Shown here piece after piece: positions 1 through 64,000 of a stretch of DNA of 64,000 nucleotides; the first letter of the stretch is position 1; each line of letters opens with the position of its first letter. Both the position numbers and the translations under genes were made by a program. The notes below the pieces were generated by a model. The model was not told the origin of the DNA, searched no databases, and was given only the letters and a program-made list of their open reading frames with translations. Origin of the DNA: an uncultured Clostridia bacterium (lineage in GTDB: Bacteria; Bacillota; Clostridia; Christensenellales; UBA1242); the NCBI GenBank assembly GCA_930971385.1, contig CAKNGB010000001.1, positions 67,670 through 131,669 of the forward strand. Reading direction: 5' to 3'.

Positions 1-659
1 GGGTCGGTCGGACTAAAACTGTCGATATCATCTGGAAGAATGGCGAAATATGTGCCGTTGTCTGCCACGCTTCGTGAAATTTCCTGAGGGTTTTCTTGTT
101 GAGCGTCATTATTGTCGAAATAGGTGTAGATTATATCGAATTTATAAATTCCAAAGCCGTGGCCGTTTTTATTGAGTTCAGTTTCATGTATGCTGTTTTC
201 GTCTATGTAATAGATAAGTGAAGTTGGCGAGAAGATGTTTGTGACATTGTATTCAAAAATTGTTTCATCGTTGTTGACATTTTCGGTTAAATCTTCAGTT
301 TCACTGTAGGAAACCACAACTTTAACACCAGTCAAGGTTTTTCCCTGAGGCGACAAACTTTCCATCGAAATTCTTATGTTGGAAATTTGTGACCAGTTAT
401 AGTAGTAATAACTGACCTCTCTGCCTTCACCATTTTCGTCAATCACGGTGACAGGGTCTTTAATTTCAGGATACAGCGTGCCTCCTGCGCGTGTGGTTGC
501 TTGAAAAGAGACTTGAAAATCGTCATTACTCACAACAATTTCATTTTCTCTTAAAGAAACTTCCGCATCTGCCGAAAAATTTGGCAAGAAAGAGAAGAGG
601 CTTAAAAGCACTCCAATTAAGATAAGAAAAGGTAAAAATTTAATTCTACTTTTGTTCAT
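1..659 (-). CDS. hypothetical secreted protein, N-terminal ~219 codons only (ORF runs off the window start)
   Basis: Hand translation of the minus strand from ATG (complement of 657-659) stays open to position 1: MNKSRIKFLPFLILIGVLLSLFSFLPNFSADAEVSLRENEIVV... The hydrophobic N-terminus looks like a signal peptide. It is absent from the ORF track because there is no stop in the window. Confidence 0.55.
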   Translation of the reverse strand, partial: MNKSRIKFLPFLILIGVLLSLFSFLPNFSADAEVSLRENEIVVSNDDFQVSFQATTRAGGTLYPEIKDPVTVIDENGEGREVSYYYYNWSQISNIRISMESLSPQGKTLTGVKVVVSYSETEDLTENVNNDETIFEYNVTNIFSPTSLIYYIDENSIHETELNKNGHGFGIYKFDIIYTYFDNNDAQQENPQEISRSVADNGTYFAILPDDIDSFSPTD

Positions 660-724
660 ATCTTTATTCTATCACAAAATTTTTAATTTTAAAAACAATT
701 TTAACAAATTTTTAGAAAAGTTAT

Positions 725-753
725 TTGACAATAAATAAAATTAATTTTATAAT
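725..753 (+). promoter_or_regulatory. sigma-70-type promoter, consensus TTGACA-17-TATAAT
   Basis: TTGACA 725-730, exactly 17-nt spacer, TATAAT 748-753. Only 6 nt (taaagt) lie before ATG 760 and there is no Shine-Dalgarno, so the transcript would be leaderless. Confidence 0.6.
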
Positions 754-759
754 TAAAGT

Positions 760-1584
760 ATGGAAATTGAAGAAATGGAAACAGACATCGCTGTCAGCCT
801 TGACACCGTTGTGGAAAAAGTGAATAAACCAGAAGTTTTAAGAAGTTCGGTGGAGTGGATAAACGAGGAAACTTTGGTTTTGGTGGTCAAAGCCAAAACG
901 GAGGAAATTGAAAATTTATCCAATTTTTCTTTGTGTGGCAAAAAAATGATTGATTGGGTGCTTTTGGCGACCTCCATTTGCACGCAAAAAATTTTGGAAA
1001 GTGAAAAGGAGATTTTTGAAAATCTTTTAAAGTTTTCTCATTCCTATAAGCAAATTGCGGTGTTTTACAGCGACACTCCGCTTTTGCAAAAAGCCACTTT
1101 TTTGGAGATCATGAACTATTTTTCGGCAAGGAATATGAATTTCCTACCTCTTCCACGCGGATTTGTGATAAGGGGCGAGTATGCTGAAAATTATGAAAAT
1201 CTTTTGTCCTCTCCACTAAACAATTTTGGCACGGACGACTTTTTCATTGTTTCTGATGCAAAATCTCTTTCTGTTGCCTTTAAAAAACTTAATCGTCGCA
1301 TTTTGCAATTCCATAAAAGTCAGGGTGTTGTGCTTTTTGGCGAGGAAAACATCTATATTGAAGCAGATGTGCAAATTGAAAGTGGAGTGATAATTTATCC
1401 TTTCAACACTTTAAAAGGCGAAACCTACATCGGTAAAAATGTGACGCTGGAAAGCGGAAACTATATTGAAGACAGCGTGGTTTTAGACGGCGCTTTTGTG
1501 GTGCAAAGCTATCTTGAAAAAAGCAAAGTGCCAGAGGGCAAAAGCGTGGGACCATTTGAAAAACTCATAAATGAAACGCTTTAA
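760..1584 (+). CDS. GlmU-like protein, truncated and with a degenerate nucleotidyltransferase signature
   Basis: GlmU landmarks are readable: LCGKKMIDWV (cf. GKPM-x-HV), SDTPLL (cf. GDTPLL), and a hexapeptide left-handed beta-helix run IEADVQIESGVIIYPFNTLKGETYIGKNVTLESGNYIEDSVVLDG. The G-x-G-T-R-M loop is replaced by KAKTEEIEN, and the protein stops at 274 aa versus ~450 for GlmU. It holds the conserved position upstream of pth-mfd. Confidence 0.6.
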   Translation: MEIEEMETDIAVSLDTVVEKVNKPEVLRSSVEWINEETLVLVVKAKTEEIENLSNFSLCGKKMIDWVLLATSICTQKILESEKEIFENLLKFSHSYKQIAVFYSDTPLLQKATFLEIMNYFSARNMNFLPLPRGFVIRGEYAENYENLLSSPLNNFGTDDFFIVSDAKSLSVAFKKLNRRILQFHKSQGVVLFGEENIYIEADVQIESGVIIYPFNTLKGETYIGKNVTLESGNYIEDSVVLDGAFVVQSYLEKSKVPEGKSVGPFEKLINETL

Positions 1585-1593
1585 GGAGGAATT

Positions 1594-2097
1594 ATGAAAA
1601 TTGTTGTTGGTCTTGGAAATTATGGGGAAAAATATGAACATACCTATCACAACATTGGCTTTGATGTGGTGGATGCACTGGCAGAAAAACTTGGAATTTC
1701 TTTTACCAAAAATATGTGTAAAGGTTTAGTGGCAGAAGGTAGGCTTGGGCGTGAAAAAATTCTTCTTGTGAAACCTCAAACCTATGTCAATTTGTCTGGC
1801 TATTGCGTTAAGGAATTAAAACGAAAGTTTCGCGATGCAAGATTCTTAGTTGTGGTGGACGACATAGACTTGCCACGAGGAACAATTAGGTATAAAGAAC
1901 ATGGAAGCGGTGGCACGCACAATGGGCTAAGAAACATTGTGGAGCAGATTGGCGAGGAGTTTGAAAGAATTAAAATTGGCATTGGCAGAGATATCTTCAT
2001 GAACCTTGCCGACTATGTGCTTTCAAAATATGATAAGGAATTTTTCAAACCAGTTATCGAAAAAGCAGTTGAAGAAATTTTAGAAAGGCTTAAATGA
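1594..2097 (+). CDS. pth: peptidyl-tRNA hydrolase
   Basis: N-terminus MKIVVGLGNYGEKYEHTYHNIGF matches the Pth signature (GLGNPG-x-Y-x-x-T-R-HN-x-GF). RBS AAGGAGG upstream; 167 aa; followed by mfd. Confidence 0.92.
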   Translation: MKIVVGLGNYGEKYEHTYHNIGFDVVDALAEKLGISFTKNMCKGLVAEGRLGREKILLVKPQTYVNLSGYCVKELKRKFRDARFLVVVDDIDLPRGTIRYKEHGSGGTHNGLRNIVEQIGEEFERIKIGIGRDIFMNLADYVLSKYDKEFFKPVIEKAVEEILERLK

Positions 2098-5000
2098 TTG
2101 AATTTTTAAAGTATATCAAAGAAAAAGATTTTTTAAAGCATAAAAAAATCGGTGGGCTCACCATTGGCGAAAAGGCGATTATCTCGGCGTGTTTTGGGCG
2201 AGGAGTTTATCTTTGTGGCGACTTTGTTTCAGCCAGCAAAATGAAATTTGCTCTTCAAAGTTTGGGCTATAATGTGGAAATAATTTCTTGTGGCAGAGAG
2301 GTGGTGGAAGAAAACGATCCAAACCTCTTTCCTTTTTCGTGTGCTGTGGCAAAATTTTTGGATAAGAAGGTGGACTATCTCATCTTCCTTCCTTCTTCCA
2401 TGACCACGAAATTCAATTTGAAAAAATTGAAAGAAAAATTCATTTTAAACAAAACTAATTCCTATGACCTTGAAGAAGTTTGCAACATTCTTGTGAGTTT
2501 TGGCTATGAACGCGCCGACTATGTTAACATTGAAGGGCAGTTTGCCTTGCGTGGCGACATTTTAGACATCTTTCTTTTTGGCGACGACACACCTTGCCGA
2601 GTGGAATTTTTCGATGAGGACATTGAAAGGATAATCAAATTTGAAACCTCTTCTATGAAAACTTTAAAAAAACTGGACTGTGTGGAAATTTTGCCACTTA
2701 AACTTGAATTTGGTTTAGACAATGTTTCAGCGCTTTGCGAAAACTTAATCATCGATGAACCAATAAAAATTCAAAACGAGTGCGACATATTAACGGAAAG
2801 CCGAAAGAATCTTTCGTGGGTGAAAGAGGATATGTTTGCCAAATTTTCTGATTTAAAAAAAGAAGATGCCACCATTTTCACCAACACCGAAATTGTTTCA
2901 TTTGAAAACAAAACCATAGGTCAAAAAAGTTATTTAACAGACTTTTTGGCACTTAAAAAAGATATTGAAATCTATCGTTTCTCTGGGTATTCCATCTTCT
3001 TATTTGCTGGAAAATATGTTGACATCATGTGCGAATTCTTACGCACCAACAACATTTCCTATCATGTGTTCAACGGCACTGTGAAAGAGGGAGAAGTCTA
3101 TGTTCTTCCAACTTATTTTCCTTTCTCATTTAGTTTCCTAGACGAGCATATCATCGGCATTGGCACGGACGATTTATATAAACCTAAACGCACCGAATTT
3201 AAACGCGGGAAGGAGCAGTTTTCCTATCTTCCAAAAGTTGGCGACTATGTTGTTCACTCTTTCTATGGAATTGGTTTATGCAAAGATATTGTCAGGCTGA
3301 AACTTTCCACTTTTGAAAAAGACTATTTTGTGCTTGAGTATAAAAACGGCGCGATTTTGTATCTTCCAACCGAGCAGGCAAACTATATTTCGGCATACAT
3401 CGGCGCGGAAAACCCAAAACTCAGCGCTTTAGGCACGCAGGAATGGACGCGTTTAAAGGAAAAAGTTAAGGAAAACATCAAGGAAATTGCCATAACGCTT
3501 GCCAAAATTTATAAAGAGCGTCAAACGCAAAAAGGTTTTAAATTCGAGCGCGATGAGGAACTTGAAAAACAGTTTGACGACCATTTTCCTTACGAACTCA
3601 CTCCTGACCAACTTTCCGCCATTCACGATGTTGACAAGGATATGGAAAGCGACAAAATTATGGACAGGCTCATCTGCGGAGATGTTGGCTTTGGCAAAAC
3701 AGAAGTGGCTTTTCGTGCGGCGTTTAAGGCGGTTTACAACTCTAAACAAGTGGCATTTTTGTGTCCAACCACCATTCTTTCCGAACAACATCTTCGCTCG
3801 GCAAAAGAGCGTTTTGAGCCTTTTGGCATTAAAGTGGAGGTCTTAAATCGCTTCAAAAGCGAAAAGGAAAGCAAGGCAATTTTAGAAAAACTTAAAAAAG
3901 GCGAAATAGACATTTTAATTGGCACGCACAAAATTTTAGGGAAAGAAGTCAAGTTTAAGGATGTTGGACTTTTAATTTTGGATGAAGAACAGCGTTTCGG
4001 CGTGAAAGATAAGGAAAAAATTAAGGAAATCAAACAGAATATCGATGTTTTAACGCTTTCTGCCACACCAATTCCACGCACGCTTCATATGTCACTCACT
4101 TCCATTCGCGATATCAGCGTGATTGCCACTCCGCCGAAAGACAGGCTTCCAATTCAAACCTATGTCACAGACTACAGCGACCAACTTCTTGCCGATGTTT
4201 CAAACAGAGAACTATCTCGCGGAGGAAAGGTTTTAATCCTCTTCAATCGCGTTATGGAAATATATATGTTCGCATCGCACGTTAGAAATCTTCTTCCAAA
4301 TGCTCGCATCGGCGTTGCGCACGGTCAGATGATGGAAAAGGAACTTTCAAATGTCATCCGCGACCTATACGACAACAAGTTTAATGTGCTAATTTCCACC
4401 ACACTTATTGAAAACGGCATTGACCTTCCTTCGCTTAACACGCTTTTTGTTTTGGATGCCGACAAACTTGGGCTTAGTCAACTCTATCAAATTCGTGGAA
4501 GGATTGGAAGAGGCGACAAACTTAGTTATGCCTATCTCACTTTCAATCGCGGTAAAGTGCTGACGGAAGAAGCGTATAAGCGTTTAGAGGCAATCACTGA
4601 ATTTCGCGAACTTGGCTCTGGTTTCAAAATTGCCATGCGTGACCTTGAAATTCGCGGTGCGGGCAACATCTTGGGAAAAGAACAGCATGGGCACATGGAA
4701 AAAATTGGATATGACCTTTATGTTAAACTTTTGGATGAAGTGACTCGCGGGCTTAAAAACGGTAAGGAAGAAGAGCATAAGGAAATTAAAATCGAACTTC
4801 CACTCGATGCCTACATCAGTGAAAACTATGTTTCATCTCAAGAGGAGCGTATAATTTTCTATGACCGAATAAGCCACATTTCCACGCCACAAGAACGCGA
4901 CGAGGTTTTGAAAGAACTTGAGGCAACCAACGGCGATGTGCCAAGGGAAACAAGAAATTTGTGCGAGATTGCGCTTCTTAAAAATTTGGCTGTCGAGTTT

Positions 5001-5225
5001 AATGTGAAATTAATTAGAATAACAAAGAACGAAACGCTTGTTTATTTCTATAAATCTAAGGAAATTATCGATAAAAGATTGTCGAAAATGGGAGAATATT
5101 ACAATTTCAGTTTAAAATTTGAAGAATTACCTATGCTAAGGCTAACAAGTGCCGAAAGCGTGGAAAACAAGATGAAAACCTTGCAAGAGATGTTTTTAAA
5201 GGCGCTTAGTGAGAAAAAAGATTAA
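2094..5225 (+). CDS. mfd: transcription-repair coupling factor
   Basis: 1043 aa. Superfamily-2 helicase motifs GDVGFGKTEVA and LLILDEEQRFGV, and later IGRGDKLSYAYL. Start overlaps the pth stop by 4 nt (ATGA). Typical pth-mfd order of Firmicutes. Confidence 0.93.
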   Translation: MIEFLKYIKEKDFLKHKKIGGLTIGEKAIISACFGRGVYLCGDFVSASKMKFALQSLGYNVEIISCGREVVEENDPNLFPFSCAVAKFLDKKVDYLIFLPSSMTTKFNLKKLKEKFILNKTNSYDLEEVCNILVSFGYERADYVNIEGQFALRGDILDIFLFGDDTPCRVEFFDEDIERIIKFETSSMKTLKKLDCVEILPLKLEFGLDNVSALCENLIIDEPIKIQNECDILTESRKNLSWVKEDMFAKFSDLKKEDATIFTNTEIVSFENKTIGQKSYLTDFLALKKDIEIYRFSGYSIFLFAGKYVDIMCEFLRTNNISYHVFNGTVKEGEVYVLPTYFPFSFSFLDEHIIGIGTDDLYKPKRTEFKRGKEQFSYLPKVGDYVVHSFYGIGLCKDIVRLKLSTFEKDYFVLEYKNGAILYLPTEQANYISAYIGAENPKLSALGTQEWTRLKEKVKENIKEIAITLAKIYKERQTQKGFKFERDEELEKQFDDHFPYELTPDQLSAIHDVDKDMESDKIMDRLICGDVGFGKTEVAFRAAFKAVYNSKQVAFLCPTTILSEQHLRSAKERFEPFGIKVEVLNRFKSEKESKAILEKLKKGEIDILIGTHKILGKEVKFKDVGLLILDEEQRFGVKDKEKIKEIKQNIDVLTLSATPIPRTLHMSLTSIRDISVIATPPKDRLPIQTYVTDYSDQLLADVSNRELSRGGKVLILFNRVMEIYMFASHVRNLLPNARIGVAHGQMMEKELSNVIRDLYDNKFNVLISTTLIENGIDLPSLNTLFVLDADKLGLSQLYQIRGRIGRGDKLSYAYLTFNRGKVLTEEAYKRLEAITEFRELGSGFKIAMRDLEIRGAGNILGKEQHGHMEKIGYDLYVKLLDEVTRGLKNGKEEEHKEIKIELPLDAYISENYVSSQEERIIFYDRISHISTPQERDEVLKELEATNGDVPRETRNLCEIALLKNLAVEFNVKLIRITKNETLVYFYKSKEIIDKRLSKMGEYYNFSLKFEELPMLRLTSAESVENKMKTLQEMFLKALSEKKD

Positions 5226-5242
5226 AAAATTCCTCATTTTAC

Positions 5243-5271
5243 TTGAAATTTGTTGTAAATTAATATATAAT
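5243..5271 (+). promoter_or_regulatory. sigma-70-type promoter TTGAAA-17-TATAAT
   Basis: TTGAAA 5243-5248, 17-nt spacer, TATAAT 5266-5271, about 30 nt upstream of ATG 5303, which has a GGAG RBS. Confidence 0.5.
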
Positions 5272-5302
5272 AAGTTAGTTAGAATTTTTACTTGGAGTTT
5301 TT

Positions 5303-7129
5303 ATGAAGAAAAAAGTCTTTTCACTTGTGCTATGTTTGGTTATGTGTGCCTCTGTGCTTGCAGGGTGCAATTTATTCGGCATCAACTGGGAACAATACTA
5401 TAACGAGGTTGTGGCAACAATTAACTATGACTATGTTTCAGGTGGCATCACTCACACCGAAAGCGTGGATATCACAAAGCGCGAACTTATTAACGCATAT
5501 AACAGTTATGGCTATAATTACGAAGAGAGTTATGACTACACGCGTGAACAAGCCATAAACATGACACTTGAAACTGTGATAAACCGTAAACTTATGGCAA
5601 AAGATGTGGAAAGGACGGCGGAAGATAATGGTGAACCACTTTTTAACGATGCCGAAAAAACATATCTTTGGGAAGAAACTTACGACGCACTTTTAGATAA
5701 CCTCTACACCTATTATGAAGATATCATTGGCGAAACAAGCGTAGGCGGTGAGGAAGCGGAAGAAGAAAGCACAGGCACAATTTTTGAAGAATATGATAAA
5801 CTTGCTGTGCTTCACACAGAAACTGACACAAATGGCAACAAGATTTATGAAATAAGAAGATATAACGCAACTTCAAAAACAAGTGGAAGTAATCATGTTT
5901 TAAGTTTAAACGGCGTTAACTATGACATGGAATATCAAGACGGCGAAGGAAATTTTGTTTTTAAAGATTTAATTTATTCCTACTTTGAATCTTTAACCAG
6001 CGCAAGTTCCAATTGGAGAGCAAGTTTAAACCAATATTTAAGCGATGTTCGTGATAACTATAACTACATGACTTTCAGTGATGATGAAGAAGTTTTCATG
6101 TTTGAACTCAACAGAATTTATGACATTGTTAAAGAAAACTATTTGGTTGATAAATACACTGAAATTCACAATAACCTTGAAAGAGATGGTTCAACAGATT
6201 CAAACATAAGAGCGGACGCTATGCTTTCTTACTATGAAGGGCTTTGGATGGCAGACTATGAAAAATATGTTAATCATGCCAGCACATTCCAAACCGATAT
6301 CCTTTCCGAGTCAACAACTGTGGACTATGTTTACAGCGGTGCAAACACCTATTTCAATGTTGGAGTTATCAAAATTGACCTGACAGCAGAACTTGAAGAA
6401 CTTGAGGGAAAACTTTATAACGAAATTGACGAGGGAGAATATCAAAAACAAAAAGAGCAACTTTTTGAAAATGCCAGTGTGGAAATTAAAGATTCCACAA
6501 ACGGTGTGGCAACTGGAAAAACAATTTCTGCGAAAAGTCTTTTAGAAAAAATTAAAACCACTTTGAATGGCACAAGAAGTTATGGCGCTGATGCACTTGT
6601 AAATCAACAAATTGCCTATGAAAAAGCAGACGCTTTTGTTGATTATCTATACTACTATAACGATGATTCAACCTATCTTAACACCGACAAGATGTCCTCT
6701 TTTGGCATATCAGGCTCAGGCGAAGTTTTATATAACACAACTTTCTCTTCTGCTCAAAACGACGCTTTCGACCAAGCAATAAGAGACCTTTACAACAATG
6801 GCAATGCTAAGGTGGGTGACTTATCAAGTCTTGTTTATGGCGAGGACGGCGTTTACATTCTCTTCTATGCTGGCAAGGTGGAAAACGCTTTAACAAATGT
6901 TAAAGATGCAGGCGTTAACTTAACTGACCTTGAAATCATGGCAAGAACAAGAGTGAACATCTTCAACACCAAAACCATATTTGACCTTTGCTATGACGCT
7001 CTTTACAACGAGGCTCTTTTCGACACCTTCCAAGAAGAGCATATCATACAACTTCAAAACGAGTTAACCCGCGAGGGTGACGGCATCACAACATATCCAG
7101 ATGCATATAAAGATTTAACTCAAAATTAA
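5303..7129 (+). CDS. lipoprotein, possibly SurA/PrsA-like chaperone (parvulin signature not evident)
   Basis: Signal peptide with lipobox MKKKVFSLVLCLVMCASVLAGC. The position after mfd is where Firmicutes often encode a SurA-N/PpiC-type foldase. I could not recognise catalytic parvulin residues. Confidence 0.4.
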   Translation: MKKKVFSLVLCLVMCASVLAGCNLFGINWEQYYNEVVATINYDYVSGGITHTESVDITKRELINAYNSYGYNYEESYDYTREQAINMTLETVINRKLMAKDVERTAEDNGEPLFNDAEKTYLWEETYDALLDNLYTYYEDIIGETSVGGEEAEEESTGTIFEEYDKLAVLHTETDTNGNKIYEIRRYNATSKTSGSNHVLSLNGVNYDMEYQDGEGNFVFKDLIYSYFESLTSASSNWRASLNQYLSDVRDNYNYMTFSDDEEVFMFELNRIYDIVKENYLVDKYTEIHNNLERDGSTDSNIRADAMLSYYEGLWMADYEKYVNHASTFQTDILSESTTVDYVYSGANTYFNVGVIKIDLTAELEELEGKLYNEIDEGEYQKQKEQLFENASVEIKDSTNGVATGKTISAKSLLEKIKTTLNGTRSYGADALVNQQIAYEKADAFVDYLYYYNDDSTYLNTDKMSSFGISGSGEVLYNTTFSSAQNDAFDQAIRDLYNNGNAKVGDLSSLVYGEDGVYILFYAGKVENALTNVKDAGVNLTDLEIMARTRVNIFNTKTIFDLCYDALYNEALFDTFQEEHIIQLQNELTREGDGITTYPDAYKDLTQN

Positions 7130-7135
7130 AGGGCG

Positions 7136-7174
7136 AATTCCTAAGATATCAAAAAATATCCTAGGAATTTTTTA
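7136..7174 (+). terminator. intrinsic terminator
   Basis: AATTCCTAAGATAT (7136-7149) pairs with ATATCCTAGGAATT (7156-7169): 13 bp with one mismatch, 6-nt loop, then a T-run. Confidence 0.7.
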
Positions 7175-7223
7175 TTTGCTTAAAGTATATAAGTGAATTT
7201 TTGCATAAAATTAAATTATTAGA

Positions 7224-7252
7224 TTGACAAAATAATCTAATTAAAGTAAAAT
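7224..7252 (+). promoter_or_regulatory. sigma-70-type promoter TTGACA-17-TAAAAT overlapped by an 8-bp inverted repeat
   Basis: TTGACA 7224-7229, 17-nt spacer, TAAAAT 7247-7252, 10 nt before ATG 7263, no SD. Inverted repeat ATTAGATT 7218-7225 / AATCTAAT 7234-7241 spans the -35. Confidence 0.5.
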
Positions 7253-7262
7253 ATATTAATAT

Positions 7263-8663
7263 ATGGACAAAATGGACGAGGAAAAGCTGGAGGCACAAGA
7301 AGTAAAAGAAATAGAAGAAACTTCTTCAACGGAAAAGAAGAATGTTTTTTCACGCTTTATAGATAAACGCGCCAAGAAAAAAGAGCAAAAGCGTAAAGAA
7401 CTTGAAGAAACCGAGGCTGCGCGTTCGCCAGAAGAAAAAGAAGAGATAAACGAAAAAATTGAAGAGGCGAACAAAGAGGCAAAGAAGTTTAACTCTAAAA
7501 AACAAAAGATAATCAACATTTGCTTCCTCTTTTTAAACATCGCCTTGGTTGTTGCCATACTTCTTTGGAATTTGCTAGGGTCAGATGAAGGTATCACGCC
7601 AATAAGTTCTTTAACCATCAATGGTTGGGCGTTTTTCCTTTACCTTTTCTTAACATTTATGATGATTTTCTTAGATGTTATGAGTGTGCACAGAATGATA
7701 TATCGAAAGACCTATCGTTCACGCTGGCCGTTGTCATATAAGTCACTGGCGCTACTTAGGTATTATGATGACGTCACGCCTCTTGCTGCGGGCGGGCAGG
7801 CTTTCATGGCAACATACCTAACAGGTCGCGATGTTCCAGGCTCAACTTCGCTTTCCATTCCAATGGCAAAACTTGTCTTCCAGCAAATAAGTTGGATAAC
7901 AATTTGCGGTGTGTGCTTAATTTGTTCGCAATTCATTCCAACAATAACCTCTAACACTTTCGTCACTGTTATGTCTATCATCGGCTTCGTGCTTGGTTTT
8001 TGTATGCAAGCTTTCATCATCTTCATTTCCGTTTCTAAGAGCGTGGGAAGAAGGCTGGTGGCGTGGTGCGTGAAACTTCTTCACAAAATGCATTTGATTA
8101 AAAACTACGAAAAAAAATATGAAAGCGTGATGAAGTTTGTTGATGACTATCAAAACATCATGCGTGAATATGGAAAATCTGTTGGAGAGGTTATCTATCA
8201 AATTGCAATTCATGCAATAAGGCAAATTGTGATTTACTCCATTCCATTTTTCATTTATTGCGTTTTCATGGGCTTTCCAGCAACAGGCGGTTGGCAGATT
8301 TACACAGAATTATTCATTTCTGCCGCACTAATTGAACTTTCTTCCAGTTTCTTCCCTCTTCCAGCGGGAACTGGTATGAACGAAGTGACTTTCCAAATGA
8401 TTTTCATGGTATATTTGGGCGACCAAACTTTCTGGGCTCTTCTTCTTTGGAGATTTGCAACTTTCTATCTCAACCTCATCCAAGGTGTTTGTATTATCAC
8501 CTACGACACACTTTACGGCAACCGAAAATATCGTTGGATAAAAAAGCGATTGGCACTTCAAGAGGAAAGTCAAATTTTCAAACAACATCAAATAGACCTC
8601 TTCCGAGCAGAGCGCAACAAGCGTAGGAAGAGAGAAAAAACATTGAAAATAACGAATAAATAG
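7263..8663 (+). CDS. flippase-like / lysylphosphatidylglycerol-synthase TM-region family membrane protein with charged N-terminal extension
   Basis: 466 aa and polytopic. The segment YYDDVTPLAAGGQAFMATYLTGRDVPGSTSL resembles the UPF0104 (LPG_synthase_TM) P-x-GG-Q loop. The first ~85 aa are Glu/Lys-rich (EEKEEINEKIEEANKEAKK). Confidence 0.55.
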   Translation: MDKMDEEKLEAQEVKEIEETSSTEKKNVFSRFIDKRAKKKEQKRKELEETEAARSPEEKEEINEKIEEANKEAKKFNSKKQKIINICFLFLNIALVVAILLWNLLGSDEGITPISSLTINGWAFFLYLFLTFMMIFLDVMSVHRMIYRKTYRSRWPLSYKSLALLRYYDDVTPLAAGGQAFMATYLTGRDVPGSTSLSIPMAKLVFQQISWITICGVCLICSQFIPTITSNTFVTVMSIIGFVLGFCMQAFIIFISVSKSVGRRLVAWCVKLLHKMHLIKNYEKKYESVMKFVDDYQNIMREYGKSVGEVIYQIAIHAIRQIVIYSIPFFIYCVFMGFPATGGWQIYTELFISAALIELSSSFFPLPAGTGMNEVTFQMIFMVYLGDQTFWALLLWRFATFYLNLIQGVCIITYDTLYGNRKYRWIKKRLALQEESQIFKQHQIDLFRAERNKRRKREKTLKITNK

Positions 8664-8687
8664 TTTTTGTTTTTGCAAACTAAGGAT

Positions 8688-9239
8688 ATGAAGAAATCAA
8701 CATATCCTTGGCTTTTTTCTGTCATCATTTTAGTGGTGCTTTTGCTTGTGGCGTTATATCTAGGATACTCTGGATATTTTTTCTCCATATCAATGATGAA
8801 CGCTCCCACCGATATTCAAGTTGGCGACACTGTTCAAATAAACCTGTCGCCAAACGAAACAAGTGTTGTTTCTTTCACTTTAGACGGAGCATATCTGCCT
8901 GGCGAAAGAATTCCTCAAATCATTCAATTAAAGGCGGATAATTTGGAAAAAGATTTAAAAGTGCGTGTTAAAGCGGAAATTTTTTCAAAAAACATGGTGA
9001 CAGATTTAGATTTTGTGACGACCGACTTTTTTACCAAAGGCGCTGATAACTATTTTTACTACACCGACACCTTGGCAGGAGGAAATAAAATCACATTTTG
9101 TTTCTATCTTGTTATTCCAGAGGATTCTGAACTTTTAAGTAAAGAAAAGTATGTTTTAAGCGTTGTGGTGGAAAATTTGGATGCAAGTTTGGATGTGGAA
9201 CAAATTTGGAATATGCAAGAAAATATTGAAAATGCGTAA
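8688..9239 (+). CDS. single-pass membrane protein, hypothetical
   Basis: MKKSTYPWLFSVIILVVLLLVALYLGY N-terminal anchor followed by a beta-rich ectodomain. The ORF track starts at TTG 8667. ATG 8688 is preferred for the typical MKK start, but its AAGGA lies only 1 nt upstream, so the start is uncertain. Confidence 0.45.
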   Translation: MKKSTYPWLFSVIILVVLLLVALYLGYSGYFFSISMMNAPTDIQVGDTVQINLSPNETSVVSFTLDGAYLPGERIPQIIQLKADNLEKDLKVRVKAEIFSKNMVTDLDFVTTDFFTKGADNYFYYTDTLAGGNKITFCFYLVIPEDSELLSKEKYVLSVVVENLDASLDVEQIWNMQENIENA

Positions 9240-9313
9240 ATTTGTTGGACTTTTTCTCTCAATTTGTTTACAATATATTTAAGTTGTGGATTTCACAAGT
9301 TTGAGGGAGAAAG

Positions 9314-9634
9314 ATGGAAGAAAAAAGAAAGGTGCCTGTTCCACCAAGAAATTTGCAAAACTCGCAAAACAATGTTGCGAGAAATTTTCCACCACCACCT
9401 CCAACTTTGAAAAAGGAACAAAATGAAGAGGTGAAAGAGGAGAAAGTTGAACCTCAAATCTCTGAACAGCCTGAAAAGGTTGAAGAAGTAAAACAAGAAC
9501 CAAAACAGGAGGTTGGCGAGCCTTTTAAGCAAAAGAAGAAGGTTGATAAAGTCGCCGTTGGGCTTTGGAGCGGTCTTATCTTTGGCGGAATTTTGTTTGT
9601 TGCATTAATATTTTGTTTGGTATATTTTAACTAA
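9314..9634 (+). CDS. Pro/Glu/Lys-rich tail-anchored membrane protein, hypothetical
   Basis: RBS GAGGGAG upstream. Low-complexity region (PPPPPTLKKEQNEEVKEEKVEPQ) followed by a C-terminal TM helix GLWSGLIFGGILFVALIFCLVYF. Confidence 0.45.
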   Translation: MEEKRKVPVPPRNLQNSQNNVARNFPPPPPTLKKEQNEEVKEEKVEPQISEQPEKVEEVKQEPKQEVGEPFKQKKKVDKVAVGLWSGLIFGGILFVALIFCLVYFN

Positions 9635-9659
9635 ATCAACACAAAGGTGTTGATTTTTT
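9633..9659 (+). terminator. intrinsic terminator
   Basis: AAATCAACAC (9633-9642), loop aaag, GTGTTGATTT (9647-9656): perfect 10-bp stem followed by a T-run. Confidence 0.75.
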
Positions 9660-9776
9660 AATTTTTTTGCGTTTTTAATGAAAATTTTAAGAAATATTAA
9701 GTAATTTTTGCTGTTTTATCATTTTTTATCTCACTCGCCTTTGTTTAGGTTTAACTTTTTTGGCAAAAATTACACT

Positions 9777-10229
9777 ATGAAAAAAATTATTGTGTTTGTT
9801 TTGGTGCTTTTTATGGTGGGACTTTCCTATTTTGCAAAGAATAAGGAAATTCCTCTTTTTAATTTAGACAGTGCCACAAAGGTCTGCTTTGTGGTGGACG
9901 AGAATGAAAAAATTTTGGGTGACATTACTCAGTGCGGAACAAAAAAGTTTGTGTATATGAGCTTAGCCGAGGCGCGCGAGGAAGTGGGAAAAATAAAATT
10001 TGACGCCATTCAGTTCTATTTTGATAAGGACGTTTTAAAAGATGTTTTAGAAGAAATGAAAGCGGAAAAGGTTTCCTCACAAAAGGTGCAAGGAGCTAAT
10101 GTTGAATATTATTACTCACCATATTTTCAAGATAGTGTGCTTATTGAAGGCAAAAAGGTGAATATGCAAATTGCCTTGAAAGACGGCGAAGTGATAGCGG
10201 GTTTACCTTTGATTTTAACAGGTTATTAA
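9777..10229 (+). CDS. secreted/membrane-anchored protein, possibly YwmB (DUF1779)-like
   Basis: ATG 9777 gives MKKIIVFVLVLFMVGLSYF. The ORF-track TTG 9708 adds an implausible 23 aa. The C-terminus VNMQIALKDGEVIAGLPLILTGY resembles the YwmB-family C-terminal motif as I recall it. The neighbourhood with an M23 gene and spoIIID fits. Confidence 0.3.
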   Translation: MKKIIVFVLVLFMVGLSYFAKNKEIPLFNLDSATKVCFVVDENEKILGDITQCGTKKFVYMSLAEAREEVGKIKFDAIQFYFDKDVLKDVLEEMKAEKVSSQKVQGANVEYYYSPYFQDSVLIEGKKVNMQIALKDGEVIAGLPLILTGY

Positions 10230-10295
10230 AAAAATTTAAAAATTTATGTTTAAACAATCTAAATCCTGTCAATAAAAATGGCATGGAGGAAGAAA

Positions 10296-10856
10296 ATGGA
10301 AATTCGTAAAGAAAACAAATTCAAAAACTTTTTCAAAAGATATGGTGCGATTGCGCTTGCTGGAGTTTTTACTGTTGCCATTGCTTTGACAATCGCACTG
10401 ACTGTGACAGACAAAGGAAGTGAGGTTTCAACAACAAACCTTGATTTTCAAGTGCCAATGAATAATGCGGAAATTTTGAAAGACTATTCCGACACAGACC
10501 TTCAATTTAATGAAGTTTTGAACAGGTGGGAAATTCACCTTGGAATTGATTTCACCTCACAAGACACCGCAGTCTTCTCGGTTTTAGACGGCACTGTCAC
10601 ATCAGTTAGCAACAACTCGCTTGAAGGCAATGTTGTGGAAATCACTCACTCTAATGGCTTTGTAAGCGTTTACTCATCTCTTGCTGATGAACTTTTGGTT
10701 AGTGAAGGCGACACCGTTCAAAAAGGAACGCAAATTGGAAATGCCTCAAACACAGCAGGCAGAGAAGTGGAAGAGGGAAATCAACTTCATTTTGTTCTTC
10801 TTTTAAATGGCGAAGAAGTTGACCCAAATAACTATTTAGACCTACAAAACAAATAA
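10296..10856 (+). CDS. membrane-anchored M23/LytM-domain protein with degenerate catalytic histidines (SpoIIQ-like)
   Basis: ATG 10296 is preceded by GGAGGA (10285-10290). N-terminal TM helix AIALAGVFTVAIALTIALTV. The HxxxD motif is present (HLGID), but YAHL is replaced by YSSL and HLHF by QLHF. It lies upstream of spoIIID. Confidence 0.6.
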   Translation: MEIRKENKFKNFFKRYGAIALAGVFTVAIALTIALTVTDKGSEVSTTNLDFQVPMNNAEILKDYSDTDLQFNEVLNRWEIHLGIDFTSQDTAVFSVLDGTVTSVSNNSLEGNVVEITHSNGFVSVYSSLADELLVSEGDTVQKGTQIGNASNTAGREVEEGNQLHFVLLLNGEEVDPNNYLDLQNK

Positions 10857-10859
10857 TCA

Positions 10860-10884
10860 AGAAAGGTCAAACCTTTCTTTTTTT
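10860..10884 (+). terminator. intrinsic terminator
   Basis: AGAAAGGT (10860-10867), loop caa, ACCTTTCT (10871-10878), then T6. Confidence 0.75.
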
Positions 10885-10954
10885 GTGGACTTATGTTTTC
10901 ATATGATATTTAAAAATATTTAATTAATTATTTTTAGAAACAGTCTAAAAAAAG

Positions 10955-10983
10955 TTGATTTTAAAAATTAAATGTGATATCAT
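10955..10983 (+). promoter_or_regulatory. sigma-70-type promoter TTGATT-17-(TGa)TATCAT
   Basis: TTGATT 10955-10960, 17-nt spacer ending in TGa, TATCAT 10978-10983, about 20 nt upstream of the acpP start. Confidence 0.4.
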
Positions 10984-11002
10984 AAATAAGCGGAGGTCAA
11001 AT

Positions 11003-11233
11003 ATGATTATCGAAAAAGTTAAAGAATTGTTAGCGGAACAACTTGGCATGGATGTTAATGAAATTCATGATGACTCTAACATTTTGGAAGATTTGGGGGC
11101 TGATTCATTAGATATTATTGAAATGCTCATGACACTTGAGGATGAATACGGAGTCACAATTCCAGATGACCAAATTGGTCAAGTTAAAACGGTTAAGCAA
11201 GTTGCAGAATTAATTGAAAAATGTAAGAAATAA
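11003..11233 (+). CDS. acpP: acyl carrier protein
   Basis: 76 aa from ATG 11003 (RBS GGAGG 10992-10996). Phosphopantetheine attachment motif LGADSLDIIEM. No fab genes are adjacent. Confidence 0.88.
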   Translation: MIIEKVKELLAEQLGMDVNEIHDDSNILEDLGADSLDIIEMLMTLEDEYGVTIPDDQIGQVKTVKQVAELIEKCKK

Positions 11234-11297
11234 TTAGACAAATTTTTGCATAATTCGACAAATCTTCTCATAAGTAAAATTATGGGAGGATTTTTTT

Positions 11298-11555
11298 ATG
11301 AAGCCATATATTGAGGCTCGCACACTTTTAGTTGCAAGGCATATAAACGAAACGCATGACACCATAAGAAAAACGGCAAAAATTTTCAGGCTTTCAAAAA
11401 GCACAGTGCACTATGACCTTTCATTTAGGCTTAATAAAATTGATGAAAATTTGTTTAATGAGGTGAAAGAAATTTTAAATCTCCACTTTCAAGAAAAACA
11501 TTTAAGAGGTGGAGAGGCGACTAAAGAAAAATATAAAAATAAAATTAAAAAATAA
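11298..11555 (+). CDS. spoIIID: sporulation transcriptional regulator SpoIIID
   Basis: 85 aa. SKSTVHYDL, EVKEIL and HLRGGEATKEKYK match B. subtilis SpoIIID (SKSTVHKDL ... EVKEIL ... HLRGGEATKLKYK) as recalled. RBS GGGAGGA. Confidence 0.88.
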   Translation: MKPYIEARTLLVARHINETHDTIRKTAKIFRLSKSTVHYDLSFRLNKIDENLFNEVKEILNLHFQEKHLRGGEATKEKYKNKIKK

Positions 11556-11789
11556 AAAATAACAAAAAATGCATATTTTTTTAAAAAAATATTAAAAAAA
11601 CGGCTAAAAAATTGATTTTTTTGAAAAATAAAAGATTTTTTTAATTATTTTTTCATTTATTTTATCTCCAATAGTTTTCTCGTAAAGTATGTTTTAAGGA
11701 TTATTTTTTTATTTTCGAATTAATTTTTTTAATTCAAAAAATAGTAAAAAAATAAAATAAATTAAAACATATTTTTTATTTTAATTAAT

Positions 11790-11819
11790 TTGACTTTTTC
11801 TTGTATGATAATTTATAAT
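11790..11819 (+). promoter_or_regulatory. candidate sigma-70-type promoter of the giant gene, TTGACT-18-TATAAT
   Basis: TTGACT 11790-11795, 18-nt spacer, TATAAT 11814-11819, within a ~13% GC region and ~70 nt upstream of RBS AGGAGG (11882-11887). Confidence 0.4.
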
Positions 11820-11890
11820 ATTTATATATATTAAATTGCCCACAACTGATTAATTATTTGCTATTTGCAAATATTAAATAAGGAGGCTTC

Positions 11891-11959
11891 ATGAAAAAGT
11901 TTGTCTATGGAATTTTGACCACTTTGATGCTCTTTGGAGGAGTGTTTCTTTCTGCCTGC
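11891..11959 (+). other. lipoprotein signal peptide (lipobox L-S-A-C, Cys23)
   Basis: MKKFVYGILTTLMLFGGVFLSAC; the Cys codon TGC is at 11957-11959. Confidence 0.8.
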
Positions 11960-14900
11960 GAACCTGCTCAAATTTCACTCTCTCTTTCCACAAACATTGT
12001 CAATCTTGTGACGAATGATGAAACGGGAGGAAGCCCAAGAGAAGAAACAATTTCTGTTTCACTTTCAAATTCTGATTTGGGTGTTGAAGCAGAAATTATT
12101 TCTGGTGAAGAACATATTTTGCTTTCCGACATTGTGCAAAACAGGCAAGGCAATTTCAACTTCACAATCTCAGCACAAAACAGCGGTGAAGCACTCATTA
12201 GAGTTTACTCTTTAGAAAACAATAATATTTTTGAATACATAAATGTCAGCGTTAAAACCAATCTTGAAAATTTGCAAATGAATGACATGGTGAATGCAAA
12301 TGGGCAAAGCGAGATGTGGATTGAAAGAGGAGGAAGTAAAGTTCTTTATCCTGAAACTTATTTCACTTTTGACCCTATTGATGCCGATGTGGACGACTTG
12401 GTTTGGACTTTTAACGACATTGAAAACGCCACCGACACAACAAATGCTAAAACTCAAATTGTGGAAGGCGACCAAGTTGTTGCAGAAATTATTGATAACA
12501 CACTTTATGTTTATGACAACTACACTTCGCCAATAATTAATGTTTATGCCTCTTGGCAAGTTGGCTCCACAATCATTAGTGCCGAGAATCCACTGACTTT
12601 TTCCATCGTCAATCCATCAAGCATTCAAAGTTTGGTTATAGGTGGCGAAACTATTGACTTAACAAACGCGCAAGGCGAAACCACAACAATAAAATTAGTT
12701 AAAAATAATTTTAATGCAGACGAACAAGGCTTTTTAAGCGAAGTTTCAGGCATAATGGTGGTGGAAAGTAGTTATGATATGGATTTAAGTTTGAAAGCGT
12801 ATCAAATTGTGAATGGCAAAAAAGTTTACATTGAAGATTATCAAAACTATTTTAAACTTGATGATATTGTTAAAGAAAAAGTCGACAATCAACTGACCTT
12901 TGAGTTTAAGATAGATGCACTTGACGACACAAATTCAAATTACTATGGAGATTTGTATGTCGAGTTTGTGCTGTCTTACACAGATTTTACTTATCAAATT
13001 GACACTTCAAACGCTTCGCGAGTTTTGATTTCCACATATTACGTGCCAGAAACTGTTGTGGTGAGAAACGAAACAGACAATATTGGCGGAGCAACAATCG
13101 ACTTATATTCTTCCTATTTTTCTTCGCGTGGTTATAGGCTGACTGTCAACCTTGAACCAAGTGATGTTGGGCTTAACGACAACACTTACCATATTGAAGT
13201 TGATATGGAAACATCAGGAAATCGCCCAGAAGAATATTTACAAGTTTACACTTCTTCAAGTCAAAATCCTCTTTCGTTCACAAAGATTGAAGGTTCAAGC
13301 ACCTATGAAACGGGAGCGATTGCAAGTGGCACAACCTTGTATCTTAGAAGTGGCACTCTTTCCACTTATAGCGATTTTGAAATAAGGTTTGTGGCAAATG
13401 GCAATCCTCGCTTTGCCAGTGAGTCTATCTATGCCAACGGTTATAGAATTGTGGATGATGTGACAATGAATGTTCAAAATAGCGATGGCACGAATTTTGA
13501 CTTCGATTCCACTTACTTTATTTCCTCTTCCTCAAGTTCAGAAAGAGAAATAACTTTTAATTTAAGAGTTTATGGTATGTCATCTTCCACTGGTCTTTCG
13601 CCATCCTACACTCAAAACCGCAACTTCAGCATAACCATGGTTGATGCTGGTAATTCTTATGAGGATGTGGTAAATCCAGAAAATTCCTATGTGGATGTTA
13701 ATGTGACAGTCAGCCTAAATGGTCGCAACATTCAAGATAGTTTTGAGTTCACTCTTCTTCACCAAACTGGCATGGAATCAGAGGTGTTTAAGATTGAGGC
13801 GTTTAATCCATTAACTTCTGCCACTGTTTCAAATGGAGATAGGGGGGCGGTGAATGTGTATTTCGAGGATGTGGAAAATCAAGACTATATCATCGACCAA
13901 GATGCAAACTCTTGGACTTCTTCAAATGGCGAATATGCAACATCTGACACTTTGTCAAGCGTTATGATTTCTGCTGGCTCTAACTTCCCATTAAGTTTCA
14001 ACTTCAATAGCGCAACACTAAGTGAGGATGCCGAACTTCTTGTGTTTGACTTTGAGGCATATAGAGAGCAAAATCCAAATGTTGATGAAGAAGTTTTATA
14101 TGAAGATTACTATGCTTCTTTAACAAGCGAGGACTTACTTGAATATTCTGCAAGCTTTGACGCAGATTATTCAGAATATTTCACTTACGCAAATGGGCAA
14201 ATTCGCACTCAAAACAGCGATTTCATTGTTTATGTTGCTGTGATTTTCCATGGATTTAACGAAAACCATGAAAATTTAAGTTTGGTTCGCTTGTTTAGAT
14301 TGGAAAGTTTTTATCCTGTCACGGCGCTTCGCAGTGATGTGACCGATGCTGAGTTATATGCAAGAGAAAGTTTAGGCGAAGAGGATGAAGATTTGTCTAA
14401 TATTGATGTGCAAATTTCCATGCGTCTGGACAGAGAAATACCAACCTACAGCGATATGGAGTATTTCTCAATTGCCTTTGCTTCCAACAGCACAACAGGA
14501 GCGCCAAATTACATATCCATTACTGATGAAAACAATGCTGTTAAGTCGATTATTCAAAATGAAAATGGCTCTTTAAGGCTAACTGCTTTTAACATCAACT
14601 CCAACAGGCTAACTTTCAACATTCAAGCAGAGTCCACCTTGTTTAGTTCGGAATTAAGCGAAACCATATATATAAGATATAGTTATAGACCTAACGAAAA
14701 CAGCCAAACAAGTTATGAAAGAACGGCAACCATCAATCTTAGAATTATTCAGGCAAATCGCGTGGAAAATGTTACATGGGTCAATGAAACCTATAACAGC
14801 GAAGTTTACTTAAACCTAATTTCCAACGATGTTGAAGATAAAACATTCACAATTTCCACCTCAGTTTCTCCAAACGAGGCAAATAACAGAAGTTTAACTT

Positions 14901-17900
14901 ATTACTATTATTCACTTGACGAAAGAGGCTCAAATCTTAGCATTGAAACCACAGCAATGAGCCAATCTTTCACCTTAACAATCGGCGACCAAAGCGAAGG
15001 TGGCTATGGCTATCTATACATTTTGCCAGAGGACATGGTTAAAAGACAGGGCGGTTCCAGGCAGATTGTTTACTATAACCTCAATGCAGACGGCACATTG
15101 TCGACCACAGCGGAATATTTGCCTTTGTCTGAGATTTACAGTTGGTATGACGATGTTGTGAATGCAACTGGTGAAACGGGCGAACTATATCGGGCTGACT
15201 ATTTCCTAAATAACGCTGGCGAAAGAGTGTTTTACCGCGACCTTATTTTAAGAATCCGCGTGACGATTGCCGACGGCAAGAGCGAAGAAACGGCAATTCG
15301 TGTTTACACAGAGGACGATTTAAAAAATTTGGATACCTCTTTATACTATCGTGTTATGAATGATATCACTTTGGATAACTGGACGCCTTATACAGAATTT
15401 TCTGGCATGATTTTCGGTGATAATGAAGATATCACTTTGAATTTCACGAACGGAAGCCAAACTTTTATCAGCACTTTAACTGGCGTTGTGAAAGATTTGA
15501 TTTTCACTGGTGAAGTGACAGGTGGCGGTTTTGTGGCAAACACCATTTCACAAACTGGCGCAATTGAATCTACTGGCGTTGTTTCAAATGTTAAAGTGGA
15601 TGTGAGGTATGTTGACGGAAGATACGCACCAAGTGTTGTTTATGACGGCGTGAATGTGGCTGGTTCTTACTATTTAGGCGCAATTGCTGGGCAAAATAAT
15701 GGTTTAATTGAAAATTCTTATGCCTTGGGCGTGGAACTTTCTGGAGATGTTAACAACACTTTTGTCGGCGGTATTGCTGGGCGTTTAACTGGTGAAATTA
15801 ACGGCTGTGGCGTGGAATTTTATAAGTTCGATGATGGGCAAGGCGGAGTTGTTAGCGACCAATTCTCAGGAACATATTTTGGTGGCATTGCGGGCGCTTC
15901 AACAACAGAAAATGGTAGCGTGCCAAGAATTGTCAATTCCTATGCCTATGCGTTTAGTTTGGAGGAGTATGATGAAAACATAACAATAACTAATGCTCAA
16001 AATGTGGATGCTTTCATTGGCTACACATATAATGACACAGAAATCGAAAACACCTTTGCATATCTCGGAGATATTGAAATAAGAAGCACAAGTAATTGGG
16101 TAATTAGAAACTCCTATAACACTTATATTTCCGATGTTGTGGAAGGCAATGCAACCTTAAGTTTCAGATATTTTGATTCGGATGGAGATAGTGAAGTTAT
16201 CACGCTTGACGAAATTTCAAGCGCAGACTTTTCGTCTTTGAATTCTCAAATTTGGGAATATGAAAACATTGACAGTTCAAGAAACTTTGGCTTCCCATAC
16301 CTTAAACACATCAGCCAAACACCACGCGTTTCGGTTGAACAGTCGATTTATGATGTGGATGGAAAGGTTTTGAGCGCAGAAAACGACAGAGCGGTGTTCT
16401 TCTTCTATGATGTCACAACCACACCTCAAAATGAGGGTGCAAGATATGAACTTGATATGTTTAACACCATTTCTATTATCGACCTATTTAATCTAGAGGA
16501 AGAATTTGCTGACAGCATGCTTGTTTCTGTGGACAGAGAACAATATCTTTCTTTCTCCACAACAAATCTGTTTGTTGAGCGAACAACCTTAGACTTATCC
16601 AGCAAAATTGTGACGCTGAATTTGTTTAGCAGAATGGACTTTTCTGTTTCCAAGCAATTTGAAATTATGATTGTTTATGCCGTGCCAGAAATGTCGCTGG
16701 CAACAGGCGGTTCAACGCTTAATGCTGGGCAAATTTTAAGCGTTCAAACAGGCAGAAACAACTCAAGAACAGTGGAAACAATTGTGGATAGCAACCTCTA
16801 TTTAAACGGCACGCGCTACACACTTTTGCAACACGATTATTACTACACAAACACATTAACAAACAACCAAACCGAAAGCGGAGAAAATTACTTCTCTTCA
16901 AATGTTGCAGGCAACACGGTTAACTACACAGCAAATTTGGCAACTGGTGGAAACTATGTTAATTCTTCAATTTCCATGGGCATAACCTCAATTGACACTC
17001 CAGAACTTGCCGACTTTAATAATGCTGTTGTGAATTATAACACCACATCCATTTTGCTTGGCTCGTATAACGGCGCAAATGCTTTGTTTATCGACGCCAT
17101 TTCCTCCGACATTTTACCTTCGGAATCCACCTCATTTAATGCGGTGCTTAACACAGATAACAGCGAGGATGACCTTGTTTTGACCTTTGTTTACAACGAT
17201 TTGGAATATGATGTTGTGATGGAAAGCGACGCGAAAGGCTATGTTCAAATTGGCGACAACTTAAAACTTGATGTTAACATTGCCAAAACTTCTGAAAGTG
17301 ACAACGAAATGAGATTTAATGTTATCATAAATGTCAACAAAGATTATAGATATAAGGTGGATGGCGACTATGCACTCACAGTTTTGGTTAATCCATTAAG
17401 TTCAAACAATTACACATGTTCATTTAATCTTACGGTGCATAAACAAGAAATTAACGCTGTGAATATGACAGCCTACACCATCTCCAGTCGTGTTATCTAT
17501 AATTCTGTTTGGTATTATTCTCCAAGCGACACACTTTCTTCCACCTTAGTTCCAGGCACAGACTCCATTTTAACCATGGAAGTTAGCCCAAGTTTCGCTC
17601 ACTATTCCTATTTCACCTTAAACTATGAAATCTCCACAAGTGGAAATGTGGGCACGGTTAGCCTTGCAAGGTTAAGTTATGTTCCTTCTTTTGGCTATCG
17701 AATTAACAACACAACCTCAGAAAGCATCGGTTCAGGGCTTAGGATAACGCCAAACGAAAGCGATTATTCTAATGGTATATATTATTTTAGAATTTACATA
17801 TCTTCTGGTTTTTCTGCCAACAGCACGCTAAGGCTTGTTGTGAATTTCTATGACGAAAATGGCGTGATTGGCACAAGTTATGTTTATAACTATATGATAG

Positions 17901-20900
17901 ACTATCTCAACGAGGCAAACGTGCTTGTTGACGGCGCAACCACGGTTATGCTTGCCAAGGGCGACACTGCTGAAATTTCCGTGACTGTTGACCTTGACCA
18001 AACACTCACCAATCTTTCTTTGGTGGGAACAGGAAACGACATCACAAGAAGTGATTTAGTTGAAACCGTCACCGAAACATCAAGAGTATACACTGCAACT
18101 CTTCGCACCTCGGTTCTTTCCACGGTTTCAAGCGGAGCGACTGGTGCTTTCCGTGTGCAAGCAACAGTGCAAAGAACAATCAGTGGCGAAACGGAAATCA
18201 AACAAAGTTATGCCACAGTTTATCTTGTTGATTTCACAATTAATGCCGACGAAACGCATATTGCTGGAACAAGCTCCACTGCCACGTATAACGGAAGAGA
18301 ATATGATGTTCTTCACGGCTATGTCAATGCCACAAATGCCTTAGATTTTAACTATTCAATAAGCCCAGAAGAATATTCCTATGATGTTAATAACATTGAA
18401 GAGGCTGAAGCGGTTCTTGAGCTTGAAGAAAAACGCGCTGAGTTTAACGCTAACGACTCCTATGCCGACACTGCAACTGGCTATTACATCAACTATCAAC
18501 AAACAGCAAATGGATATGAAGAAGTGGCATTAAGAGAAAGACTTTACATTGTTTCATCCACTGGCGTGGCAACACATATATATAACACCGAACGCGACAG
18601 ATATGTGGAAAACACCATTGTGGAATTTTCAGGCTCTGGCGGAAATGTTTCAGTTCGAGGGCTTAGAACAGGTCAACTTCTTATGCGTCTTGAAACATAC
18701 ATTGTGGTGAACAACACTTCTTTCACATATACTTACGATTTCCTCATCAACATCGAGGTTTGGACGGATGAAGAAGTGCCTCTTCCAATCTACACAGCCG
18801 AGCAGTTTGTGGATTACCTTTCTGGCAACGAAAATGGCACCTCCACTGCGGATGACTATATTCTTATGAACGATATCGTTTTAACAGACTACACACCTTT
18901 GTCCACTCAATATTTCGACAGCTTTGATGGTAATGGCTACACAATTTTCATAAATTCCTTCCATTTCGACTCTGCGTCAACCACTTTAAATTTGGCGCTA
19001 TTTAGTGAAGTGACGGCAAATTCCACCATAAAAAATGTTAGGGTGAATTTGTATAACGGCGGGAAAATAACCGTTAACTTAAATGTCTATAACGAAGTGA
19101 ACATTGCAGGCTTTGCACTTGTCAACAACGGAATTATCTATAACTCAGATGTGGTGGCATATTACGATTCCAACCTTTCAAGTTCGCAAATCGTGTCGTC
19201 GGCAACAGGGCTTGTGGTTGATTTTGTTCGTGGCGAAGGCACCGACCCAATAAATATTACTTCCACAAATATGTCAAATGACGACGTGTTCATATCTGGT
19301 TTTGTTGGCACAAATGCTGGCGTAATCACAAACAGCCGTGTGGGTGGCGAAACATATGCGGTCATCATTGAAAGAAATGGCTCAACTTTCTATAATGAAA
19401 CAACTTTGCCACTTTTCACCTTGCAAGGTCAAGGCAATGTGGCGGGCTTTGTGGGAGAAAACTCAGGAACAATTTCTTCTTCCTTTGCAAAGAACATTGA
19501 AATTAATAACCAAATGAATTCCACTTCTTCAGAAACGGCAGGCTTTGTTCTAAGTAACTCTGGCGAAGTTCACACCTCCTTCATTCAAGGTCAAAACGAC
19601 CCAGACTCTGAGGACTACTACTATGACGGCTCGTCAATTATTTCCACTGGTCGAGTTGGCGGATTTGTTTACTTCAACAGCGGGCTTGTTAAAAACTCAT
19701 ATGTCAACATCGCCTTTGAAATCGACGCTTCAAGAAGTTATCTTTCTGCTGGTTTTGTTTACGAAAATTCTTCTAACGGCGAAATCACGCTTTGCTATTC
19801 AGCCACAAAAATGTCGAACTCCAACATCAATGAAATGAATTTCTCTGGCGTTAATGAAAGAGGTGAGGACCTTAACCAAAACCCAACAGGCATCACTTAT
19901 TCTTATTATTATGTTCCAGAAAATGTCGGCTCAACAACTCAGGATAGTTACACCACAGGCGCAACCTCAATCACCGATGTGGATGTTGAAGATGCTTTCT
20001 ATCGCTTCAGTTTTGCTTCTGAAGAGGGCGCTCTTGACGGCATTTGGACGATGACAGAGGACGGAATAACTCTTACAAGCGCAAATCACATCGCATTTTC
20101 AAACAGATACTTGGTTCAAAGTGAAACCTCGGAAGAATATTCTCTCTTCTACAGCACTTTAACCGACTACAGCACAAGGAGACTTGTGGATTTATCCTAC
20201 GGCTCACTTAAAAACCCAATCATCATTCGCGATGCATCCGATTTTGCTCTTGCAACAGGAAAAGCGCAAGAAAAAGAGATTTCTTCCTATAAACAATATT
20301 ACACTGACACAGAAGTTTTTGGACACTACAGAATTGTCAGCGACATCGACTTTGACGATATCGACCAAAACCTTGAAGGCGCAGAGGAACTTAGGCTGAC
20401 CACCACCACAAAGACCTTCTCAGGAATTTTGGATGGCAATGCTTTCACAATTTCAAACATCAACTTAGGCTCTTCTTCATATGTTGAAAACTATGGCTTG
20501 TTTGCAAGGCTTAATGATGCAAGCATAATGAACTTGGGTTTGGAGGTTGCTTCCGTTCACAATGTTAACGCAAACATTGTGGGCACACTTGCAGGAACGA
20601 TGATTGATTCTCGTTTAAGTGGCATAGAACTATCTCCAATTCCAACAACCTCCGAGGAAGAGGAAGTTGTTTCGGTTTCCATTGCAGGTAATAACATCGT
20701 GGGTGGTGTTGTGGGAATTGTGCTTGGAAATTCAAAACTTTCCGACATTCAAGTGACAGATATTGATGTTGTTTCGGCATACTACGACGGCTCAAAAGAG
20801 GTGGGCTATAACGACAGATTCACTGGCACAAATATCAGGCAAATTACCACAATCGGCGGGTCTTTGATGAATGCTGTGGATGAGCTTTCTTACGCAGGCG

Positions 20901-23900
20901 CTGTAAGCGGATATGTTGATATGTTCATGTCTGTGAATGAAGAGAGTGTGGCATATTCCACCACCGTGGTGATTCCAGATTTCCAAGTTGCCACAATCCG
21001 AGTTTTAAGTTCGGTTGACATCTACGGCGAAGTGGCAGGAGGCATTTTCGGATATCTTGGCTCTTCCACTCAGGCTTTTGATATGGGGCTTGAACTTGAC
21101 GCCAACATGAATTTAACAAATCCTTCTTATATCACTTCAAAAAATCTTTATGCAGGCGGACTTGTGGGTGAAAGTTATGGCGGACTTTACGCTGTTTACA
21201 CAGAACACATAAGAACAATGCAAGACACAATTGAAGAGAGTATGTATTCCTATTATAATGGCTCACAAGACGTGGAAAGAGGTCAGATGAGCATCTTCTC
21301 TTACACGCAAAACGACACACTTCACTATAACACTCGCTATAACAACCCATACTATGTTGGCGGACTTGTGGGCTATGCTGGTGGCGGATATATTTCTGTT
21401 GCTTACAACAGGCTTAATGTTGTTTCCAACACCACCACGCGTGAGGAATCCTATTTCGGCGGAATAATTGGCTATCTCAACGCTTCAACAACATACAACA
21501 CCAATTCCATAACCGACAACAGCGAGGTTACTTATTATTTGCATGAAGTTTACTTCTCTGGCGTTTTAAACAGCAACACTTCAGCGCTTGTTGGCGGTAT
21601 TGTTGGTCAAATTTCAAGTTCCAGCGTGCTTGCAATGGAATTTGTCAACTCAATTCCATACTACGAACAAAATTCCAACCGTGACAACATCTTTGCCCTT
21701 GTTGCTGGCTTCGAACACGACGATTTAGGCATGGAAGTTCTTCCATCGCATCTATATCTTCTTGATAACTATTCTGGCTACTACGATGTGATAACAAAAG
21801 TGCGTGTGGCTGGAAGAGATGCGGCTGTCACCACAGTTTCCGCGGTTGTGGAATATCTTTATGAAGACGACACCTTAACCGACGAGCAATCACGCATGAA
21901 CTATATTAACGGCTTTAGAGATAACTTAATTGTCTATAACGGCACAGGAGTTGATTCTGTTGACTCTTCCGATGTTGACTTTTCATATGAATATGCTCAA
22001 ATAATTCAATCGCCAAGCCACCTGTCAACAATGGCAATGGCATACACAAGAATGAGCAACTTCTTCATCCGTGCAGGTTGGAATGACTCGGTTTGGACGC
22101 ATGAACTTGAAACCATGTTCCCAAGAATTGAGTTTGTTCCAGAATTAACTGTTATCTATCTTGACTATGACATAGACAGTGTGCGAGAAGTTCTTGAGGC
22201 TATCCACTTCAACTCCTCTCTCACTGTTGTTGTGCGCGGGAGAATTGATAGAGATGATCCAGATGCTGGACATGCCGATGTTGATTTACGAAGGTTTGAC
22301 GGCCCAGATGAATATGAGAATGTCGTTGGCAAAATTTTAACCCCAACATTAATTAACAACTTCTCAGGAAGAATCATCTCCTATCGTGCCTTTATTAATG
22401 AAGGAACAGGCGATGCAACTGAAGGTATTGTTAATAGAAACATAAACGGAGATATAGGAGGGGAACAAGGTGCTGATGTTGGAATCATAATCGACAGCGC
22501 ACTCTTTGAAAACGCCATTTCTGGCTTTGAAATAACTGACCTAAATATTTACTATCATGAAAGTGAAAGCGACACCACAACAAGCCACTCAATACTAATT
22601 GAAAACACAGCAAATGGCGCAATTTTAAATAACCTTAACATCTATGTTAGGTCAGACCTATCCATTGAAGCAGATTCCTATGGTAGAGCAGGCATTTTGG
22701 TTCCTTACGCAATCTCTTCCGACTTTACTGGCGTTCACTTCACTTTGAATGAAGGTGTCAGCATCAATTTTGCCTCCTTCGACACATCCGACGGTAGCAC
22801 TCCACAAACAAATCAATATTTCGGCGTGCTTGCTGGCGTCATCAGGCAGGAGTCACCATATCGTGCAATGGCGGTTGGCAATATTAGGTTTGATCGTGTT
22901 GAGGGGGCGGAGGACTCTCCAATTGCCATTAACTTTGAAAATAAAACTAGTGATGATTATTCATATAACATATATTTCGGGCTTTTAACAGGGCAATGGG
23001 AAATTGATTCCTATGCAGCGGATGCAACTTTCAGAATTAACAACTTAACTAACACAACTTTAAACATCACTTTGGGATATACGCCAGATGGTATTGCTTC
23101 TGTTGATGCCAATATCAACGATATCTATTTTGGAGGATACATTGGTCGAGCAGACATCACTTCAATCGAAACAGAGGCAAACAAAGATCCAAACGAGAAG
23201 ATATTAAGCAACACCATCAATGTCACACAAAACTTTAGTGTTGCAAACAACGAATATTTTGGGCTTGTTGTTGGAGAATTGGAGGGTAATGGTGGCGTTC
23301 GTTTCACAAGCAGTTCAATCCCTGGCACCGATAACACTTTGGAGATAAACGGCAGTTTAAACCTTGGTGATAGTGCTATTGGTAACGATGCATATATAGG
23401 TGGATTCATAGGACACGCAGAATTTAACACGGTTATCACCTGTCAGCTTAGTGTTAATTTTAGTGTTAATGAAGATGATATTACTACATTAAATGGAGCG
23501 TTTGAAGAACCAACCAAAGAACCAGAGACACCACTTCTTGTCACAAACAATGCATACATCGGTTCATTCATTGGCTATCTGTCAGGTGGCTCCTTGAGGC
23601 TTGGAGGTTTTGATGTTAGGGGTAATATCAATGTTAAAATCAAGGAATCAACAGGTGGTGATTTAAATCAATTAATTCGATATGGCATTGTCGGCGAAGT
23701 CTTTAACGCTAACCTTACTATTGATCCAGGCTCTAGTGGTCATTCAATTTCAAGAGTGAATGTTGTTGCAAACAGCAACATTGAAAATAACAGTAGAGAT
23801 GAACAATTGTATGTTGGCGGACTTGCTGGCATAGTTTCGGGAACAAGTGAAATTGATGTTAACCGTTTCCTTTACACTGGCACAACTGTTGCTTTCAGCG

Positions 23901-26900
23901 AAACACTTAAATTTGGTGGCTTGTTTGGGCAAATTGGTCGTGCACTCGAAACCACAACAGCAGAAACCACAATAGCAAATACCATAATAACAAATTCTGG
24001 CTATGGCGGAAAAGTTGAATTTATGGATGTTAAATCGCAAGGAACAGATGAAGAAGGAAATCCAATACCTTATGACTATGCCTATAACCTCACAACAGGC
24101 GGAATCATTGGCACGATTGAAGCAAGCGGAGTCACAGACTATTTTGAGATTTCAATTGAAGGCGCAAGAACCTATGGCGATGTGTATGTAAACTATTCAG
24201 ATGACGGCGCAAAACTCACCACTTTCTACTATGGCGGAATCATCGGCGAATATCAAGCGCCAGTTCAAGAGGTTGAGGATATTGACACTGTCAGCCTCAA
24301 CATGTGCTACACACTTATGACGCCATTCAATTTCAGATTAACCGAGAGTTATGAATTATCTCATTATCAAGTTAACGCACTTGTTGGATTTGGCAGTGAG
24401 TCAATTTCATCCTATACGAAAAATCTCTATTCTTCCAGCGTCAACTTCTCATATCAAGACATTAGCGAAGATATCGGCAGTGCAAATGTTGATGTTGGAT
24501 ATTATAATAAAAATGTTGGGAACGATGTAATAAAAAGCGATGCATATCGCGGTTATGGCGCAACAGCGTCAGATTCTTCCTATTCATATGAAAACATCGT
24601 GGGCGTTATGCACGACTTTGCAGGAGAATTTGAGCTTGAATTGACCAACGCAAAACTTAATCCTTTGCAAGTTGTGGCAATGAAGATAGACGGTGAGGAA
24701 GATAAGGAATATGAAGTTGAATTTAAAAGTATAACAGAAAAAACAAACGCTGTTTCGTGGTATTATCTTGCAGGCGATTTAGATTTGATGCCAGAAACTG
24801 AGACTGAAACTTCACCTTCAATATCCGAATTGAATAATATTGTTTTGGTTGGAAATGGAAATCGAATTCACACAAACACCGCACCAATCAACACAATGGC
24901 AACGAAGGGAAATTCCTTCACAGTTGTCACCAGCCTTATTGTTGACATGGATATGTCGAAAACCACCATTGCTGGCGAAACAATCGGCGGGCTTATCAAC
25001 ACGCTTGGCGATCCAAGTAAGACTGATAACACCGCAACCGCACTTCTATACGGCGTTGGTGTGGAAGGCGAGATGTATATTGGTGGCAATCGAAGCGAAG
25101 GTGTTATGGTTGGCGGAATTGTGGGAGATATGTCTATCGGCATAATGGAAAATGCCTACTTTGACGCCGACATCTTCTTTGGTTCATACGATACGACTAA
25201 TCTTGCCACAATCAGCGGAGTTGCCAACACAAACTCGGCAAATGTGCTGATAAGAAACACCTTCTCAGGCGGTTCAGTGCAAGCGTATGTTCCAGTGAAT
25301 ATCGCACTTTTCAACTATCACATAACACCACAAGGTGTTGAAGACACAGCAGAAATAAGAATATATGATTCCTATTCATATATGAACATACTTCGCTATG
25401 ATTATGGCCATGGTGTTGACGGCGAGGTTTCAGCATTTGCTGTGAATGAGAGCGAAAGAATTTATTATGACAACTCAGCGGATAATATGGCACTATATTA
25501 TTCAGGTGATTATTCGTCAGATATTTCAGGCGACGGAACCCATGCTGAAACAGGTGAATTGTCAGTTGGCTGGAATAAAAATGGCTCAATAAGTGACGTG
25601 AACAGCATTTTGGTAAACGGAAGTGACCAATCTCTTGCTAAGTGGAATCACTCACGCTATTTCAACAATGGCTATGCAACCACAAACTTTGGCTATTTAA
25701 GAAATGTTTCGGTTTATAGTTATAGCACAACCACTGCGGAATACACAAAACTATCGTTCGACCAAGCCTATAACCTTGACTATACAAGCAGTCACACACC
25801 TAATGAAGAAGGTGGCGAAACTGGTGGAGAAGATGACGAAACAGGCACAACGCTTCCAACCGATTACTACTTTGCTGTTCAAAGCCATGCAAAATTCGGG
25901 CAAGCAATGAAAGCGATTAATAACACAAAAGATGAAAACGGTGAGGATGCTATTTACTCAAATGACACACAATTCTTCTTGAAATACGATATTGATTTAA
26001 ATAAAATACCTATGGATTCTGGTTACTCTCGCGGACAAGACTTAGGCACAAAGGATAGACCAATAACCATCGACGGACAGGGCAATAACTTCACTTCAAC
26101 TGAAGGAGGCGATAAAGGCAACACAGCAATGTTTGATGAGATACACGGCACACTAAGAAACCTCAACATTGTTGTGAACGGAAAAATTAATGCAACAAGC
26201 GACTATAATAGAGGTGAGGATAATCCAGGCAAAGGCGAAGATGCAATTAAAGTTGACATTGAAGGCGAAACAACCGAGTCATCAAATGAATATTACACTA
26301 TCTATGGCGCACTTGCAAACCGCTTGTATGGCTCTTTAAACAATGTGACAGTTAAAGGCGATATTGCTGTTAAAGAACAATCTCAAATTGTTATTGGTGG
26401 TGTTGTTGGCTATGCCGAAAGTATGAAAAAAGAGGCGTCACCAGATAATCCAAGTGAAGGAACTGCCTTAAATTCAATAACGAATGTGACAAGTTTAGTG
26501 ACAATAAACACATCTGAAGGGACATCTGGTATTATTGGTGGAGTTGTTGGAATAGCCAAGGATATTAAAATAAGTAATTCCACATTTGCTGGAAATATCA
26601 TTTCAACAAGCGTCAATGAAGGACGGGTTTTAGGTGGTGATATTACTCTTCTAAATAATAATGGTGGCGATGAAATTGACAAAGCTATTACAAATGAGAA
26701 TATCGTGTTAAATAATGTTATTGGCGGAATTGTTGGTGATTTTGAAAGTAGCGATAACGAGGCTACAATTTCATACTGCTTTAACACAGGCTCAATCATC
26801 AATAACTATAAGTCAACAAACACTTCTCTTAATCTTTCCAGTGGGGGAATTGCTGGTTATTCAGAGGCTGAAATCTCAAGTTCGCTGAACACGGGATACG

Positions 26901-29900
26901 TGCAAGCGGGGAATTATGACAACACGGGCGTGGCACTGGCTGGCGGAATTGTTGGCTACACAACCGCAAGCATCACAAACTGCATCAACGACGCCCGCGT
27001 CCACGCAATCAGTGATCTTGAACCATCTTACTCTGTAGAAGAAGGTGCAACTATAGAACTTAATGTTCCAGGATTGGATAAAGATGGCAAGCCAGACAGA
27101 ACAGATTCTGCTGGAGATGCAACGGCAACAGTTTCATATAATATAACCTATAACTCTGAAAATCCAAACCGCCTTGTGTTTGCATATGCACTTGGATATG
27201 TTAATAATACTAATAATGCAAGAGCCACAGCGTCTGGTGTTAACATTCAAAATGGCACGGATGGCGGTGTTGATGTGTCAAATGATCTAGTTGAAAGCAC
27301 TGGTATTATTAACGACGGAAACATCGGACAAATAAGTGTTGATTATTATAAAGAATTTACACTTCCTCGCTATGCAAACGGATCAGATGATTTTTGGATA
27401 GGTGCTCAAGGATATCAAGAAAATATTGGCGATAGATATGGACTTTCTGATTCTTATAGTTTTAGTTCAACGCCAGATGTAAGTGCATACGATGCTTATG
27501 GTTTCCCAAGTAGGTTTAATTTGTCATATACTTACACATTTGATTTTGAAATCTTTGATTTATTTACATTGAACAATGTTTTTAAAGATGGAAATGATTT
27601 ATTAAATATCACTATAAAAGATGATTATACTACTGAAGGACAAACTATAGATTTAGCAGATTACTATGCTGATGTTGAAACATACAATGCTTTAGCTCCG
27701 GCTTATATAATGCTTCGTGATCTTGGAATAATAACAGACGAGCAGATGTATTACACTGGATTTTATTATGATGGAAAGAACTATCCTGGATTATATGAAC
27801 TGGTCCAAAATTGTTATGAAAAGATAAGTGCTCCTACTTATCCAGGTGGAGCAACTGAATATTATTTGTCATTGAATATGTATGATTATGGTTCTGACCG
27901 CTATGATGGCATATCATATGAAAACTATGTTATGCAACTTAATGACACCATGAATCTTTCAAATTATTCTAATGTCACTGAAATAACAGAAACTCCAAGC
28001 GGATTATATGACGATATCACAGATGTAGACACAGCAACAAAGGCTAATAAAACAATCAATATTGCTGGTGAGGATTACACAATAGCATATGATGACAATA
28101 ATTTAACAGAGAACTTAATTTTAAAAACCAATGTAAATTCATTAACAGATGGCACGGTTTATGGAAATGACCACACTCTTTCAAGATTTAGTGAAAAAAC
28201 CGATGGTTCGGATGCAACTATTTCAATTAGCAACTGGAAGAATGTTAACATAGTGACCTCTGCATCGTTAGAGAACATTGAAAGTAGTTTCAGTTTTGTT
28301 TCAAAATTTTCTAGCGACACTGCATTTATTACATTTTATGGTTCATTAAGAAATGTAAATCCAACAACTTCAAGTGATATTGCTATAACAAGTGTTAATT
28401 CTACTTATGGAGACCTTTCAGAAAGTGGCATGATGACTTTCTATATGTCATTAATTGGAAAAGATGCACCTCATAATTTAAGTACTTCTTCTTCTAGATA
28501 TGGTGAAAGTGTATCGGTTGAGTTGACTATGGCAGGCGAAAAAAACTATGGCGTTGTGGTTTCTGGAAATGGAGCAAATGGGTCTAATGGAGCTGATGGA
28601 GCAATCGTTCATAATAATACCTTTGGACGTGGTGGAAATGGCGGAACTGGTGGAACGATTGATATACCAACTTCTTCAAATATTACTTCTATTTATGGTT
28701 ATAATGGCGTTGGTGGAAATGGCGGAAATGGTAGCAACGGAATAAATGCAGAAGTGACTGAATATGGTAGTACTGGGGTCACTATACAGGGAAATAGAGG
28801 CGGCTACGCCGGTGGCGGCTACGGCACTGCAACGGCAAATGAAAACACCAAATCGAATTTAAGAGAAAGTAGAGCATTGGCTGGCTCTGGTGGAACTGGT
28901 GGGCTTGGTCTTGTTTATTATCATAAATATATTAATAATGAGATTGATGATTCTAATGTAGGAGGAAATGATTATTACCAAGTTGAAAATGCAATTAGGC
29001 AGTCTTTATCAAACATTGGCTTTGATGCTGGATATAGATATTACCAAGGTTTCGAAAATGGGTTAGATAATGTGATAGGTAATGGTAATGTAGGACTTGA
29101 AGATTATTATCAAAGGCATTTTTACATAACAGCGGCAGGTGGTGGTAGCGCAGGTGGTCTTAAAGCTAATGGAAATCAAGGCAGTAAAGGTGATACATTT
29201 AGAGGATATGACGCAATTTCACGTAATGATACGACTTATGGAACATATGGTTATCTATGGATTGATGATCACAATTCTGGCTTGTTTGATAATGACAATG
29301 AAGTGCTTTGGGGTGGTTTACAATTGATTCCTGCTTTTTCGCATAATAAAGTTAATACTGGTACTTATGGAGGACGAGGTGACTCTAACTATTTAAATAA
29401 TGCTACAGGATTAGCAACAGCAGTTGGAAATTATATAAGTGATTATAAATGGGGATTAATAGGTGACGGGTATATATATTCTTATGAAATAACCGCATCA
29501 GGGGGTCATACGACTACACTTACATGGAGAGTAAGTGAAGAGGTAAGTCCAAATATGTATAAGTTAGAATTAACTTCAGGTCAATCTGGATTTGAGATGT
29601 ATAATTATTATATGAAATATGAAAACTCGCAATATATTTTAACAGATAGACAGGGTAATTATGTTGATGTCACTGTAAAACCTACAGATGAGCCAACAAT
29701 AATAAATCGTGTCAGAGGCGGCGAAGATTATAATGTAGCACTTTATGAATATAAAGCTGATGGATCTATAGGTTATAAAGATGAAAAAAATCCATTCAAG
29801 AGATCAGAAAATAAAATTAATGAAGCGTATAAGAATATAAAAGCTTATAATGGCGGAACTATGTGGGATTATATCTTTGTTGGTGGCACTGGCGGATCGG

Positions 29901-30106
29901 CGATAGAAGGCGATGACACTGCAGGTGAAGCAGGAGGAACTCCATATTTGCAACAAATTTACGGAACGAATGATGCGTTTAATGATACTTATGAAAATTA
30001 TTGGTATACGCGAGATGACATGGTGACATCGGCTGGTAAATATGGTAATGCTAGTGAGCTTGGGACATATGCTGGCAGTGGTAGTTTTGAACAAAAATAT
30101 ATTTAA
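11891..30106 (+). CDS. giant surface lipoprotein (6,071 aa) with Ig-like repeats, multiple GLUG-type beta-solenoid modules and a Gly/Asn-rich C-terminal region
   Basis: Uninterrupted 18,216-nt ORF with a strong RBS and a lipobox (VFLSAC). Dozens of GG[IL][VAI]G repeats sit in the GLUG context (e.g. YLGAIAGQNNGLIENSYA, FVGGIAGRLTGEINGC, YVGGLVGYAGGGYISVAYN). Confidence 0.9.
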   Translation: MKKFVYGILTTLMLFGGVFLSACEPAQISLSLSTNIVNLVTNDETGGSPREETISVSLSNSDLGVEAEIISGEEHILLSDIVQNRQGNFNFTISAQNSGEALIRVYSLENNNIFEYINVSVKTNLENLQMNDMVNANGQSEMWIERGGSKVLYPETYFTFDPIDADVDDLVWTFNDIENATDTTNAKTQIVEGDQVVAEIIDNTLYVYDNYTSPIINVYASWQVGSTIISAENPLTFSIVNPSSIQSLVIGGETIDLTNAQGETTTIKLVKNNFNADEQGFLSEVSGIMVVESSYDMDLSLKAYQIVNGKKVYIEDYQNYFKLDDIVKEKVDNQLTFEFKIDALDDTNSNYYGDLYVEFVLSYTDFTYQIDTSNASRVLISTYYVPETVVVRNETDNIGGATIDLYSSYFSSRGYRLTVNLEPSDVGLNDNTYHIEVDMETSGNRPEEYLQVYTSSSQNPLSFTKIEGSSTYETGAIASGTTLYLRSGTLSTYSDFEIRFVANGNPRFASESIYANGYRIVDDVTMNVQNSDGTNFDFDSTYFISSSSSSEREITFNLRVYGMSSSTGLSPSYTQNRNFSITMVDAGNSYEDVVNPENSYVDVNVTVSLNGRNIQDSFEFTLLHQTGMESEVFKIEAFNPLTSATVSNGDRGAVNVYFEDVENQDYIIDQDANSWTSSNGEYATSDTLSSVMISAGSNFPLSFNFNSATLSEDAELLVFDFEAYREQNPNVDEEVLYEDYYASLTSEDLLEYSASFDADYSEYFTYANGQIRTQNSDFIVYVAVIFHGFNENHENLSLVRLFRLESFYPVTALRSDVTDAELYARESLGEEDEDLSNIDVQISMRLDREIPTYSDMEYFSIAFASNSTTGAPNYISITDENNAVKSIIQNENGSLRLTAFNINSNRLTFNIQAESTLFSSELSETIYIRYSYRPNENSQTSYERTATINLRIIQANRVENVTWVNETYNSEVYLNLISNDVEDKTFTISTSVSPNEANNRSLTYYYYSLDERGSNLSIETTAMSQSFTLTIGDQSEGGYGYLYILPEDMVKRQGGSRQIVYYNLNADGTLSTTAEYLPLSEIYSWYDDVVNATGETGELYRADYFLNNAGERVFYRDLILRIRVTIADGKSEETAIRVYTEDDLKNLDTSLYYRVMNDITLDNWTPYTEFSGMIFGDNEDITLNFTNGSQTFISTLTGVVKDLIFTGEVTGGGFVANTISQTGAIESTGVVSNVKVDVRYVDGRYAPSVVYDGVNVAGSYYLGAIAGQNNGLIENSYALGVELSGDVNNTFVGGIAGRLTGEINGCGVEFYKFDDGQGGVVSDQFSGTYFGGIAGASTTENGSVPRIVNSYAYAFSLEEYDENITITNAQNVDAFIGYTYNDTEIENTFAYLGDIEIRSTSNWVIRNSYNTYISDVVEGNATLSFRYFDSDGDSEVITLDEISSADFSSLNSQIWEYENIDSSRNFGFPYLKHISQTPRVSVEQSIYDVDGKVLSAENDRAVFFFYDVTTTPQNEGARYELDMFNTISIIDLFNLEEEFADSMLVSVDREQYLSFSTTNLFVERTTLDLSSKIVTLNLFSRMDFSVSKQFEIMIVYAVPEMSLATGGSTLNAGQILSVQTGRNNSRTVETIVDSNLYLNGTRYTLLQHDYYYTNTLTNNQTESGENYFSSNVAGNTVNYTANLATGGNYVNSSISMGITSIDTPELADFNNAVVNYNTTSILLGSYNGANALFIDAISSDILPSESTSFNAVLNTDNSEDDLVLTFVYNDLEYDVVMESDAKGYVQIGDNLKLDVNIAKTSESDNEMRFNVIINVNKDYRYKVDGDYALTVLVNPLSSNNYTCSFNLTVHKQEINAVNMTAYTISSRVIYNSVWYYSPSDTLSSTLVPGTDSILTMEVSPSFAHYSYFTLNYEISTSGNVGTVSLARLSYVPSFGYRINNTTSESIGSGLRITPNESDYSNGIYYFRIYISSGFSANSTLRLVVNFYDENGVIGTSYVYNYMIDYLNEANVLVDGATTVMLAKGDTAEISVTVDLDQTLTNLSLVGTGNDITRSDLVETVTETSRVYTATLRTSVLSTVSSGATGAFRVQATVQRTISGETEIKQSYATVYLVDFTINADETHIAGTSSTATYNGREYDVLHGYVNATNALDFNYSISPEEYSYDVNNIEEAEAVLELEEKRAEFNANDSYADTATGYYINYQQTANGYEEVALRERLYIVSSTGVATHIYNTERDRYVENTIVEFSGSGGNVSVRGLRTGQLLMRLETYIVVNNTSFTYTYDFLINIEVWTDEEVPLPIYTAEQFVDYLSGNENGTSTADDYILMNDIVLTDYTPLSTQYFDSFDGNGYTIFINSFHFDSASTTLNLALFSEVTANSTIKNVRVNLYNGGKITVNLNVYNEVNIAGFALVNNGIIYNSDVVAYYDSNLSSSQIVSSATGLVVDFVRGEGTDPINITSTNMSNDDVFISGFVGTNAGVITNSRVGGETYAVIIERNGSTFYNETTLPLFTLQGQGNVAGFVGENSGTISSSFAKNIEINNQMNSTSSETAGFVLSNSGEVHTSFIQGQNDPDSEDYYYDGSSIISTGRVGGFVYFNSGLVKNSYVNIAFEIDASRSYLSAGFVYENSSNGEITLCYSATKMSNSNINEMNFSGVNERGEDLNQNPTGITYSYYYVPENVGSTTQDSYTTGATSITDVDVEDAFYRFSFASEEGALDGIWTMTEDGITLTSANHIAFSNRYLVQSETSEEYSLFYSTLTDYSTRRLVDLSYGSLKNPIIIRDASDFALATGKAQEKEISSYKQYYTDTEVFGHYRIVSDIDFDDIDQNLEGAEELRLTTTTKTFSGILDGNAFTISNINLGSSSYVENYGLFARLNDASIMNLGLEVASVHNVNANIVGTLAGTMIDSRLSGIELSPIPTTSEEEEVVSVSIAGNNIVGGVVGIVLGNSKLSDIQVTDIDVVSAYYDGSKEVGYNDRFTGTNIRQITTIGGSLMNAVDELSYAGAVSGYVDMFMSVNEESVAYSTTVVIPDFQVATIRVLSSVDIYGEVAGGIFGYLGSSTQAFDMGLELDANMNLTNPSYITSKNLYAGGLVGESYGGLYAVYTEHIRTMQDTIEESMYSYYNGSQDVERGQMSIFSYTQNDTLHYNTRYNNPYYVGGLVGYAGGGYISVAYNRLNVVSNTTTREESYFGGIIGYLNASTTYNTNSITDNSEVTYYLHEVYFSGVLNSNTSALVGGIVGQISSSSVLAMEFVNSIPYYEQNSNRDNIFALVAGFEHDDLGMEVLPSHLYLLDNYSGYYDVITKVRVAGRDAAVTTVSAVVEYLYEDDTLTDEQSRMNYINGFRDNLIVYNGTGVDSVDSSDVDFSYEYAQIIQSPSHLSTMAMAYTRMSNFFIRAGWNDSVWTHELETMFPRIEFVPELTVIYLDYDIDSVREVLEAIHFNSSLTVVVRGRIDRDDPDAGHADVDLRRFDGPDEYENVVGKILTPTLINNFSGRIISYRAFINEGTGDATEGIVNRNINGDIGGEQGADVGIIIDSALFENAISGFEITDLNIYYHESESDTTTSHSILIENTANGAILNNLNIYVRSDLSIEADSYGRAGILVPYAISSDFTGVHFTLNEGVSINFASFDTSDGSTPQTNQYFGVLAGVIRQESPYRAMAVGNIRFDRVEGAEDSPIAINFENKTSDDYSYNIYFGLLTGQWEIDSYAADATFRINNLTNTTLNITLGYTPDGIASVDANINDIYFGGYIGRADITSIETEANKDPNEKILSNTINVTQNFSVANNEYFGLVVGELEGNGGVRFTSSSIPGTDNTLEINGSLNLGDSAIGNDAYIGGFIGHAEFNTVITCQLSVNFSVNEDDITTLNGAFEEPTKEPETPLLVTNNAYIGSFIGYLSGGSLRLGGFDVRGNINVKIKESTGGDLNQLIRYGIVGEVFNANLTIDPGSSGHSISRVNVVANSNIENNSRDEQLYVGGLAGIVSGTSEIDVNRFLYTGTTVAFSETLKFGGLFGQIGRALETTTAETTIANTIITNSGYGGKVEFMDVKSQGTDEEGNPIPYDYAYNLTTGGIIGTIEASGVTDYFEISIEGARTYGDVYVNYSDDGAKLTTFYYGGIIGEYQAPVQEVEDIDTVSLNMCYTLMTPFNFRLTESYELSHYQVNALVGFGSESISSYTKNLYSSSVNFSYQDISEDIGSANVDVGYYNKNVGNDVIKSDAYRGYGATASDSSYSYENIVGVMHDFAGEFELELTNAKLNPLQVVAMKIDGEEDKEYEVEFKSITEKTNAVSWYYLAGDLDLMPETETETSPSISELNNIVLVGNGNRIHTNTAPINTMATKGNSFTVVTSLIVDMDMSKTTIAGETIGGLINTLGDPSKTDNTATALLYGVGVEGEMYIGGNRSEGVMVGGIVGDMSIGIMENAYFDADIFFGSYDTTNLATISGVANTNSANVLIRNTFSGGSVQAYVPVNIALFNYHITPQGVEDTAEIRIYDSYSYMNILRYDYGHGVDGEVSAFAVNESERIYYDNSADNMALYYSGDYSSDISGDGTHAETGELSVGWNKNGSISDVNSILVNGSDQSLAKWNHSRYFNNGYATTNFGYLRNVSVYSYSTTTAEYTKLSFDQAYNLDYTSSHTPNEEGGETGGEDDETGTTLPTDYYFAVQSHAKFGQAMKAINNTKDENGEDAIYSNDTQFFLKYDIDLNKIPMDSGYSRGQDLGTKDRPITIDGQGNNFTSTEGGDKGNTAMFDEIHGTLRNLNIVVNGKINATSDYNRGEDNPGKGEDAIKVDIEGETTESSNEYYTIYGALANRLYGSLNNVTVKGDIAVKEQSQIVIGGVVGYAESMKKEASPDNPSEGTALNSITNVTSLVTINTSEGTSGIIGGVVGIAKDIKISNSTFAGNIISTSVNEGRVLGGDITLLNNNGGDEIDKAITNENIVLNNVIGGIVGDFESSDNEATISYCFNTGSIINNYKSTNTSLNLSSGGIAGYSEAEISSSLNTGYVQAGNYDNTGVALAGGIVGYTTASITNCINDARVHAISDLEPSYSVEEGATIELNVPGLDKDGKPDRTDSAGDATATVSYNITYNSENPNRLVFAYALGYVNNTNNARATASGVNIQNGTDGGVDVSNDLVESTGIINDGNIGQISVDYYKEFTLPRYANGSDDFWIGAQGYQENIGDRYGLSDSYSFSSTPDVSAYDAYGFPSRFNLSYTYTFDFEIFDLFTLNNVFKDGNDLLNITIKDDYTTEGQTIDLADYYADVETYNALAPAYIMLRDLGIITDEQMYYTGFYYDGKNYPGLYELVQNCYEKISAPTYPGGATEYYLSLNMYDYGSDRYDGISYENYVMQLNDTMNLSNYSNVTEITETPSGLYDDITDVDTATKANKTINIAGEDYTIAYDDNNLTENLILKTNVNSLTDGTVYGNDHTLSRFSEKTDGSDATISISNWKNVNIVTSASLENIESSFSFVSKFSSDTAFITFYGSLRNVNPTTSSDIAITSVNSTYGDLSESGMMTFYMSLIGKDAPHNLSTSSSRYGESVSVELTMAGEKNYGVVVSGNGANGSNGADGAIVHNNTFGRGGNGGTGGTIDIPTSSNITSIYGYNGVGGNGGNGSNGINAEVTEYGSTGVTIQGNRGGYAGGGYGTATANENTKSNLRESRALAGSGGTGGLGLVYYHKYINNEIDDSNVGGNDYYQVENAIRQSLSNIGFDAGYRYYQGFENGLDNVIGNGNVGLEDYYQRHFYITAAGGGSAGGLKANGNQGSKGDTFRGYDAISRNDTTYGTYGYLWIDDHNSGLFDNDNEVLWGGLQLIPAFSHNKVNTGTYGGRGDSNYLNNATGLATAVGNYISDYKWGLIGDGYIYSYEITASGGHTTTLTWRVSEEVSPNMYKLELTSGQSGFEMYNYYMKYENSQYILTDRQGNYVDVTVKPTDEPTIINRVRGGEDYNVALYEYKADGSIGYKDEKNPFKRSENKINEAYKNIKAYNGGTMWDYIFVGGTGGSAIEGDDTAGEAGGTPYLQQIYGTNDAFNDTYENYWYTRDDMVTSAGKYGNASELGTYAGSGSFEQKYI
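28551..28925 (+). repeat. Gly/Asn-rich low-complexity block (GNG/GGxGG repeats) within the giant protein
   Basis: VVSGNGANGSNGADG...GRGGNGGTGGTI...GYNGVGGNGGNGSNG...GNRGGYAGGGYG...LAGSGGTGGLG. Shorter echoes occur at ~29125-29200 (AAGGGSAGGLKANGNQGSKGD) and ~29875-29950 (VGGTGGSAIEGDDTAGEAGG). Confidence 0.8.
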
Positions 30107-30175
30107 TAAAAAAATCTGGAAAAATTTTGAAAAAGTTTGTGAAATCGTTTGGTGTTTTTGGCTTGGGTGGAGTAT

Positions 30176-30227
30176 AATTTCACTATGTTTGGGTGCTGAG
30201 AAATTTTGGCACCCAATAAGTGAAATT
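30176..30227 (+). other. two-tier stem-loop upstream of the RadC-like gene
   Basis: AATTTCACT (30176-30184) pairs with AGTGAAATT (30219-30227). Inner stem GGGTGC (30191-30196) pairs with GCACCC (30209-30214). There is no T-run after it, and it overlaps a TATAAT at 30173-30178. Confidence 0.45.
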
Positions 30228-30264
30228 TAATGCGTGACGCAAATAAAAACACTAAGGAGGAATT

Positions 30265-30993
30265 ATGGATAACAGTGATGTTTCTCATGCTGGGCACAGA
30301 GAACGCCTTGTTGACCTTGCCATTAATGCAGGGCTTGAGAGCATGAATCAATATCAAGTTTGTGAACTCCTTTTAACTTACATATTTCCTCGCGGGGATG
30401 TTAATCCACTTGCACACAGGCTTATCGACACCTATGGAACGCTGACCAACATCATTGACGCATCGGTTGAAGACCTTTCCAATGTTAAAGGCTTGAACAC
30501 AAGAAGTGCTAAGAAACTCTCTTTATTTGGCGAACTGTTTTTCGCATATGTGACTGCAAGAATGACAAGAAAAACGCAAATTGAAAATGAGCATGATGTT
30601 GTGGATATGGTGGAAGATTTACTTAGATTTAGAACTTCTGAAAACATCATTATGCTGGGTTTCAGCGTGGCAAACCTTTTGTGCGGAAGAAAGAGAATTG
30701 TTGCTTCTGAATCTGATGAAGTGAACATTCCAATCATGGACTTGACCGCATTCCTATCTTCAGTTAAACCACATTCTTTTGTTATGGCGCATTGTCATCC
30801 TTATGGCACTGCAAATCCGTCGGAGGCAGACCTCAAAGCCTTTGACATGGTGCAGAAAATTTGCTTCGACTGTGGAGTGAATTTTGCAGGGTGCTACATC
30901 GTTGGAGAGGACGGCGTTTATGCTATTCATAAAAATAAATTTGCACGAACCTACTGCGATGTTGACAGCCTTAAAAAAGCATTTAAAGTTTAA
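30265..30993 (+). CDS. RadC-like JAB/JAMM domain protein (copy 1)
   Basis: RBS AAGGAGG. N-terminal GHRERL, HhH-like segment DLSNVKGLNTRSAKKL, JAMM motif HCHPYGTANPSEAD. Confidence 0.8.
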   Translation: MDNSDVSHAGHRERLVDLAINAGLESMNQYQVCELLLTYIFPRGDVNPLAHRLIDTYGTLTNIIDASVEDLSNVKGLNTRSAKKLSLFGELFFAYVTARMTRKTQIENEHDVVDMVEDLLRFRTSENIIMLGFSVANLLCGRKRIVASESDEVNIPIMDLTAFLSSVKPHSFVMAHCHPYGTANPSEADLKAFDMVQKICFDCGVNFAGCYIVGEDGVYAIHKNKFARTYCDVDSLKKAFKV

Positions 30994-31000
30994 TAAATTT

Positions 31001-31027
31001 AAAGATGCTCATGTGAGCATCTTTTTT
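31001..31027. terminator. intrinsic terminator between convergent genes
   Basis: AAAGATGCTC (31001-31010), loop atgt, GAGCATCTTT (31015-31024), then T-run. It lies between the + gene ending at 30993 and the - gene ending at 31089. Confidence 0.75.
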
Positions 31028-31088
31028 AATTCTATTTTTAAAATAATTTTCATCTATTTTTTTGCGTTTAATTTAAGAGGTTTTCTGA

Positions 31089-31454
31089 TTAAATAAAGCG
31101 CATAATTAAATAGGTGATGACGACGCCTAAAATTGCACCTAAAAACGCGAACACGAAAGAAAGCAAAATAGCAAGTTTATTGACACCTTCTTTTTTTGCG
31201 GGCTTTTCATTTTCCAGTGCCTCAAAACCATATGGAAGCACGGCAAGGCAGTAAACATCATCGTCGTCGTATTTAATGGAAATCATATCCTGGCGCTCTA
31301 GGTGTGTTAGGATGTGTTTTATACCTTCGCTGTCGGTGCGATAGTGTTTTGGAAGCGCAGAAATAATATCCGAACTTTCGAATATCTTATAACTTCCACC
31401 TGAACTTTCTTTCGCGAGGATTTTTAAAACCAATCTCGACTTTGAGTCTAGCAT
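31089..31454 (-). CDS. membrane-tethered winged-helix-like protein (paralog A)
   Basis: 121 aa. The N-terminal ~75 aa look like a small wHTH (LVLKILAKES...IISALPKHY...IKHILTHLERQDMISIKY). C-terminal TM helix LAILLSFVFAFLGAILGVVITYLIM. Confidence 0.5.
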   Translation of the reverse strand: MLDSKSRLVLKILAKESSGGSYKIFESSDIISALPKHYRTDSEGIKHILTHLERQDMISIKYDDDDVYCLAVLPYGFEALENEKPAKKEGVNKLAILLSFVFAFLGAILGVVITYLIMRFI

Positions 31455-31593
31455 AAAAATATTTTTCCTTTTTCCTTTCCTTTTATTCTAACGCTACAAT
31501 AAAAACACGCGAAAAATAGCGAAAAAACTGGAAAAAATCGAAAAAATATGCATTTTTACATAAATTTTGCCTTTTTATTAAAAATATTTCCAT

Positions 31594-31953
31594 ATGACAA
31601 AGAAGGAAAAATTAGTGATGACCTATTTGTGTGAGAGATGTCAAAAGAAAAAGACATATCTTATTTCTCCGCAAGAAATCACTTCCGCACTTTCTAAAAA
31701 ATTTGTCCTCTCAGTGAACGAAATCGACGAAATTATGGTGCAACTGTCTAATGCGAACTATATCGACTTTGTTGTGTCCGATGGCAAAAAAGGTTATATG
31801 TATTGCGTCACGCTTAAAAAGTGCGGGCAAACCTATTTGACCGACACAAAAAACCAAAAGCGAACCCTGGGAATTTTGGTGCTTCGCTCCATTTTTCTTG
31901 CCACTGTCAGTTTCATTTTCGGAATTATTTTAAAGGCGATATTTAAATCCTAA
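31594..31953 (+). CDS. membrane-tethered winged-helix-like protein (paralog B)
   Basis: 119 aa with the same layout as 31089-31454 (EITSALSKKF...IDEIMVQLSNANYIDFVV...YCVTL, then TM helix LGILVLRSIFLATVSFIFGIIL). Transcribed divergently from paralog A. Confidence 0.5.
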   Translation: MTKKEKLVMTYLCERCQKKKTYLISPQEITSALSKKFVLSVNEIDEIMVQLSNANYIDFVVSDGKKGYMYCVTLKKCGQTYLTDTKNQKRTLGILVLRSIFLATVSFIFGIILKAIFKS

Positions 31954-31979
31954 AAACTCTTTATATTTCCTTTAAAGTG

Positions 31980-31988
31980 TGCTATAAT
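31980..31988 (+). promoter_or_regulatory. extended -10 promoter element TGcTATAAT abutting the uvrB start
   Basis: TGcTATAAT 31980-31988. Six nt (taaaat) lie before ATG 31995; no SD. Confidence 0.5.
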
Positions 31989-31994
31989 TAAAAT

Positions 31995-33968
31995 ATGGAA
32001 AATCATAAATTTCAACTTGTTAGTAAATATCAGCCAGCGGGCGACCAACCAAAAGCTATTCAAGAACTTGTGGAAGGCTTAAACGATGGCTTGAAAGACC
32101 AGGTGCTTCTGGGCGTGACAGGCTCTGGAAAAACTTTCACTATGGCTAACATCATCGCTTCCGTTAATAAACCAACGCTTGTGATTGCGCACAACAAAAC
32201 TTTGGCAGCGCAACTATGCAACGAGTTTCGCGAGTTTTTTCCAAATAACCGTGTGGAATATTTTGTTTCGTATTACGACTACTATCAGCCAGAGGCTTAC
32301 ATCGTTTCTTCCGACACTTACATCGAAAAAGACATGAGTGTGAATGACGATATTGATAAACTTCGCGCCTCTGCCACTTTCTCACTGTTAGAGCGAAGTG
32401 ATGTGATTGTGGTGGCGTCTGTTTCTTGCATCTATGGCTTAGGTATTCCAGATGAATATTTAAAACTCCACATTTCGCTCAGGCAGGGCGAGGAATATGA
32501 CCGCGATGAACTCATTAAAAAACTTGTTTCCATTCAATACACGCGAAATGATATTGACTTCAAGCGCACAACCTTTCGCGTTAATGGCGACACGGTGGAC
32601 ATCTTTCCAGCCAACCTCTCTGAGCAGGCGATTAAAGTTCGATTTTTTGGAGATGAGATTGAAAAAATATATGAATTTGACCCAGTTAGTGGAAATTTAC
32701 TAAATGAACTTAAATATATCGCCATCTATCCTGCCACTCACTATGCTGTTGGCGCTGACAGAATGCAAAATGCCCTTGACGAAATTGAGGAAGATAGGCA
32801 AAAGGCGGTGGAAAAATTCACGAAAGAGGGTAAATTTATTGAGGCGGAAAGAATTGGTCAGCGCGTTTCTTACGACCTTGAAATGATGCGCGAGGTTGGC
32901 TATTGCAGTGGCGTGGAGAACTATTCGCGTTATTTTGACGGCAGAAAACCGGGCGAGGCGCCATACACTTTAATCGACTATTTTCCAAAGGACTTTTTGA
33001 CCATTATTGATGAAAGCCATATGACAATTCCACAAATCCGCGCAATGTTCAACGGCGACCAAGCAAGAAAAAAATCGCTTGTCGATTACGGTTTTCGTTT
33101 GGAGGCAGCAAAGGATAATAGACCGCTTAAATTTGACGAATTTGAAAAGAAAATTAAACAAACAATTTTTGTTTCGGCAACTCCAGGAAAATATGAACTT
33201 GACCACGCTGGACAAGTGGTGGAGCAAGTTATTCGTCCAACAGGACTTTTGGACCCTACCATTGAAATTAAACCTATCAAAAATCAAGTGGAAGTTTTAA
33301 TGGAAGAGTGCGAAAAAACGATTGCTCGTGGCGCGCGTGTGCTTGTGACAACCCTTACAAAAAAAATGGCGGAAAGTTTGACAACATATCTTTCCGACCA
33401 CTCCTTCAAAGTGAAGTATTTGCACTCGGAAATTGACACGATGGAAAGGGTGGAGATAATTAACGGATTAAGGCAGGGCGAGTTTGACATTCTTGTTGGA
33501 ATTAACCTTTTGAGAGAGGGGCTTGATATGCCAGAAGTGGAACTTGTGGCAATTTTGGATGCAGACAAGGAAGGCTTTTTGAGAAGCGAGGGCGCGCTTA
33601 TTCAAACAATAGGGCGTGTGGCAAGAAACGCAAACGGCAGAGTTATTATGTTTGCAGACACAATAACCGACAGCATGAAACGAGCCATGGACGAAACGGC
33701 GCGAAGAAGAAAAATTCAAATGGAGTATAATAAAGAACACAACATTGTGCCAAAAACGATTATCAAAGAAATTAAAAACACGCTGGAAATAAGCAAAAAA
33801 GTGACAAGTGAACATATCAAAAAGAGTGACATCCCACGCGAGATTGACAGGCTGACTTCCATGATGAAAATCGCCTCTTCGCAACTGGATTTTGAGCGTG
33901 CGATTGAACTTAGGAACAAGATTGCGCTTTTGAAAAAGAGATTGAATAAGAAAGAAGAAATTGAATAA
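31995..33968 (+). CDS. uvrB: excinuclease ABC subunit B
   Basis: 657 aa. [11 protein letters not shown], Walker [16 protein letters not shown], and a C-terminal UVR motif ([20 protein letters not shown]). Confidence 0.95.
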
Positions 33969-33980
33969 GGAGAACACGAG

Positions 33981-34361
33981 ATGACCAAGATTGAAAATGA
34001 TAAATTTGTGATAAATGGCAAGTGCTATTCTAAAATTTACATCAAACTATTTCCAATTCGTTTGATGGGTGGAAGTTTTTTTGCTTTTTATATGACAGAC
34101 CGTGAACAAGCGGATGTTGGTGGAGTTTATGTGGATCGCGAAAAATTCAATGCGATTTTTAAAGAGAATTTGTCGCATGAAGAATGTGCAAAGATGTATA
34201 AATTTTTAAGAAATCGCGAAGGTAGACTTAGTGCAGAGCTTAAAGAAGGAGAACTTTCCATTTCTTTGATTACCGATGAAGCGAAAAAACAAAATTTCCA
34301 CAGTTTCGAAGAGGTTTCAAACTCCATTTCAAGAAAGAAAGAGGAGCGTGAGAGAGGATAA
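33981..34361 (+). CDS. hypothetical protein inserted between uvrB and uvrA
   Basis: 126-aa ORF with RBS AAGGAG, 12 nt after the uvrB stop. No motif recognised. Confidence 0.5.
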   Translation: MTKIENDKFVINGKCYSKIYIKLFPIRLMGGSFFAFYMTDREQADVGGVYVDREKFNAIFKENLSHEECAKMYKFLRNREGRLSAELKEGELSISLITDEAKKQNFHSFEEVSNSISRKKEERERG

Positions 34362-34435
34362 GTTGCGAGGATAAATGGTTTTGAGCGCTAAGATATGATA
34401 AATTCATAAGTAAACAAGCAATTTCAAGAAAGGAC

Positions 34436-34464
34436 TTGTTTACTTTTTATTTTTGTGGTATAAT
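34436..34464 (+). promoter_or_regulatory. promoter TTGTTT-17-(TGg)TATAAT abutting the uvrA start
   Basis: TTGTTT 34436-34441 and TGgTATAAT 34456-34464, with 9 nt before ATG 34474 and no SD. The -35 lies inside the right arm of inverted repeat TAAACAAG 34411-34418 / CTTGTTTA 34435-34442. Confidence 0.45.
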
Positions 34465-34473
34465 TATTATGCT

Positions 34474-37290
34474 ATGAAAAATTCTATTGTAATTAAAGGG
34501 GCAAGGGAGAATAATCTTAAAAATGTTAACCTTTCTCTTCCAAGAAACAAGTTTATTGTGTTCACTGGCGTGAGTGGCTCGGGCAAGAGTTCGCTTGCTT
34601 TTGGCACGATTTTTGCGGAAGGGCAACGAAAATACATGGAAAGTTTGTCGTCCTATGCCAGAATGTTTTTAGGGCAAAGTCAAAAACCTGATGTCGACAC
34701 GATTGAAGGGCTTTCGCCAGCAATATCCATCGACCAAAAAACCACAAACCACAATCCTCGTTCAACCGTGGGAACTGTGACGGAAATATATGATTATCTT
34801 CGTTTGCTTTTTGCCAACATCGGCACGCCATATTGCCCACACTGCCATAAACAAATTAAGCAACAGACCATCGACCAAATTGTTGACGCTGTGAAGGAAT
34901 ATGGCGAGGGCGCAAAGGTGACCATTCTTGCACCTGTCGTTCGCGGGCAGAAAGGGTCGCAAATGAAACTTCTTGAGTCGCTTAAAAGAAGTGGTTATGC
35001 AAGAGTGGAAATCGACGGCTCTATTTTTATGCTTGATGACGCCATAAACCTTGATAAGAACATTAAGCACAATGTCAATGTTGTTATCGACAGAATAACA
35101 ATCAAGGAGGGAAAGGATGCCCGCCTTGCAGGAAGTTTGGAAACAGCACTCAAACTTGCTGACGGCTTGGTGCTTGTGGAAGAGAACGAGAAAAAAGAAC
35201 TTTTTTCCATTAACTATGCTTGCCCAACTTGCGGTTGGACACTTGGCGAAATCACACCAAGACTATTTTCTTTCAATGCACCATATGGCGCTTGCCCAAC
35301 TTGCTTAGGGCTTGGATATAACACCGACATCGACGAAAATGCTGTTTTAAAAAATTCCAACTTGTCAATTAATCAAGGTGCTTTCAACATCACAGGGTGG
35401 AAGAGTGAAGAGGGAACAATGGCAAAGGCGTATTTTAACGCTCTATCTAAGCAATACGACATTGACCTCGATAAGCCAGTTAAAGATTTAAGTAAGGAAA
35501 AACTAAAAATTCTTCTTTATGGCACTAAGGGCGACAAAATTGATGTGGAAGTTGTGAACGAGAGAAATAAACGCTTTGTTTCCACTGAGTTTGAGGGAAT
35601 TGTCAGTAACCTTAGAAGAAGATATAACGAAACCACAAGCGAATGGGTAAAGTTTGAAATTGGCAGATTTATGCGAGAGCAACCTTGCGTCACTTGCCAC
35701 GGAAAACGCTTGAATGAAAGTGCGCTTGCGGTTAAAATCAACGGTAAGGATATTTTTGATGTTTGCAACCAAAGCGTGAGAAATTTAATTCCACTTATTT
35801 CCAATTTAAAACTCGACAAAACCAAAGCCTCGATTGCAGAACCTATTGTGAAAGAAATTTTGGCGCGTCTAAGGTTTTTGGACGATGTTGGGCTTAACTA
35901 TTTAACTTTAAGCCGTTCGGCAGACACTCTTTCAGGAGGCGAAGCGCAAAGAATTAGGCTTGCCACTCAAATTGGAAGTGGACTTGTTGGCGTTCTATAC
36001 ATTCTTGACGAGCCTTCGATTGGACTACATCAGCGCGACAATGAAAAACTTTTAAAAACACTTAAAAATTTGAAAGACCTTGGCAATACCTTGATTGTTG
36101 TGGAGCATGATGAGGACACCATTCGTTCGGCAGAATACCTTGTGGATGTTGGACCTTATGCTGGAGTGCATGGTGGAGAAATTGTGACAGCAGGCACGGT
36201 CAGTGAGGTTATGAAAAACAAAAAATCTGTGACAGCAAGGTTTTTGCGCGGAGATGACAAGATTGAAATACCTTCAACTCGCAGAGAACCTCGTGATTTT
36301 TTGACGATTAAGGGTGCAAAGGAAAACAATCTAAAAAACATTGATGTTAAAATTCCAACTGGTGTTTTCACTGCCGTCACTGGTGTTTCTGGAAGCGGAA
36401 AAAGTTCACTTATCAACAGAATTTTGTTCCCATACCTATCAAACCAACTTAACAACAGCAAACTTCCACTTGGAAAGTGTGATAAGATTGAAAATGTTGA
36501 GGTTTTGGATAAGGTCATTTGTATCGACCAAGCACCGATTGGAAGAACGCCAAGGAGTAATCCCGCAACATACACTGGTGTTTTCACACAAATTCGCGAA
36601 CTTTTTGCTTCCACTGTTGACGCTAAAACAAGAGGTTATAACGCAGGCAGATTTTCCTTCAACATCAAAGGCGGACGATGCGAAGCGTGCGAGGGCGCTG
36701 GCGTGAAGGAAATTGAAATGTATTTCTTGCCAGACATCACTGTGCCTTGCGAAGTGTGCAAGGGAAAACGCTATAATCGCGAAACTTTGGAAGTGAAGTA
36801 TAAGGGGAAAACGATAAGCGATGTTTTGGATATGACAGTTGAAGAAGCGCTTGAATTTTTCAAGAATATTCCATCGATTGCCAACAAACTTCAATCACTT
36901 TTTGATGTGGGCTTATCTTACATCAAGCTTGGTCAGCCTGCAACCACTCTTTCGGGTGGCGAAGCGCAAAGGGTTAAACTTGCCACGGAACTATCTCGCC
37001 GAGAGACAGGTCGCACAATGTATATTCTTGACGAGCCAACCACAGGGCTTCATGTTTACGACATCAAAAAACTTGTGGCAATTTTAAATAGGCTTATTGG
37101 AAACGGCAATTCGGTTGTTGTGATTGAGCATAACCTTGATGTCATTAAATGTGCTGACTACATCATCGACATCGGTCCAGAAGGTGGAGATGAGGGTGGA
37201 ACGATTGTGGCAACTGGCACACCAGAGGAGGTCAGCAAGTGCGAAAAAAGTTATACTGGTCAATTTTTAAAGAAAATTTTAGGAGAATAA
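34474..37290 (+). CDS. uvrA: excinuclease ABC subunit A
   Basis: Two ABC modules (GVSGSGKSSL twice, LSGGEAQR twice) plus zinc-finger Cys pairs (CPHCH, CPTCGW, CVTCHGKR, CEACEGAG, CEVCKGKR). ATG 34474 (MKNSIVIKGARENNLKN) is preferred over the ORF-track TTG 34453. Confidence 0.95.
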   Translation: MKNSIVIKGARENNLKNVNLSLPRNKFIVFTGVSGSGKSSLAFGTIFAEGQRKYMESLSSYARMFLGQSQKPDVDTIEGLSPAISIDQKTTNHNPRSTVGTVTEIYDYLRLLFANIGTPYCPHCHKQIKQQTIDQIVDAVKEYGEGAKVTILAPVVRGQKGSQMKLLESLKRSGYARVEIDGSIFMLDDAINLDKNIKHNVNVVIDRITIKEGKDARLAGSLETALKLADGLVLVEENEKKELFSINYACPTCGWTLGEITPRLFSFNAPYGACPTCLGLGYNTDIDENAVLKNSNLSINQGAFNITGWKSEEGTMAKAYFNALSKQYDIDLDKPVKDLSKEKLKILLYGTKGDKIDVEVVNERNKRFVSTEFEGIVSNLRRRYNETTSEWVKFEIGRFMREQPCVTCHGKRLNESALAVKINGKDIFDVCNQSVRNLIPLISNLKLDKTKASIAEPIVKEILARLRFLDDVGLNYLTLSRSADTLSGGEAQRIRLATQIGSGLVGVLYILDEPSIGLHQRDNEKLLKTLKNLKDLGNTLIVVEHDEDTIRSAEYLVDVGPYAGVHGGEIVTAGTVSEVMKNKKSVTARFLRGDDKIEIPSTRREPRDFLTIKGAKENNLKNIDVKIPTGVFTAVTGVSGSGKSSLINRILFPYLSNQLNNSKLPLGKCDKIENVEVLDKVICIDQAPIGRTPRSNPATYTGVFTQIRELFASTVDAKTRGYNAGRFSFNIKGGRCEACEGAGVKEIEMYFLPDITVPCEVCKGKRYNRETLEVKYKGKTISDVLDMTVEEALEFFKNIPSIANKLQSLFDVGLSYIKLGQPATTLSGGEAQRVKLATELSRRETGRTMYILDEPTTGLHVYDIKKLVAILNRLIGNGNSVVVIEHNLDVIKCADYIIDIGPEGGDEGGTIVATGTPEEVSKCEKSYTGQFLKKILGE

Positions 37291-37291
37291 T

Positions 37292-38074
37292 TTGAGAGTT
37301 TTTAATTTATCATCAGGAAGCGACGGAAATGCAACATATTTGGAAACCGAGTCAACCAAAATTTTGATTGATGATGGTATCTCATGCGCTGAAACGCTGA
37401 AACGATTGTCGCTTATTGGTGTGAAAGGCGAAGATATTGATGCTGTCATAATCACACATTCTCATTCTGACCATATGAAAGGTTTGGATGTCTTTTCCAA
37501 AAAGTTTCACACGCCAATTTATGCACACAACGATGTTTGGAAAGGGCTGTATCCAAAACTTACGCGAGCATCAGAGGAAAATATGCGCATATTCACAGAT
37601 AATTTTCAAATTGGTGAACTTGAAATTGCGCCAGTGGAAATTCCTCATGATGTGAAATGCTTTGGCTTTTCTTTTTACGAGGGCGATAAAAAAGTGAGCG
37701 TGTTAACAGATTTAGGGCACACCAACGATAAGATTTTCAACAGCGTGAAAGGAAGTCAACTTATATACTTAGAGGCCAATCATGATTTGTCGATGTTAAG
37801 AGCGTGCGAGAAATATCCGCTAAGTTTAAAGATGAGAATTGCTGGAAAAAACGGACATCTCTCCAACGATGCCTCTGCCGATTTTGCCAAGAAACTTGTT
37901 GAAAGTGGCACACGGCAGATTGTGCTTTCGCATTTAAGCAAGGAAAACAACACGCCAGACCTTGCCTACACCTACATATCTTCAAAACTTAAGGACAATG
38001 GTATAATTGAAGGAACTCATGTTAAAATTGATGTGGCATCCACAATTCCAACAAGGATATTCAGGTTGAAATAG
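37292..38074 (+). CDS. MBL-fold metallo-hydrolase, YycJ/WalJ-like
   Basis: TTG start 1 nt after the uvrA stop, with AGGAGAA upstream. N-terminus MRVFNLSSGSDGNATYLE and motif ITHSHSDH. 260 aa. Confidence 0.8.
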   Translation: MRVFNLSSGSDGNATYLETESTKILIDDGISCAETLKRLSLIGVKGEDIDAVIITHSHSDHMKGLDVFSKKFHTPIYAHNDVWKGLYPKLTRASEENMRIFTDNFQIGELEIAPVEIPHDVKCFGFSFYEGDKKVSVLTDLGHTNDKIFNSVKGSQLIYLEANHDLSMLRACEKYPLSLKMRIAGKNGHLSNDASADFAKKLVESGTRQIVLSHLSKENNTPDLAYTYISSKLKDNGIIEGTHVKIDVASTIPTRIFRLK

Positions 38075-38082
38075 GAGATTAA

Positions 38083-38655
38083 ATGGACGAACAAGAAAAA
38101 TTTGATAAAAGTTTAATAGAATCGCTTGAGCATTTGATGTATATGCGTGACAGAATGAGAAACGCTATGATTGTGCCTTGGGATAAATATTTAGAAAGTG
38201 TAAACCAAGCACTGAATAGTTTTTTTGAGCGTTGTTCAGTGAGTTATAAAAATCTTCAAGATAATCCTTTTAAGCAAAAGGTTTTTGAATATTTAGCATC
38301 AGTTGCTCAAAATTCGCAAGATTATCACGACGCGCTCAATGAGGAGATTTTAAAAGAAAGTTCCAACTTTAAAACCATTTGGAAAAACTATTTTTTTCCT
38401 TTGCGCGAAGATTTATCAGAGATAAAAAAAGATGTAAAAGTTTGTTTAAACAGTGAAAGCGTAAGCCAAAAAGACAAAAAAGACCTTTATCAAAATTTTT
38501 GTGAGTGTGTTGATTTATATAACGCTATATGTGATGACTATAACGACTTAATTAAAAACTATCAAGAAATACAGATGAAAGTTTATGCCATGGAAAAATA
38601 TGAAAATCTTCAACTTAATAGATTTGATAAAAATTTGAACGACAAAGAAAAATAA
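38083..38655 (+). CDS. hypothetical protein (helical, Lys/Asp/Asn-rich)
   Basis: 190-aa ORF with RBS AGGAGA, 8 nt after the MBL gene. No motif recognised. Confidence 0.5.
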   Translation: MDEQEKFDKSLIESLEHLMYMRDRMRNAMIVPWDKYLESVNQALNSFFERCSVSYKNLQDNPFKQKVFEYLASVAQNSQDYHDALNEEILKESSNFKTIWKNYFFPLREDLSEIKKDVKVCLNSESVSQKDKKDLYQNFCECVDLYNAICDDYNDLIKNYQEIQMKVYAMEKYENLQLNRFDKNLNDKEK

Positions 38656-38685
38656 CGTAAACTACACGTTATTTTCCTTTTTTTA
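38651..38685 (+). terminator. weak intrinsic terminator
   Basis: AATAACGT (38651-38658) pairs with ACGTTATT (38666-38673), followed by a T-rich tract (ttcctttttttatt). Confidence 0.4.
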
Positions 38686-38716
38686 TTAAATTTTTAGTAT
38701 GTTTTTGTCTTTTTTG

Positions 38717-39463
38717 CTAATTATCAAATTTTATTATATCCGACACGATTTGACCAGTGCTGTCAAAGCTTCTTAGAAAGCAACTTTGTCTTGTACTGTA
38801 AAGTCCGTCATCGCCGATGATATAACTGTCGAAAAGTTTACATTTGAAATTTTTAATTAAATCTTCAATAAACTTCACGGCATCTAAATCGTCTTGCGAT
38901 GGGCGTGCTGTGCCACCAGGATGATTGTGAGCAATGGAAATGTATGCAGGTTTTGCGGTGGAAATAAAATCATAAAGTTGAAAAGGTGAAACGCCAACTT
39001 GCTTTAAGTCGCTGTCGGTAAATTTTCTTTTATGTGTTAAATAGAATTGATTGTTGAAGGCTAAAAGAACTAAGTTTTCAGATTTCTTAAAACGCAAAAG
39101 TTGTTCAAGCATATCCAAAAACTCGTCTTTCTTATCCATGGAAATTTTCTTAGCCATGCGAGAAAAGGAATAATACCAAATGAGTTCGCCGAAGAGTTTA
39201 ATCTTTTTGGCGCTTCTTTCATTTATTCCTTTAACAGATTTTAAGTCACCTTCGCTGGCGTCAATGATGTTGCCAAAATTATCAAACTTGTCAAGCAGGC
39301 GGTGCGCAAGAGGATTGACATCTCCGCGTGGCATGATGTAAGTCAAAAAATATTCCACAGCTTGCACCTTGCTGACATTTTCAATGCCAGATGCTTCAAT
39401 AAGTTTTGTTAATCGTTCGCGATGTCCGTCATGAGAAACATCGTCGTTTTTTCTTTTATCCAT
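38717..39463 (-). CDS. RadC-like JAB/JAMM domain protein (copy 2)
   Basis: 248 aa. GHRERL, PRGDVNPLAHRL, VKGINERSAKKI, JAMM motif HNHPGGTARPSQDD. Alignable along its full length with the 30265-30993 product. Confidence 0.8.
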   Translation of the reverse strand: MDKRKNDDVSHDGHRERLTKLIEASGIENVSKVQAVEYFLTYIMPRGDVNPLAHRLLDKFDNFGNIIDASEGDLKSVKGINERSAKKIKLFGELIWYYSFSRMAKKISMDKKDEFLDMLEQLLRFKKSENLVLLAFNNQFYLTHKRKFTDSDLKQVGVSPFQLYDFISTAKPAYISIAHNHPGGTARPSQDDLDAVKFIEDLIKNFKCKLFDSYIIGDDGLYSTRQSCFLRSFDSTGQIVSDIIKFDN

Positions 39464-39529
39464 AGTGTCCTCTCTTTTTTGTTTTAAAATTTTTAATTTA
39501 AGTTAAGGAAAATTTAATTTTTGTTTTTA

Positions 39530-40450
39530 TTAAGCCTTATTTGCACAGTTGAACACGTGTTCGTTTTTATAAGCAACGTAGTTTGCAATCTCTTCAATTG
39601 CCAAAGTGTTAAACTTTCTTAAATCAATATTTTCAGGTTGCTCATCTAAATTTGCGCGTAGGGCAGAAAAATATGCAAGGCGTAGGTCGGTGTCGGTGTT
39701 AATTTTAAATATGTTATGTTTTGTGCAAGCCTCATGCAGAAGTTCGTCATCCACTCCTTTTGCACCAGCAAGTTTTCCGCCATGAGAATTTATTATTTCC
39801 ACATATTTTTGTGGCACGCTGGAAGCACCATGAAGCACAAGCGGATAATTTTTTAGTTCGTTTTCAATTCCTGATAATATGTCAAATCTAAGTTCTGCCT
39901 TCCCTTTAAATTTGTATGCCCCATGGCTTGTGCCAATGGCAACGGCAAGGGTGTCGCAACCAGTTTCCTCCACAAACTTTTTTGCTTCCTCTTTTTTTGT
40001 GTATATGTTTTTGTCGGCACTCACCAAATCTTCCACACCTTTCAAAACTCCTAGTTCTGCTTCCACAAACACACCTTTTTTATGTGCATAATCTACCACT
40101 TTCTTAGTCAGCGCCACGTTCTCTTCAAAAGGTAAACTGCTTCCGTCAATCATCACAGAGTCAAACCCTAAATCCACAGCCTTTTTGCACATTTCAAAAC
40201 TTTTGCCATGGTCTAGATGAAGAAACAAGGGAATGTTAAATTCGTTTTTTGCACTTTTAAATAAATTTAAAACAAATTCTTCGCCCATATACTTAAACGC
40301 ACCTTCGCTTACTGAAGTTAAACATGGAGAGTTAGTTTTTGCCGAGCCCATGCAGATGCCTTTCAAAACTTCCATATTCACAAAGTTATATGCGCCAAGG
40401 CAATAGTGATTTTTGATGCTGTCTTTAAAATAGAAATCAAGGGTTTTCAT
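39530..40450 (-). CDS. fba: class II fructose-bisphosphate aldolase
   Basis: LFLHLDHG, VMIDGS, GTSHGAYKF, LVLHGASS. Start at the complement of 40448-40450 (MKTLDFYFKD) with RBS GGAGGAAAG. The ORF track extends 10 codons further upstream. Confidence 0.85.
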   Translation of the reverse strand: MKTLDFYFKDSIKNHYCLGAYNFVNMEVLKGICMGSAKTNSPCLTSVSEGAFKYMGEEFVLNLFKSAKNEFNIPLFLHLDHGKSFEMCKKAVDLGFDSVMIDGSSLPFEENVALTKKVVDYAHKKGVFVEAELGVLKGVEDLVSADKNIYTKKEEAKKFVEETGCDTLAVAIGTSHGAYKFKGKAELRFDILSGIENELKNYPLVLHGASSVPQKYVEIINSHGGKLAGAKGVDDELLHEACTKHNIFKINTDTDLRLAYFSALRANLDEQPENIDLRKFNTLAIEEIANYVAYKNEHVFNCANKA

Positions 40451-40550
40451 CTTTCCTCCAAAATTCGCCTCTTTTTGCAATATTTTACCACATTTCTTCT
40501 TTTTTACAAAATTAAATTATAATAAAATGAAAAAAGTAAGGAGAAAAATT

Positions 40551-41219
40551 ATGATGAAAAAATTAATTGTGGCATTTTCACTTGTTTTCATTCTTTTTGG
40601 AGTGGCTGGTTGCGGAAAAACGATAAATAATCATGTTGAAGAAAATATGTCGGAGATAACAAAAGATTTTTATTTTGGCGAGAACGATTCATTTTATGCC
40701 ACACTCTCTGTTGGCGAGCGAGAGTCTTCCTATTTATATAATGGGCAAAGCACAGAGTCGGTTGATTTTGCATTGCTTACGCTGACTTTTAAAAATGGAA
40801 GCAGTTTAAACACGGTGGAGGTTGTGTTAAACGACGGCACAAATTCCTATGATGTGGAACTCATGTCTGACGATATGTCTGTAGATTTCATGGCGGATAT
40901 TGTTAATCTTTTTAGTTTTGGCGAAGCTTTCACTTTGACATATAACAATGAAAATGTGGAGTTAACTAGAATTTCTGATGAGTTTGGAATAGACTATCAA
41001 GAGGCTTTAAACATCGCTTGCGAAAATTTAAAAGAAGAACTTGAAAGTTGCAAAATTTACAACAATTTCAACGCTGAATGTTATCTTCGAGTTTTAAGAG
41101 AGAAGGAAAATAATTTCGACAATCTTTATTGGTGCTTTACCTGCCTTAACTACGAAGGCGAAAGTTTCAGTATTGTCTTTTCCACAGTTGATGGTGAGAT
41201 TTTAGCAAAAAGTGAATAA
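40551..41219 (+). CDS. lipoprotein, hypothetical
   Basis: MMKKLIVAFSLVFILFGVAGC lipobox. RBS AAGGAG before ATG 40551. Confidence 0.55.
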   Translation: MMKKLIVAFSLVFILFGVAGCGKTINNHVEENMSEITKDFYFGENDSFYATLSVGERESSYLYNGQSTESVDFALLTLTFKNGSSLNTVEVVLNDGTNSYDVELMSDDMSVDFMADIVNLFSFGEAFTLTYNNENVELTRISDEFGIDYQEALNIACENLKEELESCKIYNNFNAECYLRVLREKENNFDNLYWCFTCLNYEGESFSIVFSTVDGEILAKSE

Positions 41220-41254
41220 AAAAGATAAAAAAATGTGGAAAAATTGTTAAAAAC

Positions 41255-41283
41255 TTGAAAAAATCACATTTTTATGCTAAAAT
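41255..41283 (+). promoter_or_regulatory. promoter TTGAAA-17-(TGc)TAAAAT abutting the hflX start
   Basis: TTGAAA 41255-41260, 17-nt spacer ending in TGc, TAAAAT 41278-41283. Six nt (tttcat) lie before ATG 41290; no SD. Confidence 0.55.
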
Positions 41284-41289
41284 TTTCAT

Positions 41290-42372
41290 ATGAGCAAATT
41301 AATAAATCTGCAAGAAGAAAAAGTGGAAAGAGTGATTGTGTTTTGTCCGATTATGAAAGATACGGACAAAGAGTTTCAATTTGCCGAAATTGAAAGATTG
41401 TGCAAAAGTGCACATTTAGACCTTGTGAAAATCTTTTATCAAGACAGCAAGGCGCTAATTAAAAACACCTTCATTGGAAGTGGAAAGGTTCAAGAAATTG
41501 CCGACTTTGTCAAACTTAACAACATTGATGTTTTGGTGGTGGACGAAAAGCTCACAGGTTCTCAACTTAAAAATTTAAGCGACGCCATCGGCGTGAAAGT
41601 GCTAGACCGAATTCTTCTTATCATCGACATCTTTGCACTTAACGCAAATTCAAATGAAGGGAAGATTGAGGTAAAGTTGGCGCAAAACAGATATCTTTTA
41701 ACGCGTCTATCTTCTATGCAAGGAACGCAAGGGAGATATGGCGGTTCGGGCGCTGGGATGAGAGGGCCTGGAGAAACGAAATTGGAACTTGACAGGCGAA
41801 AACTTGAAGAGGGGATAAATTCGCTTTCAAAAGACTTAGATAAAATTAAGCGCACGCGCGAGCAAAATAAAGTTGCAAGAAAAAAGGCGGGGATTAAAAG
41901 TGTGGTGATTGGTGGCTACACCAACGCTGGCAAAAGTTCACTTTTCAATCTTTTAACGCGAGAAAACATCTATGTTCAAGATAAACTTTTTGCCACGCTT
42001 GAAACAACTTCGCGAAGAATGTTTTTGGGAGAAAACAAATTTTGTATTCTCACCGACACAGTTGGCTTTATAAGTAAACTTCCTCACGAACTTGTGGAAA
42101 GTTTTTCTTCCACCTTGCAGGAAATTAAAGACGCAGACTTAGTTTTGCACGTGGTGGATGTTTCTGATAAAAATTATGAAAAGAATATTGAAATCACAAA
42201 CGACATTTTAAATTCGATTGGTGCAACAAACAAGAGAATTGTCATCTTAAACAAAACCGACCTTGTGAAAACGCCTTTTGAAGTTAAAGAAAACGAAATT
42301 CCTTTTTCTGTTAAAAAGAAAACAAATCTTGAAAAATTAAAGAAAGCAATAAGCGATATGTTGTTTTCATAA
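41290..42372 (+). CDS. hflX: GTPase HflX
   Basis: 360 aa. N-terminal HflX-type domain, G1 GYTNAGKSSLFN, G3 DTVGFI, G4 NKTD. Confidence 0.88.
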   Translation: MSKLINLQEEKVERVIVFCPIMKDTDKEFQFAEIERLCKSAHLDLVKIFYQDSKALIKNTFIGSGKVQEIADFVKLNNIDVLVVDEKLTGSQLKNLSDAIGVKVLDRILLIIDIFALNANSNEGKIEVKLAQNRYLLTRLSSMQGTQGRYGGSGAGMRGPGETKLELDRRKLEEGINSLSKDLDKIKRTREQNKVARKKAGIKSVVIGGYTNAGKSSLFNLLTRENIYVQDKLFATLETTSRRMFLGENKFCILTDTVGFISKLPHELVESFSSTLQEIKDADLVLHVVDVSDKNYEKNIEITNDILNSIGATNKRIVILNKTDLVKTPFEVKENEIPFSVKKKTNLEKLKKAISDMLFS

Positions 42373-42390
42373 CAGAACATATGCACAAAC

Positions 42391-42430
42391 AAAAAAATGG
42401 CAAAAATTTCAAAAAATTTGCCATTTTTTC
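42391..42430. terminator. bidirectional intrinsic terminator
   Basis: ATGGCAAA (42398-42405) pairs with TTTGCCAT (42417-42424). It is flanked by an A-run on the left and a T-run on the right, between convergent hflX and the DUF1858-like gene. Confidence 0.65.
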
Positions 42431-42451
42431 TTAAATTTTCAGTGTTTTTCT

Positions 42452-42679
42452 TTATTTTTTCTTAGTTTTTATATTTTCGTTAAGTTTTTTAAGAACAAAA
42501 TCGGTGTCAACGCCGTGCACAAGGCAAGCCTCTTCCACGGTTTCCATTTGGCTTACTGGGCAGGAAATGCAATGCATACCAAACCCCATGAAAACATCTG
42601 CAAGGTTTTCATCTTTTTCCAAAACTTCGCCGATGGTCATATCTTTATTTATTAATTCTTTTTCTTCTTTCCTTTTCAT
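42452..42679 (-). CDS. DUF1858 / hybrid-cluster-protein-associated redox disulfide domain protein
   Basis: 75 aa from MKRKEEKELINKDMTIGEVL (RBS AAAGGAG). GMHCISCP Cys pair and a HGVD...KLN C-terminal part typical of the family. Confidence 0.65.
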   Translation of the reverse strand: MKRKEEKELINKDMTIGEVLEKDENLADVFMGFGMHCISCPVSQMETVEEACLVHGVDTDFVLKKLNENIKTKKK

Positions 42680-42813
42680 AATTTCTCCTTTGCTTTCGTA
42701 TTCTAGCACAAAATTAAATTTTTGTCAAAATTTTCTTAGATAAAAATTTGTCTAATTTTGCCGTTTAGTTTTTTTTGAAAAGGCTACATCATAATATGTT
42801 TCAAGGAGTTAGT

Positions 42814-43440
42814 ATGGAAAATATTGCAAAACAGGTGGTTTCAGTTGAAGAAAAGAAATATGTGGGCTATGTTTTAAAACCATATATAGATTTTAAAAAC
42901 TTTAAAAAGTTAGGCTATATCATTGTGGACGAGGAAACCGAGCAAGAATATTTTGTGAATATAGATTTTGTGAAAACAAGCGCGAACTATCTTTTAATTG
43001 AAAGTGAAAAGAACTTGGAACTTTGTGGCGAAAGTGAGGAACTTAGAAAGAAAGTTATTTCTGACACTGGTGAGGACTACGGCAGAATTTCTGGTTTTGT
43101 TTTTTCTGGCAAGACTTTGAAAAAGGTGATAACTGATAAATGTGAAGTTGGAACGCGTTGTATTATAGATAGTGGTGACGATGTTTTGTTTGTTTCTTTT
43201 AAAAGAAAAAGAAGAAAATTTCCGCGTTTTGAGAAAGAGGATATGAAAGTGGAAATTATGACTCTTCCACCTGTTATCAATCTAACGCCTTCGCATTATC
43301 TTGGCAAGACGGCGGTTAAAACCCTTCTTGGCATGAATAACGAACTCATTGTGAAGGAGGGCGACAAGGTGACAAAGCAAATTTTTGATAAGGCAAAACG
43401 ACATAACAAAATAAATGAATTGTTTTTCATAATTAAGTAA
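42814..43440 (+). CDS. hypothetical protein, possibly PRC-barrel-like
   Basis: ATG 42814 with RBS AAGGAG. The ORF-track TTG 42775 is probably an over-extension. Two segments (YVGYVLKPYIDFKNFKKLGYIIVDEE; GEDYGRISGFVFSGKTLKKVI) resemble PRC-barrel strands. Weak call. Confidence 0.3.
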   Translation: MENIAKQVVSVEEKKYVGYVLKPYIDFKNFKKLGYIIVDEETEQEYFVNIDFVKTSANYLLIESEKNLELCGESEELRKKVISDTGEDYGRISGFVFSGKTLKKVITDKCEVGTRCIIDSGDDVLFVSFKRKRRKFPRFEKEDMKVEIMTLPPVINLTPSHYLGKTAVKTLLGMNNELIVKEGDKVTKQIFDKAKRHNKINELFFIIK

Positions 43441-43749
43441 AAAGCAAAAAATAAATAAAAATATAATAAAAATGCAGAAAAAATGAAAAAAATAGCGAAA
43501 TTTTTAATATTTTTGCTGTTTTTTTGTTTTTTAATATATTTTTTAATTTTTATTCAATTATTTTTTCTTAATTAAAATGCGGAAAAGAAAACTTGTTAAT
43601 TTGTTTTTATTATTAAAAAATGATTTTTTGCCAATTTTAATTTTTATTTTTTATTCTTCAAGTTTTTTGCGTAATTTATTTGTATTTTTAGGATAATTTG
43701 TAGTATTATAATTATAAGTATAAGATTGCAAATGTTGAGGTGAGAAGTT

Positions 43750-46419
43750 ATGGTTAGAATTATTCCAAGAAAAACAAAAGTTAAATTCGAGTTCTTCCGT
43801 GGAGTGACAGGGCTTGATATACTGCTTGGTGCCATCTTCCTTGCCATTGCCATAATTCTTTTCACCAGCAATTTCCCAATGGCGATTTGGGTGGGAATTG
43901 CATGGGTTATCATCGCTGTTTCCCTCTTTTTCAAATTTGCCGACGATGTTAGATTTTACACCACAATCATCTATCTTTTGAAATTTGCCGCACAAAAGAA
44001 AAAGTTTGTTAAAGGAAGCGAAAACAAAAAAGGCGACATCAAAGAGATGCTTCCATACGAAGGTATTGTTCAAGATAGGTACATTGATTTTGGAATTTAT
44101 TACGGCATGGTTATTGAAGTTCAGCCAATGTTCTTCACACTTTTAACAGAAAATTTTCAAGATAATGTTATTGAAAGTTTTGCAAATGCACTAAGGCGCC
44201 TAAACAACAATCAAACTTGCTCGATTGTGAAAATCAGAAAGCCTATGGTGCTTGACCACTACATATATAATGAAAATAAGAAATACGACACATTATATGA
44301 TATGCAATACGACGGGCAAATCACAGAAAAGGAAATTGACGCCCGTGCACCAATCTTTGAAGAAAGAGTTTCCTTTTTTGAATACATTAATAGGCAAGCA
44401 AAAATATATAAAGACTATTTCTATCTTGTCATATATGATAAAGACCGAGAACTTCTTGAAAATACTGCCACAGGAATGATAAATTCCATGGCTGCGTCAT
44501 TAAACCCAATAACCTCCAAAATTTTGACAGGTAAAGACCTTTATGTTTTTTTGAAAGCCAATGTGGGTAAAGATTTTGATGAACGCGACCTTGACATTTT
44601 GCCTTTTAATAAGTATATGGATTGGGTGACACCAGATAAGATCAAATTCAACATTGCAAAATATTATGTCGATAAAGATTGCTATCGTGTTTACAATTTA
44701 ATCGACTATCCAATTCAAGTGGGCAATGCTTGGGCGGCACCATTCTTCCTTTTGGATAGAACTAAAGTTATTATGAAATTCAACCCTATGCCAAGAATGG
44801 ATTCGGAAAAACAGATTGATAAAGCAATCATGGAAATGGAATCAAAACTTGCAAAATCTGGAAGAAGTTCAACGCAAATTGACCTTCAAACTCACCTTGA
44901 CACTTTAAAGGAGCTTTTGGTTTCGCTTAAAAACAACAACCAACAACTCTACAACGTTAACACCTACATCGTCACAGAGGATGCTGCAAAGAAAGAGGTG
45001 CGTGCAATGCTTAAACAACAAGGTTTTAGATATTCGGAAATGTTTTCACGCCAAGTGGACGGCTTCATTTCCTCCAACATCTCGCGCCTTGACACCATGA
45101 AATCAACCATGCGTGGAATTCCAACTTCCACACTTGCCGCATCTTTCCCATTCATATCCAACTCTTTGCAAGACTATAACGGCATCTATCTTGGCGACAA
45201 CGAATACCCTGTGTTCGTGGACTTTTTCAAAAGAGACAGAGAAAGAGTTAACTCTAACATGATGATTATTGGAAAATCTGGTTCTGGTAAGAGTTATGCC
45301 ACAAAAACACTTTTAACTAACCTTGCGGCAGACAACTGTAAGATTTTCATTCTTGACCCTGAAAACGAATATCGCGACTTAACACGAAACTTGGGCGGAA
45401 AATTCATCGATGTTGGTTCGTCTCTTCAAGGTATCATCAATCCATTTCACGTTATCACATCACTTGACGCTTCTGAGGACGAAAAAGAAGAATATGATGA
45501 AAACGGCGAACTTATTGTGGAAGAGAAAAAAGTGGACGACTCGTTCACTCAGCACTTGCAGTTCTTGGAGCAATTCTTCCGTGTGATTTTGGAAGGTATC
45601 AATGCTGATGCTTTCGAGGTTTTGAACTCGCTTGTTATTGATATGTATAAGAAGAAAGGAATAACCTATAAAACTAACCTTTCTAAGTTCAAACCAGAAG
45701 ATTATCCAACTTTTGACGATCTATATAACCTTATTCTTGAAAGATTGAAAACGGCGAAAGATGATTTCTCCACAAGAAACTTGATGACTGTGGAAACTTA
45801 CATCAAAAAATTTGCCACAGGCGGAAGAAACAGCGCGCTTTGGAATGGACCAACTTCCATTGAAACAAACGAAAATTTCGTCACTTTCAATTTCCAATCG
45901 TTAGTTGCTGGAAACAACCCAACCGTCACAAACGCGCAAATGCTTTTGGTGTTTAGATATTTAAATAACGAAATCATTAATAATAAGGACTTTAACCAAA
46001 AATATCATAAGAATAGAAAAATTATTGTTGCCGTGGATGAGGCGCACATCTTCATCAATCCAAAATATCCAATCGCGCTTGACTTCATGGCGCAAATGGC
46101 AAAGCGTATCAGAAAGTATGGCGGTATGCAAATTGTCATCACACAAAACCTAGCCGACTTTGTGGGTTCGGACGAAATTAAAAGGCAGTCAACTGCGGTT
46201 ATTAACGCGTGTCAATATTCTCTCATCTTCTCGCTTGCACCAAACGATGTGAATGACCTTATTGAACTATATAAGAAGTCGGGTGGTATTAATGAAGAAG
46301 AACAAAACTCAATTGTGACTGCTGGTGTTGGTCAAGCGTTCCTTATCACTGGACCAACCTCAAGAACCACAGTGCAAGTTATTGCTCATGACTATGTGAA
46401 GCAACTGTTTGGAGGCTGA
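43750..46419 (+). CDS. VirB4/TraE-family type IV secretion ATPase with fused N-terminal VirB3/PrgI-like two-TM segment
   Basis: RBS GAGGTGAG. N-terminus KVKFEFFRGVTGLDILLGAIFLAIAIILF...WVGIAWVIIAVSLFF. Walker A IIGKSGSGKSYATK. ILDPENEYRDL..GGKFIDVG..GIINPFHV. PTFDDLYNL. Walker B IIVAVDEAHIFI. KRIRKYGGMQIVITQNLADF. Confidence 0.8.
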   Translation: MVRIIPRKTKVKFEFFRGVTGLDILLGAIFLAIAIILFTSNFPMAIWVGIAWVIIAVSLFFKFADDVRFYTTIIYLLKFAAQKKKFVKGSENKKGDIKEMLPYEGIVQDRYIDFGIYYGMVIEVQPMFFTLLTENFQDNVIESFANALRRLNNNQTCSIVKIRKPMVLDHYIYNENKKYDTLYDMQYDGQITEKEIDARAPIFEERVSFFEYINRQAKIYKDYFYLVIYDKDRELLENTATGMINSMAASLNPITSKILTGKDLYVFLKANVGKDFDERDLDILPFNKYMDWVTPDKIKFNIAKYYVDKDCYRVYNLIDYPIQVGNAWAAPFFLLDRTKVIMKFNPMPRMDSEKQIDKAIMEMESKLAKSGRSSTQIDLQTHLDTLKELLVSLKNNNQQLYNVNTYIVTEDAAKKEVRAMLKQQGFRYSEMFSRQVDGFISSNISRLDTMKSTMRGIPTSTLAASFPFISNSLQDYNGIYLGDNEYPVFVDFFKRDRERVNSNMMIIGKSGSGKSYATKTLLTNLAADNCKIFILDPENEYRDLTRNLGGKFIDVGSSLQGIINPFHVITSLDASEDEKEEYDENGELIVEEKKVDDSFTQHLQFLEQFFRVILEGINADAFEVLNSLVIDMYKKKGITYKTNLSKFKPEDYPTFDDLYNLILERLKTAKDDFSTRNLMTVETYIKKFATGGRNSALWNGPTSIETNENFVTFNFQSLVAGNNPTVTNAQMLLVFRYLNNEIINNKDFNQKYHKNRKIIVAVDEAHIFINPKYPIALDFMAQMAKRIRKYGGMQIVITQNLADFVGSDEIKRQSTAVINACQYSLIFSLAPNDVNDLIELYKKSGGINEEEQNSIVTAGVGQAFLITGPTSRTTVQVIAHDYVKQLFGG

Positions 46420-46436
46420 TTTTTAAAAGGAGTTAT

Positions 46437-46520
46437 ATGGCAAAAACTTTTAAAAGAATTTTTGTTGGCGTCTTTTCTGCAATCGCTTTTATGGTTGCAG
46501 GACTCTTTTTTGCTGGGTGT
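46437..46520 (+). other. lipoprotein signal peptide (lipobox F-A-G-C, Cys28)
   Basis: MAKTFKRIFVGVFSAIAFMVAGLFFAGC. Confidence 0.75.
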
Positions 46521-49500
46521 GAGGAAGACTATTCAAATGTTTCAGTCACAAGTGATGTGGCGTCGCTTTCTTTGGAAGTTGGGGAGACGGAAACATTAAA
46601 TTTTCAAATTAACAACGCACCGAGTTCCTTTTTCAACAACTTGATTTTTAATGTGGATAATGAAGGAAAGATTGAAATTTCAAACAAAGTTATCAATGGA
46701 AATGTTATCAGCGTTGACATCACGGCTTTGGAGGGTGGCACGGTTAACCTTATGGCTGTGACAGAGGATGATTTCATATACACATTTGTGCAAATTAACA
46801 TAATTGAGCATTCTGAAAGCATGGAATATAACTCTTCTTTCCTATATTATACCTACACAACTCCTTTTGTTGCAAATGACGGCATCTTCAATTTCGATGC
46901 TAACACCACCGACAGAGATGTGACTTTTTACTTTTTAACAGAAGATGTTTCCGACCAAACTTTCATTGGCTTTGAAGAAATAGACACATCAGACCCAGAA
47001 AATTTTGTTATGCCAACAAGTCCAGTTTTAGAGTTTAATGATAATTCCACATCAAATGTAAACGAAGTGCCAGCGTATGCTTTTCAAACTGTTTCAGTTG
47101 GCGAAGTGGATGGCGAACAAGTTATCTTTCTTGACGGTGAGGCATTAAACAAAAGTGAAAACGGCGAGGAATATGTGTCAGCGTCTGATTTTCAATTCAT
47201 AGCAATCTATAATCATTCAGTTATTTCCTATCGCGAGGGAGAAAGCCCATATCTTACATCAGTTTGCGATGTGAAAATTTTAAACGACTTAAATGTGGAA
47301 GTTTCTGGTGGATATGTTGATGCTGACAGAGAAGTGGAGGAGTTTGAACCACTTTCTTCACACGACATCACTCTTATTCCAAACGCAAGTGGCGATAAAG
47401 GAAGTGTTTATATTTTGAGGGTGGTGGCAGACAGCGAAAGCGACCTTTTGAGTTTCAACAAGATTGAAGGCGAAAATTTAAGTGTGGATATTGTGCGTAA
47501 CGAAAACTTCGGCGATTCAACAGACTACGCAGGAAAAACGGTTTACTATCTTGAAATTGCCGCTTCTGCTTTTGGCAATTACACTTCAGAATTCAGTTTA
47601 CAATTAAATTATTTAGGCGCGGAAGAAGTTTTGGATGAAAACATCAACTTTATTGGTCATTTTAATGTGGAGACGCAGTATGTTGCAAAGGAAGTTTACT
47701 TAAATGGTGTGCTTTCCACGGCGTTTAGTGCGGACGCTGATGGCGAACGAACTATTATTTATAATGCATACACTTGGCCAGAATTTGGCTGGAAACCACT
47801 GAATGTGGAAGTTTCTTCAGGTCTTGACGTTGAACCTATTTATGACTACGCCACTATTGAGTTCAACGATGAACATTTACGCTTTAGATATGGCTTAGCA
47901 GAAATTGAAAGTGGCAGAAGAATTTATGACCTTTCCACAGGTTTCACATATAAAGGCGTGGATGATGCAAATAACGGCACAGGAAGTTTCACAATCACTC
48001 TTGAGAACACGGCAATGCAGGCAATTGATGAAGCAAATGCCTCGCTTGTTATTGAAGTTTTTTATGAGATTATTGATGGCGCGGACAATATCAACAAAAA
48101 CACCACCTATGGAGACGCAGAGCAAGGTCAAAAGTTATATCTCGACTATCAAACACATTCGCGCGTAGATGCAGATTTAACAGGCTATTTAATTGCCGAC
48201 AGCTATTTTGAATCGTTCACAGTTTCATATGTGGGTGGAGATGCCGATGTTGTTGATTTTGTTATCGGCGATTCTTATGCCGAGGAGGCCACTCAAACAA
48301 CAGCAGAGGGCGATTATAACTTATGTTTTTCTCTGCACGCTAAGGCGATTGGCGAGGGAACTTATCAGGTGACGCTTGACAACGGCGAGTCCACAACTTT
48401 CACGGTGGAGGTTATAAACAGCCTTAGAACAAATCCTTTTGGTATTGATATTGTTTCTGGAAATTATATTGGCTACTACGACTGGTCAACTTCTTCAACT
48501 GAAGAAAATCCAGTTGACTATAATGATGTTTTAAACCTTGAAATTTTGAACCCAACCACACTTATTGGCAATGATTATGTCATTCAATATAACAACATAA
48601 CAACCATTCAATTTTATGGACAAATCGACACCATTTCAATCAATGATGACATGGAAATTGTGGAAGGAGGAAATGTTATTTCAGTTTCTCCAGCAGGGAA
48701 CAATTCGTTTAACATTGAAACCTTATCCAACGGCGTTGCACAAATAGTTTTCTCTTTGAAAGGCGATGCTGTTAATGACCAATTTAACCTTGCGGATGCA
48801 GAAACCACAACATTTACAATCAACATAACATCCTATTCTCTTCTTTCCGAATTTATCTTAACAAATGGCGGAAGCCCTGCGGTTGATAACACTGTCTATT
48901 ATGGTGCAAGTGAATATATTCCAGAAGAGGATATGCAAGTTGATTTTGATATCCAAGCCGAAAACAGAAATTCTTTTAACTTTTATCGATACTATTTGAA
49001 CGAAACCTTCTTTTTTGATGATGCTAAAATAGACGGAAGTAGCATAGTGGACGACATCATTAACAGGTTCTTAACAAAAGATGAAGATGGTAAACAGGCT
49101 TCGAGTTATACATATGAAAATCAATATGTTGCAGAAAGCGACTTAACCATGGAGCTTTGCCAAGAAACTTTCCATGAAAATTTCACATATTTTTATGTGC
49201 AATCCTCTTTCCCTTTAACAACAAGAACGCTTGTTGACATCACAGTTTCCGACGGCGCTGGAGATGAACGCACTGATCAAGTTCAACTTTCTTTTAATAA
49301 TGGGTTTATGTTCTATGGCGAAGGTTACACAAGAGAATATGTTTACAACGATAACACCTACACAGTGACAATCTCTTTTTCCAATTTTTATAACATTGAA
49401 AATATTGGAACTTTTGACTTGAACACACTTATTTATGAACATCAAGATGTGAATAGCATAACACTAACCATTAATGCGTATGTTCGTCAAAGAAATTACA

Positions 49501-52500
49501 CGCGTATGCACTATGAGGCAACCATTAATGCAGTTCAATACACACCAGTTGAGTCGGTTGTGACGGCAACAGATGTCACAGAACTTGTTTTCACAAACAG
49601 CACCTTAGAGCATAATTTTGTGGTCTATGTTTCTCCTAACTATGCCACAAACACCGATTTGAATTACACCTTTAGAGCGGTAAACTCCACTTCAAGAAAT
49701 CTTATTGATGTTGATATCACACAGGTTCAAAGCGGGCTTGGAACATATTTAATTGAAGTTTCCGCACAGGATTTCTATAACTCACACTCTGACATCGTTT
49801 CAATAACAGACACGCTTGCGGGAACGCTTTACATCTATCCTGTTGAGTGGGGAAATGATCCGTCAGTGATTGAAGAGGGAAACGAACCAATCGTTATTGA
49901 TGTTTCCTATCGCAACGGTTCGGAAAACAATAGGTATATTTTAGACACGCCAGAAGATGTGCTTGCCATAAACGCTAACGAAGTTTCACTTTCCAGCCAC
50001 TATGAAATTAGAAATATGATCGACATGAGTTCAATTTCTGCAAGCGTGCCAATTGGGCTTTTGGCAAATACTGCTGAGGATGGCACGACGACCTACACCT
50101 TGCAAGGCTTTTCGGGCAGTATTGTTGGCACAACAAACGAGGCGGAAATTGCCAATGTCAGAATTTTGTCTAACATTAGTCAAGAAAATTATGGCTTTGG
50201 CGCAACCATAGACCAGGGCACAGAAAATTACTATGCTGGGCTTTTTGCGAAGATAAATGACGGAGGGTATCTCAAAAATCTGACAATTTCTGGCGATATA
50301 AGAATGACTGCCAATGGAAATTATTATGTTGGGCTTGTGACTGGCATTAACGATGGAACAATCACAAATGTTCAAACAAACATCTATGCTTCTTCCATAG
50401 GTTTAACGCAAAGTGGCTCTTTATATTTTGGTGGTGTTGCAGGTCAAAACAACGGCGAAATTTATCAATATTTCCCAGCATATGCAGAAAGCGACTTAGA
50501 GTTTACCACGCACACCTCTGAAAATTTAGCGGGCGAATTTGCAGGGCAAACGCCAAAGAATATTGTCTATTTCCAAGGCACTCTTGAAATTTCATTAAAC
50601 GCAAATGCAGACTCAGCCATTTTGTATGTTGGCGGAGTTGCTGGTGACAACACTGGCACAATTAAAAAAGAGGATGATACCTCGTTGCGTTTATATGGCT
50701 ACACAAACTACTCCGCAGTCACAAACATACAAATTGTGGAAGAAAATGTGAACAATGCAATCATATATGCTGGTGGTGCGGTTGGAAGATTGATTTCTTC
50801 AAGCACGCAGGATGATGATGGCGAAGATTATTACTCCACAAGAACGCGTGTTGAAAATCTTCTTGTCGGTGGAATTGTGGATAGCGTTGCAACCACTTCC
50901 TATCATTATGTTGGCGGAATTGTTGGCTTTGCCACCATTCCAAGTGCAACAACTGGACGAACTCAAAACAATTCTGTTTACATATCAAATTGCACTTCGC
51001 GTGTTTTTGTGCGAGGTCAAACTTACACAGGCGGAATTTTAGGTTGTGATGATTTTGCTAACTATAGAGGTCGTGTTGTTGACTCAGCAAGTGTTAATGT
51101 CAACCTGTCAGAAAAGAACACACATAACACAATTGAAGCAGTGGATGACGGAAGAACGGCACTTGAAGCATCCATGATTATTATTAGGGGCGGTGGTGCA
51201 AAATTAAATGAAGAAACAAACACTGACGAAATCAACAGAATTATTGCAATTGGAAATAATTCTGGAAGAACATATAGTGCAACTTTCAACATTTCTTCCT
51301 ATGTAAGAAGAAATCTGTATAGTTTAAACGGCGGTGCAGTTAATCCAAGTGACACCACAACCTCTAACTATTATGGTGACTTTCTCGTTTTAGGAACCGA
51401 CAACACTTTGGTTGAACAAGACGAATTCACAAAAGCGGATGTAAATTTAGGTCTTGAAGAAGGGAGTAGTTTCAAGTTAACTTTGGTTGATGACGAAACA
51501 GGAAATCAAACTGAAAGAAATGTCTTTTTAATGTTCTATTTTGACGCAGAAAATTTTGTGAATTCTCTTCTTTCTGGCGTGGCGCAAGATGTTGTTGATG
51601 AAATGAACACCTTTAATCCAAATTCCACGCTCTATCCTTTTGCCATCAACACTCGCGATGCGCAAATAATTTCGGCAACAACGGATATTTTACGCGTGGA
51701 CATCAACGGAAATTTAACAACTTCTGGCATCGGCACAGCCACAATCAGACTTCAAAGCGTTTTGAACACTCAAAATTCGGTGGAAGTGACTTTGTATATC
51801 GTCAACTACTTTAATAAAGATGTGGAAACTTCCATATTCTATAATTCAAACAGTTCCAGCGCTCTTAACATCACAAACGGCTCGCAAGTCAATGTTTATG
51901 GCGACAGGAACACCACTCTATACGCTGTTCCTTCCTATGAACTTGAAAACTATTCCACCATAAATGGCGATGAGGTTTCAGTTTCGCGCGATGGAGTTAT
52001 AAGAATTGGCAATCAAGACATCCTTCTTGCTCGCAACAACTCTTTAACGGTTAACAGCACTTATGTTGGAGATGGCGTGAGCGGAGCACCAGAATACACA
52101 AGATGCATGGTCAACGGGCAAAGTGTTATATTTTATGGCAGAGTCAACAACGATGTTATTGAAGGAGTGGATAATTATTCGCTTGAATCTTACATAAGCA
52201 TGACCACCTCGAACGGTCAGGAATATACCATGGCAATCGGGCTTCAAAACATCAACATTCGTGTTGCTTTCTATGAAACCGCCACAGCCATTCAAACCAA
52301 GGCAAATTTGGTGACAATTCAATCAAACGACGATTTTTCTGACACGCTGACAATTGAATCTCGCAACAATGAATATGCTTATTATGAAATATTGTTCACA
52401 GACGAAAATGGAAACGAAGAAGTTATTCAATCAAGGCTTCCAAGCGCTGAGGGGTTTGAAAATGATGACGATTATAACGATTTTATGAACAACTTTACTT

Positions 52501-55500
52501 CAAATGATTTGTTTGCGTTAACTTTAAACCGCATAGGTAACACAAACAACTTTGATTTCAATCTTGCAGTGAATAAGGTTTCAAGTGCCTATTTAAACCG
52601 CAACACTCAAAATATCTATGGCTCATATCGCATCGTGTTCTATGCCAACGAACTTCAAGAGGGTGTTTCTTGCAATTTCGATTTCTTCTTGAAAGAAGCA
52701 GAAATAACAAATGTCAGCATTGAAAACTATTCCAACTTTAACGATATGGCAATTTCGGACGAGTCGATTGTGCCATCGCAATATGGCATTTTGGAAATTT
52801 CCATCGACCCTGTGGATGCAGAGTTCGACACTTTCACCATTTCCAATAACGCCATAAACTATAACGAAGGCGCAAGTGAAGTGACTTTCACATTCGTTTA
52901 TCAATCCACAAGCGCTGGCGTGGTTGAATATGTTGCCGACACCAATTTTGTGGCAATGCATGGCGGAAGTCTAACTTTTAGTTATAACAACTATATTAAA
53001 TATTTAACCAATCACGGCGAAACCTACAACGGCAGAGTTTACATTCAATACTTTTTAGGCTCTCAAGGTGTGGAAGATGATATGCCAATCACTTTTGATG
53101 TTGATGTGGTTTATAATAACGACCTCCACTTCACTTCCAGCATAAATCTCATCACACATCTTGCTAACTACGTTCACCTTTCCTTTGACGACAGAACACC
53201 AAGCGAAAGCGACACCTATTTTGTGGCAAGAGGGCTTAGTTACGGCATGACACTTGACTATTATGGTTTCTCGCTTGATGAAATTGAAATCACAGTTTCC
53301 AACGAAGAGGTGGCAACAATTTCAGGCGAAGGACGCGAACGCGTTTTAAGTGTGACGCCAAATCAAATCGATTATCAAAACCAAATTGGATACCAAATCA
53401 ACATCAATGTTTTTGCCTCTCGAATTGTTGACAATGTGACAGTTACCTATTCAGAAGACCTCATCGTTTATGTTATGGAATATGTCTTTAACTATGAAAA
53501 CTCTCCAGAAACTGACTATGACATTGTGCGAGGCGAAGAGGATGGCGTTATCACAACAGCAATAGGAAGTGCTTATCCACTTGAACTTGACATTTGGGAT
53601 TATATGGAATACGACAGTTCAAACGCATCTGTTGTTAGAAACGCGCAAAACTTTGTGGACAGGCTGACCGAAAGCGTCACCTTCACAATCACAGACTCGT
53701 CAGTTGTTGGCAGGTTTGATGTTCCAATAACTTCTGACACCACTTTGCGTTCTGATTACTACTACATCAATGGAAGATATTTCACTGGAATTAGGCTTTA
53801 TAACGCCGAGCAAAACATCTTTAACTTTGGCGTTTCAGGCTCTTACTATATGCACAACGGAATCTATGAATGCGGAGAAGCGCCTGATGGCAGTTTCGCG
53901 ACGGGAACAATCTTAGAGGAGTTTGCTTTCACTGTCACAAATCAGTCCAGCGAAGAAAGCCCAATTCCAATTGAGGACTATGACGACCTTATGAGTATGC
54001 AGGAAGGTCAACATTACATTTTGCTTAACGACATTATTCTTCCAAATTCTGAAAATTCCAATCAATTCTCGCCAATCGCCACACAGGTTGCAAGTTTCGA
54101 CGGCAATATGCACGTGATAAGTTTGGCGGGCGACTATCGCTATGATGCTTCGGTGACCAATTTCGGCTTGTTTGGAAGTGTCGGTCAAAACACGGTGATA
54201 AGAAATGTTATCATGGAAATTTCAGCAAGCACAAACATTGTGATGAGCGCAGACAATTTCTCCGTCGGCATGATTGCAGGAAGCAATGCTGGAAACATAA
54301 CTAACTGTGAAGTTCGCACTTTGGGTGGTGGAATTTTAACCGTTTCCTTCTCCACTTCCACACAAGGTTCATATATAACTGGCTTTGTGGCTTCCAATTC
54401 TGGAATTATCACAAACTCAAGGTCGTCGGTGGATATCTATGCCACTGTGAATATCTCTGGCTTTGTTGGCACAAACACTGGAACAATCTCTTCTTCCTAT
54501 TTTATGGGTGGAAGTTTAAGAAATGGCGACAACACCACCACGCAATACACTGCAGGGTTTGCGCTTTCCAACAGCGGAAACATCTACACATCCTATGTTT
54601 CTGGCGAAATAACAAATTCAAACGACGCGGTTTATTATAAAGGCACTGATGACTACATCGCTTCCTTCAACTCCATTGCTGGCTTCGTTTTTGTGAATAA
54701 TGGAAATGTGGAAGATTGCTATTCAAACATCAATCTTGAAGAGGCTGGGCTTTATTCTGCTGGCTTTGTTATGACCAACTCTTCCACTGGATTCATCGGC
54801 ACAAGCATATCCACAAGTAAATTGAGAAATCACAACACAAACGCCTATGGCTTTGCAAGAAACAACCTTGGCACAATTTCCTCATGCCTATGGCTAAGCG
54901 ATGATGATGAAGAAATTAACACTCACATCAGCACGATTGAAAATAACAGCACGACCTCTGTTAATTCCTTAGCTATTAGCGAATTCTCCACTTCTTCTCC
55001 AACCTTTGAAGAAAATTTCAGAAACTTTGTTTACACACAAACTCGTGGATATAATGCCGTTTGGTTCTATAATAATAGGAACAGTTCTGCAACCTTTAAT
55101 GGCGAAGTTTTCAACACCTCAACTCTTCAACTTGTTGCTCCAAACATCGTCGCATTCTCGCAACGCGAACTTTATTCTGCAGAAGAAGTGTATGACGAAG
55201 AAAGTGGCGTCACATATGTTGAATATGTTTATGTGAACACACCTGAAAGTGGTGTTTCTGGAAGTGTTTACAATCCAATTCTCATTCAAAACGCCGAACA
55301 ATTTGAAACTTACATCTTAAACGGCAACAATTCCGCTAACTATAACTATAACTACTATCGAATTATAAACAACATCGACTATTCTGAACTAGACCATAAC
55401 AGCAACCTATATAACACAAGGTTTATGGGTTACTTAGAAGGAAACTTCTTAACAATTTCCAATCTTCACATGGTTTCAAGTGAAGCACTAACATATGCTG

Positions 55501-57875
55501 GGCTTTTTGCCGAAGTTGGAAGTTCGTCGAGAAGTGGTGCGATTGGAGTTTTACTTAACTTCAACTTGCAAGTCAGTGAAATGGTCTTTTCAAATGCTCA
55601 AGTTGTTGGTTCTGTTGCGGGAAGGTTGGATGCTGGCGTGATTGCAAATGTCAATGTTTCTGGTAACACAAGTGCGGTGACAACTGGTAAAAACATCGTG
55701 GGCGGTGTTGTTGGGCTTGCGGTTGGAGATTATAACATCGAAAACATCGAAACCTCAATGTCGGCAACGGCAACCTACACGGTAAGTTCTGGAAGCAATG
55801 TTTTCGACAATCGTGCCACAACTTTCACTCAATACTCTTTTGCTGGTGCGCTTGTTGGCGTGGCAAGTGGCGATGGCGAGGTTAACGACATTTCCTTAGA
55901 TGCGGGCGTGGCTGTTATCGGCGCTAAGGCTGGCGGACTTATCGGGCTTGTGGACGCAGATGCAAATGCAAGTAATCTTTTAGTAACCATTAATCAAAAT
56001 CTTCTTATCAATGCTTTCGACTATGGCGGGCTTGTGATTGGCGAAAGCAAAGGAAGTGTTTTGAATGTTGATGTTATAGGCTTAGACACTTATCTTTCCA
56101 TTTTCTCCACAGTGCCATACACACCAACTGCGGTCGGTGGAATTGCAGGGCTTGTCAGCGGTGGTAGCATGGAAAATGTTACCATGAACCAAAGTTTGAA
56201 CCTGTCAAGTTCTCTTCAAGTTGACGGTATTGCAAACATTGGTGGCGTGGTTGGAATGGTGACAGACAACTTCACTTTAACAAACGCCAATGTGGAAGCG
56301 GGCTTTATTGGCTATCATGTTGTGGGCGGAATAATCGGGCTTGCACAAGCGTCTAACACAAGTTTAGTCATCAATAATGTCAATTTCACAAATGGCTATT
56401 TAAGCATATTGTCCTCGCAAAACTCAAGTGCTTATGCTGGTGGAATAATTGGCTTTGTTAACGGCTCAATTAATGTTCAAATTTCCACTAACATTTCTTC
56501 AAGCGTTCTTGATGATGTTGCCACAAAAATTGAAGATATCTATGCTCTTTCCGACTATGAACAAAAAGACCTATTAACCAATCGAGATGAAATTGAAACT
56601 TTAAAACGCAAAACCTATCTTCCAAACTTATCTGAAACGCAAATCGAAGAATTAAGAGATGATATTGCGACGGTAGAAGAGGATCTATATAATTCAGATT
56701 TAACTGCAGAACAAATACGAGACTACAAGAAGAATATTAGAGATGCCGAGCAATCGCTTTATAACAGTGATTTGCTTGAAACTATGAGCGTGGATGAAAT
56801 TAAGGCTACAATAGAAAGGATTGAAGAAGAGATAACGCAACTTCAAGAGGAAATAGATTCTGGTTTAGATCCTGACCAAGAGGAGCAAAAAGAGCAAGAA
56901 ATTGCAAGAAAAGAAGCAGAAATTAAAGGTTATTATAACGCTGCTTTGACAGATGATGAAATTGAAGAATATAAAACAAACATTTCTAATTATGAGAATA
57001 GCCTTTATAATTCCAATCTAACGGAAGAAGAAATTAATGGATATAAACAAGACTTAGCAGATTATGAAAGTCAACTTTACAATCCAGACCTATCCATTAA
57101 AGAAAGAGAAAATAACGAAGAGGAAATTTTGGATTTCGAAGCACGTTGGTCGGTTCTTGAAGATAAGGAATTTAGTTTTGCCGAAGATTATGTTGGCATT
57201 GAAAACTACACTTCTCTTTCCACTGACCTATACACAAACGAGGATGGAACAGCATTAAACAGCAACTATGTTGACGAAGCAAACCGAATTGATTTCACTC
57301 TTTCCATCACAACTGTTGTTTATAATTCAAGTTTCAACACCTATATTGGCGAAGTGATTGGAAGAGCGGTTAGTGCAGTTGTTCAAGTTTATAACACTGT
57401 TTCTTCCATGACGGCTAATGTTGCCAACTATGACATGGGAATAATTAACCCAGAAACTCACACCGACACCTTAACTGTGGAACGCGGAAACTACACTTAC
57501 AATATGTATAACTATCCTAAAACCTTTGTTGATTCAGAAAATCCAGACAGAATTTATGACCTTATTGCAAGCACAGGGCTTGGCTTTACTGATGTTAACT
57601 CGTCGGACGGCTCAATCACTCGAACCTATGACACTGGTGGATATTTGAAAGGAAGTTTTGCTGGAAGTTTCACAACTAGTGATACTGTAATTGATGTTGA
57701 CGGCACAGATGTTTATGAACGCACGGTAGATAATGTGGAATATCTTCTTCCAGTATACTCACAAAACATCTCCTACACCTATTACATCGAGGGGATTGAA
57801 GGTGCAACAAGAGCACAACATCTTCAAGTTACAAACTATGGTGTTTGTGTGGATAGAGAGTTTATTGGCGACTAA
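46437..57875 (+). CDS. giant surface lipoprotein (3,812 aa) with Ig-like repeats, GLUG-type beta-solenoid modules and a C-terminal acidic helical repeat
   Basis: Uninterrupted 11,439-nt ORF with RBS AAGGAG, 17 nt after the VirB4-like gene. Lipobox FFAGC. GLUG-type repeats (YFGGVAGQNNGEIYQY, YVGGVAGDNTGTI, YVGGIVGFATIP, YTGGILGCDD, VGGIIGLAQASN). Same architecture as 11891-30106. Confidence 0.9.
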   Translation: MAKTFKRIFVGVFSAIAFMVAGLFFAGCEEDYSNVSVTSDVASLSLEVGETETLNFQINNAPSSFFNNLIFNVDNEGKIEISNKVINGNVISVDITALEGGTVNLMAVTEDDFIYTFVQINIIEHSESMEYNSSFLYYTYTTPFVANDGIFNFDANTTDRDVTFYFLTEDVSDQTFIGFEEIDTSDPENFVMPTSPVLEFNDNSTSNVNEVPAYAFQTVSVGEVDGEQVIFLDGEALNKSENGEEYVSASDFQFIAIYNHSVISYREGESPYLTSVCDVKILNDLNVEVSGGYVDADREVEEFEPLSSHDITLIPNASGDKGSVYILRVVADSESDLLSFNKIEGENLSVDIVRNENFGDSTDYAGKTVYYLEIAASAFGNYTSEFSLQLNYLGAEEVLDENINFIGHFNVETQYVAKEVYLNGVLSTAFSADADGERTIIYNAYTWPEFGWKPLNVEVSSGLDVEPIYDYATIEFNDEHLRFRYGLAEIESGRRIYDLSTGFTYKGVDDANNGTGSFTITLENTAMQAIDEANASLVIEVFYEIIDGADNINKNTTYGDAEQGQKLYLDYQTHSRVDADLTGYLIADSYFESFTVSYVGGDADVVDFVIGDSYAEEATQTTAEGDYNLCFSLHAKAIGEGTYQVTLDNGESTTFTVEVINSLRTNPFGIDIVSGNYIGYYDWSTSSTEENPVDYNDVLNLEILNPTTLIGNDYVIQYNNITTIQFYGQIDTISINDDMEIVEGGNVISVSPAGNNSFNIETLSNGVAQIVFSLKGDAVNDQFNLADAETTTFTINITSYSLLSEFILTNGGSPAVDNTVYYGASEYIPEEDMQVDFDIQAENRNSFNFYRYYLNETFFFDDAKIDGSSIVDDIINRFLTKDEDGKQASSYTYENQYVAESDLTMELCQETFHENFTYFYVQSSFPLTTRTLVDITVSDGAGDERTDQVQLSFNNGFMFYGEGYTREYVYNDNTYTVTISFSNFYNIENIGTFDLNTLIYEHQDVNSITLTINAYVRQRNYTRMHYEATINAVQYTPVESVVTATDVTELVFTNSTLEHNFVVYVSPNYATNTDLNYTFRAVNSTSRNLIDVDITQVQSGLGTYLIEVSAQDFYNSHSDIVSITDTLAGTLYIYPVEWGNDPSVIEEGNEPIVIDVSYRNGSENNRYILDTPEDVLAINANEVSLSSHYEIRNMIDMSSISASVPIGLLANTAEDGTTTYTLQGFSGSIVGTTNEAEIANVRILSNISQENYGFGATIDQGTENYYAGLFAKINDGGYLKNLTISGDIRMTANGNYYVGLVTGINDGTITNVQTNIYASSIGLTQSGSLYFGGVAGQNNGEIYQYFPAYAESDLEFTTHTSENLAGEFAGQTPKNIVYFQGTLEISLNANADSAILYVGGVAGDNTGTIKKEDDTSLRLYGYTNYSAVTNIQIVEENVNNAIIYAGGAVGRLISSSTQDDDGEDYYSTRTRVENLLVGGIVDSVATTSYHYVGGIVGFATIPSATTGRTQNNSVYISNCTSRVFVRGQTYTGGILGCDDFANYRGRVVDSASVNVNLSEKNTHNTIEAVDDGRTALEASMIIIRGGGAKLNEETNTDEINRIIAIGNNSGRTYSATFNISSYVRRNLYSLNGGAVNPSDTTTSNYYGDFLVLGTDNTLVEQDEFTKADVNLGLEEGSSFKLTLVDDETGNQTERNVFLMFYFDAENFVNSLLSGVAQDVVDEMNTFNPNSTLYPFAINTRDAQIISATTDILRVDINGNLTTSGIGTATIRLQSVLNTQNSVEVTLYIVNYFNKDVETSIFYNSNSSSALNITNGSQVNVYGDRNTTLYAVPSYELENYSTINGDEVSVSRDGVIRIGNQDILLARNNSLTVNSTYVGDGVSGAPEYTRCMVNGQSVIFYGRVNNDVIEGVDNYSLESYISMTTSNGQEYTMAIGLQNINIRVAFYETATAIQTKANLVTIQSNDDFSDTLTIESRNNEYAYYEILFTDENGNEEVIQSRLPSAEGFENDDDYNDFMNNFTSNDLFALTLNRIGNTNNFDFNLAVNKVSSAYLNRNTQNIYGSYRIVFYANELQEGVSCNFDFFLKEAEITNVSIENYSNFNDMAISDESIVPSQYGILEISIDPVDAEFDTFTISNNAINYNEGASEVTFTFVYQSTSAGVVEYVADTNFVAMHGGSLTFSYNNYIKYLTNHGETYNGRVYIQYFLGSQGVEDDMPITFDVDVVYNNDLHFTSSINLITHLANYVHLSFDDRTPSESDTYFVARGLSYGMTLDYYGFSLDEIEITVSNEEVATISGEGRERVLSVTPNQIDYQNQIGYQININVFASRIVDNVTVTYSEDLIVYVMEYVFNYENSPETDYDIVRGEEDGVITTAIGSAYPLELDIWDYMEYDSSNASVVRNAQNFVDRLTESVTFTITDSSVVGRFDVPITSDTTLRSDYYYINGRYFTGIRLYNAEQNIFNFGVSGSYYMHNGIYECGEAPDGSFATGTILEEFAFTVTNQSSEESPIPIEDYDDLMSMQEGQHYILLNDIILPNSENSNQFSPIATQVASFDGNMHVISLAGDYRYDASVTNFGLFGSVGQNTVIRNVIMEISASTNIVMSADNFSVGMIAGSNAGNITNCEVRTLGGGILTVSFSTSTQGSYITGFVASNSGIITNSRSSVDIYATVNISGFVGTNTGTISSSYFMGGSLRNGDNTTTQYTAGFALSNSGNIYTSYVSGEITNSNDAVYYKGTDDYIASFNSIAGFVFVNNGNVEDCYSNINLEEAGLYSAGFVMTNSSTGFIGTSISTSKLRNHNTNAYGFARNNLGTISSCLWLSDDDEEINTHISTIENNSTTSVNSLAISEFSTSSPTFEENFRNFVYTQTRGYNAVWFYNNRNSSATFNGEVFNTSTLQLVAPNIVAFSQRELYSAEEVYDEESGVTYVEYVYVNTPESGVSGSVYNPILIQNAEQFETYILNGNNSANYNYNYYRIINNIDYSELDHNSNLYNTRFMGYLEGNFLTISNLHMVSSEALTYAGLFAEVGSSSRSGAIGVLLNFNLQVSEMVFSNAQVVGSVAGRLDAGVIANVNVSGNTSAVTTGKNIVGGVVGLAVGDYNIENIETSMSATATYTVSSGSNVFDNRATTFTQYSFAGALVGVASGDGEVNDISLDAGVAVIGAKAGGLIGLVDADANASNLLVTINQNLLINAFDYGGLVIGESKGSVLNVDVIGLDTYLSIFSTVPYTPTAVGGIAGLVSGGSMENVTMNQSLNLSSSLQVDGIANIGGVVGMVTDNFTLTNANVEAGFIGYHVVGGIIGLAQASNTSLVINNVNFTNGYLSILSSQNSSAYAGGIIGFVNGSINVQISTNISSSVLDDVATKIEDIYALSDYEQKDLLTNRDEIETLKRKTYLPNLSETQIEELRDDIATVEEDLYNSDLTAEQIRDYKKNIRDAEQSLYNSDLLETMSVDEIKATIERIEEEITQLQEEIDSGLDPDQEEQKEQEIARKEAEIKGYYNAALTDDEIEEYKTNISNYENSLYNSNLTEEEINGYKQDLADYESQLYNPDLSIKERENNEEEILDFEARWSVLEDKEFSFAEDYVGIENYTSLSTDLYTNEDGTALNSNYVDEANRIDFTLSITTVVYNSSFNTYIGEVIGRAVSAVVQVYNTVSSMTANVANYDMGIINPETHTDTLTVERGNYTYNMYNYPKTFVDSENPDRIYDLIASTGLGFTDVNSSDGSITRTYDTGGYLKGSFAGSFTTSDTVIDVDGTDVYERTVDNVEYLLPVYSQNISYTYYIEGIEGATRAQHLQVTNYGVCVDREFIGD
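56612..57149 (+). repeat. about six tandem ~24-aa acidic helical repeats (LYNSDLT-EEI--YK--I---E-SL) in the giant protein
   Basis: YLPNLSETQIEELRDDIATVEEDL / YNSDLTAEQIRDYKKNIRDAEQSL / YNSDLLETMSVDEIKATIERIEEE... / YNAALTDDEIEEYKTNISNYENSL / YNSNLTEEEINGYKQDLADYESQL / YNPDLSIKERENNEEEILDFEARW. Confidence 0.8.
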
Positions 57876-57955
57876 TATTTTTAAAAAGATGTTTAATTTC
57901 TTTCAAAGTGGTAAAAATTCTTTTGAAAAAAATTAGCATCTTTTTATTATTTTAG

Positions 57956-57984
57956 TTGCATTTTGCTTGATATTTTGGTATAAT
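57956..57984 (+). promoter_or_regulatory. promoter P1 upstream of rpoB, TTGCAT-17-(TGg)TATAAT
   Basis: TTGCAT 57956-57961, 17-nt spacer ending in TGg, TATAAT 57979-57984. Confidence 0.5.
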
Positions 57985-58038
57985 TCTATTAAATAAGTCG
58001 TTTTTCGCCATTTTTTAATTTATTTTTTAAAAAAACTA

Positions 58039-58068
58039 TTGACAAAAGCAACTAAATTTTGTTATAAT
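58039..58068 (+). promoter_or_regulatory. promoter P2 upstream of rpoB, TTGACA-18-(TGt)TATAAT
   Basis: TTGACA 58039-58044, 18-nt spacer ending in TGt, TATAAT 58063-58068. Confidence 0.55.
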
Positions 58069-58120
58069 GAAGTGGTTAATTAGCAAATGTGGGAAAAAGC
58101 GGTGTTTTTAACTTAATATT

Positions 58121-58165
58121 GGAAACAGGTTGGTAAAAGGTTTTTACCGTCTTGTTTCCTTTTTT
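58121..58165 (+). terminator. intrinsic terminator / attenuator in the rpoB leader
   Basis: GGAAACAGGTTGGTAAAA (58121-58138) pairs with TTTTACCGTCTTGTTTCC (58142-58159): ~17 bp including wobbles and one mismatch. T6 follows (58160-58165), 25 nt upstream of the rpoB ATG. Confidence 0.65.
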
Positions 58166-58190
58166 AATCTAATTTTAGGGGAGTGTTTTT

Positions 58191-61100
58191 ATGTCAGTTG
58201 CATTAAGAAAACAAAAATTTGGAAAAGCCGAAAGATATACTTTTGCACAGCTTAAAGATTATATTCAAATTCCACCACTTCTTGAAATCCAAAGAAATTC
58301 TTTCAAGGATTTTCTTGAACATGGAATTAGAGAAGTTTTGGATGAGTTTTCTCCAATCGTAGATTACAGTGGAAAGGCAAAACTCTATCTTCTTGACATC
58401 GTTATGGATAAAGAGCCTAAATATTCACAAAAGGAATGCAAAAGAAGAAGTGTGACCTATTCCGTTCCTTTATATGTTAAGGCTCGTTTTGTTGTGGAAG
58501 AAACAGGTCAAGCAGTTGAAGAGAATGTCTTTTTGGGCGACATTCCATATATGACTGACGACTGCACTTTCATCATCAATGGCGTTGAAAGAGTTGTTGT
58601 TAATCAAATCATCAAATCTCCAAACTACTATCTTTTAAGAGATAAAAATCAAGATAATTCCACTCTTGTTGGTCAAATCATTCCAAAAAGAGGTATGTAT
58701 ATTGAAGTTAAGCAGGGCGCAAACGAAGTTTTGAACATCGTGCTTGACAGAAGAAACAGAATTAGCCTTGGCCTTTTCCTTAAATGCTTTGGCTACACAC
58801 AAGACGATATCTGCAAACTTTTCGGCGACCACAGGCTCATTAAGCACGTGCTTGAAAAAGAACCTCAACAAACTCAGGATGAGGCACTTTTGGAATTTGC
58901 CAGAAAAACTCGTCCTGCCGATGTTCCATCTGCAGAAACCACAAGAAGTTATTTAAATCTTTGGTTCTTCTCTGACCAATATTATAACCTTTCAAGAGTG
59001 GGAAGATATAACTTAAACAAAAAACTTTCCATTGCAAAGCGTATCACAGGTCAGGTTGCTGCTGAAAACATTGTGACCGAGGACGGAGAAATCCTTGTTC
59101 GTGCTGGGCAAGAAATTGACGCAGAAACTGCTCAAAAGGTTAAATCTGCAGGTATCAATGAAGTTTGGCTTCAACTTCCAGACAAAAAGTATCTTGTTCG
59201 TGGCAATAATCGCGTTCGTCTTTCCGATGTTTTCCCATGCGACGAAAAAGAACTTGGTGTTTTGGAAGAAGTTTACTATCCTGTTTTAAAGGAAATTTTA
59301 AAAGAAAATAAATCCAAAGAAAAGAGAATGCAAGCCATTAAAGAGCGTGCAAAAGATTTGATGATCACAACGCTTACAATGGATGACATTTTGGCTTCCA
59401 TCAGTATGTATTTGGATGTTTTGGAAGGAATTGCAAAAACAGACAAGATTGAACACTTGTCAAATAAGAGAATTGCCACTGTTGGCGAACTTTTCTTCGA
59501 CCACTTCCGCTCTGGCGTCACAAAACTTGTTTCCAATGTCAGAGAAACCTTGCAAGGTAAGGAACTTTCCGAAGTGACACCTCGTCAAATTGTCAATCCA
59601 AAGGCAGTTAACAGAGTGCTTCGCGATTTCGTGGCAACCAGCCAACTTTCGCAATTCATGGATCAAGTTAACCCTCTTTCAGGTATCACACAAAAGCGTC
59701 GTGTTTCTGCAACCGGCCCGGGAGGAATTAAGAGAGAAAGAGCAGATGCCGAAGTTCGTGATATTCACTACACAAACTATGGCAGAATTTGCCCTATTGA
59801 AACCCCAGAAGGTCAGGCAATCGGTCTTGTTAACACCCTGACAAGTTATGCTAAAGTGAACGAGTATGGTTTCCTTGAAACTCCATACAGAAAAGTGGAT
59901 AAAGAAACAGGAAAGGTTTCCGATAAATGCGAATACTATATGGCAGACATTGAGGACACCGCATACATCGCACAAGCAACTGAGCCTCTTGATGAAGAAG
60001 GAAGATTTGTCAACAAAAGAATTATCTGCCGTCATAAAGACTATGTGGTTGATGTTCCAGCGCGTCAAGTTGACCTTGTTGATGCATCTCCTAGACAATT
60101 CATCTCTGTTGCAACTTCGCTTATTCCATTCCTTAACTCGAACGAAGCGAACCGTGCACTTATGGGCGCAAATATGCAACGCCAAGCTGTGCCACTTTTA
60201 AGACCAGAATCTCCAGTTGTTGGAACTGGTATGGAAGAAGTTGTGGCTCACGACTGTGGCTACTGCACATACGCAAAAAATGCTGGTGTTGTGGAATATG
60301 TGAGCGCAGACGAAGTGCGTGTTAAAAATAAAGATGGACAAGTGGACATCTATCCTCTTATCAAATTTGATAAAACTAACGATGAAACCTGTATCAACCA
60401 AAAACCTTATGTTAAGAAAGGCGAAAAGGTGGAAAAAGGCGACCTTCTTATCGACGGATATTCCTGCGAAAAAGGCGAACTTGCACTTGGAAAAAATGTG
60501 CTTGTTGGCTATATGAACTGGGAAGGATATAACTATGAAGATGCTATCTTAATCAACGAGCGTTTGGTTAAAGAAGATGTTTACACTTCAATTTGCTTAA
60601 AGGTAGAAGAATTAAAGTGCCGAACAACCAAACTTGGCGACGAGCAAATCACTCGAGATATACCAAACCTTGGCGAAGAGGCGCTTAAAAACCTCGACGA
60701 AAACGGAATTATCAGAATTGGCTCTGAAGTTCGCCCAGGCGACATTTTGGTTGGTAAAGTTTCTCCTAAGGGCGAAACCGAACTTTCTCCTGAAGAAAGA
60801 CTTCTTCGTGCCATTTTCGGCGAAAAAGCAAGAGAAGTTCGCGACACATCCCTTCGCGTTCAACATGGTAAAGGTGGTGTGATTGTTGACATTCAAGTGT
60901 TCTCAAGAAAAAATAAGGACGAACTTGAACCAGGTGTTAACGAACTTGTTAAAGTTTATATCGCTCAAAAACGCAAACTCTCTGTTGGCGACAAGATGAG
61001 TGGTCGTTATGGTAATAAGGGTGTTGTTTCCATTGTTATGCCAGAACAAGATATGCCTTTCATGGCAAACGGAAAACCACTTGACATCATTTTGAACCCA

Positions 61101-61910
61101 CTTGGCGTTCCAGCGCGTATGAACTTGGGGCAGGTTTTGGAAGTGCATCTCGGTCTTGTGGCTGGCTCGCTTGGTTGGAAGGTGGCAACTCCTGCTTTCG
61201 ATGGCGCTGATGTTAACAAAATCAAACAACTCCTTGTGGAAAACAATTTCCCAGAGGACGGCAAAGTGCAACTCTATGACGGACGCACAGGCGAACCTTT
61301 TGAGAACAAAACCACAATTGGAATTAAATATATGCTTAAACTTAACCACATGGTAGACAGCAAAGTTCACGCTCGTTCCATTGGACCATATTCTTTAATC
61401 ACACAACAACCTCTTGGCGGTAAAGCGCTCTTTGGTGGTCAAAGATTTGGTGAAATGGAAGTTTGGGCGCTTGAAGCATACGGCGCAAGCCATGTTCTTC
61501 AAGAAATGCTCACTGTGAAGTCTGATGATGTTGTGGGAAGAGTTAAAACCTTTGAAGCAATCGTGAAAGGCGAACCAATTTCCGAACCTGGAATTCCAGA
61601 GTCATTCAAAGTTTTGGTAAAAGAATTGCAAGCACTTGCACTTGATGTTAGAATTTTGACCGAAAACGATGAAGAAATTGACCTTCCAGAACTTTCACAA
61701 GACGAACACGACAAACCAAGCCTTGAAAACGAAGTGGAAAAAGACCTTAAAAATGTCACACTCGATATTGACGAACTTATCAATAATTCTGATGAAGAAG
61801 AAAAGAAAGACGATATTGACGATATTAAAGAAACTATCGACGAGCAAACTTCACCTCAAGGGCTTGATGATATTGACTTATTCGATGATTTTGGCGATTT
61901 TGATGAGTAA
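58191..61910 (+). CDS. rpoB: DNA-directed RNA polymerase subunit beta
   Basis: 1239 aa. RBS AGGGGAG. Conserved blocks FIINGVERVVV, ANMQRQAVPL, GDKMSGRYGNKGVVS, GGQRFGEMEVWALEAYGA. Ends in a ~70-aa acidic C-terminal tail. Confidence 0.97.
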   Translation: MSVALRKQKFGKAERYTFAQLKDYIQIPPLLEIQRNSFKDFLEHGIREVLDEFSPIVDYSGKAKLYLLDIVMDKEPKYSQKECKRRSVTYSVPLYVKARFVVEETGQAVEENVFLGDIPYMTDDCTFIINGVERVVVNQIIKSPNYYLLRDKNQDNSTLVGQIIPKRGMYIEVKQGANEVLNIVLDRRNRISLGLFLKCFGYTQDDICKLFGDHRLIKHVLEKEPQQTQDEALLEFARKTRPADVPSAETTRSYLNLWFFSDQYYNLSRVGRYNLNKKLSIAKRITGQVAAENIVTEDGEILVRAGQEIDAETAQKVKSAGINEVWLQLPDKKYLVRGNNRVRLSDVFPCDEKELGVLEEVYYPVLKEILKENKSKEKRMQAIKERAKDLMITTLTMDDILASISMYLDVLEGIAKTDKIEHLSNKRIATVGELFFDHFRSGVTKLVSNVRETLQGKELSEVTPRQIVNPKAVNRVLRDFVATSQLSQFMDQVNPLSGITQKRRVSATGPGGIKRERADAEVRDIHYTNYGRICPIETPEGQAIGLVNTLTSYAKVNEYGFLETPYRKVDKETGKVSDKCEYYMADIEDTAYIAQATEPLDEEGRFVNKRIICRHKDYVVDVPARQVDLVDASPRQFISVATSLIPFLNSNEANRALMGANMQRQAVPLLRPESPVVGTGMEEVVAHDCGYCTYAKNAGVVEYVSADEVRVKNKDGQVDIYPLIKFDKTNDETCINQKPYVKKGEKVEKGDLLIDGYSCEKGELALGKNVLVGYMNWEGYNYEDAILINERLVKEDVYTSICLKVEELKCRTTKLGDEQITRDIPNLGEEALKNLDENGIIRIGSEVRPGDILVGKVSPKGETELSPEERLLRAIFGEKAREVRDTSLRVQHGKGGVIVDIQVFSRKNKDELEPGVNELVKVYIAQKRKLSVGDKMSGRYGNKGVVSIVMPEQDMPFMANGKPLDIILNPLGVPARMNLGQVLEVHLGLVAGSLGWKVATPAFDGADVNKIKQLLVENNFPEDGKVQLYDGRTGEPFENKTTIGIKYMLKLNHMVDSKVHARSIGPYSLITQQPLGGKALFGGQRFGEMEVWALEAYGASHVLQEMLTVKSDDVVGRVKTFEAIVKGEPISEPGIPESFKVLVKELQALALDVRILTENDEEIDLPELSQDEHDKPSLENEVEKDLKNVTLDIDELINNSDEEEKKDDIDDIKETIDEQTSPQGLDDIDLFDDFGDFDE

Positions 61911-61924
61911 TTATGAGGTGTTAA

Positions 61925-62368
61925 ATGTTTAATTTTAAATTTGAAGACAAACTTGTTAACATAGATGTTTATGATGCATCTAAAGGAGAGATTTTTTCCT
62001 TTCGTGTGCCAAAAGATAAACCTTTTTCCTACCCAAAGGATAAAGTTTTTGATGAGCTTGAAGAGGTCAAAACCTTTCTTCCAAAGGACGTTGAAGCAAA
62101 AAGAAATAAAATTTTAACCATATATTTAACTAAAGAACAAGAAGAATTTTTGGAAAGATATTCAGAGTTTTACTGGAAAAATATGGACATAAGCGGAGAA
62201 CCATATTATAATAAAACCAGAAAAAGTTTTGCTCCACAATTTGGTGAAAATTTAGATCAAAGGCAAATTGCTGGGTTTAACACAATGTTTTCCTGCAAAG
62301 ATATAATTATTGATCGATATGAATTCCGTCAAAAAATTCGAGAGAGCAATGAAAAAGTTAAGGCTTAG
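61925..62368 (+). CDS. hypothetical protein encoded between rpoB and rpoC
   Basis: 147-aa ORF with GAGGTG 4 nt upstream of ATG 61925, 14 nt after the rpoB stop. No motif recognised. Confidence 0.5.
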   Translation: MFNFKFEDKLVNIDVYDASKGEIFSFRVPKDKPFSYPKDKVFDELEEVKTFLPKDVEAKRNKILTIYLTKEQEEFLERYSEFYWKNMDISGEPYYNKTRKSFAPQFGENLDQRQIAGFNTMFSCKDIIIDRYEFRQKIRESNEKVKA

Positions 62369-62390
62369 TATTACAAAAATTTAATTTTAG

Positions 62391-64000
<1,610 letters not shown>

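Follow-up and report, generated by a model that had tools for sequence, protein, structure and literature searches.

A conserved gene for a giant predicted lipoprotein with six predicted beta-helix modules in uncultured gut Clostridia

The giant gene and its start signals

The window, that is, the whole stretch of 64,000 nucleotides analysed here, carries on its forward strand an open reading frame (ORF) of 18.2 kb that begins with ATG and, according to both the ORF listing and the translation, has zero internal stops between 11891 and 30106. The uninterrupted 6,071-aa ORF and the AGGAGG ribosome-binding site reported in the first-pass annotation are thereby confirmed, as is its estimate that this gene and a second giant ORF jointly occupy about 46% of the window (46.3%). 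The features discussed below are the following.

11790..11819, + strand: promoter-like site of the housekeeping-sigma type, TTGACT-N18-TATAAT, matching 11/12 consensus positions (consensus scan)
11881..11886, + strand: ribosome-binding site AGGAGG, 4 nt 5' of the ATG (direct reading)
11891..30106, + strand: giant lipoprotein ORF, 6,071 aa, predicted 665 kDa, pI 4.15
11891..11959, + strand: predicted lipoprotein signal peptide (aa 1-22) and lipobox Cys23, LSAC (sequence pattern)
11960..15280, + strand: N-terminal membrane-proximal region, aa 24-1130, non-repetitive, no Pfam family above threshold
15281..16390, + strand: module M1, aa ~1131-1500, hhalign probability 95.8% to M2 and 96.3% to M6, GLUG 13.6 bits (sub-threshold)
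16391..18760, + strand: intermediate region, aa 1501-2290, non-repetitive, 23-43% identity between species
18761..22150, + strand: conserved core, tandem modules M2 (aa ~2291-2750) and M3 (aa ~2770-3420) (AlphaFold2, Foldseek, profile)
22211..24760, + strand: module M4, aa ~3441-4290, hhalign M3-M4 95.7%, M3-M4b 93.4%, M4b-M6 96.3%, GLUG sub-threshold
24761..25960, + strand: module M5, aa ~4291-4690, weak hhalign kinship with the other modules (51-58%)
25961..27640, + strand: module M6, aa ~4691-5250, passes the Pfam GLUG threshold, holds the strain-hypervariable segment
~25990-26890, + strand: strain-hypervariable segment, aa ~4700-5000, inside M6
28073..30103, + strand: C-terminal distal glycine-rich module, aa ~5395-6071, with motifs that recur in orthologues
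46437..57875, + strand: partial paralog, a 3,812-aa predicted lipoprotein (lipobox FFAGC) with beta-helix modules

The start signals are shared with related species. A TTGACT-N17/18-TATAAT sequence matching at least 10 of the 12 consensus positions precedes the start codon by 78-116 nt in 16/17 orthologous loci of other species, and the near-consensus site at 11790..11819 is accordingly regarded as a putative promoter. Likewise, GGAGG is found at equal spacing in 16 of these 17 loci, the remaining one (L035) having GAGGGG. Together with the purifying selection described below, these conserved signals are indirect evidence of expression. Further upstream, a terminator-like hairpin (11260-11293, with a T-run to 11303) falls inside the SpoIIID coding region or shortly after it.

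The N-terminus, MKKFVYGILTTLMLFGGVFLSAC, has the features of a lipoprotein signal: its n-region is basic, its h-region is hydrophobic, and the lipobox L-S-A-C ends in Cys23. The lipobox given at first pass as VFLSAC thus stands as LSAC, and it is conserved: the 19 orthologues with a start codon on the contig all have a lipobox Cys (LLSAC, LFTGC, LLSSC, ILGGC) behind a K/R-rich start, and LLSAC is also visible in another orthologue (L029), which is truncated within its first residues. On this pattern, Cys23 is probably lipidated; neither lgt nor lspA is present within the window.

As the first-pass annotation had stated, motif and hydrophobicity scans revealed no LPXTG, no HExxH and no C-terminal transmembrane helix. 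In the whole giant protein, neither LPXTG nor a variant of it was found, nor a C-terminal hydrophobic window, which sets it apart from sortase-anchored proteins; HExxH occurs nowhere and Peptidase_M26 has no Pfam match, which sets it apart from the IgA1 protease/M26 family; and no GGxGxD is present, which sets it apart from RTX/type I secreted adhesins. Besides the signal peptide, the only hydrophobic segment is one marginal window at aa 2926, within a beta-helix. Moreover, the protein lacks self-similarity by BLASTP even at E=1, and no DNA repeats were found inside the ORF.

Architecture of the protein

The first ~1,130 residues had been described as Ig-like repeats, the first of them resembling a Big_2 domain, and neither part of this description held. 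No Big family, including Big_2 (PF02368), matches aa 1-1100 at E<=10, and none matches at E<=0.1 in about 15 N-termini (that of the window and those of 14 orthologues). The block-versus-block profile comparison by hhalign detected no internal repeats in aa 24-1130, the best probability being 29%. The closest Pfam family is Ig_NUP210, which is sub-threshold at aa 80-121 (18 bits versus a cutoff of 27; 18-19 bits when the orthologous N-termini are counted), and a profile of the region finds a titin Ig domain as a weak match among PDB sequences (E 0.07). Individual domains of this region may have an Ig-like fold, as opposed to a tandem array or a Big_2 domain. Between species, aa 24-1130 are 22-40% identical. 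The intermediate region (aa 1501-2290) shows no Pfam match, no PDB profile match and no repeats. These two regions and aa 5251-6071, about 45% of the protein, lie outside the fold assignment.

The remainder is built of six mutually related segments, M1-M6, read as beta-helix modules, with hhalign probabilities of 80-97%, M5 being weaker. A whole-protein Pfam scan at E<=0.01 gave no match; when the protein was scanned in tiles, GLUG (PF07581) reached 26.3 bits in aa 4701-5300 (cutoff 20.5, E 8.5e-6, three stretches), which assigns the M6 tile to this family by sequence, while three further GLUG tiles fall below the Pfam threshold (13.6, 14.9 and 7.7 bits). Over the M2-M3 region, a Pfam GLUG match is seen in just 2/20 family members. 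Sequence landmarks of M1 are YYRVMNDITL at 1152, IFGDNEDITLNF at 1174 and a closing W at 1455, and the stretch aa 1101-1200 is 53% identical between species; M5 starts with WYYLAGDLDL at 4290, followed by LVGNGNRIHT at 4319.

For the tandem M2-M3, the AlphaFold2 model of aa 2290-3440 (pLDDT 76.6, pTM 0.82) consists of two right-handed parallel beta-helices, and the GLUG motif would be placed on the turns of such a helix in this model. Foldseek retrieved only right-handed beta-helix proteins with it, the IgA1 protease of S. pneumoniae (6xja) with probability 1.00, at low TM-scores of 0.1-0.4. In addition, the family profile matches in the PDB 3n6z, a 'putative immunoglobulin A1 protease', with E 2.2e-7. 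The GLUG-type beta-solenoids proposed at first pass are thus supported by three lines of evidence (Pfam in M6, the 3n6z profile match, and AlphaFold2 with Foldseek); their number is to be revised from four to six related segments.

The C-terminal module had been singled out earlier as compositionally distinct, and it is: Gly makes up 20% of aa 5501-5750 compared with 5-12% elsewhere in the giant protein. Its motifs (YGxLRN, GNGANGSNGADG, GVGGNGGNG, GSGGTGGLG, GGTPY, RDDMVTSAGxYG) are found again in the orthologues as well as in six incomplete proteins from databases; they are common to 13/14 aligned orthologues, L035 being without them, and the L028 orthologue has an additional C-terminal extension of ~300 aa. 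An exhaustive phmmer search of 1.84 billion representatives with the C-terminal domain returned nine matches, all of them relatives of the giant-lipoprotein family, and word-indexed searches returned six partial relatives in all (four with the single sequence, five with the profile). Neither profile nor single sequence matched Pfam or the PDB. A similarity to BurrH repeats was rejected as a chance match. By these sequence searches, the glycine-rich domain is restricted to the clade that carries the giant gene. Its AlphaFold2 model, built from a 7-sequence alignment, has a pLDDT of 32. Polyglycine-II (PGII) sandwich domains, such as those of phage S16/T2 gp38 and the ALK glycine-rich domain, combine packed PGII helices with variable loops; in the tip described here, glycine-rich motifs alternate with variable stretches, and the Gxx runs are at most four triplets long.

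The 3,812-aa ORF had been called a paralog, and this holds for part of its length. Giant aa 2283-3270 and paralog aa 2495-3389 are 27% identical (E 3e-43); this is the sole region of homology, so that M2-M3 is the only part common to both proteins. The paralog also has a coiled-coil-like, charged stretch at aa ~3370-3580, and at least 10 contigs, drawn from different assemblies, encode the identical protein. Its gene adjoins rpoB, away from the giant gene. A functional coupling of the paralog to a VirB4-like ATPase was considered and rejected: the two genes are adjacent in close relatives only (ATPase at least 79% identical), not at 60-64%, and the coupling was therefore kept out of the main explanation.

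Conservation and variation among relatives

UBA1242 and other uncultured, genome-reduced Christensenellales occur widely in the guts of animals and humans. The carriers of the giant gene are uncultured gut Clostridia, one of them named Ca. Caccovivens (family UBA1242, Christensenellales), and the named Ca. Caccovivens metagenome-assembled genome bears an orthologue of 44% identity, on which the placement of the present organism in UBA1242 is based. UBA1242 genomes range from about 0.7 to 1.6 Mb. They are without most biosynthesis and the standard transporters, with sugar transporters among those reported missing, and retain sporulation genes; dependence on a partner cell has been proposed (PMC12306168), which fits a contact-fibre reading ecologically. 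The genome of Ca. Caccovivens faecavium is 1.1 Mb (PMC8035907). If the genome is taken as ~1 Mb, the giant gene costs ~2% of it, or ~3% with the paralog. The window also encodes a protein of the F_bP_aldolase family, whereas fructose-bisphosphate aldolase is reported absent from UBA1242 (PMC12306168), which speaks against the placement in this family.

Full-length alleles of 6,071, 6,033, 6,041, 6,035, 6,038, 6,033 and 6,089 aa were recovered from seven independent metagenome assemblies, which represent the same strain or close relatives. Beyond these, comparison of genomes for presence and length variation identified orthologues in 20 species-level genomes: in 13 the gene is one complete ORF (5,406-6,741 aa), and in seven it is cut by contig ends, with a longest open stretch of 6,951 codons. 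Misassembly or a frameshift, against which the first-pass annotation had cautioned, is rejected by the seven full-length alleles and the 13 complete orthologues. Wherever the flanks lie on the contig, the gene order is SpoIIT-like / M23 (SpoIIQ-like) peptidase / ACP / SpoIIID / giant gene / RadC. The upstream neighbours are present in 17/20 loci and RadC in 15, namely all those that reach the downstream gene; SpoIIT and SpoIIID were not detected in the L035 locus.

Along the chain, conservation peaks centrally and the outer half is variable. M2-M3 is the best-conserved part, with 42-59% identity between species over aa 2301-3200 and 96-100% between strains from aa 2806; such a central, as opposed to distal, maximum would equally suit an enzymatic or structural core. 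The dN/dS ratio is 0.0-0.25 in aa 24-1130, 0.05-0.25 in the N-terminal half and at most 0.16 in the core, and between strains it climbs to 0.5-1.0 in M4. The identity between strains is 96-100% at aa 2806-3505, 74-95% at aa 3850-4700 and 36-54% at aa 4756-4955. The DNA flanking the hypervariable segment is 97-98.6% identical, and at the edges of the segment protein identity is 68-70%. Within the segment dS is 1.14, compared with 0.03-0.12 in the flanking genes, and since dS is raised as much as dN, imported alleles are the likely source of the variation. A diversity-generating retroelement and repeat-mediated variation were both rejected here, as no template-like or tandem repeat is present and dS is as high as dN.

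The C-terminal ~400 aa have less than 10% identity between species, with many gaps. Within the strain cluster, the L019 strain carries a C-terminal allele of just 38-44% identity, and the DNA downstream of it has 98.5% identity; the last ~400 codons in this strain also contain a frameshift, located at a contig end with 5.7x coverage.

Functional interpretation and known systems

The best explanation as a whole, held with somewhat more confidence than doubt, is that this ORF is a true gene, passed on vertically, and that its product is a giant lipoprotein of the cell surface. A real gene conserved at the same chromosomal spot in ~20 species probably encodes a cell-surface fibre; in particular, anchored rod modules, a conserved core and a diversifying outer half lead to the reading of a long surface fibre or adhesin. 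On balance, therefore, we favour a membrane-anchored fibre or adhesin that contacts variable outside surfaces, be they those of partner microbes, of the host (mucus or cells) or of particles. We infer export, extended shape and adhesion from the predicted architecture and the evolutionary pattern. Besides the IgA1 protease, the beta-helix proteins retrieved by Foldseek include adhesins and passengers (SRRP 5nxk, Ag43, Hbp).

According to this model, the gene would be transcribed from the strong housekeeping-type promoter and the product exported by Sec via the signal peptide. Cys23 would then be lipidated and the signal peptide cleaved, giving a mature, highly acidic chain of ~6,050 residues with an N-terminal tether on the outer face of the cytoplasmic membrane. 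From the membrane outward, ~1,100 non-repetitive residues, presumably crossing the wall, would be followed by six rigid right-handed GLUG-type beta-helix modules with one unassigned region between them, and by the clade-specific glycine-rich domain at the distal tip. The central helix pair M2-M3 would form the family core, while the outer half (M4-M6 and the tip) would diversify via mutation and intragenic recombination.

A more far-reaching version of the fibre model goes beyond this, and in its entirety we think it unlikely to be right. In this version the carriers, gut Clostridia that form spores and have reduced genomes, would be obligately partner-dependent (epibiotic or parasitic), and the giant lipoprotein would be their main organelle of attachment, a fibre made of stacked beta-helices and anchored by its lipid, with a novel glycine-rich receptor-binding tip, possibly of polyglycine-II type, whose allelic turnover tracks the surface of the partner or host; the paralog and the adjacent chromosomal VirB4 ATPase of mycoplasma-ICE type would take part in contact-dependent cell-to-cell transfer.

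Among the alternatives is a protective or decoy surface layer, which is not very likely. The protein would form an abundant acidic coat against phages, host IgA and enzymes, and its variable outer half would serve immune or phage escape. The strong conserved housekeeping-type promoter with its ribosome-binding site, the very acidic charge (pI 4.15) and the hypervariable, recombining outer segments are all in keeping with such a coat; against it, the giant protein shows no S-layer features (SLH, CWB2 or another Pfam family), and a 665-kDa monomer with rod modules would be an unusual lattice subunit. Coat and adhesin overlap, and sequence alone does not separate them. Of the adhesin, fibre or S-layer-like coat suggested at first pass, adhesin or fibre is retained as the best reading, while the S-layer-like coat finds no specific backing, SLH and CWB2 being without a match.

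It also seems unlikely that the protein is a surface-tethered, multi-module glycan-degrading enzyme, whose beta-helices would be lyases or hydrolases harvesting mucin, plant or microbial polysaccharides for a transporter-poor cell. The lowest Foldseek E-values do belong to enzymes (the GH55 Lam55A 3eqn at 7.8e-4, PL6 alginate lyases, a fucoidan lyase and pectate lyases), and the strongest conservation, in the central M2-M3, is what would be expected of an active site. However, it is the IgA1 protease, with its non-catalytic GLUG helix, that receives the top Foldseek probabilities, and the low TM-scores indicate a match to the generic beta-helix fold. Moreover, no catalytic beta-helix family of Pfam (pectate lyase, GH28, Beta_helix, NosD and the like) was found at E<=10 in 600-aa tiles, GLUG being the sole family, and the reported lack of sugar transporters in UBA1242 (PMC12306168) speaks against harvesting. 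The likeness to the pectate-lyase superfamily is therefore one of fold only.

A role at the cell or spore surface during sporulation, whether in the spore coat, in the exosporium or as a tether between mother cell and forespore, is improbable. The idea is suggested by the constant spoIIQ-like, spoIIT-like and spoIIID neighbours in about 19 species, by the retention of sporulation genes in UBA1242 (PMC12306168) and by glycine-rich triplet runs that recall collagen-like proteins of the exosporium. These runs are just four triplets long, however, and the conserved promoter fits the housekeeping TTGACA/TATAAT pattern, not the motifs of sigma-E, -K, -F or -G; furthermore, the terminator-like hairpin stands inside spoIIID or shortly after it, and the paralog is located elsewhere, beside rpoB.

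A contact-dependent polymorphic toxin, or a fibre for effector delivery, with a variable C-terminal domain as toxic or exchanged cargo is very improbable. The poor alignment of the C-terminal ~400 aa between species and the divergent L019 allele would suit it, but nearly all orthologues have the same glycine-rich C-terminal motifs (the exceptions being L035 and the extended L028), which makes the C-terminal domains diverged homologues, not swapped cassettes. No toxin family was matched in Pfam, and radC always follows immediately 3', unchanged even beside the divergent allele, which argues against a cognate immunity gene. A polymorphic toxin of the CDI/Rhs/LXG-like kind was thus rejected on the motifs shared by 13/14 orthologues and on radC in 15/15 loci. 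Finally, an assembly artefact or a decaying pseudogene open by chance, as the short-read metagenome source and the frameshift at the L019 contig end might suggest, has a negligible probability in view of the seven full-length alleles, the 13 other species with complete ORFs, the purifying selection, the lack of internal DNA repeats and the conserved start signals.

The favoured surface fibre or adhesin would matter for the biology of the carriers. Every related species retrieved keeps the gene intact, in synteny and behind a strong conserved promoter, and, being also costly in a small genome, it is an obvious candidate for a cell-contact structure. The published accounts of genome-reduced Christensenellales such as UBA1242 that were considered here treat metabolism and point out no such structure. 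The giant lipoprotein could be targeted concretely with antibodies, by fluorescent labelling and cryo-tomography, and in strategies of enrichment or cultivation. An earlier survey, as quoted in PMC11573180, found giant bacterial genes to be strain-specific and compositionally atypical, and a conserved syntenic giant gene contradicts this generalisation in the form quoted there.

Among known systems, the closest are the GLUG beta-helices of the S. pneumoniae IgA1 protease ZmpA (6xja/6xjb) and 3n6z. They share with the giant lipoprotein the right-handed parallel beta-helix, the turn motif G-[FL]-[VA]-G-x-N-x-G-x-I-x-N-[SC]-Y and a module grammar made of an N-P-x-x-I cap, Y-x-[IL]-x-x-D-I-x-[LF], G-N-G-x-x-I and a closing W. 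Unlike ZmpA, the giant lipoprotein has no M26 metalloprotease domain, HExxH, G5 domains or LPXTG, and it combines six helices per chain, mostly sub-threshold for GLUG, with an N-terminal lipid anchor. Right-handed beta-helix rods as adhesive modules are also common to the L. reuteri SRRP (5nxk), Ag43 and Hbp, to which the Foldseek matches are weak (E 0.1-0.3); SRRP depends on sortase/LPXTG and aSec, and the autotransporters on a type V barrel, whereas the giant lipoprotein has none of these.

Ebh, SiiE and the LapA/RTX adhesins consist of tens of near-identical Ig-like repeats. They are of a similar size class and presumed, like the giant lipoprotein, to be extended surface fibres, but the latter shows no BLASTP self-similarity (E=1), no DNA repeats and no GGxGxD. 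The SPEARE proteins of Nanohaloarchaeota are huge surface proteins of host-dependent, ultra-small prokaryotes, with a proposed role in cell contact. The giants of Omnitrophota (30,000-85,000 aa) have many transmembrane regions, SecA-like domains and beta-helix filaments, and resemble the present case in devoting a large share of a reduced genome to huge surface proteins with a proposed role in cell contact (bioRxiv 10.1101/2023.11.21.568195); the giant lipoprotein differs in its single lipid anchor, its lack of transmembrane or SecA-like domains and its unrelated sequence.

Giant1-5 of Apilactobacillus kunkeei are extracellular proteins of 3,000-8,000 aa from a Bacillota genome of 1.5 Mb (PMC12863079). 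A sequence relationship between them and the giant lipoprotein was not found. In both cases a small genome of the Bacillota encodes very large surface proteins with beta-solenoids from more than one giant gene, and these diversify by short intragenic recombination (PMC12863079). The elongated chain of Giant1-4 carries its beta-solenoid N-terminally (PMC12863079), whereas the giant lipoprotein has six spread along a non-repetitive chain; it differs further in its lipoprotein anchor and its novel glycine-rich tip, and its gene is a positional orthologue that occurs in single copy throughout a clade of family rank. What the giant lipoprotein adds to the catalogue of giant surface proteins is, therefore, a non-repetitive multi-beta-helix architecture together with a clade-restricted glycine-rich domain.

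The giant gene and its genuineness

The gene and the protein elements first needed here are:

11881-11886, + strand: AGGAGG, 4 nt 5' of the giant-gene ATG
11891-30106, + strand: giant ORF, 6,071 aa, ATG start (ORF listing)
aa ~5395-6071 of the product: C-terminal module, opening with a degenerate module-start motif

The sole stop in the translation of the giant ORF is the terminal one. The N-terminus, MKKFVYGILTTLMLFGGVFLSAC, carries the lipobox L-S-A-C with Cys23 and reads as a textbook lipoprotein signal peptide, which also accounts for the only clearly hydrophobic 19-residue window; neither an LPXTG-type motif nor HExxH was found in the whole protein. The directly readable statements of the first-pass annotation (ORF, RBS, lipobox, no LPXTG or HExxH) were all correct on re-reading. 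The product has a predicted mass of 665 kDa and is very acidic (pI 4.15; D+E 806 vs K+R 312). Glycine is abundant in its final ~570 residues (20% at aa 5501-5750), in agreement with the compositionally distinct C-terminus noticed earlier. The GC content of the gene is unremarkable relative to its neighbours, and the two giant ORFs together occupy 46.3% of the window, previously estimated at about 46%.

The window sequence is identical to scaffold_38 (320 kb) of ENA assembly ERZ1478590. Independent assemblies from other samples, retrieved via the exact protein sequences of small flanking genes, encode giant proteins of 6,033, 6,041, 6,035, 6,038, 6,033 and 6,089 aa, with one further copy interrupted by a contig end only; the length of the gene is therefore polymorphic and its frame always open. 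No DNA repeats or tandem repeats able to cause collapse or chimeras were found within the gene, and BLASTP of the protein against itself gave no match even at E=1. This absence of self-similarity is unusual at such a size. The misassembly or frameshift that had been proposed for checking is not borne out by these open full-length alleles; the giant ORF is no artefact, and the probability of the contrary is practically nil.

Beta-helix modules, flanking regions and the paralog

Pfam and NCBIfam scans of the protein halves gave no match at E<=0.01, nor did a PDB sequence search with the raw protein. Among 600-aa tiles, GLUG (PF07581) was over threshold in one only (aa 4701-5300, 26.3 bits vs 20.5) and sub-threshold in three others. 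In a collection of 5.8 billion proteins, the homologues of aa 2280-3480 are without exception unnamed and partial, and come from Clostridia/Christensenellales MAGs. The alignment of the core (modules M2-M3, aa ~2291-3420) contains an N-P-x-I-I cap, Y-x-[IL]-x-x-D-I, D-G-N-G-x-x-I, repeated G-F-V-x-x-N-x-G-x-I-x-[NSD]-[SC]-Y turns and a closing D-G-[IV]-W, the classical grammar of GLUG modules. This alignment gave a confident AlphaFold2 model for aa 2290-3440 (pLDDT 76.6, pTM 0.82), made up of two parallel beta-helices, and Foldseek matched it in the PDB to right-handed beta-helix proteins only: by E-value the best are glycan enzymes (Lam55A, PL6 lyases), by probability S. pneumoniae IgA1 protease (6xja, 1.00), and further matches are SRRP, Ag43, Hbp and phage tailspikes. 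A BFVD search agreed with this, a phage 'putative IgA1 protease' being among its matches, and the family profile matched PDB chain 3n6z ('putative immunoglobulin A1 protease', E 2.2e-7).

By profile-profile comparison of segments from a 16-species alignment, six segments are interrelated at 80-97% probability (aa 1131-1500, 2291-2750, 2770-3420, 3441-3900, 3901-4290 and 4691-5250), and aa 4291-4690 is weakly related to the other modules (51-58%). The modules are of the GLUG beta-helix type. Four GLUG-type beta-solenoid modules had been proposed: the type stands on the Pfam match at aa 4701-5300, 3n6z and the AlphaFold2 model, and the count gives way to six related segments.

Neither the N-terminal 1,100 aa nor aa 1501-2290 shows internal repeats, and both regions gave no matches to Pfam in 15 species or in a PDB profile search. 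The N-terminal run of about 1,130 aa of Ig-like repeats described by the first-pass annotation was thus not recovered, and neither was the resemblance of its first repeat to Big_2, which was not seen in the Pfam tiles; the first domain gave a sub-threshold match to Ig_NUP210 only.

In the C-terminal module, variable stretches separate conserved glycine-rich motifs (GNGANGSNGADG, GVGGNGGNG, GSGGTGGLG, AAGGGSAG, GGTPY and RDDMVTSAGxYG). An exhaustive phmmer search against 1.84 billion representative proteins returned only nine matches, every one from the family; the top match is an orthologue of 5,946 aa (60% identity). No Pfam or PDB relatives were found and the structure model reached a pLDDT of 32; the domain is therefore clade-restricted, without a recognisable fold.

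The second giant ORF and other genes of the window are:

43750-46419, + strand: 889-aa ATPase, ending 18 nt 5' of the paralog
46437-57875, + strand: 3,812-aa lipoprotein (lipobox FFAGC), the paralog
5303-7129, + strand: acidic/exported-type 608-aa ORF (pI 4.25) between mfd and an mprF-like gene, no Pfam or NCBIfam match
40527-41219, + strand: 230-aa predicted lipoprotein (…FGVAGC), without family assignment

The paralogy suggested earlier holds over the M2-M3 core (27% identity, E 3e-43) and not elsewhere. The paralog lacks the glycine-rich C-terminal domain, has a ~200-aa charged, heptad-like stretch with a weak SMC match (aa ~3370-3580), and occurs as an identical protein on at least 10 contigs of different assemblies. 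The ATPase matches end to end NCBIfam NF045975, 'Mbov_0397 family ICE element conjugal transfer ATPase (VirB4_plasma)' (587 bits, cutoff 590; E 4.5e-176). The window has no further recognisable genes of conjugation or of an ICE. Relatives at 60-64% identity are sited among housekeeping genes, so the ATPase seems to be a VirB4 that stands alone on the chromosome; a giant lipoprotein follows it in close relatives only (ATPase at least 79% identical). In a more distant relative (L003:1-15322, ERZ28615137 scaffold_742), four large consecutive genes without Pfam matches, adjoining the sporulation genes ypeB, sleB-like, spoIIR and sipL, encode at least 4,118, then 1,056, 1,501 and 1,773 aa, the 1,773-aa product being homologous to the M2-M3 core, which suggests that the family has been split or expanded in other Clostridia.

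Distribution, expression signals and variation

With aa 2280-3480 as query, 20 loci were found among GTDB species represented by one genome each, all in MAGs of uncultured gut Clostridia (from human, rabbit, water deer and other hosts). One bears the name Candidatus Caccovivens sp.; several others are labelled, evidently loosely, as Lachnospiraceae, Catabacter or Christensenella. The match lies inside a single open frame in all 20. The ORF is complete in 13 (5,406-6,741 aa; 6,090 codons in locus L020); the other 7 end at contig ends (longest remaining stretch 6,951 codons). A K/R-rich signal peptide with LLSAC, LFTGC, LLSSC or ILGGC is present in 19/19 orthologues with the start codon on the contig, and LLSAC is still visible in the twentieth (L029), cut at its first residues.

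Where flanks are on the contig, the gene order is constant: SpoIIT-like, M23 peptidase (best NCBIfam match SpoIIQ), acyl carrier protein (ACP), SpoIIID, giant gene, RadC. Of the 20 loci, 17 have detectable upstream neighbours and 15 have RadC; at locus L035 the upstream genes detected are the M23 peptidase and ACP only. Between species, neighbour proteins are about 30-70% identical and the giant protein about 35% overall. A near-consensus TTGACT-N17/18-TATAAT lies 78-116 nt 5' of the start codon in 16/17 loci examined, and GGAGG 3-5 nt 5' of it in 16/17 (GAGGGG in L035). Kept at this evolutionary distance, these elements argue for strong transcription, probably by the housekeeping sigma factor. 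In the window, the flanks are:

9708-11400, + strand: compact sporulation set directly 5' of the giant gene (SpoIIT-like (DUF1779), M23/SpoIIQ, ACP, SpoIIID), order kept across about 19 species
30265-30993, + strand: RadC-like JAB-domain gene directly 3' of the giant gene, kept in 15/15 related loci reaching past the gene end
38717-39463, - strand: another RadC-like JAB-domain gene, within 9 kb of the former

Between-species identity peaks at aa 1101-1200 (53%) and 2301-3200 (42-59%), is 22-36% at aa 101-1100 and 16-33% at 3300-5600, and falls below 10% in gap-rich alignment after aa 5700. Strains with flanking DNA 97-98.6% identical were also compared.

Identity of the giant protein between strains
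aa 2806-3505: 96-100%
aa 3850-4700: 74-95%
aa 4756-4955: 36-54%
after aa 5450: 96-100%

The dN/dS ratio ranges from 0.05 to 0.25 in the N-terminal half, does not exceed 0.16 in the core and reaches 0.5-1.0 at aa 3500-4500. Within the hypervariable segment (aa ~4700-5000, inside module M6) dS is 1.14, vs 0.03-0.12 in radC, uvrB and uvrA, which marks the segment as an old allele imported by recombination rather than a mutational hotspot. The 100-fold variation of dS along the N-terminal half is a further indication of a recombination mosaic. In a further contig (L019:1-1255, ERZ1643254 NODE_450), a C-terminal allele 38-44% identical precedes downstream DNA and genes 98.5% identical to the window and carries a frameshift near nt 282-288, at a contig end with 5.7x coverage; either the allele was replaced and the frameshift is a sequencing error, or the tip has been pseudogenised (strain-specific lesion).

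Host lineage and probable function

Ca. Caccovivens corresponds to GTDB genus UBA11517, family UBA1242, order Christensenellales (1.1 Mb, 34% GC; PMC8035907). Genomes of UBA1242 measure 0.7-1.6 Mb, are without most biosynthetic pathways and standard transporters, unexpectedly retain sporulation genes, and have been proposed to belong to obligate symbionts or parasites (PMC12306168); giant proteins are mentioned neither there nor in PMC13155120. The sporulation genes present in the window are consistent with this retention. The window also encodes a class II fructose-bisphosphate aldolase family protein (F_bP_aldolase, PF01116; 39530-40480, - strand), an enzyme reported absent from UBA1242 (PMC12306168), so that placement in or near this family is something we infer: either the organism lies outside UBA1242 or the gene encodes a paralog, of the tagatose type or another.

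The structural statements on the giant protein are well supported. Its N-terminal lipid anchor would fix the topology, with the N-terminus at the membrane and the C-terminus distal, so that, from the membrane outward, the chain may be read as a proximal region that spans the wall, a conserved helix pair, increasingly variable helices and, as its fourth part, a lineage-specific tip. Given such a layout, a promoter that is both strong and conserved, and the proposed lifestyle of these bacteria, the best explanation is an adhesin or long fibre at the cell surface, held with a little more confidence than doubt; the ligand and adhesion itself are what we infer. A surface coat or decoy is unlikely, and a glycan enzyme tethered by the anchor rather improbable, as is, more markedly, a surface protein linked to sporulation. 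IgA1 proteases, sortase-anchored adhesins, RTX adhesins and polymorphic toxins were each tested for a defining feature; since this is lacking in every case, the giant protein is none of them, a polymorphic toxin retaining a very slight probability.

In function, the putative fibre is closest to Giant1-5 of Apilactobacillus kunkeei (PMC12863079) and to giant proteins of ultra-small prokaryotes that depend on a host. What is new is a non-repetitive chain in which six beta-helices are joined to a lipid anchor, a glycine-rich tip restricted to the clade, and an unremarkable GC content relative to the neighbours. Also new is that the gene belongs to the syntenic core of a family-level clade, which contrasts with the 'strain-specific, compositionally atypical' giant genes of the picture quoted in PMC11573180.

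Follow-up and report, generated by a model that had tools for sequence, protein, structure and literature searches.

The hypervariable regions of the Wolbachia surface protein WSP are mosaic surface antigens reshuffled by homologous recombination. Giant and fibrillar surface adhesins carry a signal peptide and an anchor at one end of a very long, beta-rich repetitive stalk, and their diversity is greatest at the opposite end. Giant proteins with a variable C-terminus are also found among the polymorphic toxins (CdiA-CT, Rhs, LXG). In the low-GC O-antigen and capsule loci of Enterobacteria, the most variable surface genes are the most AT-rich of the genome, and GC declines away from the conserved flanks (PMC3715488, PMC7305143); these loci comprise several clustered genes and are mostly interpreted as imported from species of low GC.

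In this work, we analyzed a window of 64,000 nucleotides from an uncultured chicken-gut Clostridia species that contains a giant gene with an AT-rich 3' end. Sequence comparisons indicate that this last sixth of the gene is most likely a long-standing, strain-variable tip and not a recent foreign import. We give a probability of roughly 0.6 to the reading in which the stretch from ~26381 or 27011 to 30103 is a resident, recombining, membrane-distal variable tip whose silent sites sit at the mutational composition of the host. The features of the locus are as follows.

11891..30106, plus strand: giant gene, a single unbroken ORF of 6,071 aa
11891..22090, plus strand: conserved N-terminal part (N-part), ~3,400 aa, native codon usage, GC3 0.33-0.43
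22091..26380, plus strand: moderately variable mosaic zone, aa ~3401-4830, ~7 allele classes per block, GC3 0.28-0.40
26381..26920, plus strand: onset of low GC3, GC3 0.17-0.43
26921..27010, plus strand: conserved GC-rich island of 30 codons (NTGVALAGGIVGYTTASITNCINDARVHAI), GC3 0.70, 59% GC
27011..30103, plus strand: C-part, 1,031 codons, GC3 0.206, GC4 0.194, nearly no codon bias
28544..29130, plus strand: Gly/Asn-rich motif core of the C-module, with GNGANGxNGADG, GGNGGTGG, GVGGNGGNG, ALAGSGGTGGLGLVYY and AAGGGSAG
29456..29815, plus strand: hypervariable insert cassette, aa 5856-5975, at least 7 types in 14 alleles
30265..30993, plus strand: RadC-like gene, conserved downstream neighbour
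46437-57875: second giant gene, with its most variable segment at 56637..57236 (plus strand), aa 3401-3600

The giant protein shares the architecture of the giant and fibrillar adhesins, with an export signal and a surface anchor at one end. Its N-terminus, MKKFVYGILTTLMLFGGVFLSAC, contains on inspection the lipobox LSAC, and the protein is therefore predicted to be a surface protein lipid-anchored at its N-terminus; signal peptide and lipobox are kept in 14/14 alleles. The long stalk shows rungs of the form GGxxG(Y/F) that recall GLUG (GGIVGY-type motifs recur, and the Pfam GLUG and Ig families were unmatched at E <= 0.01), and diversity peaks at the end opposite the anchor. Unlike in those adhesins, the anchor is an N-terminal lipobox, hence the tip is C-terminal, and Pfam, NCBIfam and PDB revealed no known domain of a stalk or of adhesion in the protein, which also matched no family in Pfam, NCBIfam or PHROG. 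AlphaFold models reached a pLDDT of only 27 for the whole C-part and 32 for the last 327 aa. The C-module carries the motifs GNGANG, AAGGGSAG, YLWxDxH, LQLIPA and YTRDDMVTSAGKYG, and its motif core is unchanged even in remote homologues at 33% identity. Neither the N-part nor the second giant gene is similar to the C-part, which rules out internal duplication as the source of the C-part. With WSP-type antigens the giant gene has in common the alternation of conserved anchors and hypervariable blocks, the coexistence of many allele classes and the conflict of block phylogenies with the backbone; it differs in being far larger (~2,700 aa) and one single-copy chromosomal gene, with no silent copies seen in the window. 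In contrast to the O-antigen loci, its gradient lies inside one ORF, matches the intergenic composition of the host and comes without outside relatives.

The initial annotation had described a sharp compositional break within an uninterrupted reading frame, and this description stands. The ORF is continuous, the GC counts made by hand were reproduced (43.3, 58.3, 20.0, 21.7 and 31.7%), and the maximum-likelihood change point falls at codon 5040, nt 27011 (2-lnL support 26999-27047), where GC3 drops from 0.372 to 0.206. Against the LLR of 56.4, 2,000 block permutations gave 3.9 on average and 13.6 at most, and the amino-acid composition of the C-part predicts a GC3 of 0.38-0.40; the drop thus survives both explanations that had been proposed as refuting it, the normal variance of the gene and amino-acid composition, the latter being ruled out as its cause. 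The accompanying shift in codon choice is synonymous (chi-square 245, 40 df, N-part versus C-part). The AT-rich segment was correctly recognized, although its length of ~950 codons was underestimated: the C-part has 1,031 codons and the low-GC3 zone begins near codon 4831 (nt 26381), the break looking sharper in the window allele because the GC-rich island interrupts this zone. Other alleles have their change point 1,262-1,264 codons before the end. A single codon usage (GC3 0.33-0.43) is common to the N-part, the second giant gene and the 27 other genes of the window, which served as background, and composition returns to native values past the stop of the giant gene.

The silent sites of the C-part match the neutral composition of the host. 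Its third positions (A.31, C.11, G.09, T.48) are close to host intergenic DNA (A.36, C.10, G.12, T.43); codon bias, expressed as G per codon, falls from 0.56 in rpoBC through 0.43 in housekeeping genes and 0.38 in the N-part to 0.08 in the C-part; and the C-part has an NNC fraction of 0.18, identical to the neutral expectation (0.18). Codon usage correlates with an intergenic model at r = 0.93, a value to be read knowing that any AT-rich donor would likewise correlate with an AT-rich neutral model. Young third-position changes in the C-part comprise 8 GC>AT and 8 AT>GC, whereas drift towards the composition of the N-part would give ~75% AT>GC (p = 0.027, from 16 changes only). Foreign DNA would be expected to look atypical even against host neutral DNA, and the C-part does not.

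Comparison with 13 full-length orthologues, orthologous loci having been reached through the RadC neighbour, showed that variability is graded along the protein. The N-terminal ~3,400 aa are 90-100% identical, each 120-aa block there falling into ~2 allele classes, and identity drops to 35% over the last ~1,000 aa; classes per block climb from 2.25 to 6.9 to 8.1 (~8 in the C-part), and their membership is reshuffled from block to block. Over approximately the last 670 codons, dS between lineages is 0.9-2.0 and dN 0.3-0.66. The insert cassette is 15-59% identical between types, does not occur in L019 and L020, two remote homologues, and its sharing conflicts with the N-terminal phylogeny: the inserts of P0006 and P0011 are 98% identical and their N-terminal parts 84%, and other pairs combine 99% N-terminally with 19-31% in the insert, P0003 and P0010 having 19%. 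Likewise, the block at ~26100-26900 of the window allele is less than 70% identical to the same-lineage alleles L002-L006 and at least 99% identical to the lineage-2 alleles L010 and L011, and is an inter-lineage recombinant segment. The adjoining GC-rich island (protein 99% conserved, 84-88 of 90 nt identical in both lineages) is a probable recombination anchor. Comparison of strains thus bore out the suggestion of polymorphic C-termini, with segments swapped between strains and lineages in the mosaic map, the recombinant block and the inserts. Two alleles were found together in one sample. Singletons are 71% third-position, and each allele is therefore under purifying selection; the average dN/dS of 0.3-0.5 does not demonstrate positive selection. 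A diversity-generating retroelement was rejected, as the window holds no long imperfect repeat of the C-part, no reverse transcriptase was found among the annotated neighbours, and the variation includes indels and identities of 15-40%. Silent-cassette repeats are absent in the window.

The low GC3 recurs in other alleles and loci. Two lineages were sampled as DNA, that of the window and L009; the last 1,000 codons of L009 have a GC3 of 0.205, though dS between the alleles is 1-2, and L002-L007 show the same drop. At three distant orthologous loci, GC3 is 0.25-0.27 in the C-module of L019 (RadC 0.39), 0.37 in L020 (RadC 0.44) and 0.22 in L022 (RadC 0.34). Across the whole gene, GC3 rises with conservation (rho 0.65, p 1e-13; 0.47 within the N-part alone). 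The second giant gene is an independent replicate of this link (rho 0.52-0.53, p ~1e-5), its most variable segment holding its lowest GC3 (0.26). The relation is not uniform: blocks at aa 3400-4800 come close to the C-part in their number of allele classes, yet show a GC3 of 0.29-0.40, and locally conserved blocks of the C-part are still at 0.10-0.20. With GC3 low whatever the local conservation, the C-part behaves as one entity, a behaviour that would likewise follow from a separate origin.

We propose that the stretch from ~26381 or 27011 to 30103 encodes a membrane-distal C-terminal module, the predicted lipid anchor sitting at the opposite end. For this module, and more weakly for all that follows aa ~3400, the population contains many deeply diverged alternative cassettes, and the mosaic patterns show that homologous recombination shuffles them between strains and lineages, probably at short conserved islands. 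This diversity is most likely kept by negative frequency-dependent selection on an exposed, putative recognition surface, with phage, host antibody or competitor contact as possible selecting agents; the C-part would then most likely be a putative exposed recognition tip under balancing selection. The AT-rich third positions would represent an equilibrium state with no foreign signature: the weak force keeping C-ending codons in all other genes (candidates are codon selection, GC-biased gene conversion or both) would be ineffective in the C-part, leaving silent sites at the mutational, that is intergenic, composition of the host. It would fail probably because allele classes form small, poorly recombining sub-populations, or through interference from linked sites under selection. 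GC-biased gene conversion normally predicts raised GC in recombining genes (PMC4450053), and the equilibrium argument must therefore assume that conversion is ineffective inside diverged blocks. More tentatively, long-term balanced swapping of cassettes may itself be what abolishes the codon-bias or GC force locally, so that silent sites relax to mutational composition, and the C-module may be a new recognition family.

Several other explanations have to be weighed against a resident variable tip. The initial annotation favored a cassette acquired from, or exchanged with, a different genomic background; exchange is borne out, a single ~950-codon cassette from another background is not. In one version, cassettes would be imported repeatedly from an AT-richer pool, that is other species or phages. 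The codon usage of the C-part is indeed far from that of host genes, its composition is uniform regardless of local conservation, cassettes are common to lineages that differ by 16% elsewhere, the C-module of L019 forms a gene of its own, ribosome-binding site included, and is hence a detachable unit, and variable surface loci of low GC, O-antigen clusters among them, have classically been read in this way (PMC3715488). However, foreign DNA should be absent or different in close relatives and have homologues in a donor, and searching the C-terminal part separately for an outside source brought no relatives beyond its own family. Exhaustive phmmer against 1.84 billion protein representatives returned 9 matches: one is the representative of the giant family, several are short proteins, probably fragments, aligning with the C-terminal end of the C-module, and of three weak longer matches two proved to be orthologous loci. 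Phage and plasmid tblastn, a viral-contig scan, sequence and profile searches of PHROGs, Pfam, NCBIfam and PDB, and a word-index search with the C-module profile detected nothing for the C-part, no library searched held a donor family, and the gene is present in only one GTDB species representative. Moreover, composition equals that of host intergenic DNA, young changes lack an AT>GC excess, and silent sites are saturated between two alleles that are nevertheless both at GC3 0.205. The same low GC3 in both DNA-sampled lineages, the three distant loci and the variable part of the second giant gene speaks against the attribution of AT-richness to a different background, and we regard a foreign pool as unlikely. 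Selection for AT-rich or rare codons, through slower translation aiding folding or export of the distal module or through an internal AT-rich promoter, could account for the doubling of ATA, GTA and TTA (0.031 to 0.064 per codon), the low GC3 kept across distant orthologues and the separate gene of L019. It seems improbable, as usage is neutral in nearly all codon families with no particular codon enriched, and GC3 depression scales with between-strain variability in two genes, which is unexpected for a folding signal.

The resemblance to polymorphic surface and toxin proteins noted initially holds for the variable C-terminus and fails for the toxin. In a polymorphic toxin or contact-dependent inhibition system, a conserved delivery stalk would carry a variable C-terminal toxin with a cognate immunity gene; the giant, surface-located protein would suit such a role, and the invariant polar motifs W-D-H and R-D-V-T of the C-module could be catalytic. 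Unlike CdiA-CT, Rhs or LXG proteins, the giant protein matched no toxin domain in Pfam, NCBIfam or PDB, lacks an immunity gene that co-varies with it and shows no sharp boundary ahead of a toxin module, variation being graded over ~2,700 aa in many independently assorting sub-cassettes. As described initially, no silent cassette or small ORF follows the gene in the window: a 158-nt gap without conserved ORF leads to RadC, and the 64-kb window contains no orphan cassettes. Scanning 29900-30400 for promoter or terminator consensus gave none. Every lineage, the distant ones included, has RadC as its downstream neighbour, and L001-L008 carry an identical RadC although their C-termini differ; RadC does not co-vary with the C-terminus, therefore there is no toxin-immunity pair, and RadC is no immunity gene. 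The toxin reading is already largely refuted and very improbable. An artefact, either a chimeric assembly or an effect of amino-acid composition, might be suspected in a metagenome-derived genome with a Gly-, Asn- and Tyr-rich C-part, but its probability is negligible: single contigs from runs of 2019 and 2025 span 25500-30400 with 0 differences, native composition resumes after the stop, and the composition-expected GC3 is 0.38. The junction is contiguous in both independent DNA runs and crossed by an RNA contig as well; assembly of the identical allele from independent samples rules out a chimera.

Intragenic compositional breaks are routinely read as horizontal transfer, and in the reading of a resident variable tip a very strong one marks instead a resident hypervariable region, so that the giant gene lends itself well to asking, within a single gene, why variable surface loci are AT-rich. 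Should the more tentative reading, in which balanced swapping locally abolishes the codon-bias or GC force, prove general, a fall of GC3 inside a gene down to intergenic values would mark, from sequence alone, epitopes that are old, exposed and balanced, and many low-GC 'foreign' surface loci, including O-antigen-like ones, would be endogenous. In that tentative reading, the C-module would also be a new recognition domain family displaying a swappable insert of ~120 aa, and the giant surface protein, wholly uncharacterised so far, is probably a main strain-specific interface of this uncultured chicken-gut bacterium.

As the initial annotation had it, the giant gene is a single ORF that runs uninterrupted over 6,071 codons, and all five 60-nt GC counts reported there were reproduced on recount. 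The features referred to here are as follows.

11891..30106, + strand: giant gene (N-part, before codon 5040)
27011-30103, + strand: C-part of the giant gene, 1,031 codons
30265-30993: RadC-like gene, directly downstream of the giant gene
38717-39463, - strand: RadC-like paralogue, 8 kb from the first
46437..57875: second giant gene (3,812 aa), adjoined by a VirB4-like ATPase gene
58191-61910: rpoB
Neighbours of the giant-gene region: mfd, uvrB, uvrA, fba, hflX, rpoB and rpoC, chromosomal housekeeping genes

A search for tRNA genes and Rfam families found none. The sharp break claimed previously was recovered by a maximum-likelihood scan for a single change point in third-position GC (GC3), which placed it at codon 5040 (nt 27011; support 26999-27047), with GC3 of 0.372 upstream and 0.206 downstream and a log-likelihood ratio of 56.4, against a maximum of 13.6 in 2,000 block permutations. 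The shift is synonymous: codon choice within amino acids differs between N-part and C-part (chi-square 245, 40 df), with AAC falling from 0.50 to 0.19, GGC from 0.46 to 0.21 and TCC from 0.17 to 0, while ATA rises from 0.19 to 0.47 and GTA from 0.02 to 0.24. One codon usage is common to the N-part, the second giant gene and 27 other window genes (GC3 0.33-0.43 for nearly all), and at this native usage the amino acids of the C-part predict a GC3 of 0.38-0.40. Neither normal variance nor amino-acid composition thus explains the drop, and the initial observation is confirmed. As regards codon usage in general, four-fold GC is lower in rpoB (0.27) than in other genes (0.36), yet the C-ending fraction of two-fold sites peaks in rpoB and rpoC taken together (0.54). 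It would seem that translational selection in the window prefers T/A at four-fold positions but C at two-fold ones, which makes GC3 alone a poor proxy for codon adaptation.

The break looks sharp in the window allele because a GC-rich island of 30 codons (nt 26921-27010; 59% GC, GC3 0.70) abuts the C-part. Low GC3 sets in at about codon 4831 in this allele, and the change point lies about 230 codons earlier in other alleles. The island, whose protein is 99% conserved and of which 84-88 of 90 nt are identical in both lineages (that of the window and lineage 2), is a plausible recombination anchor.

The C-terminal region is mosaic, cassette-exchanging and deeply diverged. Among the 13 full-length orthologues of the giant protein (5,946-6,089 aa), identity is 90-100% over the first ~3,400 aa and decays thereafter, spanning 35-100% in the last ~1,000 aa. 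Counted in blocks of 120 aa, allele classes (≥90% identity) number 2.25 per block before aa 3400, 6.9 in 3400-4800 and 8.1 after 4800, and class membership differs from block to block. An insert of ~120 aa (aa 5856-5975) is the most variable piece; it comes in seven or more types, 15-59% identical to one another, and is missing altogether from the remote homologues. Among the orthologues, P0006 and P0011 have inserts that are 98% identical, although their N-terminal 3,300 aa agree at only 84%; for P0003 and P0010 the figures are 19% in the insert and 99% N-terminally. Of the cassette reading in the initial annotation, exchange is supported at a sub-cassette level, as mosaic blocks and discordant inserts, and the foreign background is not. 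The last 15-25 residues (30000-30103 in the window) also vary by allele group (…GSFEQKYI, …GVTVTQS, …GFSFSFSFK, …KIRVTNN), all variants finishing in a short strand-like run of alternating hydrophobic residues.

Orthologous DNA loci were reached via the RadC neighbour and one genome scan. Flanks within the window lineage are 98-98.7% identical; in the block ~26100-26900 the window falls below 70% identity to L002-L006 of its own lineage and matches the other lineage at ≥99%. The two versions occur together in one chicken-gut sample (run X4), the divergent one on a major contig at depth 24 and the window-identical one on small contigs at depth ~4, which indicates co-resident strains with different alleles. 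An assembly chimera is ruled out by single contigs from two runs (2019 and 2025) that cover 25500-30400 with 0 differences and by a metatranscriptome contig that crosses the break (26387-27318) with 2 differences. Metatranscriptome contigs of run X16 cover most of 25507-28964, break included, and 29775-30089; the region appears to be transcribed in the chicken gut, DNA carry-over in the RNA library being possible. Between uvrB and uvrA, lineage-2 locus L010 carries a 360-aa ORF (L010:13749-14831) with no recorded Pfam hit, the window counterpart of which is a 126-aa ORF (33981-34361), a small indel polymorphism within an otherwise syntenic block.

The proposed origin in a different genomic background is not supported, and seven results argue against it. 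Low GC3 is found in both DNA-sampled lineages, at 0.20-0.22 after the change points in L002-L007 and 0.205 over the last 1,000 codons of the lineage-2 allele L009. Over the final ~670 codons the inter-lineage dS amounts to 0.86-2.0, compared with 0.31-0.40 for the genes on the flanks (uvrB, RadC and metallo-beta-lactamase-fold). Both alleles stand at the same composition although their silent sites are saturated. The drop recurs in distant loci with the same giant gene-then-RadC synteny: GC3 is 0.265 in the giant tail, 0.25 in the C-module and 0.386 in RadC of L019, 0.366 in the C-module vs 0.43-0.45 upstream in L020, and 0.221 in the last 299 codons vs 0.343 upstream in L022 (RadC 62% identical). 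Furthermore, GC3 and between-allele conservation rise and fall together, both over the giant gene as a whole (Spearman 0.65, p 1e-13) and in the N-part alone (0.47, p 6e-6), class means rising from least to most conserved as 0.20, 0.25, 0.33, 0.39 and 0.41. The second giant gene replicates this relation (rho 0.52 with close and 0.53 with distant orthologues, p ~1e-5), with the lowest GC3 (0.26) in its most variable segment (56637-57236, aa 3401-3600). Conservation of that segment is 0.66 among close and 0.02 among distant orthologues, the latter spanning only ~88% of the protein.

Besides, third positions of the C-part (A.31, C.11, G.09, T.48) lie near host intergenic DNA (A.36, C.10, G.12, T.43; GC 0.218). 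Against an intergenic neutral model, codon bias per codon is 0.56 in rpoB/C, 0.43 in housekeeping genes, 0.38 in the N-part and 0.08 in the C-part, where the C-ending fraction of two-fold families (0.18) equals the neutral expectation exactly and synonymous fractions correlate with neutral ones at r = 0.93; the silent sites of the C-part are thus without codon bias beyond host neutral composition. Nor is there an AT>GC excess among young third-position changes in close alleles, with 8 GC>AT and 8 AT>GC where ~75% AT>GC would be expected of a C-part moving to N-part composition (p = 0.027, on small counts). None of the libraries searched contained a donor: phmmer, run exhaustively against 1.84 billion representatives, produced nine hits, including one giant-family representative, several short proteins matching the C-terminal end of the C-module, probably fragments, and three weak longer hits, two of them (P0020, P0021) orthologous loci, and no relatives of the C-part were found in phage genomes, plasmids or viral contigs. 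That a wider AT-rich donor pool supplies the cassettes is less likely. Likeness to polymorphic toxin proteins, also suggested initially, found no support, and such a locus was rejected, there being no toxin domain, co-varying immunity gene or sharp single boundary; a DGR target was likewise rejected for the C-part.

In L019 (6480-6720; gene 6615-9101) the C-module forms a gene of its own (P0021, 828 aa), which has its own AGAGGTG ribosome-binding site, starts 21 nt past the giant ORF stop and lies directly before RadC. This marks the module as a distinct unit, unfused in this one relative and fused in the window gene and L022. P0021 runs collinear to residues ~348-1017 of the C-part, with which it has a set of motifs in common; at 31-33% overall identity the invariant parts are a Gly/Asn-rich core, YLWxDxH, LQLIPA and YTRDDMVTSAGKYG. 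AlphaFold on the C-part gave pLDDT of 27 and 32. Singleton differences within allele classes are mostly at third positions (C-part 71%, N-part 75%, uvrA/B 91%), so each C-part allele is functional and constrained; mean dN/dS of the C-part between lineages is 0.3-0.5. The first RadC-like gene stays directly after the giant gene even where it is only 62% identical (L019, L022).

The N-terminus, MKKFVYGILTTLMLFGGVFLSAC, is a lipoprotein signal conserved in all alleles, from which the membrane anchor would be N-terminal and the C-terminus distal. No part of the giant protein has a family match in Pfam, NCBIfam, PHROG or PDB, and the gene is present in only one GTDB species representative (labelled uncultured Clostridia bacterium), the runs holding the region being mostly chicken-gut metagenomes; it is an otherwise uncharacterised family confined to a narrow clade. 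The C-part resembles surface antigens in their mosaic hypervariable regions and fibrillar adhesins in their variable tips. Its composition parallels that of low-GC O-antigen genes, where a drop in GC towards the serotype-specific genes is usually taken to mean that low-GC species were the source (PMC3715488).

The C-terminal region probably forms an exposed fibre tip at the cell surface, and its diversity would be maintained by negative frequency-dependent selection. A weak force favouring C-ending codons, be it codon selection, GC-biased gene conversion, which has been proposed for bacteria (PMC4450053), or both, would be ineffective there, since allele classes would form small, poorly recombining sub-populations with interference from linked selected sites. 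Variability alone is an incomplete predictor of GC3: blocks at aa 3400-4800 are nearly as polymorphic as the C-part with GC3 only mildly lowered, and conserved blocks within the C-part still have GC3 of 0.10-0.20, so that divergence depth or the module as a unit matters. Altogether, the giant gene provides a clean within-gene case to show that compositional breaks, even strong ones, can be endogenous.
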